The translations under genes and the position numbers were made by a program. Shown in pieces: positions 1 through 42,461 of a stretch of DNA of 42,461 bases; positions within the stretch are counted from its first letter, which is position 1; each line of letters starts with the position of its first letter. The DNA is taken from assembly GCA_900752535.1 (NCBI GenBank), contig CAADVV010000370.1:1-42461 (forward strand), read 5' to 3'. This stretch comes from Bacteroidales bacterium. GTDB lineage: Bacteria; Bacteroidota; Bacteroidia; Bacteroidales; Muribaculaceae. Under the pieces are notes generated by a model, which saw nothing but the letters and a program-made list of their open reading frames with translations, was not told the DNA's origin and ran no database searches.

Positions 1-269
1 CCCCCCCCCCCCCCGCCGTAACGGACTGTCTGGCAAATGCCGTGTACCGGGTCGTTTCCCACGCCCGACACGATGCCGCTGGCCACAGCCGACAGCATGT
101 AGTACCGCGCTTTGAAGTCTATCCCGTGATGAAAGAACTTTTCTCCCGTTGTCGGGTGTACCTGCTCACCGTAACCGAGCGACAGTTTCACGTCTTTTCC
201 CCGCGGCTCTTCGAACGGCATACAGTAGCCGCTGTCCGAGTGCAGGATCATTTCTTCCGTATATTTCAT
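1..269 (-). CDS. M23/LytM-family peptidase, partial (C-terminus runs off the window)
   Basis: Absent from the ORF track because there is no stop in the window. Reverse-strand ATG at 269 gives MKYTEEMILHSDSGYCMPFEEPRGKDVKLSLGYGEQVHPTTGEKFFHHGIDFKARYYMLSAVASGIVSGVGNDPVHGICQTVRYG... This carries the HxxxD (HHGID) motif. The frame then reads into the terminal poly-C/G tract. Confidence 0.6.
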   Translation of the reverse strand, partial: MKYTEEMILHSDSGYCMPFEEPRGKDVKLSLGYGEQVHPTTGEKFFHHGIDFKARYYMLSAVASGIVSGVGNDPVHGICQTVRYGGGGG

Positions 270-294
270 TGTGATATATATTTTTTATGTGTTC

Positions 295-960
295 CTACCT
301 TCTCATTCCTCCGCTTTGCGCTTGTTCCTCCGGAGAGAGTGTCGGCGTCTGTGTCCTCGATACCGTTTCCGAGGGAACCGTGCGGACAACGCCCGCATTG
401 TTGCCGATAAGCATCATGCCCAGGAACAGACCGGCGATTTTACCCAGCCAGCCGGAACGTCCGAACACGAGGTACGCCGCCGCAATCAGTCCTGCAATGT
501 TCAATCCCGACACATTGCCTCCTCCGAGGTTTCGCAAAAAGCCGCTAAGCATGTTGAACAACCCACCGCCGGAGGCTTCCCGCAGGAAGTTCGATACCCC
601 GTTCAGTTTCGAGTCCGCGCCTCCCACAGCCTCGCCTATGGCAGAGACCGTCTCTCCGGCTTTGTCTTTCAGTTCCTTCATGTCTTCGGTCGTACCTGCA
701 AGGGCATCCGTGGCGAATTTGCCGACTACGGCCTCACTGACGATCCGTGCGACACTTTTGTCGGTGGTCAGTTTTTCCCAGCCCACATAGCCGACGGCAG
801 CTCCGGTGGTGGCCATTTTGACCGCCTGCCCGGCTCCCCGAAGGGTCTGCGAGGGATGCAGTACCGCATGACCGGCACTTTTTCCCGTCGCATTGGCGGC
901 CTTGCCCATGCCTTTCATGGCCTTTCCGCCGTATTTCAATATCGTATCCCAAGCTCCCAT
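295..960 (-). CDS. Hypothetical Gly/Ala/Lys-rich protein with C-terminal hydrophobic segments
   Basis: 221-aa ORF packed in the minus-strand operon. Hydrophobic stretches GLNIAGLIAAAYLVF and IAGLFLGMMLIG. No family recognised. Confidence 0.55.
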   Translation of the reverse strand: MGAWDTILKYGGKAMKGMGKAANATGKSAGHAVLHPSQTLRGAGQAVKMATTGAAVGYVGWEKLTTDKSVARIVSEAVVGKFATDALAGTTEDMKELKDKAGETVSAIGEAVGGADSKLNGVSNFLREASGGGLFNMLSGFLRNLGGGNVSGLNIAGLIAAAYLVFGRSGWLGKIAGLFLGMMLIGNNAGVVRTVPSETVSRTQTPTLSPEEQAQSGGMRR

Positions 961-974
961 ATTTTTATTCTTTT

Positions 975-1658
975 TTAGGGTCTAACATTTCTTCCATTTT
1001 GCCGCCATCGTCTTTGGGCGGCTTTCACAATGTCGTACTTGTCCGCAACAGGGCGTGCGCCCTCGTCGATTTCTCGCCAGATGTCGCCCATCGTTGTATA
1101 TTTCACGGCTTTGGTCAGCCGTTGCAGCGTCCGGTTCATCAACCGGAGTTTCGGACGTATGCCGAACACGATCTCCATACGTTCCCTTTCCGTCATCTTG
1201 TTGTCCGACAGGCAGGCCGTGCGGATGTCGTTCACAATCTCCACGCTGTTCAATATCATCTCCCGGTAAATCTGGTTGCGCCGCGTGGAGAGGGCGACAG
1301 CCAATGCACCCGTCGAATGTCTGCTCAATTGTTTGGTGAAGTCGCCCATGTTGTCCGTAAGCTGCGATATTTCATGGTAGAAACCGTAAATCTGCGCCGC
1401 ATAGCAGACAATCGAACGAAACGAGTTCAAGTAATTGTTGAACTCCCGTTGCAAGTCCGTCGTGCCTTCCACTTCTTCCTTTGTCCACACATGCCCTGTG
1501 GTTTGCATCAGCATGACCTTCTCTTGGTTTTTCAGTTCCTTCTCGGCCTTGTTGGTATAAACCAGAATCATTCCCGCAAGGGTCGCATCGTTCTGCGCCT
1601 GTACCTTCGAGATACCGGCGCACAGCAACAGAATCCATATCGAGATTATCCGCTTCAT
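975..1658 (-). CDS. Secreted hypothetical protein (paralog of 1686..2381)
   Basis: Signal peptide MKRIISIWILLLCAGISKVQAQ. Same length class, same MK.RIISIW start and same basic RW(R)-rich C-terminus as its neighbour. Confidence 0.65.
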   Translation of the reverse strand: MKRIISIWILLLCAGISKVQAQNDATLAGMILVYTNKAEKELKNQEKVMLMQTTGHVWTKEEVEGTTDLQREFNNYLNSFRSIVCYAAQIYGFYHEISQLTDNMGDFTKQLSRHSTGALAVALSTRRNQIYREMILNSVEIVNDIRTACLSDNKMTERERMEIVFGIRPKLRLMNRTLQRLTKAVKYTTMGDIWREIDEGARPVADKYDIVKAAQRRWRQNGRNVRP

Positions 1659-1685
1659 CGTTCTTCGTTTTTTATTATCCTTTTT

Positions 1686-2381
1686 TCAACGCGCGGTGGC
1701 TGCCGCCCTGCGCCAGCGGGACATGGCCAGACGGGCCACCTCGCCGTTGCTGCGGTCTATCATACCCGCCGTTATGTTGTTCCACACGTCGTTCAGGGTA
1801 TAATAGCGCAGGCTCAAATAGAGCAGATGCAGTTTCCGGCTGAATGCCGCGAGCTGATCGTTCAAAGCCCACAGGGTTTTGCTCCGTTCCGCCCCCGTGA
1901 GCATGTTTTCCGTTCCGCCTTTGGCCACGGCATCGTTCAGCAGCGTGAACACGGAGACCAGTTCCGTCGCTGTCTCGATATAGAGGTTGTTCATGTTCAT
2001 GCTGGCGACGATACCCTGCGGATTGTTCCGTATCGCTTTGCCCAATTTTTCCAGTGTGAGGAAAATCCGTACACCGTCATTATAGAGGTGCGTGCAGGCT
2101 TTCAGCGACGAGGCATAGCCGCTCGCCGTCTTGAGGTAGCTGTTGTACTGTTTCTCCCACTCGTGTATGCGGTTGAACTCTGCTGCGATACTGTTTTGCA
2201 TCAGGGCGGTCTGCGTCTGTCCTTTGATTTGTTTGTCTATCTGGCCGTTAATCAATTCATTGCCCTCGGCCAACGCCGCCCATTCCAGCGGGTTTGAGGC
2301 GGCAATCTGCGCCTTGGCCAGTTGCGGAAGCAGACCGGCAAGTACAACACACACCCATATACTAATGATTCGTAATTTCAT
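1686..2381 (-). CDS. Secreted hypothetical protein (paralog of 975..1658)
   Basis: The track ORF runs to 2420. The internal ATG at 2381 gives MKLRIISIWVCVVLAGLLPQLAKAQ, which matches the paralog's start and signal peptide. Confidence 0.6.
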   Translation of the reverse strand: MKLRIISIWVCVVLAGLLPQLAKAQIAASNPLEWAALAEGNELINGQIDKQIKGQTQTALMQNSIAAEFNRIHEWEKQYNSYLKTASGYASSLKACTHLYNDGVRIFLTLEKLGKAIRNNPQGIVASMNMNNLYIETATELVSVFTLLNDAVAKGGTENMLTGAERSKTLWALNDQLAAFSRKLHLLYLSLRYYTLNDVWNNITAGMIDRSNGEVARLAMSRWRRAAATAR

Positions 2382-2859
2382 AGATTCCCTTTTTTCGTTT
2401 ATTGATTTCCACACGTTCACGGATAACCGGCACGATGTCGTTTCTGCGCCGGATACCGATAAGGTCGAGCCTTGGCGTGTTCCGGTCCATCGAGAGAATG
2501 CGAACCGTCTTTAACCCGCAAATCTGTTGCAGGAGGCTCTGGTGTTCTTGAAAGTCCACGATACGGTACAGTTCCATGTAGTCCACCCTGCGTATGAAAA
2601 TGCCGTGTTCGCTGACAAGCTGTTCTTCGCCGACCCTGTAACGTATCCGACGCAGGTAGATGAAGCGATACAGCAGCACGAGGAGCAGAAATAAGGAAAC
2701 GACTCTCGCCATACTGCTCAACGGCAGACCTTCCATGCCGCCGTACACCAGCCCCGCCATGCACACGAACATCAGCGGCAGTTCGTCTATGACGAATTGC
2801 CCGGTATGCGGCCGCAGAAGGATATTCCGCTCGTCTTGTATGGAATGCTGCATAGTCAT
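2362..2859 (-). CDS. Membrane protein with bacterial PH (bPH_2/YdbS-like) domain
   Basis: Two N-terminal hydrophobic helices, then YRVGEEQLVSEHGIFIRRVDYMELYRIVDFQEHQSLLQQICGLKTVRI, as in the bPH_2 pattern. ATGA overlap with the upstream gene. Confidence 0.6.
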   Translation of the reverse strand: MTMQHSIQDERNILLRPHTGQFVIDELPLMFVCMAGLVYGGMEGLPLSSMARVVSLFLLLVLLYRFIYLRRIRYRVGEEQLVSEHGIFIRRVDYMELYRIVDFQEHQSLLQQICGLKTVRILSMDRNTPRLDLIGIRRRNDIVPVIRERVEINKRKKGIYEITNH

Positions 2860-4289
2860 CGGCGAAAATGTGTTTGTCGTTCTTGTTCAGGTTCTTCCTC
2901 TCTGACCGGCTCTTCACGGACCGATTCCTGCTGTTGCTCTGCCAGCAATTGTTCATTCCAGCCTGTATAGCGACAGTCCGGCATTTCACGGGAAATGGCG
3001 ACATCATGCTCCTTGTCGATACCGAGAAAATCCCGTAATTTCTCGCGGAACTCACGGTAACACTTCCTCATGGTATCTATTTGGTCCTGCACATCTTCCG
3101 GGGCACACAACCTGCTCGAACTCATTGACATGGCTTCTTCCCGTTCGGCATCGAATCGTATGCAGCTCTCTTGCAAGCCGCCTTTGGGCAACAGATAAAA
3201 TTCTCCTTCGTCCAGATCATTGCCGTCCGGTATGGAATCGAGATACGGTTTCCGCTCCGGTGTCTCCTCGATGGTGGAGCGTATCGTGCGGCAGATTTCC
3301 TTTTGCAGGGTTTGGGCAAACTTCCACCCCTCCCGACCGGTGTCGAAACAGATATGCTGCCGGGCCGGGATCGTAAGCTCAAGCACGCCTCGCATCTGTT
3401 TCTCGGTAGGTTCGCCGCCCGTTGAGACGAAGACCGCCTTTCGCAGCTCTTGGTTTTTCGCTTGATGAAGCTGGTAGTAGGCCATCGCCTCGCTGGCACT
3501 CTCGAACCAGTAGATATGCTTGGCTTCCGAAAGAGCTGTCCGGGCAGGACTGGCAATCCATACACCTTCCCACGAATGGTTGCCCTCGGTCATGCCGTCG
3601 TAGCTGGAGTTACCGTCCGTGTAGGCGAGTCCTCGCTTCTCGAATCCTACGATCTTATCCGCATCTTCGGGTAACGTCATCGGAAAGGCGAGGCAAGTGC
3701 GCCTCTGACCGTCCTCGCTGTGTCGGGTCGCCAGACAGAAGTCCCGGTGAAAGGTTTGCTGCGTACAGAGGTCGATACCCCTTTTCTCGAAATAGGGTGC
3801 AAACTTCTCCTGCATACCCCTGTCCTGCGGATCGAACTTCTGAATGTTGTAGTCCGCAATGTCGAACGGCCGGGTGTCCCGCTGGGGGTGTTCTGTGCGG
3901 GTTTCCTGTTCGGGAATAGGGTAATGCAGCAGGCTGTAGCATACGAGTTCCACCAGCCGATCCGGATTTATGCCCTCATGGTATTCTGCAAAAAGATGCG
4001 GGTGCTCCTTGATGAACGAAACGACGTTGTATTCCTTCTGCCGGGGCGGTTGGATACAGCACTTCCCGTTCTGTGTGATGACGAACTTGTCGCCCCGGAT
4101 ACGCTTTCCCTCACTATCCGTGCGGATAAACGAAGAGAGACGCAAACCGAAGCGTCGGTTCTGGCGATAACCGGCATCGAGCAGTACATCTCGGATGTCG
4201 ATCCTTTGCAAAAAATCGTCATGTGTAAGTTCTTTGTCATTCATTGTCTTCTCTTTTGTTGTTTCATGTGGGGTGTGCCGCATTGTCAT
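2856..4289 (-). CDS. Toprim/primase-like protein, paralog B (DxD position degenerate)
   Basis: Shares DDFLQR.I.DVL.DAGY, RIRGDKF, IYWFESA..AMAYYQL, VFVSTGG and the tail EPEQERQ..F.R with 4286..5734. The Toprim Glu (WFESA) is kept, but the DxD site reads FDTGREG. An alternative start lies at 4244 (MNDKEL). Confidence 0.7.
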   Translation of the reverse strand: MTMRHTPHETTKEKTMNDKELTHDDFLQRIDIRDVLLDAGYRQNRRFGLRLSSFIRTDSEGKRIRGDKFVITQNGKCCIQPPRQKEYNVVSFIKEHPHLFAEYHEGINPDRLVELVCYSLLHYPIPEQETRTEHPQRDTRPFDIADYNIQKFDPQDRGMQEKFAPYFEKRGIDLCTQQTFHRDFCLATRHSEDGQRRTCLAFPMTLPEDADKIVGFEKRGLAYTDGNSSYDGMTEGNHSWEGVWIASPARTALSEAKHIYWFESASEAMAYYQLHQAKNQELRKAVFVSTGGEPTEKQMRGVLELTIPARQHICFDTGREGWKFAQTLQKEICRTIRSTIEETPERKPYLDSIPDGNDLDEGEFYLLPKGGLQESCIRFDAEREEAMSMSSSRLCAPEDVQDQIDTMRKCYREFREKLRDFLGIDKEHDVAISREMPDCRYTGWNEQLLAEQQQESVREEPVREEEPEQERQTHFRR

Positions 4290-5734
4290 CGGTGGAAACG
4301 TGCTTGCCGTTCCTGTTCGGGTTCTTCTCTTCTGGCCGGCTCTTCGTGAACTGATTCTTGCAGCTTGGCCTTTGCCAAGAGCTGTTCGTTCCAGTCCTTA
4401 TAGCCTTTTTCTGCAGGCTCGTACACGATAAGGTCGGTGCTGTCCTCGCCGGGAGCGGGAAGATTACGGATCGCATCCTCTATGGCCATGATATTTTGTC
4501 TCATGCCCTCCAGTGTTTCCTCACTGGCCGAACCCTCGGCAAGAGCCATCTCGTACTCGTCTTGGCACACCATGCTCATCTCCTGCAAATATCCGTCGCC
4601 GATTGTCCGATAGTCAAGCGTACCATCTTCCCGATAGATTTCTTTGGGACGTAAAAGCGTGCCGATTATCCTGTGAAAGTCGAAGGGTTCGAGTTTTACT
4701 TCGTAGTTCTGGTTCTCCTCGCCACTGATACGGACCAGCAGTTTGTCGTCTGTCGTCACGTTGCTGGTGAATGTCTTGCCCGCATGGGTGAGCGCGAAGT
4801 TGATGGCGAAGATCTGTCCGGCACGGTCCCGGTCGAAGCAGAGATGGTGGTAAGCGCGTGGAGCAGCCTCTATCATGGCTTTGAACTGCTGCTGGCTCGG
4901 TGCCCCACCGGTAGAGACGAACACTTCCTTTCGCAGTTCCTTGTTCCATTTTTGGTTAAGCTGGTAATAAGCCATTGCGTCGTAGGCACTCTCGAACCAA
5001 TAGATACGCTTGGCTTCCGCAAGTGGAGTCTTGGCAGGGCTGGCAATCCACAGCCCCTCGCTCGAATTGCTGCCCTCGGCCTTGCCTTTGTAGCTGCCGC
5101 TTCCGTCCATTCTTGCACGTCCCCGTTCCTCGAAGCCCACGACCGTACCGTCGCCTTTGGGCAAGGTCAGCGGAAAAGCGAGATTGGTGTATGCCGCACC
5201 GTCCTCACGGTGTTTCGTCGCCAGACAGAAATGGCGGTGGAAGGCATATTGCGTGTAGAGGTCGATACCCCGGTTCTTGAAATAAGGATAGAACTTCTTC
5301 TGTGTCTCCCGGTCCTGCGGGTTGAACTTGTGGATGTCGTAGTTTGCGATGTCGAACGGGCGGATGTCCCGCTTGGGCTGGATAATCCGTGTTGTCCGGT
5401 CCTCGATGGGATGGTTCAGCAGCCGGTTGCATACGAGGTTCACCAACCGGTCGGGAGACATGCCCGCACGATATTCTGCGAAAAACTGCGGGTGCTCCTT
5501 GATGAACGAGATGATGTTATAGACTTTCTGCTGTTGGGCTTGGAAACAGCATTTTCCCTGTTGCGTCACGATGAACTTGTCGCCTCGGATACGTCGTCCC
5601 TCGCTGTCTATGCGGACATACGAGGGATAGCGCAGCCCGTCGCGCCGGTTCAGGTGGTAGCCCGCGTCAATCAGCACGTCCTGAATGTTCAGCCTTTGCA
5701 GGAAGTCGTCGTAGGTAAGGTCTCCTTCTCTCAT
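4286..5734 (-). CDS. Toprim/primase-like protein, paralog A (Glu and DxD intact)
   Basis: WFESAYDAMAYYQL (Toprim Glu) and LCFDRDRAGQ (DxD). ATGA overlap with the downstream paralog. Confidence 0.7.
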   Translation of the reverse strand: MREGDLTYDDFLQRLNIQDVLIDAGYHLNRRDGLRYPSYVRIDSEGRRIRGDKFIVTQQGKCCFQAQQQKVYNIISFIKEHPQFFAEYRAGMSPDRLVNLVCNRLLNHPIEDRTTRIIQPKRDIRPFDIANYDIHKFNPQDRETQKKFYPYFKNRGIDLYTQYAFHRHFCLATKHREDGAAYTNLAFPLTLPKGDGTVVGFEERGRARMDGSGSYKGKAEGSNSSEGLWIASPAKTPLAEAKRIYWFESAYDAMAYYQLNQKWNKELRKEVFVSTGGAPSQQQFKAMIEAAPRAYHHLCFDRDRAGQIFAINFALTHAGKTFTSNVTTDDKLLVRISGEENQNYEVKLEPFDFHRIIGTLLRPKEIYREDGTLDYRTIGDGYLQEMSMVCQDEYEMALAEGSASEETLEGMRQNIMAIEDAIRNLPAPGEDSTDLIVYEPAEKGYKDWNEQLLAKAKLQESVHEEPARREEPEQERQARFHR

Positions 5735-5742
5735 AGTTGTCT

Positions 5743-7317
5743 TTATCTCCCTCTTCTCATATCGTTAATATCCTGATTCATCTGTGCCTCGAAATTGCGT
5801 ATGGCCACGTCTCTCGGCGTATCGACACCGGGTTTGAAATACGGGTGTGGCGGGCCACCGAAACGCTCGCCGTAGAACTCCGGACCGTGATGATGATGCC
5901 GCAAGCCGTGGACGACGCCCGCTGTGATGACCGTTCCTGCTGTGAGGGCGGCGAAAATTTTCACGCCGAGACCGCGCTGCGCTTCCGGCCGCATCTTCAT
6001 GTCCACCTCGCTGAATATCTTCGAAAAGATTTTCATGCGATGGTAGTCATCGACCGCAAGGAATTTATCGTAATCCTTCTGGCTGATCTCGTGAGTGATG
6101 ACTTGCCCGTCGATGACGGCCGTCATCTTGTACTTGCCCTCTATGGGGGATGGGTGTACGGCTATCTCGCCGACCTCGACCTCCCTGCCGTGCCGTTCTT
6201 CCCGGTACCAGCCCTTGCGCTCGTCGAGCACGGAAATATCCCGTCCATCGACGGAAGCGGTTGCGCCATACGGCATCTCCTGCCGGAGCTGGTTTTCCAG
6301 AGGGGAGAGGATTTGCTGCTCCTGTTGCTGGCGTTGCGTCAGTTCCTCCTGCACTTCGGGGTGCAAGCCGAGGGCGATACGTCGCTCGCTGTCGAGATCC
6401 GCCATTGTTACCTTGTCGGCGAAATCCGCCCTGATTACCCCGTTCAGGACTTCCAGTCGTTTCTCGACAGGTTGTTCCTCGATGGAGTTGGAGGTCAGGA
6501 CGGCCGTTTCTTCTTCCGTCAGGTCATAGACCATATCGGCGGCCACCTTTTCGGACTGTACGGTCAGGGTCCGTGCCTCCTTATCGACGATAAGACCGTG
6601 GGAGGTAAGACACTCCTGCCATTTCTCGTTGGAAAAATAGACCGGGGAGGCAATCAGCTCCTTGTAGGTACGAGCCGGTTCCGTGCTGCGTGGACGGCTG
6701 ACTATCGGCGTGATGACCGTTTGCAAGTCCTGCAGGACATCGGTCTGTCGTGCGGATTGTATAGGCTGCCCGTCCTTGTACTTGTAATAGAATCCGTAGC
6801 CGCCCGATTGCAATTCGCCCGGCTTCATTCGCCCGTCCCACCGTTCAGGGACAATGGGTGGTCCTGGATAGAACAGTTGTCCGCCGACCCGCCGCAGATG
6901 GAAACCCCATTGGTGGCGTGGCGTCCAACCGAGGAACGGAGGCGGCATACCCAGCCGTCCCACACGTCCGTATTCGCCGATACCGATACGGTAGCCGTGC
7001 AGCCCCATAGCGACACGGCCGTTGGCGTTACGGGCATGGACGAAGTTCTTGGGCATATAAAAGTCTTTCCCTACAATGCTCGTGAACACGTTGTAGGCTT
7101 TCTTGTTGGCCGAGTTTGTCCCCCAGTCCGTCAGGGCCAACATCTGACGCTCGGTAAGGTCGTAGGTCAGCAGCGGCGAGTCGTGCCCCTGCACCACAAG
7201 CCGGTAGCCCGTGCCGTCGCTGACCACGTGGGCCTGCATACCGTTACGCCTCAATATGTCCTGCATTTCGGGTTGCAGGTCCATCATTCGGGGGTTGGTA
7301 TTCTTTCGTATCGCCAT
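5743..7317 (-). CDS. Conserved-looking hypothetical protein with C-terminal TM segment and His run
   Basis: 524-aa ORF in the operon. Hydrophobic GVKIFAALTAGTVITAGVV followed by HGLRHHHHGPEF. No family recognised with confidence. Confidence 0.55.
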   Translation of the reverse strand: MAIRKNTNPRMMDLQPEMQDILRRNGMQAHVVSDGTGYRLVVQGHDSPLLTYDLTERQMLALTDWGTNSANKKAYNVFTSIVGKDFYMPKNFVHARNANGRVAMGLHGYRIGIGEYGRVGRLGMPPPFLGWTPRHQWGFHLRRVGGQLFYPGPPIVPERWDGRMKPGELQSGGYGFYYKYKDGQPIQSARQTDVLQDLQTVITPIVSRPRSTEPARTYKELIASPVYFSNEKWQECLTSHGLIVDKEARTLTVQSEKVAADMVYDLTEEETAVLTSNSIEEQPVEKRLEVLNGVIRADFADKVTMADLDSERRIALGLHPEVQEELTQRQQQEQQILSPLENQLRQEMPYGATASVDGRDISVLDERKGWYREERHGREVEVGEIAVHPSPIEGKYKMTAVIDGQVITHEISQKDYDKFLAVDDYHRMKIFSKIFSEVDMKMRPEAQRGLGVKIFAALTAGTVITAGVVHGLRHHHHGPEFYGERFGGPPHPYFKPGVDTPRDVAIRNFEAQMNQDINDMRRGR

Positions 7318-7342
7318 AATCCGTTGTTAAAAAGGTTTTCCG

Positions 7343-7567
7343 TTATGCGTCTCCGCTCTCCATCGCCGCTTCCAGTTGCTCGTCCTTGTAGTGGACGAAC
7401 TCGGCGGCCGATTCATTTCCCACCATGAGGCCGCGCTCCTTGCAATAGCGGGTATATTCCTCCTGCCATTCGGGTGAGAAATGATTCACATAGTCAAGCC
7501 AGCCGTACTGGCCGCGCTCCATCTTCTCGATAAGTACCTCTTCGGGATAATATTGGTGTTCTGCCAT
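7343..7567 (-). CDS. Small acidic hypothetical protein
   Basis: 74-aa ORF filling the gap between operon genes with a normal composition: MAEHQYYPEEVLIEKMERGQYGWLDYVNHFSPEWQEEY... Confidence 0.5.
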   Translation of the reverse strand: MAEHQYYPEEVLIEKMERGQYGWLDYVNHFSPEWQEEYTRYCKERGLMVGNESAAEFVHYKDEQLEAAMESGDA

Positions 7568-7587
7568 ATTTGATGAATGTTAAGATG

Positions 7588-8346
7588 TTATTTGTGAAGC
7601 CCTGCCGCACGGTTACGCTCGGCGCTTTTCTTCTGTTCGTTCCACAGTTCCTCGGTATATTCCTCTTCGGGAACGTAGTCGAGATTGCCGTCGTCGTCCA
7701 TCACCCAGCAGCCGTACACGCCGAAAGTGTATTTGTCCCACTCGCGTTTGGGTTGTTCTTTCCATTTTTGGCTGTCACCCGAACAGAAGCGGATGCCGGT
7801 CTTGTCGTGCAGGTCGATACCCACTGTGACGGGTTCATCGTCTACGACCAGCGTCAGCGGTTCGCCGTTCTGCATTCCGTTTACCTCTACCGGACCGAGA
7901 TGCATTATTTCGGCCAGCACTTGCAGGTTGCGCCCGATAATCGGCGTGGGGACATACATCACTTGCTTCGTTCCCTCGTCTATCTGCACGAATGCCTTGC
8001 TGTGCCGCCCGTCCGCCGTCTCCACGTCCGCAATGATGGCTTTGCCGTCAAGAAGCTGTTTCTGTTGCGCCTCGTCATAGCGTTCCAGCGGCGAGGATTC
8101 CAGGACGGGATAGAACACCACGTCCGGCCGGCCGTCGTCCCTGCGGACAAGGGCGAAGCGACTGCGGCTCTCTATCAGTTCTCCCTTCTCGTCACGGACA
8201 CGCACCGGAAGCACGGGAGAGTGCCGACCGTCGCAAATCTCATCAAGGACACGCATCGGCAAGTCCTCGATCATCTCCTGTGTAAGCCCGAAGCGAGCCA
8301 GTGTCGGATAGGGCAATTCTGTTAGTTCAAATCGTACTGTATTCAT
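7588..8346 (-). CDS. Conjugative-element protein, DUF4099-like N-terminus (tentative)
   Basis: First gene of the minus-strand operon. The N-terminus FELTELPYPTLARFGLTQEMIEDLPMRVLDEICDGRHSPVLPV resembles the DUF4099 pattern found in Bacteroides CTns. Assigned from memory, not from a search. Confidence 0.5.
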   Translation of the reverse strand: MNTVRFELTELPYPTLARFGLTQEMIEDLPMRVLDEICDGRHSPVLPVRVRDEKGELIESRSRFALVRRDDGRPDVVFYPVLESSPLERYDEAQQKQLLDGKAIIADVETADGRHSKAFVQIDEGTKQVMYVPTPIIGRNLQVLAEIMHLGPVEVNGMQNGEPLTLVVDDEPVTVGIDLHDKTGIRFCSGDSQKWKEQPKREWDKYTFGVYGCWVMDDDGNLDYVPEEEYTEELWNEQKKSAERNRAAGLHK

Positions 8347-8563
8347 ATTTAATTTGTATTTTGAATTATACTTTGCAAAGATAGATTCTTTTCATTTCGC
8401 TGTATATAATAGAATAATATTAGTGTATTAAGAGTGTTTATTTTCATGTTCAAAGTATGATTTTATGCATAAATTCATACTCTGAATGCTTTTTTTGTTG
8501 TACTTTGGTCGAAAAAGGTCGTGGAAACGGGACATCTTGGGCAGAGCTGGTTATATTTGCCGC

Positions 8564-9280
8564 ATGAGAAAGAAACTACTGTTTTTGATGGCGGGTGCTG
8601 CAAGTGTCGCAGGCCCCGTTCAAGCACAATTCAATACGGTTTCGACCGTACCGTCCCGATACAGGGTCGAAGTCGTTTCTACTGATAGGGATAATGTGAC
8701 GACCTTGCCCGGAAACACGCTTTCCGTCCAAGACACTTTACCGTCGGCAGGAGACGCTGCCCCGGCATTGTCTGCCGACACCTGCAAGCACGTATGGATA
8801 GAACGCTATCTTAGCGTAAGCTATCCGCTGCGCCGGATGAAAATCAACTCGCTCTATGGGTATCGGAAAGACCCTTTTACCGGGAAAAGAAAGTTTCACA
8901 ACGGAATCGACCTCCACGCGCGGGGCGACGAGGTAATGGCCATGATGGCGGGAGTGGTAGTGAAAGTCGGGCAGGACAAATCCTCCGGCAAGTATGTAAC
9001 CCTCCGGCATGGAGACTACACGGTCAGCTATTGCCACCTGTCGCGTATCCTTACCCGGAAAGGAGCGGCTATCCGGCCGAGGGATGTCGTCGGCATTACC
9101 GGTTCTACAGGACGCAGCACCGGTGAACACCTGCATATTTCCTGCAAGCTCGACGGCAAAAGTGTCGATCCGTTAATGGTACTGGATTATATCAAGTCCA
9201 TACGCGAAGAGTGCGTGGCGGCACTGGCCGAATCCAGAGAAGCCTCCGCATTAAGTCCTGCGGGTGGAAAACACAGATGA
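8564..9280 (+). CDS. Secreted M23/LytM-family metallopeptidase
   Basis: Start moved to the ATG at 8564, giving signal peptide MRKKLLFLMAGAASVAGPVQAQ. HNGIDLHA (HxxxD) and GEHLHIS (HxH) motifs. Confidence 0.85.
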   Translation: MRKKLLFLMAGAASVAGPVQAQFNTVSTVPSRYRVEVVSTDRDNVTTLPGNTLSVQDTLPSAGDAAPALSADTCKHVWIERYLSVSYPLRRMKINSLYGYRKDPFTGKRKFHNGIDLHARGDEVMAMMAGVVVKVGQDKSSGKYVTLRHGDYTVSYCHLSRILTRKGAAIRPRDVVGITGSTGRSTGEHLHISCKLDGKSVDPLMVLDYIKSIREECVAALAESREASALSPAGGKHR

Positions 9281-9465
9281 TTCCGTTTGTTTTTGTTAAT
9301 CAAATGTCCGGTTCATACACGATGCCATGCTCTGGAAAAAGCCCGGTTGTACGGCAGGTTTTCTTGTACTCTGTATCGTTCCGACCATTTTTTATGTTGA
9401 AGGTTAAAGTAATGAGTTATTATATATACCGATTGTTTGGTATTGGCACGGCTGGTAAAAGCTCG

Positions 9466-9473
9466 TAATTTTG
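9466..9473 (+). promoter_or_regulatory. Bacteroidetes -7 promoter box TAATTTTG
   Basis: Exact TAnnTTTG match 50 nt upstream of the 9523 start. Confidence 0.45.
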
Positions 9474-9522
9474 TACCCGTTTTTCATTTATTTAAAAAAC
9501 TATTAAAAAATAACGGGTAATT

Positions 9523-12291
9523 GTGCGTATATCTGGTCTCGGACTGATACTTATGTTCCTGTTTCCGATAACTCTATTTGCCCAACAGAGGGTGGATGTG
9601 ACCGGAAAAACCCTTGTCGTTTCCAATAATGGAGAAGGACAAGAGGTGTTGCCCTATACCAATATCTTGGTACTCGAAGCCGGGGATTCCACCCTTGTAA
9701 AAGGGGTGATGAGTGATGCCGGCGGGAATTTCTGTCTTAGCTTCCATGCAAAGAAAGAATCGCCTTACCTGCTGAAAGTTTCTTATATAGGTATGAAGCC
9801 GGAGTTTCGTACATTAAATACAGGCAAGACGAAAATCCATGTCGGAAACATTGTCTTGACAGAAGGTCTTGAACTGTCCGAAGTGGTGGTCACGGCTCCC
9901 ATAAAGGAGGTGGAACTGGTGGGCGACACTACCGTCATCAATGCCGGTGCCTACCGGATTCCCGAAGGATCGAACTTGGAAGAGCTGGTAAAAAAGATAC
10001 CGGGCTTGGAATATGACAGGCAAAATAAGACCTTGGTTTATAATGGGCTTCCCATTGCGGAAATCAATGTAAACGGGGAAGCGTTCTTTGCCGGAAACCA
10101 TGCGCTGGCTTTGGAAAATCTGCCCGCCGATTTGGTAAGCAGGATAAAAGTGTATGACAAGCGTAGCGAAATGGAGAAATTCATGGGGATAAAAACAGGG
10201 GAAGAAAATTATGTGCTCGACCTGCAAACCAAGAAGGAGTTCAACGGTACACTGATGACTTCCATAGCCGCAGGCAAGGGTAACAACAAGAAAAAAGAAG
10301 CGGAACTAATCAGCAATTTCTTCAAAACCGGCGGGGAAAACCTGTCGGTAATCGCCAAAAGCGGCAACCGCAACATGACATCCGCAAACAAAGACAACCG
10401 CCAAGACAATGTAGCGGTGAACTTCTTGAAAAAGTTCGGAAAGAAGATACACCTTAACGGGAATGTCATGTACAGCAATGCTATCAATGGGAACGAGGGG
10501 ACATCTTACTACGAGCAATACCTGAAAACAGGGAACCGCTACCGCTATGCGACCAGCGACCGCCACAACACCAACCGCATGGCAAGCACCATGCTAAGCA
10601 TGAAATGGAATATCGATAAGATGACCTTGCTGAACCTTTCAGGCAGCTTTAGTGCGATGAAAGGGACAAACGGGAGTGACAGTCGGCAGGCGACCTACAA
10701 TGAAGATCCAGAATTGGATATCACGGCACCGTTTAATGGGGAAGAAAACAGCCAAACGGAAAACGATATCCGGGTGAATGGCATCCGCATGAACTCCCGT
10801 TCAACAAGCGCCAACCGGCAGTATTTCCTGAACGCCGACCTCACCCGACGGCTGAACGAGAAAGGCAGCAGTTTGGGGCTAACCATGCAATACTCGGAGG
10901 GGAGAGGAAAGAACGAGGCGTTTTCCGTGTCGTCCACCACCTATTATCAATTGCAGGATGAGTGGGGTAACGATTCCGTCCTCTACCGTAACCAATATTA
11001 TGACAGCCCAAACAGAAACCGCAAATTCAGCTTGGGACTGGTTCTGACACAGCCACTACACAAGAGCCTGCGGGCACAACTTTCGTATAAATTCAAACGG
11101 GAAAACCAAAACAACGACCGCAATACCTACGACCTGTCCCGCTTTTTCGACGGTACGGACGATGAACCCTTGTACACCCTGCCGAAGGGCTACGAGGCAG
11201 CCTATACCGACAGCCTGAGCAACAGAAGCCGAAACCACACGACAGCGCATGAAGTGGCCCTCCACCTTAACTATACGGACAGAACTTGGGAAATCAACGC
11301 CGGCCTGTCCGTCGTTCCCGAACGGCAGAGTCTCGACCAGAAGACCGGGCGGATGCAAGCCGACACGCTGAGAACCTCCGTGAACTACTACCCGGCTGTT
11401 ACCGTCTTGTGGCACAAAAAGAAAACACGGGTGCAACTAAGTTACGAGGGAGACACGAAACAGCCGGGACTGACCGAACTGCTGACACTGACCGACAACA
11501 GCGATCCGCTGAACATTACACGGGGAAATCCCAGCCTGCGCCCTTCGTACAACCAAAGGGTGCGCTTAGAAGCACGAGACACGAAGATAGGTTTGAACGG
11601 AGACATGACTTGGGCGAACACGGTGAACAGTGTGACACGGGCTGTGACGTACAATACCCAAACAGGCGGTATAGAAAGCTATCCCGTGAATGTGAACGGG
11701 AATTGGAACGCAAGAGCCACCGTGCGCTACCAGAAGCGCATCAAACGCCGATTTTCCGTTGCCGCACGTACCGGTGCTTCGTTCAGCCAGAACGTAAGCC
11801 TTATCAACGAGGGACAGCAGGAGATGCCGGAGCGCAGTACGACCCACAACACGACACTGAATGCCAACCTACGTTTGGGCTACCAGCCCCAATGGGGAGG
11901 TTTCGACTTGACGGGTGACTGGCGTTTCCGCCACTCCACCAACCTTTTGCGCGAAACCGGCGATTACACCCGCGACTACCGCTTGGGGGTGAACGCCTAC
12001 GCCGACCTGCCCGGCGGCATTCAGTTGCGGAGCGATGTCGATTATTCTTTCCGTAACGGTACGAACATCACCCCCGGCGAAGATGACCAGGTAGTGTGGA
12101 ACGCCTCCCTCTCTTGGCGTTTTCTCAAGCAGAAGAAGGCGGAACTGTCATTCTACTGGGCGGACATCCTTAGCCAGAAAAAGAACTTTACCCGCAGCGT
12201 CTCTTCCTCCGGATTGTCGGAGAGACACACGCAGCAGATAGGTAGTTGGTTCATGCTCTCCTTCAAGTACCGTTTTAACAAACAATTATAA
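9523..12291 (+). CDS. Outer-membrane beta-barrel protein (CarboxypepD_reg-like N-domain + plug-like + OMP_b-brl_3-type barrel)
   Basis: GTG start and signal peptide ...LMFLFPITLFAQQ. Plug-like VVVTAPIKEVELVGDTTVINAGAYRIPEGSNLEELVKKIPGLE. Long Asn/Tyr/Ser/Arg-rich alternating barrel region ending FKYRFNKQL. Confidence 0.75.
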   Translation: MRISGLGLILMFLFPITLFAQQRVDVTGKTLVVSNNGEGQEVLPYTNILVLEAGDSTLVKGVMSDAGGNFCLSFHAKKESPYLLKVSYIGMKPEFRTLNTGKTKIHVGNIVLTEGLELSEVVVTAPIKEVELVGDTTVINAGAYRIPEGSNLEELVKKIPGLEYDRQNKTLVYNGLPIAEINVNGEAFFAGNHALALENLPADLVSRIKVYDKRSEMEKFMGIKTGEENYVLDLQTKKEFNGTLMTSIAAGKGNNKKKEAELISNFFKTGGENLSVIAKSGNRNMTSANKDNRQDNVAVNFLKKFGKKIHLNGNVMYSNAINGNEGTSYYEQYLKTGNRYRYATSDRHNTNRMASTMLSMKWNIDKMTLLNLSGSFSAMKGTNGSDSRQATYNEDPELDITAPFNGEENSQTENDIRVNGIRMNSRSTSANRQYFLNADLTRRLNEKGSSLGLTMQYSEGRGKNEAFSVSSTTYYQLQDEWGNDSVLYRNQYYDSPNRNRKFSLGLVLTQPLHKSLRAQLSYKFKRENQNNDRNTYDLSRFFDGTDDEPLYTLPKGYEAAYTDSLSNRSRNHTTAHEVALHLNYTDRTWEINAGLSVVPERQSLDQKTGRMQADTLRTSVNYYPAVTVLWHKKKTRVQLSYEGDTKQPGLTELLTLTDNSDPLNITRGNPSLRPSYNQRVRLEARDTKIGLNGDMTWANTVNSVTRAVTYNTQTGGIESYPVNVNGNWNARATVRYQKRIKRRFSVAARTGASFSQNVSLINEGQQEMPERSTTHNTTLNANLRLGYQPQWGGFDLTGDWRFRHSTNLLRETGDYTRDYRLGVNAYADLPGGIQLRSDVDYSFRNGTNITPGEDDQVVWNASLSWRFLKQKKAELSFYWADILSQKKNFTRSVSSSGLSERHTQQIGSWFMLSFKYRFNKQL

Positions 12292-12388
12292 GGCGGAAGC
12301 GAAGATTATGTTTTTTTAGTTAATGAGTGGTGATTTGCTTCTAATTATATACCAATTTTTAGGTATTGTGCTTGGGGTAAACTCGTTA

Positions 12389-12396
12389 TAATTTTG
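12389..12396 (+). promoter_or_regulatory. Bacteroidetes -7 promoter box TAATTTTG
   Basis: Exact TAnnTTTG match 42 nt upstream of the ATG at 12438. Confidence 0.45.
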
Positions 12397-12437
12397 CACT
12401 CCAAAAATGATAAATAAAATAATAAAATTACAGAAAG

Positions 12438-13877
12438 ATGAAAAGAAACTATTTGCATGTCGGTTTGATGGCATTCGCAATGCTGCTGGTAGGAGCATCG
12501 TGCAGCGACGATGATACCCCCTCATACAGCACGGGTGCCATGCAGAATACCGAATTGAAAACCATTCTTGTTCAAAGAGGCTACACATTCAACGGGGACG
12601 GCAATCTGTTGCTTGATGATTTGGCTAAAAATACGACGACGCTTGACCTCTCCGGAACGCAGATTTCCACAGATGCACTGGCAGAACTTTCCATGTTCCC
12701 GAACTTGACTGATGTGGATCTGTCGGACAATGGTTACGGCCCGGCGTTCGACTTTGCCAAATTACCGGAACAAATCACCGGAATAGACCTGACGGGTAAT
12801 GAAATCTACGACTATGATAATCTTGTGAGTGTCGTAGTGGAAGAAAACGGCGATGAAACTGTGACTAACCTGCACGAAATTACCAAACTTTACCTTCCGG
12901 AAACCGCTAAAGAGAATATCGAAGATCTCGTGCGTTTCTACCGCCAAAACAAGGAAGCCATCACCGCCGGCACCATTGATATGAAGATGACTGATGTCGA
13001 CGGCAATCTGCAAACTTATACCACCCTGCGCGACGTGCCCGACGCAAACCTGCTCACTTATTTGAAGACCAACTTTCCCGATTTGCTTGATGGCGACCAA
13101 ATAGATATTAGCAACCATTTAGGAGCATCACAAAAAACAGCTGAGATTCTCATTAAACCGACTGACAATGTTACCAACTTTGAAGGTATCCAATATTTGG
13201 TGGCAAGTCCTTATTGGGAAGGTGCTAAAGTCAGCCTTTATTCTGCCGGAGCAGAAAGTGGGGCTTCTGCGCCTCGATTGAAGTTAGGGAAGTTTATTAC
13301 GCAGATTATAATGCAGGAAATAGCATCGGAAGGATTTGACTTATCCAATGCTACCGATTTACGAGCAGTTTGGATTCAAAACAATTCGGCTATAACAAGC
13401 ATTGATTTAAGCCACTCTACTATTTGGGGACAGCGTGACCAAGAAACAGAAGGCAACAATACATACGGCAGCGCCATAAGAATGACAGGATGTCCTGCCC
13501 TGAAGGAAATCAAACTGCCCGAAAAGGATGAACTGAAAGCTTACGCCATTGATATTGAATGCTTGGACGCATTGGAAACATTCGATATATCGAATGTCAA
13601 GATGGTAGCTGACCTCAAAATAGGTGATTTGAATGAAAACTTTAATCTGGTTTATCCGAATCTGACTATTTTCTATAGTGAAGATGGATATGCCGGTACA
13701 ACCTTCGCTTGTTCAGAAAGCACCTTTAACAGAGAATCGACCCAAGCATTCTTGAAAGCAAACTATACCGACATCGACCCATCTGATAAAGTAAGAAGAT
13801 TGGGATACACTTCTATATTAACAAATAGCAAAAACAAAGGATGCCGTTGGAGGACTTTATTGAACAAACAAAAATAA
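12438..13877 (+). CDS. Leucine-rich-repeat surface lipoprotein
   Basis: Lipoprotein signal MLLVGASCSDDD. LRR units such as TTLDLSGTQISTDALAELSMFPNLTDVDLSDNGY and ITGIDLTGNEIYDYDNL. GC is lower than in the flanks. Confidence 0.7.
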   Translation: MKRNYLHVGLMAFAMLLVGASCSDDDTPSYSTGAMQNTELKTILVQRGYTFNGDGNLLLDDLAKNTTTLDLSGTQISTDALAELSMFPNLTDVDLSDNGYGPAFDFAKLPEQITGIDLTGNEIYDYDNLVSVVVEENGDETVTNLHEITKLYLPETAKENIEDLVRFYRQNKEAITAGTIDMKMTDVDGNLQTYTTLRDVPDANLLTYLKTNFPDLLDGDQIDISNHLGASQKTAEILIKPTDNVTNFEGIQYLVASPYWEGAKVSLYSAGAESGASAPRLKLGKFITQIIMQEIASEGFDLSNATDLRAVWIQNNSAITSIDLSHSTIWGQRDQETEGNNTYGSAIRMTGCPALKEIKLPEKDELKAYAIDIECLDALETFDISNVKMVADLKIGDLNENFNLVYPNLTIFYSEDGYAGTTFACSESTFNRESTQAFLKANYTDIDPSDKVRRLGYTSILTNSKNKGCRWRTLLNKQK

Positions 13878-13918
13878 AGTGTAATTAAATTATTTGTTAA
13901 ACTTTAATTATAAAAACG

Positions 13919-14410
13919 ATGCGAAAATTTTTCTTAGGAGCTGCCCTTGTTGCAGCAAGTTTCGGAATGGCGCAGTCTGCTGACGCGGCCACAGTGATGG
14001 ATGTAGAAGGTGTAAGTACCGTATTGGCAATCAGCGATTACGAAGGTACTTATAACGGTACGATGGACAAAATCAAGATGAAAGGGAAAGATTATGAGCC
14101 ACGTGCTGCATCTTATACTCTTGAAGGAGGTCTTTTAACTTGCGATTTTCCACAAATCGGCAGTATGCCGGGTACAATCACCATCGAATTGAATGTAAAT
14201 GTAGATGAAGAAACCGGTGAAATTACTGCTGATTCAGGAGTTGATGCTGGATATTTGACCATCTTAGGAATGGATTTGGTAAAGTTGAAGTTGGATTCTT
14301 TGACTGATGCCAAAGTTACAGGTAACACTATCGAGTTTACTTTGGCAGTATCCGGTAAGTTCTTAGGTGCAGATTTCCCTGCATCCGTACACTTTGTTGG
14401 AACAAAATAA
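13919..14410 (+). CDS. Small secreted beta-rich protein (lipocalin/calycin-like, tentative)
   Basis: Signal peptide MRKFFLGAALVAASFGMAQSADA. Followed by a hairpin terminator. Confidence 0.6.
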   Translation: MRKFFLGAALVAASFGMAQSADAATVMDVEGVSTVLAISDYEGTYNGTMDKIKMKGKDYEPRAASYTLEGGLLTCDFPQIGSMPGTITIELNVNVDEETGEITADSGVDAGYLTILGMDLVKLKLDSLTDAKVTGNTIEFTLAVSGKFLGADFPASVHFVGTK

Positions 14411-14458
14411 TTCGTCATTATTTTGTCAAGCAACGAAATTAAATTCAGAAAGAGTAAG

Positions 14459-14496
14459 GAGAAAGCTGTCAAACGGCTTTCTCTTAGCTCTTTTTG
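14459..14496 (+). terminator. Hairpin terminator
   Basis: GAGAAAGC / GCTTTCTC 8-bp stem, T-run at 14491-14495. Confidence 0.45.
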
Positions 14497-14821
14497 TGTG
14501 TTTACTAAGAAAAATTTATCACAACATATTCACCTCACCCAATGGGGAAGACACCATTATCCTGTCAGCAAGGCTGCTATGCCGCTAAAAACACTTCCGG
14601 TATGCAACCGACGGCGAGGAAACAAAATTATCCAAACCGCCTGAACCGCTTCTGAAGCCTACATGCGGTACACATCAAAGACAGACTTTGCCATCGGAAA
14701 AAGCCTGCCTTTAATCATGTAAAAACCATGACTTTACATACCCTTTGCGGAATACACGCAGGCAAGGGTAATGAACAGGAAACAATTATAGGTTACAAAA
14801 CAAGTAAATTATATAAGCAAA

Positions 14822-15454
14822 ATGAAAAAGTTATACTTTTTATTCAGCCTTCTTATGGCAACAGTAATCGGATTAAGTTCGTGTGAAAGTGACGATTCAC
14901 TTACCAATGAGCCACCTGCACAGGAATATATTGATAAGGCGAAGGAAATCCTTGTAGGAGACCTCGTGCTCTCAACCCGTGCTACAATGAGTGGTGTGGA
15001 CAAGACGCTGTTGGAAAGCGGTTGCCCCACCAAATTCAACTTTTCTTGGCGGGAAGACGGCACGATGGTGCTCGACCTGAGCGATTTCACCGTGGGCGCC
15101 ATGCCCTTCGCCATCACCTTCCGCTGTGCAACGAAGTTTATGAAACTCAACAGTTGGGAAAAGGATGAATACCCCGGCAGCGGTTGGGTGAAGTTCGTGG
15201 GAACGGACGGAAATGTCACCACGAGCGGCGATGACGCTGCGGACAACCAGGAAGGGAGCGGCGCCCGTGTAGATGGTTTCCTGAACGTGGACACCAAGCA
15301 AGTGGAGTTCATCGTGGACTACAACATGATGAACGTGCGTACCGAAACATTCCTGCAAGAAATCGACAAGAGCCGTATCGACCGCTTTGAAGAAGAATTT
15401 GCCCAGTACGAAAAAGACTTGGAAGAAGCCAAGAAAGAACAGGGCAAGGCTTGA
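14822..15454 (+). CDS. Lipoprotein with acidic coiled C-terminus (family unassigned)
   Basis: Lipobox VIGLSSCESDD. A terminator follows directly. Confidence 0.65.
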   Translation: MKKLYFLFSLLMATVIGLSSCESDDSLTNEPPAQEYIDKAKEILVGDLVLSTRATMSGVDKTLLESGCPTKFNFSWREDGTMVLDLSDFTVGAMPFAITFRCATKFMKLNSWEKDEYPGSGWVKFVGTDGNVTTSGDDAADNQEGSGARVDGFLNVDTKQVEFIVDYNMMNVRTETFLQEIDKSRIDRFEEEFAQYEKDLEEAKKEQGKA

Positions 15455-15475
15455 CCTTTCGATTGCAGGAAAGAA

Positions 15476-15512
15476 GGAAAGACCGTAAGACACACGGCTT
15501 TCCCTCTTTTTT
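15476..15512 (+). terminator. Intrinsic terminator
   Basis: GGAAAG(A)CCGT / ACGGCTTTCC stem followed by CTCTTTTTT. Confidence 0.6.
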
Positions 15513-15543
15513 GTGTAGAATAACATGTTTTGACGATAGACAG

Positions 15544-17901
15544 ATGAAAAGAATAACTACCCTCTTATTTTGTGTCTTACTGGCATGTATGAATGCCTAT
15601 GCACAACGTAACGTAAAGCTCAAAGTTCTGGAGAAAGGGACGGAACAGCCGGTCATCGCGGCCACTGTGGTCTATGCCGATAACGAAGCGTTGCAAAACC
15701 TGCAGGGGAGCGTCACGAATGTGGACGGGCTGGCGGAACTGAAAATCCCCTCCAAGAAAACGTATTATTACAAAATATCCTATGTCGGCTTTGTTCCGGC
15801 AACAGGAAAGATAGAAGCGACCGAAACCGAGAAGACCGTCTATCTGGAAGAAGACCATTTGGGACTGAACGAGGTGGTCGTCACCGGTTCACGTACAGCA
15901 CGACCCATCAAGATGTCGCCCGTCACGACGCAGGTGCTGGGCGGCAAGCAGTTGGTCGAAGCCGGATATAGTAACCTGCAACAGGCATTGCAGCAGGAAA
16001 CTCCCGGTCTGAATATCCAGAAGGTGGGCTTCGGAAACGAAATCTCCATGCAGGGTCTCGACGCCCGGCACGTGCTGTTCCTGATGGACGGCGAGCGCAT
16101 GACGGGCGACATGGCCGGGAATCTCGACTACGAGCGTTTCAACCTGCACGCCATCGACCGTATCGAGATTGTAAAAGGAGCCAGCAGTACGCTGTACGGC
16201 TCGCGTGCCGCCGGTGCGGTAATCAACCTTATCACGAAGAAAACGACCAAACCGCTTTCCATCGACGCAGGTGTGCGCTACGGACAGATGAACGAGCGCA
16301 ACTACAAGAATCCGCAACCGAAAGATTTTTTGTATATGTTCGAGAAGAATGCCGACCGTCCCAACCTGCAAGGCTGGGTATCTGCCGGATTCAAGGCGGG
16401 GAAAGTGACCTCGCAGACCGACGCATGGTACAGTTCCTCGGATGCGTTCTACATGTATCAGGCGGAGAACGACAAGAAGGTCTACACGCAGGAGGCCAAT
16501 CCCTTCCTTCCGCACGACATCACCGTAATCAACTCGTCCTCACGTCCGCCGATGGGCATCGAGGGCAAGGAGCATATCACGGTTTCCCAAAAACTGTATT
16601 ACGACCCGACCGATGACCTCTCGATCTTGGTCTACGGGAGCACCTTCTTTATGAACACGTATGACCTGATACAGGACATGACCTTCAGCCAGGCACGTGA
16701 CTGGACTGCCGGAGCAAAAGTGACCTACCACGTGAAAGACTGGTTCAGCGTTACGGGGAGCCTGCATGCCGACTTCTATGACCGCTTCAAGCGGCACGAG
16801 CGCATCGACACGCGCAACAAGGACTACGAGAGCAGCATCTGGCAGCCGCGCCTGACCATCACGAGCAACTACTTCGACGGGCACAGCCTGATATTCGGTG
16901 TGGAACATACGTCGGACGAACTGACCTCCGATCGTTTCTCCGGCAATGCCAACCACGACCTGAAAACCCGCGCCTTGAAGGAGACGGAGTATTTCCTGCA
17001 GGACGAGTGGACCATCAACCCCCAGTGGATGGTGTCTGCCGGACTGCGTACCAACTTCTCGAAGGCGTTCGGTTTCATGGGGATGCCCAAGATTGCCGCC
17101 AAGTATTCGCCCAACGAGCGGTGGGCCATCCGCGCCAACTATTCGATGGGCTACCGTTCGCCGAGTATCAAGGAACTCTTCTTCAACTGGGACCATTTGG
17201 GCATGTTCATGATTCGCGGAAACGAGAACATGCAGCCGGAGAAGAACAATTATTTCTCGCTGGGAGCCGAGTACAGCAACGACCGCCTGTTCCTGTCCGG
17301 TACGGCCTACGGCAACTATTTCCGTGATAAAATCGAGGGCGTGTGGCGCATCTACGACATGCAGTACAACTTCGAGTACACCAACCTGAGCAAGCAGCGC
17401 CTTCTGGGGCTGGAAGCCTTGCTGCGCTGGCACGTGCTGGACTGCCTGACGCTGAACGGAACGTACAGTTTCGTGAACGTGAGCAAGAACGAAGGAATAC
17501 AGGTGAACACCACCTCTCCCCATGCCGCTACGGCCAGTTTGGACTACAAATTCACGAAGAAGAACTACCGGTTGAACGCCGTGTTCAGTGCCTCGTACAT
17601 GGGACGCAAGAAGTTCGACGTGCAGGACCGCGTGTTCGTGGAAGAGGACAACAAGAGCTATGACGCCTACTTCCGTTGCGACCTGCCGCAATACGTGCTG
17701 TGCAACCTGTCGGTGTCGCAGACTTTCTACAATAAGGTGAAACTGACGCTCGGTGTGGACAACATCTTCAACTACGTGCCGAAAACGTTGGGTTCGGGCA
17801 TCACGATGTTCAACGTGCCCGCCACGCCGGGAACACGCGGATGGGTGCAGTTGGAATTTATGCTGGACGATGTGATTAACTCTTTAAGGAAAAAGAAATG
17901 A
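15544..17901 (+). CDS. TonB-dependent outer-membrane receptor
   Basis: Start moved to 15544 (MKRITTLLFCVLLACMNAYAQ). CarboxypepD_reg-like N-domain. Plug NEVVVTGSRTARPIKMSPVTTQVL and IEIVKGASSTLYGSRAAGAVINLITK. Long barrel region. Confidence 0.85.
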   Translation: MKRITTLLFCVLLACMNAYAQRNVKLKVLEKGTEQPVIAATVVYADNEALQNLQGSVTNVDGLAELKIPSKKTYYYKISYVGFVPATGKIEATETEKTVYLEEDHLGLNEVVVTGSRTARPIKMSPVTTQVLGGKQLVEAGYSNLQQALQQETPGLNIQKVGFGNEISMQGLDARHVLFLMDGERMTGDMAGNLDYERFNLHAIDRIEIVKGASSTLYGSRAAGAVINLITKKTTKPLSIDAGVRYGQMNERNYKNPQPKDFLYMFEKNADRPNLQGWVSAGFKAGKVTSQTDAWYSSSDAFYMYQAENDKKVYTQEANPFLPHDITVINSSSRPPMGIEGKEHITVSQKLYYDPTDDLSILVYGSTFFMNTYDLIQDMTFSQARDWTAGAKVTYHVKDWFSVTGSLHADFYDRFKRHERIDTRNKDYESSIWQPRLTITSNYFDGHSLIFGVEHTSDELTSDRFSGNANHDLKTRALKETEYFLQDEWTINPQWMVSAGLRTNFSKAFGFMGMPKIAAKYSPNERWAIRANYSMGYRSPSIKELFFNWDHLGMFMIRGNENMQPEKNNYFSLGAEYSNDRLFLSGTAYGNYFRDKIEGVWRIYDMQYNFEYTNLSKQRLLGLEALLRWHVLDCLTLNGTYSFVNVSKNEGIQVNTTSPHAATASLDYKFTKKNYRLNAVFSASYMGRKKFDVQDRVFVEEDNKSYDAYFRCDLPQYVLCNLSVSQTFYNKVKLTLGVDNIFNYVPKTLGSGITMFNVPATPGTRGWVQLEFMLDDVINSLRKKK

Positions 17902-18629
17902 TTAAATATACGACAATGAAACGTATGGGATTATTCAAAACGGTAAGCCTCCTGCTGGGCTGTCTCACGATGTTCTCCTGCGTGGACTATGACGACATAC
18001 AACCCTTTACGGGCAAGACGCTGCCCCGCAAGTCGGGCTATTCCACAGGGGTGACGAACGACTGGATATACTTCAACCTTCGCACGGGTGAGTCATTCAA
18101 TACTTACACCGTGAACAAGGACATCAAGGAAGGCGAACAAATCAACCGCACGGACTGGGATTTGGCTTTCTGCGGCTATACCATGCGTACCAATTCGGGT
18201 ACGAGCGGTATCGGTCAGGGCGGTGCCGCCGATTTGGGCTATGGCGGTTACGATGACTGGACGAGCGTTTCACAACTGCCTTCCGACTTGGAATGGATCG
18301 TTGACACGGACGACGTGCGCGTCACCATGTCGCAGAACGACTGGAACCATTACCTTGTGGAAAACGGGCTGGACTTCGATGCCAACCCGTGGTTCGACCC
18401 CAATAACGGTCCTGCCACGACCGAGACCAATGCCAACCCGTTGCTGTCGCAGGCCATGAGCTTCTCCGGCCCTCCCCCCACATACACCCCTTCGTTCCAC
18501 ACGTATGTGGTGCGTACCGCCGACGGAGAGAGGTACTTCAAGATACAGATTATCAGTTGGTACGATGCCAATGTGGAAATCGGTGATGAAGGCGGGAGAA
18601 TCAGTTACTATTGCGACGAATTGAAATGA
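17898..18629 (+). CDS. HmuY-family-like lipoprotein
   Basis: ATGA overlap with the receptor gene. Lipobox LLLGCLTMFSC. NDWIYFNLRTGE and TDWDLAFCGYTMRTNSGTSGIGQGGAADLG resemble the HmuY family signature. Confidence 0.7.
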   Translation: MIKYTTMKRMGLFKTVSLLLGCLTMFSCVDYDDIQPFTGKTLPRKSGYSTGVTNDWIYFNLRTGESFNTYTVNKDIKEGEQINRTDWDLAFCGYTMRTNSGTSGIGQGGAADLGYGGYDDWTSVSQLPSDLEWIVDTDDVRVTMSQNDWNHYLVENGLDFDANPWFDPNNGPATTETNANPLLSQAMSFSGPPPTYTPSFHTYVVRTADGERYFKIQIISWYDANVEIGDEGGRISYYCDELK

Positions 18630-18892
18630 CGGAAGGGATGATGGGACAATTCGTGCGCTTTATGCGCTTCTGCAACCGGCGGTGGGTGAAATGGCCGGCA
18701 GCTATCGTCTTCTTGACGGCGATAACGGTCGCCCACTTCGTCATGGCAGACAAGTACGGGGACAGCCCCAATGCTCCCACTTGGGAGTTTACTGTCACGC
18801 TGCACGCCGCCATGCTGGTTGCTGCGGCAATTATTGTAGTATTCTACCAAAAATGTATCAAACGTAAATTAATGGAATATGGAAACGACTAA
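18626..18892 (+). CDS. Small two-TM membrane protein
   Basis: The ATG at 18626 overlaps the HmuY-like stop (ATGA). Hydrophobic AAIVFLTAITVAHFV and LHAAMLVAAAIIVVFY. Overlaps the next gene by 14 nt. Confidence 0.5.
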   Translation: MTEGMMGQFVRFMRFCNRRWVKWPAAIVFLTAITVAHFVMADKYGDSPNAPTWEFTVTLHAAMLVAAAIIVVFYQKCIKRKLMEYGND

Positions 18893-27075: not shown

Positions 27076-30000
27076 ATGAGTTACAACAAATTGAAATCAC
27101 TGGTGGCAAACGTGGAAGCCATTGCAACGGCAATGAAAATCCGTATCGACGACAGGCAAGCCACCGACGAAGAGAAAGAGGTATTATCCCGATATTCCGG
27201 TTTCGGGGGTATTAAAGACGTGTTGAGCATAGGAACGGAACGCACTGCCAACGATGATGTGGCCGAGCATATCCACAGGTTGCAAGACTTGATAGAAGCA
27301 TATCCCTATTACGACGACGCCATGCGGCAAGCCGTCATCGACAGTATAAAATCCTCTGTCCTGACCGCTTTTTACACGCCGAAATTCCTCATAGACGCAG
27401 TAGCCCGGCAGATACACGCCACATTCAAGGATAACAGCCTGCAAATGCGCACGTTCCTCGAACCCAGTGCCGGGATAGGCGGTTTTCTGCCCGTCGCCAT
27501 GCCTGACACCCGCAGCTACGCCTTTGAAAAAGATTGCCTTACGGGACTTATCCTGTCGTTTCTGCATGATAAGACGACCACGGTAACGGCAGGTTTCGAG
27601 ACGATAGCCGACCAGCATCTGGAGCACGGGAGCTTCGATGTTATCGCCTCGAATATCCCGTTCGGCAATTTCCGGGTGTTCGACGCGGAAATGTGGAAGA
27701 AAGGCGGCATGTACGAACAGTCAGCCAAGACCATACACAACTACTTTTTTGTCAAGGCAATGGAACTGTTGAACGAGGGCGGACTGCTGGCGTTCGTTGC
27801 GCCGAGAGGAATTGCCGACACGCCGGGCAACAAGTTCGTGCGCGAGTACCTCGTCAATCATGCCGACCTCATAACGGCCTTACGGCTGCCCGATACCCTT
27901 TTCATGCAGACGAGCGGCATAGAGGTAGGGAGCGACCTCCTGATATTCCAGAAACACAGCCGCAAGGCGACGCTCTCGTTACGGGAGAAGATGTTTTTGC
28001 AGGTTTCCAAGGAAAAGGCCGACACGGCGGGAACGACAACCGACTATGCGAATAAAATCTTTACCCTCCCCAAGACCGCCCTTGCCACGGACAGCCGCAT
28101 TGCGCTGAACCAGTTCGGAAAGTACGTCCGCAAATACCAGTGGTTAGGCGATGAAAATGCCATGTCCCAATACCTTTCCGCACTGCTCAAATACGACTTC
28201 GACCGCTATTTTCGCAAAGCTCTTTTCGCCAGCCACGGCCAAGACAACGCCCCCGTGCAGATGTCCCTTTTCGGCGAGCCGCAGACGGCCAAAGGCATAC
28301 GTGCCTACACGGAGAACATGGAAGCATGGATAAAGAACGGCGCAATGGTCGTTTTCGAGGGGCAGGTAGGTACGCTCCGGTTCCGCAAGTCGAGCCGTTA
28401 CACGGAGACAGCCGTCGATTTCGTACCCGTGGACGAGGGCAAGGTAAACACGGACAGGGCCGCCGACTATTTCCCCATACGCAAGGCGTATTTCGAGCTG
28501 TCCGGCAGGGAACGGGAAGAACAAAAGGAGTGCCCGGAGCTGCGTAAACAACTCAACGCCCTATACGACGCTTTTGTTGCCAAATGGGGATTTTTCCACG
28601 ACAACGACAACAAAGAGTTTATCATGCTCGACAGCCTCGGTACGGAGGTGTTCACGATAGAAATGCAGGTCGGCAGGGACATCTTCAAAGCCGATGTTAT
28701 GCGTGAACCAGTCGCTTTCAAGAAGATAGACACCGCCGTAACGCTGTCCCCCGTGGAAGCCTTGGCAAGCAGCCTGAACTTTTACGGCAAGGTCGATATG
28801 GGCTACATGGCACAAGCCACGAACAAGGAGGAAGAAGAAATCATCGAAGCCCTGCAAGGGGAAATCTTCTACAATCCGGCCAGCGCAGAATGGGAGCACA
28901 AAGGGAAGTTCCTCGCCGGAAACGTCATAGCCAAGCAGCAAGAAACGCTATCCTTTCTCCCGGATCTCGCCGGAAAGGAGAAAGAATGGGCCGAAGCGTC
29001 CGCAAAGGCACTGGAGAACACCATACCCGAACCGATACCCTATGAAGAACTCGACATCAACATGGGCGAGCGGTGGATAGATACGAAGCTGTACGCCGAT
29101 TTCGCCTCCGAACTCTTCGGAGTGGGTGCGGATGTGATGTATTTCGACGTGAACGACACCTACCTGATTCGGCTGCAGGGATATTCACCCGTGGCATACA
29201 ATACCTATTCCGTGCGCAACTACAACGGCGAGGATTTGTTTGTACACGCCCTGCACGATACCGTTCCCGAAATAACGAGAGAGGAATATCGGAACGGCAG
29301 CAAAGTACGTGTGCCGGACGAGGAAGCCATGCAGGAGGCCGCCGCCAAGATACAGGAAATCAGAGAACGTTTCAACCAGTGGCTCGACAACGAGCCACTG
29401 GAAGGCCGGGACGAACTGGTAAGGACATACAACGAGCGTTTCAACTGTTACGTGCGTCCGCACTACGACGGCTCGGCGCAGACATTCCCCGGCCTCTCTT
29501 TCGAGCAGTTCCCGTACAAAGAACTTTATCCCTCACAGAAAGACGCTATCTGGATGATAAAGCAGAACGGCGGCGGTATCTGCTGGCACGAGGTCGGTAC
29601 GGGCAAGACGATGATAATGTGCGTGGCCGCCTACGAAATGAAACGTCTCGGACTGGTGCAGAAACCCCTCATTATCGGGCTGAAAGCTAACGTGCACGAG
29701 ATTGCCGACACGTTCCGAAAGGCATACCCCGCAGCCAAGGTGCTCTATCCGGGCAAGGAAGATTTCACCCCTGCCAATCGCAAAGAGGTGTTTTCAAAAA
29801 TCAAGAACAACAACTGGGACTGCATTATCCTGACACACGACCAGTTTAGCAAGATTCCGCAGTCCGAAGAAACCATGTACGACATATTCTCGGAAGAACT
29901 GGCCGACGTGGAGCACAGCCTCGAAGTGTTGGAGCAGTCCACCATGCGCTACCGGAGCGGCAGGATGCAGAAAGGACTGGAAACCCGGAAACAAAACCTT

Positions 30001-32052
30001 AAAGCCAAGCTCGCCGAGCTGCAGATGAAGATAGACCGCCGGAAAGACGATACCGTCGATTTCCGCTCGATGGGCATAGACCACATATTTGTGGACGAAT
30101 GCCACTGCTATAAAAATCTGATGTTCCAGACACGCCACACGAGGGTAGCGGGCATCGGCAACGCGCAAGGCTCGCAAAGGGCGATGAACCTTTTGTTTGC
30201 CATTCGGGACATTCAACGCCGCACGGGAAAGGATTTGGGGGCTACGTTCCTGTCGGGTACGGTGGTCGTCAATGCGTTGACCGAACTGTACGTGATGTTC
30301 AAATACCTGCGTCCGAGGGAACTCAAGCGGCAACAAGTAAGCTGTTTCGACGCTTGGGCGGCTATCTTCACGAAAAAGACCGCTGACTACGAGCTGAACG
30401 TAACGGGTACGATAAAGCGCAAAGAGCGTTTCCGCACTTACATCAAAGTGCCGGAACTGGCGATGTTCCTGCGGGAGATTACCGACTATCGTACAGCCGA
30501 TATGATAAACCTCGATGTGCCGGACAAAAACGTGCGTTTCCTTTCCCATGCACCCACTATCCAACAGGAGGAAATGATCGGGCGGCTCGTCGCCTTTGCG
30601 CACAGCGGACAATGGGAAGATTTGGGGTTGGATATTCCGCAGCCGGACAATCTCGACAAGGCGAAAATGCTTGTAGCTACCAACGTGGCACGCAAGATGT
30701 CCCTTGATATGCGCTTGCTGGGCGACAAGTTCAGCGACGACGAGAACAACAAGGCTTCTATCTGTGCACGGACGATCTATGACTATTACGAGCGTTCGAC
30801 CGCCAACCGGGGCACGCAGTTCGTCTTCAGCGACCTTGCCACTTACAAGCCGAACGAGTGGAACATCTATAGCGACATCAAGAACAAGCTGGTGGCAATG
30901 GGGATTCCTGCCGATGAAATCCAGTTTATCCAGTGCGCCAAGACCGAACGGGCGAGAAAGAAACTCTTTGCGGACATGAACAGCGGCAGGGTACGGGTGT
31001 TGTTCGGCTCTACCTCGATGTTGGGAACGGGAGTAAACGCCCAGGAGAGGGCCGTTGCGGTGCATCATCTGGAGATACCTTGGCGCCCTGCCGACATGGA
31101 GCAGCGCAACGGTCGTGCGGTACGCAAGGGTAACACTGTCAAGCTCTGGGGAAACAACACCGTGGACGTGGTGATTTACGGTACGCAAAAGACGCTCGAC
31201 GCTTACAAATTTAACCTGTTGAAAAACAAGCAAATGTTTATCAACCAGATTAACAACGGTACGATTGCCGTGCGCCGTATCGACGAGGACGCTATGGACG
31301 AGGACAACGGCATGAATTTCGCCGAGTTCGTGGCTCTCCTGTCGGGAAATACCGACCTGTTGGAGAAAACGAAGCTCGACAACAAGATTATGCAGCTCGA
31401 AAAGGAACAGGCCATTTTCAAGAAAGACCGTATCAGGGCCGAGCGTAAGATTGCGGCCAACCGGGAAGACATAACAAAGGCCGAGAGTGCTGCCGAACGC
31501 ATGACGCAGGACTGGGAATATATCACCTCTTACACGAGAGACCGGACGACCCGGCTGTTGAACCTCGCACAAGCCACGGCGGAAGAGACCGGACGGGAGC
31601 TGCACCGCATTTCCAAGACCTACCGCAACGGGGCAATCAGCACGATAGGCACGTATGCCGGATTGAACCTTTCGGTGTACAGCGAGTATGACATGGGCGG
31701 TACATTTTACCGCAATACGTTCCTCGTCGAGGGCGTAAGCGGGCTTAAATACCGTTGCGGCCTGTCGGGCGCATTGCCTCTGGGCTTCGTAGAATCGTCC
31801 CGATACCCGCAAGCCGCCCTTGCCAAGCTGCCCGGCATGATTGAGGAACAACGGCAGAAGATTGCCAAGCTGGAGAGCGAGATACCCACCTTAGAGACAA
31901 TCATAGCCCGCAAGTGGAGCAAGGCGGACGAGTTGGCAAGGCTCAAACAAGAGTGCAACGCTTTACAGCATCGGATCGACGAGAGTATGAAAGAGGCGGA
32001 ACGCACGCAGTCCGTCCTTTCCGAACACGAGGCCAGCGATAAAGCGGCCTGA
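27076..32052 (+). CDS. N6-adenine DNA methyltransferase / SNF2-DEAD-like helicase fusion protein (1658 aa)
   Basis: SAM motif LEPSAGIGGF. Catalytic-type motif NIPFGN (27652-27669). Helicase motif I HEVGTGKT, motif II DECH (30094-30105), motif VI QRNGRAVRKGN. Coiled C-terminal region. Confidence 0.85.
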   Translation: MSYNKLKSLVANVEAIATAMKIRIDDRQATDEEKEVLSRYSGFGGIKDVLSIGTERTANDDVAEHIHRLQDLIEAYPYYDDAMRQAVIDSIKSSVLTAFYTPKFLIDAVARQIHATFKDNSLQMRTFLEPSAGIGGFLPVAMPDTRSYAFEKDCLTGLILSFLHDKTTTVTAGFETIADQHLEHGSFDVIASNIPFGNFRVFDAEMWKKGGMYEQSAKTIHNYFFVKAMELLNEGGLLAFVAPRGIADTPGNKFVREYLVNHADLITALRLPDTLFMQTSGIEVGSDLLIFQKHSRKATLSLREKMFLQVSKEKADTAGTTTDYANKIFTLPKTALATDSRIALNQFGKYVRKYQWLGDENAMSQYLSALLKYDFDRYFRKALFASHGQDNAPVQMSLFGEPQTAKGIRAYTENMEAWIKNGAMVVFEGQVGTLRFRKSSRYTETAVDFVPVDEGKVNTDRAADYFPIRKAYFELSGREREEQKECPELRKQLNALYDAFVAKWGFFHDNDNKEFIMLDSLGTEVFTIEMQVGRDIFKADVMREPVAFKKIDTAVTLSPVEALASSLNFYGKVDMGYMAQATNKEEEEIIEALQGEIFYNPASAEWEHKGKFLAGNVIAKQQETLSFLPDLAGKEKEWAEASAKALENTIPEPIPYEELDINMGERWIDTKLYADFASELFGVGADVMYFDVNDTYLIRLQGYSPVAYNTYSVRNYNGEDLFVHALHDTVPEITREEYRNGSKVRVPDEEAMQEAAAKIQEIRERFNQWLDNEPLEGRDELVRTYNERFNCYVRPHYDGSAQTFPGLSFEQFPYKELYPSQKDAIWMIKQNGGGICWHEVGTGKTMIMCVAAYEMKRLGLVQKPLIIGLKANVHEIADTFRKAYPAAKVLYPGKEDFTPANRKEVFSKIKNNNWDCIILTHDQFSKIPQSEETMYDIFSEELADVEHSLEVLEQSTMRYRSGRMQKGLETRKQNLKAKLAELQMKIDRRKDDTVDFRSMGIDHIFVDECHCYKNLMFQTRHTRVAGIGNAQGSQRAMNLLFAIRDIQRRTGKDLGATFLSGTVVVNALTELYVMFKYLRPRELKRQQVSCFDAWAAIFTKKTADYELNVTGTIKRKERFRTYIKVPELAMFLREITDYRTADMINLDVPDKNVRFLSHAPTIQQEEMIGRLVAFAHSGQWEDLGLDIPQPDNLDKAKMLVATNVARKMSLDMRLLGDKFSDDENNKASICARTIYDYYERSTANRGTQFVFSDLATYKPNEWNIYSDIKNKLVAMGIPADEIQFIQCAKTERARKKLFADMNSGRVRVLFGSTSMLGTGVNAQERAVAVHHLEIPWRPADMEQRNGRAVRKGNTVKLWGNNTVDVVIYGTQKTLDAYKFNLLKNKQMFINQINNGTIAVRRIDEDAMDEDNGMNFAEFVALLSGNTDLLEKTKLDNKIMQLEKEQAIFKKDRIRAERKIAANREDITKAESAAERMTQDWEYITSYTRDRTTRLLNLAQATAEETGRELHRISKTYRNGAISTIGTYAGLNLSVYSEYDMGGTFYRNTFLVEGVSGLKYRCGLSGALPLGFVESSRYPQAALAKLPGMIEEQRQKIAKLESEIPTLETIIARKWSKADELARLKQECNALQHRIDESMKEAERTQSVLSEHEASDKAA

Positions 32053-32077
32053 CCGTAATTCATAGATTTAACCTTTT

Positions 32078-32117
32078 CCCTCTGTTCGGTTACAAGGACC
32101 GGACAGGGGGACTTTTT
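32078..32117 (+). terminator. Intrinsic terminator after the methylase-helicase gene
   Basis: CCCTCTGTTCGG / CCGGACAGGGGG 12-bp stem with two G-T pairs, then ACTTTTT. Confidence 0.65.
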
Positions 32118-32280
32118 CATCTTCCGGTCTGCCGACGGCCATACCCGGTTGTAGCGGAATCTGCCCCTTGTACCTCCGACCACTCCTTTTATACCGTACT
32201 CTTTGTCTTTTATAGGCAGGCTTTCGCTTCCCCCTTTTGTAGATTGAGATGCCATCACGAACCGACGACCGTAAAGCCCG

Positions 32281-32486
32281 ACACTTTTTTCCGCAAAGTT
32301 GATTGCATCTCAAAACTTTGCCTCAAGGCCCATCTTCGATTTTCCTGATGAAAAATCTTCCTTCTCACTTCGTTCCAAGAGTATTTTTCATGGAATCCTT
32401 GCCGCAAACCCCGTGATGCAAAGACGAAGCAGAAAAAAGGATCAAACTTTCCGGTAATCGCTCGAACCGGAGGGAAATAAAAAAAC
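32281..32486 (+). repeat. Leader element L2 (divergent copy)
   Basis: TTTTTTCCGCAAAG 5' box and CGAACCGGAGGGAAATAAAAAAAC 3' box, spacing 179 nt. Ends 18 nt before the ATG at 32505. Confidence 0.55.
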
Positions 32487-32504
32487 TTAAAAACAAATTG
32501 AAAC

Positions 32505-33029
32505 ATGAAAAGAAATTCGCTTTTTGACAACTGGTTCGTTTTCAACTATCAGAGATTGCGTAACATATTCGGACGTTACTTGCACGAGGACGCCTTTCAC
32601 GACGCCTATTTGGTGATGAAACGGGAAGTCGTGATTTCGGAAATACCTGTCGAGAGTTTCGAGCCTTATTTTTTCGGCGTGTACAAGAAATGCAAGCTGA
32701 AATGTATTCACAAGGATAGTTATTACTGTTTCCCCGACAACGAACATTTCTTTTTGCTCATGCAGGAAGAGGAAACACCGTCCGTCGAGGTACTTGCAGC
32801 TTCCGACAAGTTGGTGTACGACATACTGCTGTTCGTGAAGAAGAAATATCCCCGAACGGACTACGAGCTTTTCAGGCTGAAAGAGTACGAGGCGAAATGT
32901 TCATACAGACACCTCTCTGCCTATGCAGGCATTTCCGCAAGTGCGATACACCGGAGAATAAGCGATATAGCCGACACTATCCGCAATCACGAAGGATTTT
33001 CTAAAAGGTATGCCCACGTAAATATGTAA
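32505..33029 (+). CDS. Sigma-70/ECF-like factor (region 2-like N-terminus, region 4-like HTH)
   Basis: HEDAFHDAYLVM and EPYFFGVYKKCKL are region-2-like. CSYRHLSAYAGISASAIHRRISDIADTIR is a region-4-like HTH. Assigned by pattern only. Confidence 0.5.
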   Translation: MKRNSLFDNWFVFNYQRLRNIFGRYLHEDAFHDAYLVMKREVVISEIPVESFEPYFFGVYKKCKLKCIHKDSYYCFPDNEHFFLLMQEEETPSVEVLAASDKLVYDILLFVKKKYPRTDYELFRLKEYEAKCSYRHLSAYAGISASAIHRRISDIADTIRNHEGFSKRYAHVNM

Positions 33030-33060
33030 TTCGTATAACCCATAAAATAATTCAAAAAAA

Positions 33061-33471
33061 ATGAAACTTGTAATTTACAACATTGAGAACTGCCGGACAA
33101 GAGAAAACCGGGTAGGCAAAAGGAGCATAAGGTTCAACAGCGTTACCGGCAATATGTATCTATCCACCAAACTGGCAAAAGAAATGAATATCACGATGAA
33201 TGACCGTCTGGAGTTTGCCCATGACGAGAACAATCCCAAAGAATGGTTTCTGCACAAGACCACCGACAAACAAGGTTTCCCGCTGCAGTTCAACAGAGGA
33301 GGAACACGCTTGAGGAATAAGTACATCTGTAAGACCATTTTGGATATAGCGAAAGTCAAGGAGAGCGCGACATTCTTGGTATCGAAAGACCCGGTAAAGA
33401 CCGAGCTGGGGCCATTTTACAGAATAATACTCTCTTGTCCCATTCTCCCGAAGAACAAGCCCAAACTATAA
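33061..33471 (+). CDS. Hypothetical protein
   Basis: 136-aa ORF 31 nt after the sigma-like gene, lower GC. No family recognised. Confidence 0.55.
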   Translation: MKLVIYNIENCRTRENRVGKRSIRFNSVTGNMYLSTKLAKEMNITMNDRLEFAHDENNPKEWFLHKTTDKQGFPLQFNRGGTRLRNKYICKTILDIAKVKESATFLVSKDPVKTELGPFYRIILSCPILPKNKPKL

Positions 33472-33491
33472 GCCTGTAACCTCTGTGGTCT

Positions 33492-33517
33492 GTCCGAAGG
33501 GCGGAAGCCTTTCGGAC
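33492..33517 (+). terminator. Hairpin after 33061..33471 (no T-run)
   Basis: GTCCGAAGG / CC(T)TTCGGAC stem. Confidence 0.35.
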
Positions 33518-34060
33518 GGATTGCAGGGCAGCCGATACCTTTTATAGCACGATTGTCTCCTTTTTTACCTTCAGGCTGTTTTCCCTGTTATACGTCGGCT
33601 TTCCCAGCCCGGTGAACCAGTGGGAAGTCTGTGCCGTAACAAGTCGTCAGGGAAAGGGACGGGAGGCCGTTTCAAACCGGCGGCAGCCCGGATCGTGCCG
33701 TTCCATGCCGGAGCTTCGACCTGTCGAAACAACACGGTATTCCACAGCCCGACCGGTCTTTATGCCGCTGGTTTCGGACTTTCCGCCTCTGTTCCGTATC
33801 TTTCCCTTATGACCTGCTACGTCAAGGGCAAACGGCGATACTTCTTATCCGCCCCGCGCTTTCATTCCGCCCGGTCGAAATTCAGGCGTGGAGCGGATAA
33901 GGAGAATCCCTTTCATGTTTGCCCTGGCAGACCATTGCCTGACCCGCCCAAGCCGCACTCTTTTCTACTTCATTTTCTCCTGCATTTATATCCGGCAAGG
34001 CCGTCCCCCCTTTTACCGTCATATTTTTCGACCGTTCCCGTCTCTTCTCTGCCGTTGCCG

Positions 34061-34263
34061 TCCGATTTTCCAACTGCAAAGGTCGGCTGCCGCGCTTGAT
34101 CCGGCGGCTTGAAGTGCATTCCCTGCAAATTTTTCCTTTCTGCGAAAGAGTAATTGGCCGGGAAAACCGCCGTATGAAGCCCTGCCGGCAGTCGTGCACC
34201 GCATCTGTAAAATCCCGGAACGGTTCAAGCAGAGAAAAGAACCGAAAAAAGGGTAAAAAACAG
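34061..34263 (+). repeat. Leader element L3 (core copy)
   Basis: Long identity runs with L4, L5 and L7: CGCGCTTGAT, GGCTTGAAGTG, TGCAAAT, GTAATTGGC, CGTATGAAGC. Box spacing 175 nt. Confidence 0.85.
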
Positions 34264-34286
34264 ATGTTTCACATAAAAGACAAACG

Positions 34287-34733
34287 ATGGACAAGAAAAA
34301 CTGTAAAACAGGCAAACGCACAAAACGGCAGGTTGAAAAAATCCTGATGGTCATCAATGTCAAACGGGAAATCATAGATATTCTTCAGATAACCAATCGG
34401 CGTTTTATGTACAATCCGCAAACAGAAACTTTAATCTTAGGAGATGAAATGTACGGCAAAAGCATTTGCAGCTCCCATTCGCAAGAGTTCTACGCCTCAA
34501 AAGCAGAAGGACGCTTCGATGATTATTTGCGCGGGTGGATTGGCTCATCGAAAAGCTATCCCCACGGGATTATCCATTTTGCCCCCGCTGTCAGCATGGA
34601 ACAGTTCGACAGAGGATTTGACGCGTTGCAAATGTTCGCCAGACTTGAAGGCGTAAACGGAGATACTATCGTCCGGGGATTTTGCACTTTGCCAGAACAA
34701 AGGATGGGTGATTTGCTGCATTCCTCCCTTTGA
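34287..34733 (+). CDS. Hypothetical protein (start 34287 or 34347)
   Basis: First ATG after leader L3. The product is well mixed in composition downstream of MVINVKREIIDIL. Confidence 0.55.
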   Translation: MDKKNCKTGKRTKRQVEKILMVINVKREIIDILQITNRRFMYNPQTETLILGDEMYGKSICSSHSQEFYASKAEGRFDDYLRGWIGSSKSYPHGIIHFAPAVSMEQFDRGFDALQMFARLEGVNGDTIVRGFCTLPEQRMGDLLHSSL

Positions 34734-34768
34734 GATACCGGTTCAAACAAAATAAGCTATGATAAGGT

Positions 34769-34806
34769 ATCGTGCCTATGACAGCACCATAGGTGAAAGG
34801 CACGAT
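34769..34806 (+). terminator. Nested hairpin after 34287..34733
   Basis: ATCGTGCC / GGCACGAT outer stem with inner stem CTATG / CATAG. Confidence 0.4.
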
Positions 34807-34949
34807 GCCCGTTTATAAATTACGCAACTCCGTTGGCGGTTTCCTTTTATACCTCTCTATTTCCCTCTGCTCTTATACTTTGGCGAGGCCCTCTTCCCTT
34901 TATATCAATTATATGTATAACCTCTACGGTCTCCTCTCTGCCATCGCCG

Positions 34950-35153
34950 TCCGATTTTTCAGATGCAAAGGTAGGCTGCCGCGCTTGATCCGGCGGCTTG
35001 AAGTGTATTTCTTGCAAATTCTTCCTTCTACGAAGAGTAATTGGCAAGAAAAGCCGTCGTATGAAGCTGTACCGGCAGCCGGGTACCGCATCTATAAAAT
35101 CCCGGAACGGTTCAGGCAGAGAAAGGAACCGAAAAGAGGGAAAAAATAAACAG
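34950..35153 (+). repeat. Leader element L4 (core copy), upstream of ssb
   Basis: Same element as L3. Box spacing 173 nt. Ends 47 nt before the ATG at 35201. Confidence 0.85.
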
Positions 35154-35200
35154 TTAGGTAACGGCAGGACCAACCAGCTTGCCACAAACAATTTTCTATT

Positions 35201-35614
35201 ATGTTACATGTTCACACTATCGGACGCATCGGCAAAGACTGCCAAGTAATTTCAGGAGCACACGGCTCATTCATGGCTATGGACATAGCCGTTGACGATT
35301 ATTCAAAGGGGCAAAACATCACCACTTGGGTAAGGGTACGCAGCAACAAGGACAACCATATTCGTTTGTCCGAATATCTGACGAAAGGAAGACTCATACT
35401 CGTCGAAGGTACGCTGTCATCTTCCCTGTGGGAGGACAAGAACGGGAATAGACAGATACAGCTTTCCATTACGGCAGAGAGCCTTGCCTTTATCAATACC
35501 GGGAAACGGGAAGGCGCGGCAAACGGGGAGGGCAATGCAGTAAGCGGGGCAGACGGCGCACCCGTTCCTCCCGCAGATTTCCTGCAAGAGGAAAAGGAAG
35601 ATTTGCCATTCTGA
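35201..35614 (+). CDS. ssb: Single-stranded DNA-binding protein
   Basis: OB-fold pattern (TIGRIGKD..., TTWVRVRS, YLTKGRLILVEGTL). Gly-rich linker and acidic tail EEKEDLPF. Confidence 0.85.
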   Translation: MLHVHTIGRIGKDCQVISGAHGSFMAMDIAVDDYSKGQNITTWVRVRSNKDNHIRLSEYLTKGRLILVEGTLSSSLWEDKNGNRQIQLSITAESLAFINTGKREGAANGEGNAVSGADGAPVPPADFLQEEKEDLPF

Positions 35615-35638
35615 TAAAAAGTAAGTCTTTGAAAATAA

Positions 35639-35834
35639 AGGAATACTAAATGTAGTATATCCTATATGTAGTAGATTAGTAGCCGCTCGTCTGCGAATGT
35701 AGGATATACTACTCTTAGTTAAACTTGATTTTAGGATAGTAGTAAATACTAAAATACTATATTCCTAAAATAATAGTTTTTAGTGAATTAGTATATACTA
35801 ATTTTAGTATTTACGAAAAATAGTATTAACTTTG
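35639..35834. promoter_or_regulatory. AT-rich array of TAGTAT/ATACTA-core repeats (centromere/operator candidate) plus -7 box TAACTTTG (35827-35834) upstream of parA
   Basis: GTAGTATATCCTA (35652-35664) and its inverted copy TAGGATATACTAC (35700-35712). Perfect palindrome TTAGTATATACTAA near 35789. Further TAGGATAGTAGTA, AATACTA, TAGTATT copies. Confidence 0.55.
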
Positions 35835-35858
35835 CAAGTGGAATAAAAGAGTGAAGCG

Positions 35859-36614
35859 ATGACAAAAATAATTGCAATTTTGAACCATAAGGGAGGAGTC
35901 GGAAAGACGACCACCACCATCAATCTGGCTGCGGCCCTGCAGCAGAAGAAAAAACGCGTGCTGGCTATCGACATGGACGGTCAGGCGAATCTCACGGAAT
36001 CCTTCGGCCTCTCCATTGAAGAGGAACAGACGGTGTACGGGGCGATGAAAGGTAAATACCCCTTGCCATTAGTTGAGACGGCAGGAGGTGTTACCGTCGT
36101 ACCGTCCTGTCTCGATCTCTCGGCTGCCGAGGCAGAACTCATCAACGAGCCGGGACGGGAACTGATATTGAACGGCCTGATTGGCAAATTGCTCGAAAGC
36201 CGGAAATTCGATTATATCCTTATCGACTGCCCGCCCTCGTTGGGATTGCTGACGCTGAATGCCCTTACCGCCGCAGACTATCTGATTATCCCGGTACAGG
36301 CACAGTTCCTCGCCATGCGTGGCATGGCCAAGATCATGAACGTGATTGCCACCGTCCAGGAACGCCTGAACCCGAAACTCGCTATCGGCGGCATTGTAAT
36401 TAACCACTTCGACAAACGCCAGACGCTGAACAAAAGTGTGGCCGAACTCGTCAAGGATTCATTCTGCGACAAAGTGTTCAAGACCGTTATACGGGATAAC
36501 GTATCTTTGGCCGAAGCCCCCATAAAGGGCAAGAACATCTTCGAGTATAGCAGGAACAGCAACGGAGCCAAGGATTACATGGCTCTGGCACAAGAGGTAT
36601 TGAAATTAAAATAA
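35859..36614 (+). CDS. parA: ParA/Soj-family partition ATPase
   Basis: Deviant Walker A KIIAILNHKGGVGKTTT and Walker B-like YILIDCPPSLG. Confidence 0.9.
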   Translation: MTKIIAILNHKGGVGKTTTTINLAAALQQKKKRVLAIDMDGQANLTESFGLSIEEEQTVYGAMKGKYPLPLVETAGGVTVVPSCLDLSAAEAELINEPGRELILNGLIGKLLESRKFDYILIDCPPSLGLLTLNALTAADYLIIPVQAQFLAMRGMAKIMNVIATVQERLNPKLAIGGIVINHFDKRQTLNKSVAELVKDSFCDKVFKTVIRDNVSLAEAPIKGKNIFEYSRNSNGAKDYMALAQEVLKLK

Positions 36615-36620
36615 CCCGAT

Positions 36621-36875
36621 ATGAGCAAGAGCGATTTACTGAAAGACAGCATGAAAGGTGGACTGGACGGATTGCTGTCACCCACGAAAAAGACTACCGG
36701 CGGAAAACAGCCGGTAGCAGCCCCCACGGAGAAAGAAACGGCGGTTCATTGCAACTTCGTCATCAACAAAAGCATTCATACCCGTATGAAATTCCTCGCC
36801 ATCAAGAAGAACATGTCGCTGAAAGACATCGTGAACGAGGCAATGAAAGAATATCTGGAAAAGAACGAACAGTAA
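36621..36875 (+). CDS. Small ParG/RHH-like DNA-binding partner of ParA (tentative)
   Basis: 84 aa, 6 nt after parA. Disordered basic N-terminus. C-terminal NFVINKSIHTRMKFLAIKKNMSLKDIVNEAMKEYL fits a strand-helix-helix pattern. Confidence 0.55.
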   Translation: MSKSDLLKDSMKGGLDGLLSPTKKTTGGKQPVAAPTEKETAVHCNFVINKSIHTRMKFLAIKKNMSLKDIVNEAMKEYLEKNEQ

Positions 36876-36879
36876 ACAG

Positions 36880-36932
36880 GCATGGCTGCCGCATCTGCCC
36901 ACCCCGGAGACGGTAGCCATGCGTCCTTTTTT
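36880..36932 (+). terminator. Intrinsic terminator after the parA unit
   Basis: GCATGGCT / AGCCATGC stem followed by GTCCTTTTTT. Confidence 0.55.
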
Positions 36933-37110
36933 ATCCGCCCGCTGTTTCCATAGGGCGCATTCCACCTTTATAGTCTTACTATCTTTTTCTTTTTACCTGC
37001 CCGCAAGTACAGGCACATTGCCCGTTTTATCCCTATTCTAACCCTGACGGGCATATCCCTTTTTTACCGATTCCTTTACCGCTTTCCCGGCTTCATTCTC
37101 TGCCGTCACC

Positions 37111-37320
37111 GTTGTGTTTTATCAGATGCAAAGGTCCGCTGTCGCGCTTGATACGGCGGCTTGAAGTGCATTTCCTGCAAATTCTTCCTTTCTACGAAAG
37201 AGTAATTGGCAGGAAAAGCCGTCGTATGAAGCTGTACCGACAGCCGTGTACCGCATCCGTAAAACCTCAAAGCGGTTCAGGCAGAGAAAGGAACCGAAAG
37301 GAGGGAAAGAAAAAACAACG
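37111..37320 (+). repeat. Leader element L5 (core copy)
   Basis: Same element as L3 and L4. Box spacing 175 nt. Ends 16 nt before the ATG at 37337. Confidence 0.85.
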
Positions 37321-37336
37321 TAAAATTGACAGCGAT

Positions 37337-37588
37337 ATGGATAAAATCAAATTGGTAGTTTATAACGAGTACGCACTGGGTTATATCATGCCCGAACAAC
37401 CCGACAAAGTTTGTACGTTGGTGGATAGGATAACGCTCGGCGCACCGTTTCGGACAATGAATGAACCCTATTTCATCGGGGAAAGAGATACCGTCAGACT
37501 GGCGGGCAGAAAGGACTTTGACACTTTTCGGGTAGTGTTCGACGGGTACGACAATCCGCAGGAGTACGAGTTTGACACCGCACAATAA
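37337..37588 (+). CDS. Small hypothetical protein (83 aa)
   Basis: The track ORF 37112..37588 was trimmed to the first ATG after the leader (MDKIKLVVYNEYALGY...). The upstream part of that ORF is repeat sequence. Confidence 0.55.
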   Translation: MDKIKLVVYNEYALGYIMPEQPDKVCTLVDRITLGAPFRTMNEPYFIGERDTVRLAGRKDFDTFRVVFDGYDNPQEYEFDTAQ

Positions 37589-37641
37589 AGACAATAGTAA
37601 TCAAACAATCTAATGTAATAACAAATTAAAATTTATGAATT

Positions 37642-39396
37642 ATGGAAACAGCGAACATTCAATCAGTAGTAGAGAACAACATCGTATCAGTTGCATTGAT
37701 GAATATTCAGCCGAGCAGTTATAACCCACGCAAGCACTTTGACGAGGCGAGCCTTGCCGAACTGGCCGAGAGCATTCGTCAGCAGGGAGTATTGCAACCT
37801 ATCGGCGTGCGCCCCATTGCGGACACCGACCGCTTCGAGATTGTTTTCGGAGAGCGCAGGTATCGTGCCGCCCTTATGGCAGAACTGACCGAAATTCCGG
37901 CTGTCATCTTGCATGTTTCGGACGAGACCGCCGCCGAAATGGCCGTGACGGAGAACCTGCAGCGCAAGGACGTTACCCCCATAGAGGAAGCCAACGCCTA
38001 CCAAAAACTTATGGAGAGCGGTCGCTATGATGTGCAGTCATTGGCCGAGCAGTTCGGCAAGAACGAGAACTATATCCGTACCCGTCTGAAATTCGTCTCT
38101 CTGATACCCGAAATCGCCGAACTTTTGGAAAAGGACGAAATTACAATCAGCGTGGCGAGTGAGATTTGCCGATACGGTACGGATATTCAGAAAGAGGTGT
38201 ACTACAAACATTTGAAAGACAGCGACAGCATGTTGTACGACTGTTGGCGAGGACTGAAAGCCGCCGAGGTGGCAAAGTTTATCGAACGGGATTTCACGAC
38301 AGACCTTAGCCGTTACGCATTCGACAAGACCTTGTGCGCCTCATGCCCCCACAATACCAACAACATGATGTTGTTCTGCGAGGGTGGTTGCGGAAATTGC
38401 GCCAACCGGAGTTGTCTGGCCGAAATGAACGCTTCCTATCTCGTGGAGAAAGCCGTGCAGTTCGTGGAACAATACCCCTCCGTATCGCTATGCTACCAAG
38501 ATTTCAACAACAACATGATTGCGGTGGAACGCCTTACCGCTATGGGGTACGAGGTCGAGCACCTAAATACCTATGCCACGCCATACCCCGAAACGCCGGT
38601 AGCTCCCGAAAAGGAAGAATACGACACTATCGAGGAATACGAGCAGGCATACAAGGAGTACGAGCAGGATTTCAGCAACTATATGGAAAAATGCAAGTCA
38701 ATCCATGAACGAATTGACACGGGCGAACTCACGTTTTATATTAGTATCGGACAGAAAGAAATTACGCTGTGTTACATGGCAAGTGCTGCCGCCAATGCGG
38801 ACATGGCTACCGAAAAACAACTCTCCCCGGTGGAAAAACTGGAGAAGCAGGACAAACGTAACAAGGAAATAGCCGTCGAGAAAACCGTTGCAGACGCTAA
38901 GAAACTGATTTTGGACGTTGATACGTCTGAAAGCAAATTCACGCAGGACGAAGAAAAGATGATATATTTCTTCCTGCTGTCGTCTCTCCGCAGGGAACAC
39001 TTCGGCGTATTCGGTATCGGGGAGAAAAAAGCCTACCAACACCTTGAGGACGAAGAAAAAATGAACATCATCGCCAATCTAACGGCCAAGCAGAAAGCCG
39101 TTATCCGCAGGGATTTCTTGATAGACAACTTCAAAGACGCATACGGCAATAACGCTGCTGCCACCCTCTTGCTTGATTTTGCCCGTAAGCACATGCCCGA
39201 CACGCTCGCCGAAATTGAAAGTGGATATAATGAGGTGTATGAGAAACGCCATAAACGTATCGAGGAACGCAAAGCCGCCTTGTTGGCAAAGGAACGGCAA
39301 ACGCAGCCCGAAGAAGCCGCCAAGGCAGAAAATACACAACCCACGGCAGAGGTACAACCCGAAGAACATACGCAAACCGAAGAGGTTGCAGCTTGA
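37642..39396 (+). CDS. parB: ParB/Spo0J-family N-terminal domain protein with Cys cluster and long acidic C-terminal region
   Basis: NPRKHFDEASLAELAESIRQQGVLQPIGVRP and FEIVFGERRYRAA (GERR box). Cluster CASCPHNTNNMMLFCEGGCGNCANRSC. Confidence 0.8.
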   Translation: METANIQSVVENNIVSVALMNIQPSSYNPRKHFDEASLAELAESIRQQGVLQPIGVRPIADTDRFEIVFGERRYRAALMAELTEIPAVILHVSDETAAEMAVTENLQRKDVTPIEEANAYQKLMESGRYDVQSLAEQFGKNENYIRTRLKFVSLIPEIAELLEKDEITISVASEICRYGTDIQKEVYYKHLKDSDSMLYDCWRGLKAAEVAKFIERDFTTDLSRYAFDKTLCASCPHNTNNMMLFCEGGCGNCANRSCLAEMNASYLVEKAVQFVEQYPSVSLCYQDFNNNMIAVERLTAMGYEVEHLNTYATPYPETPVAPEKEEYDTIEEYEQAYKEYEQDFSNYMEKCKSIHERIDTGELTFYISIGQKEITLCYMASAAANADMATEKQLSPVEKLEKQDKRNKEIAVEKTVADAKKLILDVDTSESKFTQDEEKMIYFFLLSSLRREHFGVFGIGEKKAYQHLEDEEKMNIIANLTAKQKAVIRRDFLIDNFKDAYGNNAAATLLLDFARKHMPDTLAEIESGYNEVYEKRHKRIEERKAALLAKERQTQPEEAAKAENTQPTAEVQPEEHTQTEEVAA

Positions 39397-39452
39397 CCAT
39401 AATTCAATAGCAGGACGGAGAAATCCGCCCTGCTGGTTTCTAAAAAGAGGTA

Positions 39453-39620
39453 ATGATGAAATGTAAGGACTGCAAACATTACAACGGTGCAACAATGCCC
39501 GGAGCAGGATTGTGCAATGCGACACAGGCACGTACCTTTGCCACGACGGTTTGTTTCAACGGATTGTTTTCTCCGAAAAAACGGAAAGACAAGCCGGATA
39601 GCAAGGCCGGAAAAAAATAG
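39453..39620 (+). CDS. Small Cys-containing protein (55 aa; below ORF-track cutoff)
   Basis: MMKCKDCKHYNGATMPGAGLCNATQARTFATTVCFNGLFSPKKRKDKPDSKAGKK. Preceded by AAAAAGAGG and followed at once by a strong terminator. Confidence 0.45.
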   Translation: MMKCKDCKHYNGATMPGAGLCNATQARTFATTVCFNGLFSPKKRKDKPDSKAGKK

Positions 39621-39635
39621 CGCAACGCTACAGGG

Positions 39636-39665
39636 AGATAGCCGCAGGAGCGGCTGTCTTTTTTA
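39636..39665 (+). terminator. Intrinsic terminator
   Basis: 10-bp stem AGATAGCCGC / GCGGCTGTCT with one G-T pair, loop AGGA, then TTTTT. Confidence 0.7.
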
Positions 39666-39750
39666 GCACTGCCGCCGGCAGATCTCCCTTTTTACCCCTT
39701 CGTTTTCCTTTTGTATGGAAATCCCTTCGCCGACGGCTCTGCCCGTCGGG

Positions 39751-40002
39751 ACATGCTTTTTCCGGTGCAAAGGTATTGCCTTGGAGGAACATTCAAGTAC
39801 CGCTACGCTATTTGAACACAATTTTTCAGCAGCTTTCCCGATTTTCAATCGTCCATATTTCGCGGACGCTCAATACCGCAGCTATAAAATTCTGCCCAAA
39901 TTCCTTGCCTGTTTCTCCCTGAAAGGCAATCTTTGATGCACGTAAAAATCAAATCCCGACGGGAGAAGCCTGAAGGCTTCCGAAAGGAGGGAAAAAATAA
40001 AC
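39751..40002 (+). repeat. Leader element L6 (divergent, longer copy)
   Basis: TTTTTCCGGTGCAAAGGT 5' box. Hairpin GAAGCC-TGAA-GGCTTC, then CGAAAGGAGGGAAAAAATAAAC 3' box. Spacing 222 nt. ATG at 40034. Confidence 0.55.
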
Positions 40003-40033
40003 GGATTGTTCAACTAATTAATGTTAAGATTTT

Positions 40034-40549
40034 ATGGAAATTCAATTTGCTATCGTGCGTTCCGAAAACAGAGACTATTTGTGCTACAAAGCAGGTGAAG
40101 CGTATGTAGATGCCAGTAACCCTATGATTGCCTTTGCCGCAGGCGAAGATGAATTTGAAATCGTAGAGCCGGACAGCTCTTTCAGGCAGAAAGAATACGA
40201 GTTCAGAGGCGAAAAGTATTATTTTGTACCAGAGTTTTACCGCAATGGTTGGTTAGCTCTCACCTTGGTAATGGTGGAAGATGAAGACGAATATATCGTA
40301 CTTTCCGTTAATTTGGAGGAAATGGACGCACTCGGTCTGCCGGACCGTACATTTATCGACGTCAATCATTACCCCGAAGCAATGGAGTTCTTGGTGAAAA
40401 ACGGACTGGCGACCGATTCCGAGTATAAGCGCAGGAGCGGATTCGTGGAATATCCGATGGCTATGCTGAACTTGCCGCTTCTTTATCAGCATAACCCGCA
40501 AATTTTTCAAAAAGCGAACATCGAGCCATTCGGAGAAGAATGTTTTTGA
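40034..40549 (+). CDS. Acidic hypothetical protein (DUF4313-like, tentative)
   Basis: 171 aa. By my count 33 D/E against 14 K/R. Confidence 0.6.
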   Translation: MEIQFAIVRSENRDYLCYKAGEAYVDASNPMIAFAAGEDEFEIVEPDSSFRQKEYEFRGEKYYFVPEFYRNGWLALTLVMVEDEDEYIVLSVNLEEMDALGLPDRTFIDVNHYPEAMEFLVKNGLATDSEYKRRSGFVEYPMAMLNLPLLYQHNPQIFQKANIEPFGEECF

Positions 40550-40608
40550 AAAAGGATTGTTCCACGAATAGAAAAGCATCGGGTTCCGAAAATTGAATGT
40601 ACAAGATG

Positions 40609-40634
40609 GCGTACCGATAACACAGTCGGTGCGC
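40609..40634 (+). terminator. Hairpin terminator candidate
   Basis: GCGTACCGA / TCGGTGCGC stem with one G-T pair, followed by a T-rich tract. Confidence 0.4.
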
Positions 40635-40790
40635 TATCTCCTTTGTCTTTATCGCCCGCCTTCGTCCTTTTATAGTCAGCCTCCCGAATACCCCGCCACC
40701 ACCTGTTTCCTTTTATAATTGCATTCTTTCCCTTTTGTAGCGGTATGAACCGCCTGTTCTTCCCATCCGGCTTTTCCGTCCCTCACCGCA

Positions 40791-40993
40791 CGGGTTTTAT
40801 CCGATGCGAAAGTCGGACGTCGCGCTTGATTCGCCGGCTTGAAGTGCACTTCTTGCAAATTCTTCCTTCCCAAATGAAGCGTAATTGGCAAGAAGAGCCG
40901 TCGTATGAAGCCGTGCCGACGACCGTGCATTGCATCTGTAAAACCTCGAAGCGATTCCGAAGGAAAGGAATCGAAAAAAGGGAAATAAATAAT
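40791..40993 (+). repeat. Leader element L7 (core copy)
   Basis: Same element as L3-L5 but with compensatory stem changes. Box spacing 174 nt. Ends 17 nt before the ATG at 41011. Confidence 0.85.
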
Positions 40994-41010
40994 CAATAAC
41001 TCACAAGATA

Positions 41011-41487
41011 ATGGGAAAATACGATTTTATCAAGACCGGGAATCTGCTTTATTGGCATGACCCGGACAACGGTTTGTCCGACGGGGCTTACCGAGTGATT
41101 TCTGCACCGGAAAACATGGAAGACGACAGCATTATTCTGATTTCGTCCGGTACTTCGGAAGCGGAGGTTTTGCCTTCGGAATTATCACCGATAAGCACGG
41201 GCAGAAGTCACAAAGAGGATTTTTTGCGCTGGAAAGCGGAACGTGAGGCAGAAGGCATGGAGTTTTACAATCGCCTTTCCGAAGTCATGGATACGGAGGA
41301 CGATTTGGCCGTAGGCGACATAGTGGCATTTACAAACGATTATGGAGTAGTATTCGGCCCTCAAGAGGTATTAGCTTTCAGGAAGCCTTGGAACGGTGAC
41401 AGATGCGTGTATCTTGACAGCGACGCCTATTGGTTTCCCGACCGTCCCGACCAGTTGACCCTCCTAAGCAAGAAAGGGGCGGAATGA
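41011..41487 (+). CDS. Acidic hypothetical protein
   Basis: 158-aa ORF directly after leader L7 and followed by a strong hairpin. Confidence 0.6.
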   Translation: MGKYDFIKTGNLLYWHDPDNGLSDGAYRVISAPENMEDDSIILISSGTSEAEVLPSELSPISTGRSHKEDFLRWKAEREAEGMEFYNRLSEVMDTEDDLAVGDIVAFTNDYGVVFGPQEVLAFRKPWNGDRCVYLDSDAYWFPDRPDQLTLLSKKGAE

Positions 41488-41495
41488 CAATGACA

Positions 41496-41524
41496 AACCC
41501 ACCCGCTTTTGTGGCGGGTGGGTT
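41496..41524. terminator. Bidirectional terminator between convergent genes
   Basis: AACCCACCCGC / GCGGGTGGGTT 11-bp stem with a 7-nt loop. Confidence 0.7.
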
Positions 41525-41551
41525 CATTTCCCCTGCATGAAATCCCGTCCT

Positions 41552-42461
41552 CTATTTTAATCGGTCTGCCCGGTTGTCGCTCACACAATCTATTCGTGCG
41601 GCGATTTCCTTTTCTATCGTTCCTATCCATTCCTCTCCGACACCGGCCTCCCGGCCGTATTCCGGGTAATGCGAGACGATACCTATGGCCTTTTCTATGA
41701 ACGGCTCTGCGGCCTTTATACCATACCGGCGGGCTACTTCCAGCAAATCCTCCGCTGCAATGCCCTCCGTTTTGTTGTTGACCGTCATGCTGTGGCGGTT
41801 TACATAGTACGGCGCGTCCGGATCGACCGAGAACGTGTAGTCGTAGGCCGGAGCAACGTGCCAACGCCCGTCATTGCCCATCAGGAAGCTGAAATTCTTG
41901 TTATGGTCATCGACGTTCCCGCCCAGAACGTTCAGCACCATCGAGCGGAACAGTTGCCGGAGTTCCCCCGGCGGCACGCCGATACGGCAAGCTGCCTCGA
42001 ACAGGGCTTCGTAAGAATCCGCCGAGGGGTTCATGGCCGCCAACGTTTGGATATGCACCTTATTGCCGTTCTGGCGGTCGAAACGCTCGGTCAGGAAGTG
42101 CGCTGTCTGCTCGCCTTCAAGCAGGCGGCTCGGCATCATCTGAAGCCCGGCGTCCACAGCCATCAGGTAATAGCTGTATTCTATCCGTGTCGTCGGCATC
42201 TTCTGGTGTTCGTCGAACTTGACGATCATCGGCGTGTAGCCCGGATAAGGGGGCGCCACCTGTCCGGAGTAACATTGTCCCTCCTCGAAATTGACGTTGA
42301 CCACTGCCTTGGGCCGTCGCCCTCCTGCGGAAGTACCCACCTTGAACAGGCTCTCGACCATCAAGTTGCCCGATACCGGGACGTTGAACCGTCCGGCTTC
42401 CTCGAAAGCCTGCCGGGCCAGTTGGTAGAGATCGGCGATCTCGACCTTGAACGGTGTCTCC
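41552..42461 (-). CDS. hipA: HipA-family kinase toxin, C-terminal portion (N-terminus beyond the window)
   Basis: VGTSAGGRRPKA and GGNVDDHNKNFSF motifs. The frame stays open upstream of the track start (…ETPFKVEIADLYQLARQAFEEAGRFNVPVSGNLMVES) to the window edge. Confidence 0.8.
   Translation of the reverse strand, partial: ETPFKVEIADLYQLARQAFEEAGRFNVPVSGNLMVESLFKVGTSAGGRRPKAVVNVNFEEGQCYSGQVAPPYPGYTPMIVKFDEHQKMPTTRIEYSYYLMAVDAGLQMMPSRLLEGEQTAHFLTERFDRQNGNKVHIQTLAAMNPSADSYEALFEAACRIGVPPGELRQLFRSMVLNVLGGNVDDHNKNFSFLMGNDGRWHVAPAYDYTFSVDPDAPYYVNRHSMTVNNKTEGIAAEDLLEVARRYGIKAAEPFIEKAIGIVSHYPEYGREAGVGEEWIGTIEKEIAARIDCVSDNRADRLK

Follow-up and report, generated by a model that had tools for sequence, protein, structure and literature searches.

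Repeated hairpin leaders containing an inverted promoter as a probable family of single-stranded-DNA promoters in a Bacteroidales conjugative element

Introduction

To our knowledge, single-stranded-DNA (ssDNA) promoters are the only known route by which anti-defence and establishment genes can be expressed before a conjugative element has become double-stranded, and demonstrations of them are limited to enterobacterial plasmids of the IncF and IncI groups. A full-text literature search yielded no paper combining "ssDNA promoter" with Bacteroid*. In the human gut, gene flow is carried mainly by ICEs of Bacteroidales. In the IncN plasmid pKM101, CUP direct repeats reportedly described by Delver and Belogurov in 1997 precede successive leading-region genes and supply their promoters; these are said to be duplex promoters with repressor sites and not hairpins with an inverted promoter.

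The closest described systems are the Frpo/ssi elements of IncF and IncI1 plasmids (Frpo1 and Frpo2 of F, ssi1-3 of ColIb-P9 and classes 1-3 of pESBL). Six large hairpins of three sequence classes are known from pESBL and F, one before each induced leading operon, and their start sites were mapped (PMC12672017; PMC9849209). According to Masai & Arai (1997), as cited in PMC12672017, Frpo also primes DNA synthesis. The EGeRS1 sequences of the pLS20 family are likewise repeated, long, structured and non-coding, and they precede anti-restriction and establishment genes of a conjugative element; their structure yielded no promoter, and it is the non-template strand that is transferred (PMC8708921). 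The sso elements of rolling-circle plasmids and of ICEBs1, which is described as carrying a functional sso, are presented in PMC4595007 as orientation-specific long hairpins that recruit the host RNA polymerase on the displaced or transferred strand.

Gene content and extent of the block

The window, i.e. the whole stretch of 42,461 nucleotides that was analysed, belongs to a Bacteroidales conjugative element. All supported genes between 27076 and 41487 are located on the plus strand, which confirms the single orientation claimed in the preliminary description, and the gene content named there was also recovered: a methylase-helicase, a sigma-like gene (on weak signals), ssb, parA with an RHH gene, a ParB-like gene and small orphans, of which six were counted. 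The first gene of this range encodes an N6-adenine methylase fused to an SNF2/ResIII helicase (27076-32052, 1658 aa; Pfam N6_Mtase and ResIII/SNF2/Helicase_C). The next unit comprises the sigma-like gene (32505-33029, 174 aa) and an orphan gene (33061-33471, 136 aa). It is followed by a structured stretch without a gene (33521-33990, plus strand), in which folding predicts hairpins at ~33620-33821 and ~33825-33925 and which is possibly a decayed unit. An orphan gene (34287-34733, 148 aa), ssb (35201-35614; Pfam SSB) and the parA cassette described below come next. Downstream of these, a small orphan gene (37337-37588, 83 aa, phrog_11458), the ParB-like gene (37642-39396; ParB_N and HTH_ParB), a small orphan Cys-rich ORF (39453-39620, 55 aa), a small orphan DUF4313 gene (40034-40549) and an orphan gene (41011-41487, 158 aa) were found.

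The preliminary description had let the block run from 27076 to 41524, and these limits were too narrow on both sides. Sister copies of the element have more leader-gene units after hipBA (L047:12471-12872), and an extra unit was detected on the left at about 24085-24594. Including the latter, the co-oriented leader-gene units span more than 17 kb of the element. The small ORF of this unit (24368-24594, plus strand, 74 aa), read from the sequence, lies downstream of its leader, and a family search assigned it to none.

Three weak but concordant signals point to a sigma factor for ORF 32505-33029. The ORF matched TIGR02937 across its full length (E 4e-4; 20 bits, below the cut-off of 42.9) and phrog_1740 (sigma factor, E 1e-3), and with its AlphaFold2 model (pLDDT 75) the top Foldseek matches in the PDB were ECF sigma factors only, although these matches are weak (probability 0.96-1.0, but E 0.01-0.08 and TM ~0.3). 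A Pfam search of this ORF gave no family. It is therefore best described as a putative, divergent ECF-sigma-like protein.

Structure and conservation of the leader sequences

The leader repeat that had been reported at most units is real and exceeds what is expected by chance. Four copies with 64-89% identity form the main family (about 34030-34265, 34918-35152, 37080-37317 and 40755-40996); the second precedes ssb, and the last is the most diverged of its family in the window. Diverged leaders precede the methylase-helicase gene (26805-27055), the sigma-like gene (32255-32480) and the DUF4313 gene (39715-40000), and probably also the ORF at 24368, outside the range originally considered, where the unit-0 leader (24085-24330) folds into a long hairpin and ends in GCGAAAGCAGGGAAAGAAAAAAC with the AGGGAAA end motif. 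All copies have the orientation of their gene, i.e. the plus strand, and are ~220-270 nt long.

A feature missed by the preliminary description is the long, imperfect hairpin formed by every copy. The leader HMM matches its own reverse strand. The complementary ends CCCTTT...AAAGGG enclose a palindrome of ~230 nt, and in the main-family reference leader (37080-37317) the loop lies at about 37196. Folding z-scores range from -6 to -7.2 across the leaders; for 37040-37340 they are -7.2 for the minus strand as DNA and -6.0 for the plus strand as RNA.

For a wider comparison, 52 distinct leader copies were collected from 46 Bacteroidales loci, and a consensus structure was obtained by a vote of the per-sequence folds (only a partial structure resulted when RNAalifold was applied to the raw MAFFT alignment). 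Canonical pairs occupy 85.9% of the stem cells in 50 distinct copies with 55-100% identity, versus 34-48% in slid registers and 79.2% (maximum 80.3%) in column shuffles. Double compensatory changes were found in 39 of the 70 stem pairs (shuffle mean 28, maximum 35). The hairpin thus covaries, and the same applies to a small 3' stem-loop, CGGYTC...GARCCG, which is followed by AGGGAAAA and would lie in the mRNA. A search of the window against Rfam 15 at gathering thresholds gave no match, and the only match with E<1 was a chance-level cow-rumen-1 inside the methylase gene.

The minus strand folds better than the plus strand in about 20 of 20 leaders. The mean difference is -17.0 kcal/mol versus -13.0 kcal/mol in mononucleotide shuffles, and since the shuffles reproduce most of it, this asymmetry is treated as mostly compositional. 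G:T wobbles in the minimum free energy folds show the same tendency (300 versus 174), and the consensus pairs lean mildly in this direction (171 versus 128).

A promoter on the opposite strand inside the hairpin

The gene-distal arm of the hairpin contains the -7 box of the Bacteroides sigma-A promoter, TAnnTTTG, always on the strand antisense to the gene and 195-285 nt before the ATG. Of 20 leaders, 13 reached the full score of 6/6 for this box and six others reached 5/6. In the window it is represented on the minus strand by TACCTTTGC before the methylase-helicase gene (26871-26879, with ATTGG 20 nt upstream of the box) and in the ssb leader (34965-34973, TTT bulged out), by CAACTTTGC before the sigma-like gene (32293-32301), by GACCTTTGC in the leaders before 34287 (34076-34084) and before the 83-aa gene (37128-37136), and by the degenerate GACTTTCGC at 40806-40814. 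A full reverse promoter, CTTGAA-N-TACCTTTG, is present before the DUF4313 gene (39768-39797, minus strand). The unit-0 leader (24085-24330) was searched for a consensus -7 box and none was found. In most leaders outside the main family, (C/T)TTG occurs 17-20 nt upstream of the -7 box; the main family of the window has the -7 box only, and a -33 element at canonical spacing is absent. The combined pattern CTTG-N17-20-TAnnTTTG was found six times in the locus L115 versus 0.63 expected, and all six matches are on the minus strand and within leaders.

On the sense strand the sequence between hairpin and ATG contains no 6/6 box in any of the 20 leaders, and no sigma-A box was found from each upstream terminator hairpin to the ATG. 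For ordinary genes of the window, the box has the direction of the gene and lies 20-50 nt ahead of it (9466, 12389 and 35827; on the minus strand 8383 and 26601).

In the predicted ssDNA folds, 1-7 unpaired nucleotides lie in or abut the -7 box in 19 of 19 leaders, with the flanks and the final G paired. The box reads from the loop to the base of the distal arm, so that in the folded template strand transcription would enter the downstream gene. Position +1 is predicted to pair with an A-run located 57-109 nt upstream of the ATG. The start points predicted in this way are 27008-27012 (methylase-helicase), 32433-32438 (sigma-like gene), 34207-34210 (148-aa orphan), 35094-35097 (ssb), 37259-37261 (83-aa gene) and 39944-39946 (DUF4313 gene). 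The coupling to the genes is strict: in all 52 distinct copies an ORF starts 45-80 nt after the hairpin, leaders precede SSB, ParB and at least 11 further gene families, and 8 or more leaders occur per element.

Transferred strand and position of the relaxase

That oriT and the relaxase are missing from the window had been noted before, and a search of the window, of 10 kb to its left and right and of the tra operon recovered neither. The 10 kb to the left encode ArdC-like and SSB-like proteins and three integrases, and the 10 kb to the right contain hipBA, small units, DUF1016 and the T4CP. The tra operon was followed through viral-contig loci (VirB4, DUF4134 genes, primase, AAA_25, integrase). 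Relaxases met on this walk (L078; L051) were rejected because they are located in inserted mobilisable elements, and they are 62-65% identical to each other. Candidate proteins of 524, 477, 601 and 848 aa, searched as relaxases, gave no family, PDB or HUH-motif signal. For the region upstream of mobV in L115, no homologue was found in window-type loci.

Leaders are co-oriented throughout the window and the loci L047, L115 and L116. In a related ICE of the T6SS type, 107 of 108 leader signatures in loci with a MobV relaxase have the orientation of mobV; the 80 MobV loci found by the metagenome scan are all at least 95% identical, near-copies of one ICE, and the 107:1 count therefore does not consist of independent observations. 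The relaxase is typically located beside oriT in the region that enters last (PMC11541004). Together with this rule, the co-orientation with mobV fits a transfer of the template strand of the leader genes, by analogy with the related ICE.

The block itself lies next to hipBA and is convergent with the T4CP/tra operon. Its homologous part in the T6SS-type ICE is far from the MobV relaxase, and L115 has one leader block 5-12 kb upstream of mobV and another downstream. For these reasons the hairpin device seems to be spread over all co-oriented establishment genes and not to be confined to a leading segment. Of the earlier suggestion that the block is a leading region with an Frpo-like device for early expression, the device gains support from the covarying hairpin, the reverse sigma-A promoter, the predicted bubble and the F-like gene content, and the leading-region location stays conjectural.

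Possible function of the leaders and alternative explanations

The leaders resemble the Frpo/ssi elements in several respects. Both are large imperfect intergenic hairpins directly before operons that are early or, in the window, putatively early, with several co-oriented copies and sequence classes per element and with host promoter boxes in the stem, and in both cases ssb, a large methylase, a ParB-like protein and small orphans are located downstream. The ssb leader of F folds into a hairpin of ~310 nt (z -7.35), similar in size and z-score to the window leaders, and the order of the F leading region (methylase, antirestriction, ssb, small gene, ParB-like) parallels the block. The leaders gave no blastn match in 20,395 E. 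coli records including F-type plasmids. Differences concern the boxes, which are those of Bacteroides (-33 TTTG and -7 TAnnTTTG) and not -35/-10, and the linear sequence: the window promoter is canonical there and directed away from the gene, whereas in Frpo2 of F, used as a positive control for the box geometry, the fold was as expected and a search of both strands, extended to relaxed thresholds, revealed no linear sigma-70 match. In addition, the ICE of the window has 8 or more units over more than 17 kb, its relative carries them on both sides of the relaxase, and the units belong to an ICE from a different phylum.

It is probable that the leaders represent a Frpo-type family of ssDNA promoters in Bacteroidota. 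That each leader is a ssDNA promoter of the Frpo/ssi kind, written in Bacteroides promoter grammar, is the explanation we favour, with a probability of about 0.55. The ICE would enter the recipient as a single strand, proposed to be the minus strand of the window and thus the template of the block genes, and each inverted repeat of 220-270 nt would fold into a long imperfect hairpin. Its 3' (gene-distal) arm would present the non-template sequence of the sigma-A promoter (C/T)TTG-N18-TAnnTTTGC from loop to base, and the 5' (gene-proximal) arm would pair with it and act as template. The small bubble at the -7 box may ease melting. Transcription would be initiated at the A-run of the proximal arm (57-109 nt upstream of the ATG), RNA polymerase would leave the hairpin into the gene, and the resulting 5' UTR would contain the small conserved stem-loop and the AGGGAAAA motif. 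As soon as the complementary strand is made, the hairpin would be gone, no sense-strand promoter would be left, and the genes would presumably fall silent.

The hairpin could also act at the RNA level or in another non-promoter manner, as a leader comparable to EGeRS1 within a long 5' UTR produced by read-through or by a sense promoter that escaped recognition, and regulate each establishment gene through stability, processing, termination or translation. The plus-strand RNA indeed folds strongly (z -6.0), the covarying CGGYTC...GARCCG stem-loop with AGGGAAAA would be part of the mRNA, the strand asymmetry is mostly compositional (-17.0 versus -13.0 kcal/mol when shuffled; G:T 171 versus 128), and for the repeated structured pre-operon sequences of the pLS20 family, a function as ssDNA promoters was considered highly unlikely by the authors (PMC8708921). 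Nevertheless, we regard this explanation as unlikely: the sense strand has no sigma-A box from the upstream terminator hairpin to the ATG, Rfam families gave no match, and the conserved canonical promoter on the opposite strand, its fixed place in the distal arm and the conserved predicted bubble would be left unexplained. The canonical promoter in the stem also sets the leaders apart from EGeRS1-like sequences, and the only available relaxase orientation is consistent with transfer of the template. A role restricted to sso/ssi-type initiation, in which the hairpins recruit RNA polymerase or Toprim primases to prime the complementary strand and expression is incidental, agrees with an architecture equal to that of RNA polymerase-dependent sso elements and Frpo and with the several Toprim/primase proteins encoded by the ICE. 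It is improbable as the sole function, since priming needs neither the fixed short ORF spacing (52 of 52) nor 8 or more copies per element, and a conserved 5'-UTR stem-loop and an A-rich tract follow the predicted start; moreover, an sso is single per element and uncoupled from ORF starts, whereas the window leaders are gene-by-gene cassettes. Priming and gene expression do not exclude each other.

Ordinary duplex promoters firing leftward would be a further explanation, with the palindrome being secondary and the product a short antisense or non-coding RNA that, for example, silences the preceding unit. The -33/-7 boxes are canonical in the linear minus strand, and such RNAs would cover CCTTTTATA-type boxes, which are enriched on the plus strand (29 versus 8.2 expected). 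Yet no conserved ORF or structure is evident to the left, and the covariation of the proximal arm, the fixed spacing to the ATG and the expression of the downstream gene would have no explanation, so that we give this view a low probability as well. It is very improbable that the leader is a selfish palindromic repeat (MITE/ERIC-like) that has spread through intergenic regions. An imperfect palindrome of ~230 nt with complementary ends CCCTTT...AAAGGG and many copies would suit such a repeat, but the copies have a single orientation relative to the downstream ORF and a fixed spacing, matches to the core pattern, which come from 43 genome stretches, repeatedly precede one and the same set of ICE genes, and across ICE types the divergence of the copies follows that of their genes. 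With their strict gene-sense orientation and fixed ORF spacing, the leaders were also not assigned to the MITE/REP-like palindromes.

A point against the ssDNA-promoter explanation is that a promoter with a canonical linear sequence would be expected to fire leftward in duplex DNA as well, and we know of no description of such firing for Frpo. The missing -33 element of the main family, the lack of sequence similarity to Frpo and the convergence of the block on the T4CP/tra operon also count against it. As a tentative and rather doubtful extension of the ssDNA-promoter explanation, the leaders could act as a toggle: the same promoter would drive the right-hand gene on ssDNA and, after second-strand synthesis, fire antisense leftward past the CCTTTTATA boxes and thereby shut the block. 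The ECF-like sigma factor encoded by the ICE and a protein with an RNA polymerase alpha-CTD domain, encoded beside the T4CP, might tune this toggle. Such a regulatory logic, gene by gene across whole Bacteroidota ICEs, would be undescribed for Frpo.

If the leaders are ssDNA promoters, the device would also have evolved in a different phylum, and with an entirely different promoter grammar. Early genes could then be recognised by a signature consisting of the reverse TAnnTTTG in the distal hairpin arm and the AGGGAAA end, about 200 nt before the ATG. A dozen or more leader-bearing orphan families would become candidate anti-defence or establishment factors, and the leaders would give exact, testable predictions of the start sites.

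The parA cassette and the hairpins following the units

Just as claimed in the preliminary description, the region upstream of parA has no hairpin leader and carries a TAGTAT-repeat region instead: nine of the window's 14 TAGTAT/ATACTA hexamers are located within 35643-35826. This array of the centromere/operator type is followed by TAACTTTGC at 35827-35835, an ordinary sense promoter with a canonical -7 box ahead of parA (35859-36614; ParA), and by a gene for an RHH ParG/Arc-like protein (36621-36875), all on the plus strand. With a small Walker ParA, an RHH protein and a clustered upstream hexamer array overlapping an ordinary promoter, the sequence from 35643 to 36875 has the features of a type Ib partition cassette, the single unit of the block in which the hairpin device is absent.

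Hairpins exist at all the sites after units for which terminators had been proposed, and a clear T-run is present only at some of them (32111, 36922 and 39659). A generic terminator scan showed no overall enrichment (19 found versus 21 expected). Terminator hairpins followed by a T-run were found on the plus strand at 32077-32111 (15 bp), ~36880-36922 and 39636-39659. The plus strand also has a hairpin with 14-nt arms and without a T-run after unit 2 (33489-33520), one after unit 3 (~34765-34815) and a terminator-like hairpin of 15 bp at 40604-40639. An additional hairpin not listed before is located at 39409-39434, and a perfect hairpin of 11 bp (41496-41524, no strand assigned) separates the block from the convergent hipA.

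Leader hairpins and their conservation

The four close copies of the main leader family in the window showed 64–89% identity across ~230 nt. An HMM built from these copies matched each of them on the opposite strand, too, because every leader copy is a long imperfect palindrome. For the reference leader (37040–37340), a single hairpin of ~215 nt was predicted, with z-scores of -7.2 for the minus-strand DNA and -6.0 for the plus-strand RNA. Across the leaders, the better folding of the minus strand mostly reflects base composition, and the wobble counts lean only weakly. All leader folds reported here are predictions. A like fold was obtained for the sequence-diverged regions before 27076, 32505 and 40034, and also for the sequence upstream of a small ORF starting at 24368, which lies outside the range stated in the preliminary description (27076–41524).

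No family matching the leader was found in Rfam. A search with the core pattern of the leader yielded 3 stretches from a viral collection and 43 genome stretches, the latter from Bacteroides, Phocaeicola, Parabacteroides, Prevotella and relatives, Alistipes, Rikenellaceae and Fermentimonas, and 52 distinct leader copies were obtained from these stretches. Covariation was scored on the consensus of the per-sequence folds. Canonical pairs occurred in 85.9% of the stem cells (slid registers 34–48%; column shuffles 79.2%, maximum 80.3%), and double compensatory changes were present in 39 of 70 pairs (shuffle mean 28, maximum 35). An ORF starts 45–80 nt past every leader copy, and the ORFs behind the leaders represent at least 11 small-protein families as well as SSB and ParB. 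A second, sequence-divergent leader set was detected in another ICE (NZ_OY725888.1, loci L115 and L116), where it precedes genes for SSB, DUF4313, LPD11, a big methylase and many orphans.

Beside the long hairpin, a small stem-loop (CGGYTC-loop-GARCCG), followed by A(A/C)A(G/A)AGGGAAAA, is located at 37265–37310 and at equivalent positions. It covaries independently of the long hairpin, with one pair changed from TA to CG in 8 copies and zero mismatches. Its loop is predicted to pair with the lower stem of the long hairpin, so that the two folds would be alternatives. A gene-less stretch of 470 nt (33521–33990) between the genes of unit 2 (32505–33471) and the next leader opens with three CCTTTTATA-type boxes and folds, by prediction, into two more long hairpins (~33620–33821 and ~33825–33925). 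This stretch may be a decayed leader-gene unit.

A predicted reverse promoter in the gene-distal arm

The sole motif common to all leader families is TGCAAAGGT(A), the reverse complement of the documented Bacteroides sigma-A -7 box TAnnTTTG(C) (PMC4747536, PMC9723704). Among 20 leaders from four loci, the antisense strand carried this box with 6/6 positions in 13 and with 5/6 in 6 leaders, always in the gene-distal arm and 195–285 nt before the ATG, and no 6/6 box was found on the sense strand from the hairpin to the ATG. Control genes of the window possess the -7 box 20–50 nt upstream on their own strand (for example, those after 9466, 12389 and 35827 on the plus strand and after 8383 and 26601 on the minus strand). 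Most leaders outside the main family also showed (C/T)TTG 17–20 nt (usually 18) upstream of the box, in the conserved context GCGGTACTTGAA. The combined pattern CTTG-N17-20-TAnnTTTG matched 6 times in L115 (0.63 expected), exclusively on the minus strand and within leaders, and in one leader of the window (39768–39797).

In the predicted single-strand folds, 1–7 nt in or next to the -7 box were unpaired, with both flanks paired, in all 19 leaders tested. Two bulges are conserved in the predicted fold of the main family, one of 3 nt made up of the TTT in the box and one of 9 nt (ATGCACTTC).

Boxes resembling CCTTTTATA are enriched in the window (29 versus 8.2 expected). Nearly all are located on the plus strand, with 2–4 per intergenic region and a spacing of often ~21 nt (26736–26765, 32185–32241, 33538–33592, 34809–34904, 36925–37066, 39707 and 40666–40739). 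The AAAGGG end motif pairs with whichever box lies closest to the hairpin; the other boxes might be bound by proteins or belong to a leftward RNA.

Putative promoter function in the entering strand

If the minus strand is present as a single strand, the distal arm would be the 3' arm of the hairpin and would run 5'-(-33)...(-7)-3' from loop to base, and the proximal arm would serve as template, with the polymerase reading it 3' to 5' from the loop down to the base and then continuing into the gene. Opposite the expected +1, all 19 leaders have an A-run, located 57–109 nt before the ATG. The start points predicted in this way for the window are 27008–27012, 32433–32438, 34207–34210, 35094–35097, 37259–37261 and 39944–39946. 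A 5' UTR from such a start would hold the covarying stem-loop CGGYTC...GARCCG and the AGGGAAAA motif. We consider it somewhat probable (roughly 0.55) that the leaders are ssDNA promoters, by which a leader folded in the entering template strand would drive the downstream gene. The rest of the probability is divided among leaders acting at the RNA level, signals for priming only, leftward promoters in duplex DNA and a selfish repeat. In duplex DNA, the leader boxes point leftward, away from the gene, and a sense promoter was not visible before the leader genes. A full-text literature search revealed no paper joining "ssDNA promoter" with Bacteroid*.

Six leading operons that are induced early in F and pESBL are each preceded by a large hairpin, with three sequence classes among these hairpins; promoter boxes are reconstituted in them, and start sites were mapped in transconjugants (PMC12672017; PMC9849209). 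For the F ssb leader, a hairpin of ~310 nt (z -7.35) was predicted, and the gene order around it is methylase, antirestriction, ssb, small gene and ParB-like. The Bacteroidales leaders differ from these Frpo promoters in promoter grammar and lack sequence similarity to them; their promoter is canonical in the linear sequence, whereas that of Frpo2 is not, according to the scans done here. The Bacteroidales element also possesses many more units, which, unlike those of F and pESBL, spread past a single leading segment. The EGeRS1 repeats before the establishment operons of pLS20 resemble the Bacteroidales leaders, and their authors judged a function as ssDNA promoters "highly unlikely" (PMC8708921). 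This verdict on look-alike repeats keeps a function of the leader at the RNA level alive.

Neither a relaxase nor an oriT of the window element was found in the window, within 10 kb on either side or in the tra operon. The related ICE of NZ_OY725888.1, which carries the type VI secretion tube gene tssD and thus is of the T6SS-bearing kind, encodes a MobV relaxase co-oriented with the leaders; one leader block is located 5–12 kb upstream of mobV and another downstream. Metagenome loci with mobV, in 17 distinct arrangements, contained 108 leader signatures, of which 107 were co-oriented with mobV; since the loci represent a single ICE in near-identical copies, these observations are not independent of each other. 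Relaxase genes are usually located next to oriT, in the part of an element that enters last (PMC11541004). If this rule is combined with the co-orientation of mobV, all leader genes would have the transferred strand as their template, as is the case in F. Listed as a "plasmid" in PLSDB, NZ_OY725888.1 is a chromosomal contig, the first 60 kb of which contain genes for ribosomal proteins. A group II intron (ltrA) interrupts the large methylase gene of the ICE that it carries (L116:18930–26372).

Gene content of the block

According to gene calls and profile searches of the window, the genes at 27076–41487 are located on the plus strand exclusively, as claimed in the preliminary description. They encode an N6-methylase/SNF2-helicase fusion of 1658 aa (27076–32052), a "sigma-like" protein of 174 aa (32505–33029), orphans of 136 aa (33061–33471), 148 aa (34287–34733) and 158 aa (41011–41487), SSB (35201–35614), ParA with an RHH ParG/Arc-like protein (35859–36875), an 83-aa protein with a 584-aa ParB_N+HTH protein (37337–39396), a Cys-rich ORF of 55 aa (39453–39620) and a DUF4313 protein (40034–40549). 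The label of the putative sigma-like protein draws on three weak but concordant signals: a full-length match to TIGR02937 (E 4e-4), a match to phrog_1740, and an AF2 model whose best PDB matches were all ECF sigma factors, but with E 0.014–0.08 and TM ~0.3. Inside the methylase-helicase gene, a sub-threshold Rfam match to cow-rumen-1 (30602–30661; 22.8 bits versus a gathering score of 53.4, E 0.22) most likely occurred by chance.

The hairpins described earlier at the unit ends are present at the given coordinates, and a T-run follows only some of them. The TAGTAT-repeat region described in place of a leader copy before parA was also confirmed: 9 of the 14 TAGTAT/ATACTA hexamers of the window are located within 184 nt upstream of parA, and an ordinary sense-strand promoter box follows this array. 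Together with the ParA/RHH genes, the repeats make up a type Ib partition cassette. The content immediately before the array varies among copies (L051:1–4545; L078:11–2974; L053:18656–20666): this swap point is occupied by ssb, by TonB-type cargo or by a small mobilisable element (relaxase, NikA-like, DUF3408, HTH_17). A similar relaxase-integrase element is located inside the tra region of another copy.

Layout of the host ICE

The window belongs to a Bacteroidales ICE, for which CP103253.1 (around 4.06–4.08 Mb) and NZ_CP192724.1 (B. hominis Tbg-374) are candidate carriers among finished genomes. A minus-strand operon on the left (DUF4099, Toprim paralogues, M23 peptidases, ArdC-like, SSB-like) ends at three integrases, and cargo (TonB receptor, HmuY, GNATs) lies between this operon and the leader block. 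To the right of the block, hipBA, more leader units and DUF1016 are followed by T4CP and an MPF-B tra operon (TraN, TraM, TraK, VirB4, DUF4134), convergent with the leader block, and by a primase and an integrase beyond it.

The co-oriented block is broken between unit 0 (leader 24085–24330, ORF 24368–24594) and the methylase leader at 24650–26574, where an AT-rich insert with genes for a 94-aa protein and an XRE-type HTH protein (24762–25334) is followed by two minus-strand GNAT acetyltransferase genes (25556–26574). The hipA/hipB toxin-antitoxin pair, on the opposite strand, also splits the block (window 41552–42364; L047:10696–12305), and past it the leader-gene units resume (65, 100, 90 and 125 aa). 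In the tra operon of L118 (NZ_OY725768.1), the gene directly before that for T4CP is annotated as "RNA polymerase alpha C-terminal domain-containing protein" (L118:14082–14819). This annotation and the sigma-like gene hint that the ICE may modify the host RNA polymerase.

A recombinase trio flanks the left operon, in which two adjacent Toprim-domain paralogues of 477 and 482 aa (2856–5734, minus strand) showed near-identical N-terminal halves and similar C-terminal tails. The related ICE possesses one toprim gene (563 aa; L116:6546–8237) at this place.

Follow-up and report, generated by a model that had tools for sequence, protein, structure and literature searches.

Gene Cluster and Leaders

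The window, meaning the whole 42,461-nucleotide stretch analysed here, comes from contig CAADVV010000370.1 of a Bacteroidales bacterium of the Muribaculaceae (GenBank assembly GCA_900752535.1). The genes of interest belong to a chromosomal integrative conjugative element (ICE). A one-directional cluster encodes SSB, a 1658-aa methylase/helicase, a ParB-like protein, HipBA and small unknown proteins. It adjoins the type IV coupling protein gene and traK/M/N, and the tra operon, in which the coupling protein gene is last, converges on it. The element also encodes a Toprim_2 protein. A strong terminator-like hairpin (z -4 to -5.5) stands 3' of each gene of the cluster; a gene with a leader therefore needs a promoter of its own.

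Leaders precede the genes for SSB, the methylase/helicase, the ParB-like protein, a DUF4313 protein and small unknown proteins, so that several leaders in one region stand before genes of the establishment or anti-defence type. An ECF-like sigma ORF (32505-33029) is also among the genes with leaders. The repeat noted in the preliminary description of this DNA is real. It has four close copies, at 34031-34265, 34920-35152, 37083-37317 and 40761-40996, and a divergent fifth at about 39710-40000, and all nine strings quoted for it are found where they had been placed. In total, seven hairpin leaders in the window carry a promoter-like box on the minus strand; the 24041-type leader is additional and has a plus strand box instead. 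The features are listed below, with the hairpin of copy 1 mapped to window coordinates from columns 21-223 of the alignment described in the next section.

34049-34232, minus strand: leader copy 1 (family 1), 5' of a 148-aa ORF at 34287
34065-34212 (core) and 34049-34232 (outer extension), minus strand: long imperfect hairpin of copy 1, from MFE folds, alignment mapping and covariation
34077-34084, minus strand: promoter-like box of copy 1, GACCTTTG, then C
34136-34148, no strand assigned: apical stem-loop of copy 1, CTTTC-TGC-GAAAG
34213-34215 and 34251-34253: CCC and GGG of copy 1, flanking hairpin c and able to pair
34221-34244, plus strand: hairpin c of copy 1, CGGTTC...GAACCG
34243-34259, plus strand: 3' box of copy 1, CCGAAAAAAGGGTAAAA (family consensus CCGAACAGAGGGAAAA)
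34938-35119, minus strand: long hairpin of leader copy 2, 5' of ssb (35201-35614); minus strand box TACCTTTG at 34966-34973, apex 35025-35035, hairpin c 35108-35131
37100-37284, minus strand: long hairpin of leader copy 3, 5' of an 83-aa ORF (37337) and the ParB-like gene (37642); minus strand box GACCTTTG at 37129-37136, apex 37188-37200, hairpin c 37273-37296
40777-40963, minus strand: long hairpin of leader copy 4, 5' of a 158-aa ORF (41011); degenerate minus strand box GACTTTCG at 40807-40814, apex 40866-40879, hairpin c 40952-40973
26834-27040, minus strand: long hairpin of the family 2 leader, 5' of the 1658-aa methylase/helicase gene (27076); minus strand box TACCTTTG at 26872-26879, apex 26939-26953, hairpin c analogue 27022-27038, GGG of the 3' box at about 27045-27047
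32250-32505, minus strand: divergent 32230-type leader, 5' of the ECF-sigma-like ORF (32505); minus strand box CAACTTTG at 32294-32301, 3' box present, weakest hairpin
39715-40000, minus strand: 39751-type leader with a hairpin of about 230 nt, 5' of the DUF4313 gene (40034); minus strand box TACCTTTG at 39768-39775, 3' box CGAAAGGAGGGAAAA
39965-39980: stem GAAGCC-TGAA-GGCTTC of the 39751-type leader, in the place of hairpin c
24041-24340, plus strand: leader of the first cluster gene, of different build; canonical plus strand box TATTTTTG at 24041-24048, then a hairpin-forming 5' region, then at 24310-24331 the same 3' box as in the other leaders; no minus strand box
35827-35834, plus strand: canonical TAACTTTG, 25 nt 5' of parA (35859), used as an internal control

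The minus strand box of copy 1 is the reverse complement of what had been described as a 5' box, GCAAAGGTC. Between the 3' box of copy 1 and the start codon there is an A-rich tract.

Covariation among Leader Copies

The preliminary description held that the repeat copies conserve three small hairpins, a, b and c, by compensatory change. Within a single copy, such stems are at chance level. The interval 34061-34263 has 8 stems of 4 bp with loops of 3-12 nt (7.3 +/- 3.1 when shuffled) and 36 stems of 3 bp (29 +/- 6 when shuffled). Only the comparison between copies can be decisive. We used a MAFFT alignment of 49 copies less than 95% identical, with a mean identity of 66%, taken from the window and 57 related Bacteroidales loci. 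The orientation in these 57 loci is uniform: 142 of 142 full copies are on the gene strand and directly 5' of ORFs.

The central proposition, that structure is kept while sequence changes, is borne out. The covariation score over the 49 sequences is 0.237 versus at most 0.091 in slid controls, and none of 500 shuffles reaches it. This indicates a folded single strand and not a duplex protein-binding site. The dominant structure is one that the preliminary description lacked, an imperfect hairpin of 59 pairs at about 34065-34212 in copy 1. Across the 49 family 1 copies, this hairpin spans about 150-185 nt and is 87.7% paired versus 36-50% when slid. Changes on both sides are found in 32 of the 59 pairs (10-15 in slid controls), columns 85/156 and 62/182 being examples of pairs that covary, and compensatory cells number 255 (33-56 when slid; 0 of 500 shuffles as high). 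The outer extension is 84.5% paired versus 21-43% in controls. The family 2 hairpin, in 20 copies, is 85.7% paired versus 37-46%, with both-side changes in 21 pairs versus 4-10. Among the other leaders, the 39751 type folds significantly (z -4.76, as DNA, on the minus strand), as does the 26800 type (z -3.75), and the fold of the 32230 type is weak (z -1.54).

The three small hairpins are thus not the independent set that had been proposed, and the larger alignment supports two of them. Hairpin a (columns 115-119/132-136) is a conserved stem, 93% paired, with one pair distributed as UA20/GC14/CG8, but it is only the tip of the long hairpin. Hairpin b (columns 172-175/186-190) is 50% paired, which equals its slid controls (36-52%), and is no conserved helix. 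Its 3' arm, GTAC or GCA, falls in an internal loop facing the promoter-like box, and CCGRCAG, which would be the loop of hairpin b, is paired to the 5' arm of the long hairpin. Hairpin c (columns 213-217/230-234) stands, at 91% paired, with one pair distributed as UA29/CG10/UG4. The GATTC/GAATC version in the 40791 copy was read correctly as a double change, and it passes through G-U intermediates (GC41/GU7/AU1). The stem reported in the divergent 39751 copy at the place of hairpin c is also present, and it is kept in 6 of 8 aligned relatives of that leader.

Promoter-like Box at the Hairpin Base

At the base of the hairpin, the minus strand carries nAnnTTTGC, always at a helix defect. The first position is T, C or G; then come A (98%), two variable positions, T (100%), T (100%), T (80%), G (100%) and C (100%). 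The Bacteroides -7 consensus, TAnnTTTG, reportedly goes back to Bayley et al. in 2000. The box is a match to this consensus, including its unconstrained middle; the name canonical sigma-ABfr promoter is used in PMC11697453. The minus strand box is found in 66 of 87, 22 of 31 and 10 of 11 unique copies of three families. It lies on the distal arm, and its geometry is right for transcription into the gene. On the plus strand, TAnnTTTG occurs in 0 of the 87 family 1 copies, so the duplex form offers no promoter facing the gene.

The helix defect has a consistent placement. In family 1, the A-n-n-T-T-T of the box has a pairing probability of 0.24-0.37 and its flanks 0.8-0.99; in copy 1, the A-C-C-T-T-T of GACCTTTG sits within an internal loop. 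Family 2 has a loop at, or just 5' of, the T-A of the box. In the 39751 type, the A of the box and the following base have pairing probabilities of 0.02-0.08. Inspection of the sequences showed no conserved -33 TTTG at the canonical 19-21 nt 5' of the box in family 1 and just 3-of-4 matches (TTGG, CTTG) at N19 in family 2 and the 39751 type.

Genes in the window without leaders have boxes of the canonical kind. A strict TAnnTTTG stands 20-50 nt before the starts of such genes at +9466, +12389, +35827, -8376 and -26594. The one at +35827 belongs to parA, and the intergenic region before parA has no hairpin leader.

Which Strand Folds

The preliminary description left it open whether the leaders fold as RNA or as single-stranded DNA. 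The evidence separates these by region. Read on the plus strand, mismatches in the long hairpin are A·C more often than G·T, 74 versus 43 in family 1 and 54 versus 28 in family 2; counted by columns, they are 33 versus 19. DNA folding energy is lower on the minus strand in 41 of 49, 17 of 20, 10 of 11 and 6 of 6 sequences of four families, and the second of these becomes 27 of 31 over all unique copies of that family. The mean differences between minus and plus are -3.5 and -7.3 kcal/mol, where dinucleotide shuffles give -1.0 and -2.8. The minus strand also folds better under RNA parameters. Hairpin c has the opposite bias, with 15 G·T versus 2 A·C, and the CCC/GGG pairing has 14 U-G and zero A·C. 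The substitution pattern of an RNA helix, with G-U tolerated and A·C avoided, is confined to these two. Therefore, the long hairpin has the behaviour of a DNA fold of the minus strand, and hairpin c with CCC/GGG that of RNA on the plus strand. The asymmetries between strands, though consistent, are modest and come from sequences that share kinship. Hairpin c is predicted to form in the 5' UTR of the mRNA, and it is mutually exclusive with the outer extension of the DNA hairpin.

Comparison to Known Single-Stranded DNA Promoters

The Frpo/ssi promoters of the leading regions of F, ColIb-P9 and pESBL act from single-stranded DNA (Masai and Arai 1997, as described in PMC11541004 and PMC12672017). 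Frpo has 13,089 homologues across 6,006 elements (PMC11541004), and pESBL has six single-stranded DNA promoters (PMC12672017). A gene set of the kind described above is enriched in plasmid leading regions, where it is encoded on the T-strand and served by several single-stranded DNA promoters per region (PMC11541004; PMC12672017).

The leaders have much in common with these. The long, statistically supported hairpin is in the strand that templates the downstream genes, and the host promoter elements in its stem are predicted to be aimed out of the hairpin into those genes. There are several copies and several sequence classes per region. They serve ssb, methylase, ParB-like and anti-defence genes and would be expected to be off when the DNA is duplex. 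There are also differences. The leaders are in a chromosomal ICE of Bacteroidota rather than an enterobacterial plasmid. In place of -35/-10 hexamers, they carry the Bacteroides -7 box with no clear -33 partner. They also have a 5' UTR module, consisting of hairpin c and the GGGAAA box, which competes with the base of the DNA hairpin. Their hairpins are both shorter and weaker, with predicted DNA energies of -36 to -59 kcal/mol. Searches for enterobacterial single-stranded DNA promoters used a cut-off of -75 kcal/mol per 300 nt (PMC12672017), and the modelled energies falling short of this count against placing the leaders with them. No sequence kinship to Frpo/ssi appeared in a distant blastn search of 34031-34265 against 72,556 plasmid records, which gave six matches, all in Bacteroides, Parabacteroides or Phocaeicola. 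The published survey of leading regions detected such promoters by Frpo similarity and sigma-70 hexamers (PMC11541004), so an element of the Bacteroides type would have been undetectable in it.

Two other kinds of hairpin used by RNA polymerases bear comparison. At the minus-strand origin of filamentous phages and the sso of rolling-circle plasmids, an imperfect hairpin in single-stranded DNA resembles a promoter and is recognised by host RNA polymerase. There the polymerase primes DNA synthesis with a short transcript; such sites number one or two per replicon and have no coupling to downstream genes, whereas every leader hairpin here precedes a gene and a conserved UTR. The promoters of the phage N4 virion RNA polymerase depend on DNA hairpins and SSB. 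Those are 5-7 bp stems extruded from supercoiled duplex for a dedicated phage polymerase, unlike the 150-230 nt leader hairpins with their host sigma-A box. The leaders are multicopy non-coding sequences of the Bacteroides type, like the trans-acting small RNAs FopS and GibS, which have sigma-ABfr promoters (PMC11697453). Membership in that family was ruled out, since those are 65-70 nt RNAs deposited in Rfam (given for FopS in PMC11697453) and the leaders have no Rfam match.

Proposed Function of the Leaders

We propose, with roughly even confidence, that the leaders are Frpo-like single-stranded DNA promoters of the ICE, which would work only while the element is single-stranded during transfer. 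In outline, the minus strand, complementary to the genes, would be single-stranded most likely when the transferred strand of the ICE enters a recipient, and about 150-230 nt of it would then fold into the long imperfect hairpin. The gene-distal arm would present the host sigma-A -7 element, nAnnTTTG-C, with the opposite arm continuing into the template of the gene. The stem would mimic a duplex promoter, with duplex on either side, upstream and downstream, of a helix defect at the -7 box. Initiation by host RNA polymerase would lie about 5-8 nt past TTTG, and the polymerase would then leave the hairpin and enter the gene. This predicts approximate starts at 34205-34210, 35092-35097, 37257-37262 and 40936-40941, with the corresponding starts of the other leaders near 27010-27015 and 39950. 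The resulting 5' UTR of 70-105 nt would fold into hairpin c, held by the CCC/GGG clamp, with the A-rich 3' box after it, and could aid mRNA stability or translation. Once the complementary strand is made, the hairpin would be lost, the box would face away from the gene and the plus strand would have no box, so expression would stop by itself.

A more specific form of the proposal, which we hold with slightly less than even confidence, is that conjugative elements of Bacteroidota evolved their own class of such promoters, either independently or beyond recognisable homology. Its marks would be a 150-230 nt hairpin of the incoming strand, a sigma-A -7 box on the distal arm, a helix defect at the invariant A where melting would start, and a 3' segment with dual use, as downstream duplex in the DNA and as hairpin c in the mRNA.

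Several observations weigh against single-stranded DNA promoters. The lack of a conserved -33 TTTG at canonical spacing in family 1 counts against them, as far as the motif can be judged by eye. In duplex DNA, transcription from the box would head away from the genes, a direction for which the model gives no reason. The hairpin at 24041-24340 follows a canonical plus strand box, so at least there it would be transcribed. The polarity of transfer is also critical. We infer that the minus strand is the one transferred, which requires that the nick lie to the right of the cluster and that the tra genes be the first to enter. If instead oriT is 5' of tra and tra enters last, as in F, then the plus strand is transferred and the model fails. 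Published reviews give no polarity of transfer. No relaxase or oriT was found for the element: walking rightward gave only traK/M/N and the coupling protein, and walking leftward gave a DUF4099, Toprim, ArdC-like and SSB-like operon and integrases. An HxDx(n)HxH regular expression had zero matches and missed even the Pfam-annotated relaxase of one related locus (L091), so its result is uninformative. That relaxase, the sole one seen, was set aside, since its module belongs to a variable insert that has no leaders. Plasmid record NZ_OY725768, tried as an extension of the element, is a chromosome-like fragment and did not extend it.

The whole repeat might instead be a structured mRNA leader, transcribed from an unrecognised plus strand promoter or by read-through and acting in cis on stability, translation or antitermination. 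The RNA-like tolerance of G-U in hairpin c and CCC/GGG is in keeping with this, as are the common orientation of all copies with their genes and the 24041-24340 leader, which is probably transcribed, having a canonical plus box 5' of its hairpin and the same 3' box. Yet, the excess of A·C over G-U on the plus strand in both families is the reverse of what structured RNAs show, and it is the minus strand that folds better, RNA parameters included. A plus strand TAnnTTTG is absent from all 87 copies, a terminator-like hairpin lies 5' of each leader, and the conserved perfect -7 consensus on the opposite strand is left unaccounted for. Nothing in Rfam matches the window at gathering scores; when the limit is relaxed to E 10, a leader is overlapped only by a chance-level miRNA model on the minus strand. 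We regard an mRNA leader as unlikely. The evidence for a minus strand hairpin would serve equally well for a priming signal (ssi/sso) that recruits RNA polymerase or a Toprim primase to make the primer for the complementary strand, with gene expression incidental. Frpo does both jobs (PMC12672017), and the element encodes SSB and the Toprim_2 protein. However, one or two such signals suffice, and here there are at least seven box-bearing leaders, each immediately 5' of a gene, with the hairpin at a fixed distance from the conserved 5' UTR module. A primer site would not need a 3' box and hairpin c kept with RNA-like substitutions. That the leaders only prime is quite improbable.

An element acting as duplex DNA, with the palindrome as an operator or cruciform and the minus strand box as the ordinary promoter of a leftward antisense transcript, is a reading to which we give a slim chance. 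The box does match a duplex promoter well, and the one at 26872 is aimed at a GNAT operon 298 nt away, but other copies have no following minus strand gene, and similarity between copies stops about 45 nt left of the box. Palindromes that bind proteins conserve sequence and do not covary, in contrast to the pairs here that changed on both sides, and the strand asymmetry would have no explanation. Several imperfect palindromes of 200-230 bp in intergenic regions, with a profile that matches its own reverse strand (E 4e-19), also recall selfish repeats of the MITE, ERIC or Correia type that spread between genes. Such repeats would not account for a single orientation and fixed place before the start codon in all 142 copies, or for the conserved promoter box and UTR module. 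Copies at equivalent positions are about 66% identical, having diverged with the element rather than arriving as recent near-identical insertions, and we give this origin almost no credence.

Implications and Minor Observations

Conjugative elements of the Bacteroidales are among the main carriers of genes exchanged in the human gut. To our knowledge, the only demonstrated single-stranded DNA promoters are those of enterobacterial IncF and IncI plasmids. If the leaders are promoters of this kind, the mechanism would be general across phyla. The establishment genes would receive a burst of expression that ends itself upon synthesis of the complementary strand, with an ECF-like sigma factor among the products. 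The leaders would then mark both the transferred strand and the first-acting genes, including several unknown proteins and the sigma-like factor. They would also provide a compact, self-extinguishing expression signal for engineering gut Bacteroides.

Two further candidates were rejected. Hairpin c is followed by A-rich GAACAGAGGGAAAA and not by a U-run, so it is not an intrinsic terminator or attenuator, and a terminator scan reported no leader except for a small stem at 26838-26859. Nor do the leaders appear to be promoters for the element's own ECF-like sigma factor, there being no ECF-type -35/-10 pair common to the families; GTAAT-N16-CGTA is present in some family 1 copies only. The leader that precedes the sigma-like gene is found in the window and two loci only, and the other leaders are found in all 57 loci.

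Gene content of the element

The window belongs to an integrative conjugative element (ICE), a mobile element of Bacteroidales. Relatives of its ParB-like gene were found at 61 loci, 57 of them in Bacteroidales genomes, and the leaders, repeated intergenic regions in front of cluster genes, have matches in Bacteroides, Parabacteroides and Phocaeicola records only. Three contigs bearing the element (L001, L035 and L049) are titled as Acetatifactor, Firmicutes and Brevinema MAGs, labels that probably reflect binning errors rather than cross-phylum transfer. From ~24.3 to 41.5 kb, the majority of the genes lie on the + strand.

Features of the cluster, and of the tra operon that it meets in close relatives

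Within ~24.3-41.5 kb, mostly + strand: small ORFs and an HTH protein
27076-32052, +: N6-methylase/SNF2-helicase, 1658 aa
After the methylase/helicase: 174-aa ORF (32505-33029, +) and 136-aa ORF
Before SSB: 148-aa ORF
35201-35614, +: SSB
After SSB: ParA and ribbon-helix-helix protein
In the cluster: 83-aa ORF and ParB-like protein, 584 aa
After the ParB-like gene: 55-aa ORF
In the cluster: DUF4313
After DUF4313: 158-aa ORF
Close relatives: tra operon with traK, traM, methylase, traN and others, the last being the type IV coupling protein

In close relatives, HipBA and three small genes extend the cluster, which then meets the end of the tra operon head to tail, with tra on the opposite strand. 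To the left of the window is an operon of DUF4099, Toprim, ArdC-like and SSB-like genes, and then integrases. On this side (L083-L086), the - strand operon whose start is at window position 8346 goes on to encode an SSB-like protein, a lytic glucosaminidase/M23 protein and two ArdC-N/metalloproteases before the integrases are reached. Its promoter box (-8376) is of the ordinary kind, and hairpin leaders are absent.

A long hairpin conserved among the leaders

The leader repeat reported in the preliminary description is real, with four copies of ~235 nt and one divergent copy, and every string quoted there for three small hairpins (a, b and c) is found in its place. Within a single copy, these stems of 3-5 bp with loops of 3-12 nt are no commoner than in shuffles (4-bp stems, 8 versus 7.3 +/- 3.1) and are therefore meaningless alone; only comparison between copies is decisive. 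Since the 57 Bacteroidales loci compared were collected via the ParB-like protein, leader sequence had no influence on their selection. A profile from the four window copies finds 142 full copies in these loci, all of them on the gene strand. It also matches its own reverse strand (E 4e-19), so the leader is one long palindrome. After near-duplicates were dropped, 49 copies with a mean identity of 66% were aligned with MAFFT without imposed structure. A second profile round gave matches to the 3' half only, at 26927-27060 and 32341-32487.

Single-sequence folds give one long imperfect hairpin with hairpin a at its apex, much of which RNAalifold recovers from the alignment. The structure tested was a vote over the individual folds, and the control slid the partners by 1-3 columns in the 49 copies. 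The long hairpin has 59 pairs, with 87.7% of cells paired (36-50% when slid), 32 pairs changed on both sides (10-15), 255 compensatory cells (33-56) and a covariation score of 0.237 (at most 0.091). Its pairing, compensatory counts and covariation score are not attained in any of 500 shuffles. The earlier observation, that three hairpins are kept while their sequence changes, is partly confirmed, and its interpretation as folded RNA or folded single-stranded DNA is partly supported. Hairpin a is 93% paired, as the tip of the long hairpin, and hairpin c is 91% paired with one well-covarying pair. Hairpin b does not hold up: it is 50% paired, which is the control level, its 3' arm (GTAC or GCA) sits in an internal loop facing a conserved 5' box, and the bases it was supposed to enclose pair instead with the 5' arm. 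Further out, the long hairpin has an extension (columns 21-32 with 212-223) that is 84.5% paired versus 21-43% and includes one pair that is CG27/UA11. Because this extension takes up the 5' arm and loop of hairpin c, only one of the two can form at a time.

An unpaired bulge of 9-10 nt lies on the 5' arm (alignment columns 89-97; e.g., GAAGTGCAT at window 34107-34116). Its sequence, TTGAAGTGCATTTC, is near-invariant across these leaders (family 1) despite the lack of pairing. Together with the apex motifs TCTTCC and GYGTA, it may be a protein contact site.

Hairpins of ~200 nt are also formed by the intergenic regions that precede the methylase gene, the 174-aa ORF, DUF4313 and the first cluster gene (- strand DNA fold z-scores of -3.75, -1.54, -4.76 and -2.57, respectively). 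The methylase type constitutes a second family, whose 20 diverged copies are 85.7% paired versus 37-46% and have 21 pairs in which both partners changed, versus 4-10. The two families have in common the 5' box, the apex with TCTTCC and GYGTA, hairpin c, a GC clamp followed by an A-run, and a CCGAACAGAGGGAAA box. The leader of the first cluster gene (24041-24340) has a canonical + strand TATTTTTG at 24041 and a near-match, TATCCTTTG, at 24083, followed by a ~200-nt palindromic region and the same 3' box (24310-24331), with no - strand box. Here a normal + strand box precedes a hairpin like the others, so transcription probably covers at least one of them. Pyrimidine-rich spacers separate each terminator from the next leader (32207-32234, 33585-33612 and 40667-40694). 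They carry CC(C)TTTTATA or CCTTTTACC motifs (repeat family D6), and similar motifs are found at 34840-34910 and 36935-37075.

The strand that folds

A transition in a Watson-Crick pair that reads as G·T on one strand reads as A·C on the other; the two counts therefore reveal which strand is selected to fold. Read on the + strand, the long hairpin has 43 G·T and 74 A·C in family 1 and 28 and 54 in family 2; by columns, A·C leads in 33 and G·T in 19. Family-1 hairpin c has the opposite bias, 15 G·T and 2 A·C, its family-2 analogue has numerous T·G pairs, and the CCC/GGG pair shows 14 U-G against zero A·C. Folding with DNA parameters favours the - strand as the more stable one in 41/49, 17/20 (27/31 of all unique copies), 10/11 and 6/6 copies of four families, and the mean energy difference is -3.5 and -7.3 kcal/mol versus -1.0 and -2.8 in dinucleotide shuffles. 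These asymmetries point the same way across families, though their size is moderate and the sequences compared are relatives of one another. From them we conclude that the long hairpin, which shows none of the G-U tolerance that an RNA folded from the + strand would have, is under selection in the - strand, and that hairpin c and its CCC/GGG clamp are under selection in the + strand, as mRNA would be.

A reversed promoter box in the stem

The 5' box, GCAAAGGT(N), when read on the - strand, has T (35%), C (33%) or G (31%) at position 1, A (98%) at position 2, two variable positions, and then T (100%), T (100%), T (80%) and G (100%) at positions 5-8, with C (100%) next. The Bacteroides primary-sigma -7 consensus is reportedly TAnnTTTG (Bayley et al. 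2000). Judged by its sequence, the - strand box is this element, unconstrained middle included. A 'canonical sigma-ABfr promoter' is mentioned in PMC11697453. In three families, 66/87, 22/31 and 10/11 of the unique copies carry strict nAnnTTTG, and none of the 87 unique family-1 copies carries TAnnTTTG on the + strand. As an internal control, window genes without leaders (the OMP gene, LRR gene, parA, DUF4099 operon and GNAT operon) have strict TAnnTTTG 20-50 nt before their start codons. A + strand box was looked for in the leader-bearing intergenic regions of the window and none was found. Every cluster gene ends in a strong terminator-like hairpin, so each gene with a leader needs its own promoter.

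In the - strand hairpin, the arm with the box would run 5' to 3' from loop to base and face the arm that continues 3' to 5' as the gene template. The stem would thus present a duplex-like promoter, with upstream duplex, the -7 box and ~30 bp of downstream duplex (GC clamp, A-run helix and outer extension), and transcription would enter the gene. Predicted starts fall within a conserved RTAAAA on the proximal arm and would give 5' UTRs of 71-105 nt. Where it faces the box, the proximal arm has GTGTACC or a similar sequence, which leaves the ordinary duplex without a gene-facing box. A helix defect is always found at the box. For A-n-n-T-T-T of family 1, pairing probability is 0.24-0.37, with 0.8-0.99 on either side; family 2 has a loop at or just 5' of the T-A of the box; and in the 39751-type leader, before DUF4313, the box A and the next base have 0.02-0.08.

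Function of the leaders

The leaders are in reality a family of long hairpins of the - strand; each bears a host promoter box in reverse orientation and leads into a short, structured 5' UTR. Their most likely function, which the sequences and predicted folds lead us to credit about as readily as to doubt, is as Frpo-like single-stranded-DNA promoters. In Frpo of F and the six ssDNA promoters of pESBL, a hairpin of the transferred strand holds the promoter elements in its stem; these promoters precede ssb, psiB, ardA and methylase operons and work only until the complementary strand is made (PMC11541004; PMC12672017). The leader geometry follows the same logic. The leaders have no sequence similarity to known Frpo/ssi elements. 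A + strand RNA leader remains the right description of hairpin c and the 3' box; it is disfavoured for the whole by the A·C excess, the strand energies, the missing promoter and the box on the opposite strand. Were the leaders priming signals and nothing else, one hairpin per gene and the attached UTR module would go unexplained; a duplex operator would not covary, and a MITE-type repeat would not be expected in a single orientation in 142/142 copies.

Against the ssDNA promoter stand the missing canonical -33 element in family 1, hairpins weaker than the enterobacterial ones, the direction of the box, which in duplex form would fire away from the genes, the + strand box of the first cluster gene's leader, and the coupling-protein gene and tra operon, which converge on the cluster. 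An oriT upstream of tra with tra entering last, the arrangement in F, would make + the transferred strand and defeat the model, which needs the opposite polarity. The element's relaxase and oriT were looked for in the window and the flanking loci of relatives and were not located. According to a statement quoted in PMC5729914, unexcised CTnERL transfers a marker 20 kb from oriT. Taken with the CTnDOT map, such transfer hints that Bacteroides elements may be able to lead with the mob side, though these are elements of a different type.

A sigma-like protein and other features

The 174-aa ORF (32505-33029, +), which itself has a hairpin leader in front, looks like a divergent ECF-type sigma factor. 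It has a weak full-length match to NCBIfam sigma70-ECF (E 4e-4, below the cut-off), and its AlphaFold model (pLDDT 75) retrieves mostly sigma factors (such as AlgU, SigE, SigL and SigH) among the top 50 Foldseek matches in the PDB, the best with probability 0.9-1.0 and E 0.01-0.5; the homologues found are unnamed or labelled hypothetical. The leaders are unlikely to be promoters for this protein: no ECF-type motif is common to the families, and the leader type before its gene is present only in the window and two loci. A possible second transcription accessory factor of these elements is a protein with an RNA polymerase alpha-subunit C-terminal domain, annotated beside the coupling-protein gene in Parabacteroides distasonis (L062, 14082-14819).

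In another relative (L091, 397-2460), a module of DUF3408, NikA-like and relaxase (PF03432) genes with HTH_17 genes replaces the ssb region to the left of parA; it resembles a mobilisable element that was inserted there, and it lacks hairpin leaders. An Rfam cow-rumen-1 match inside the methylase/helicase gene (30602-30661, +) is sub-threshold (22.8 bits versus a gathering threshold of 53.4, E 0.28) and probably due to chance. Upstream of parA, the AT-rich stretch at 35620-35850 contains by eye many short TAGTA/TACTA-type repeats, followed by a canonical promoter box at 35827, and may be a partition site or operator for the ParA/ribbon-helix-helix pair.
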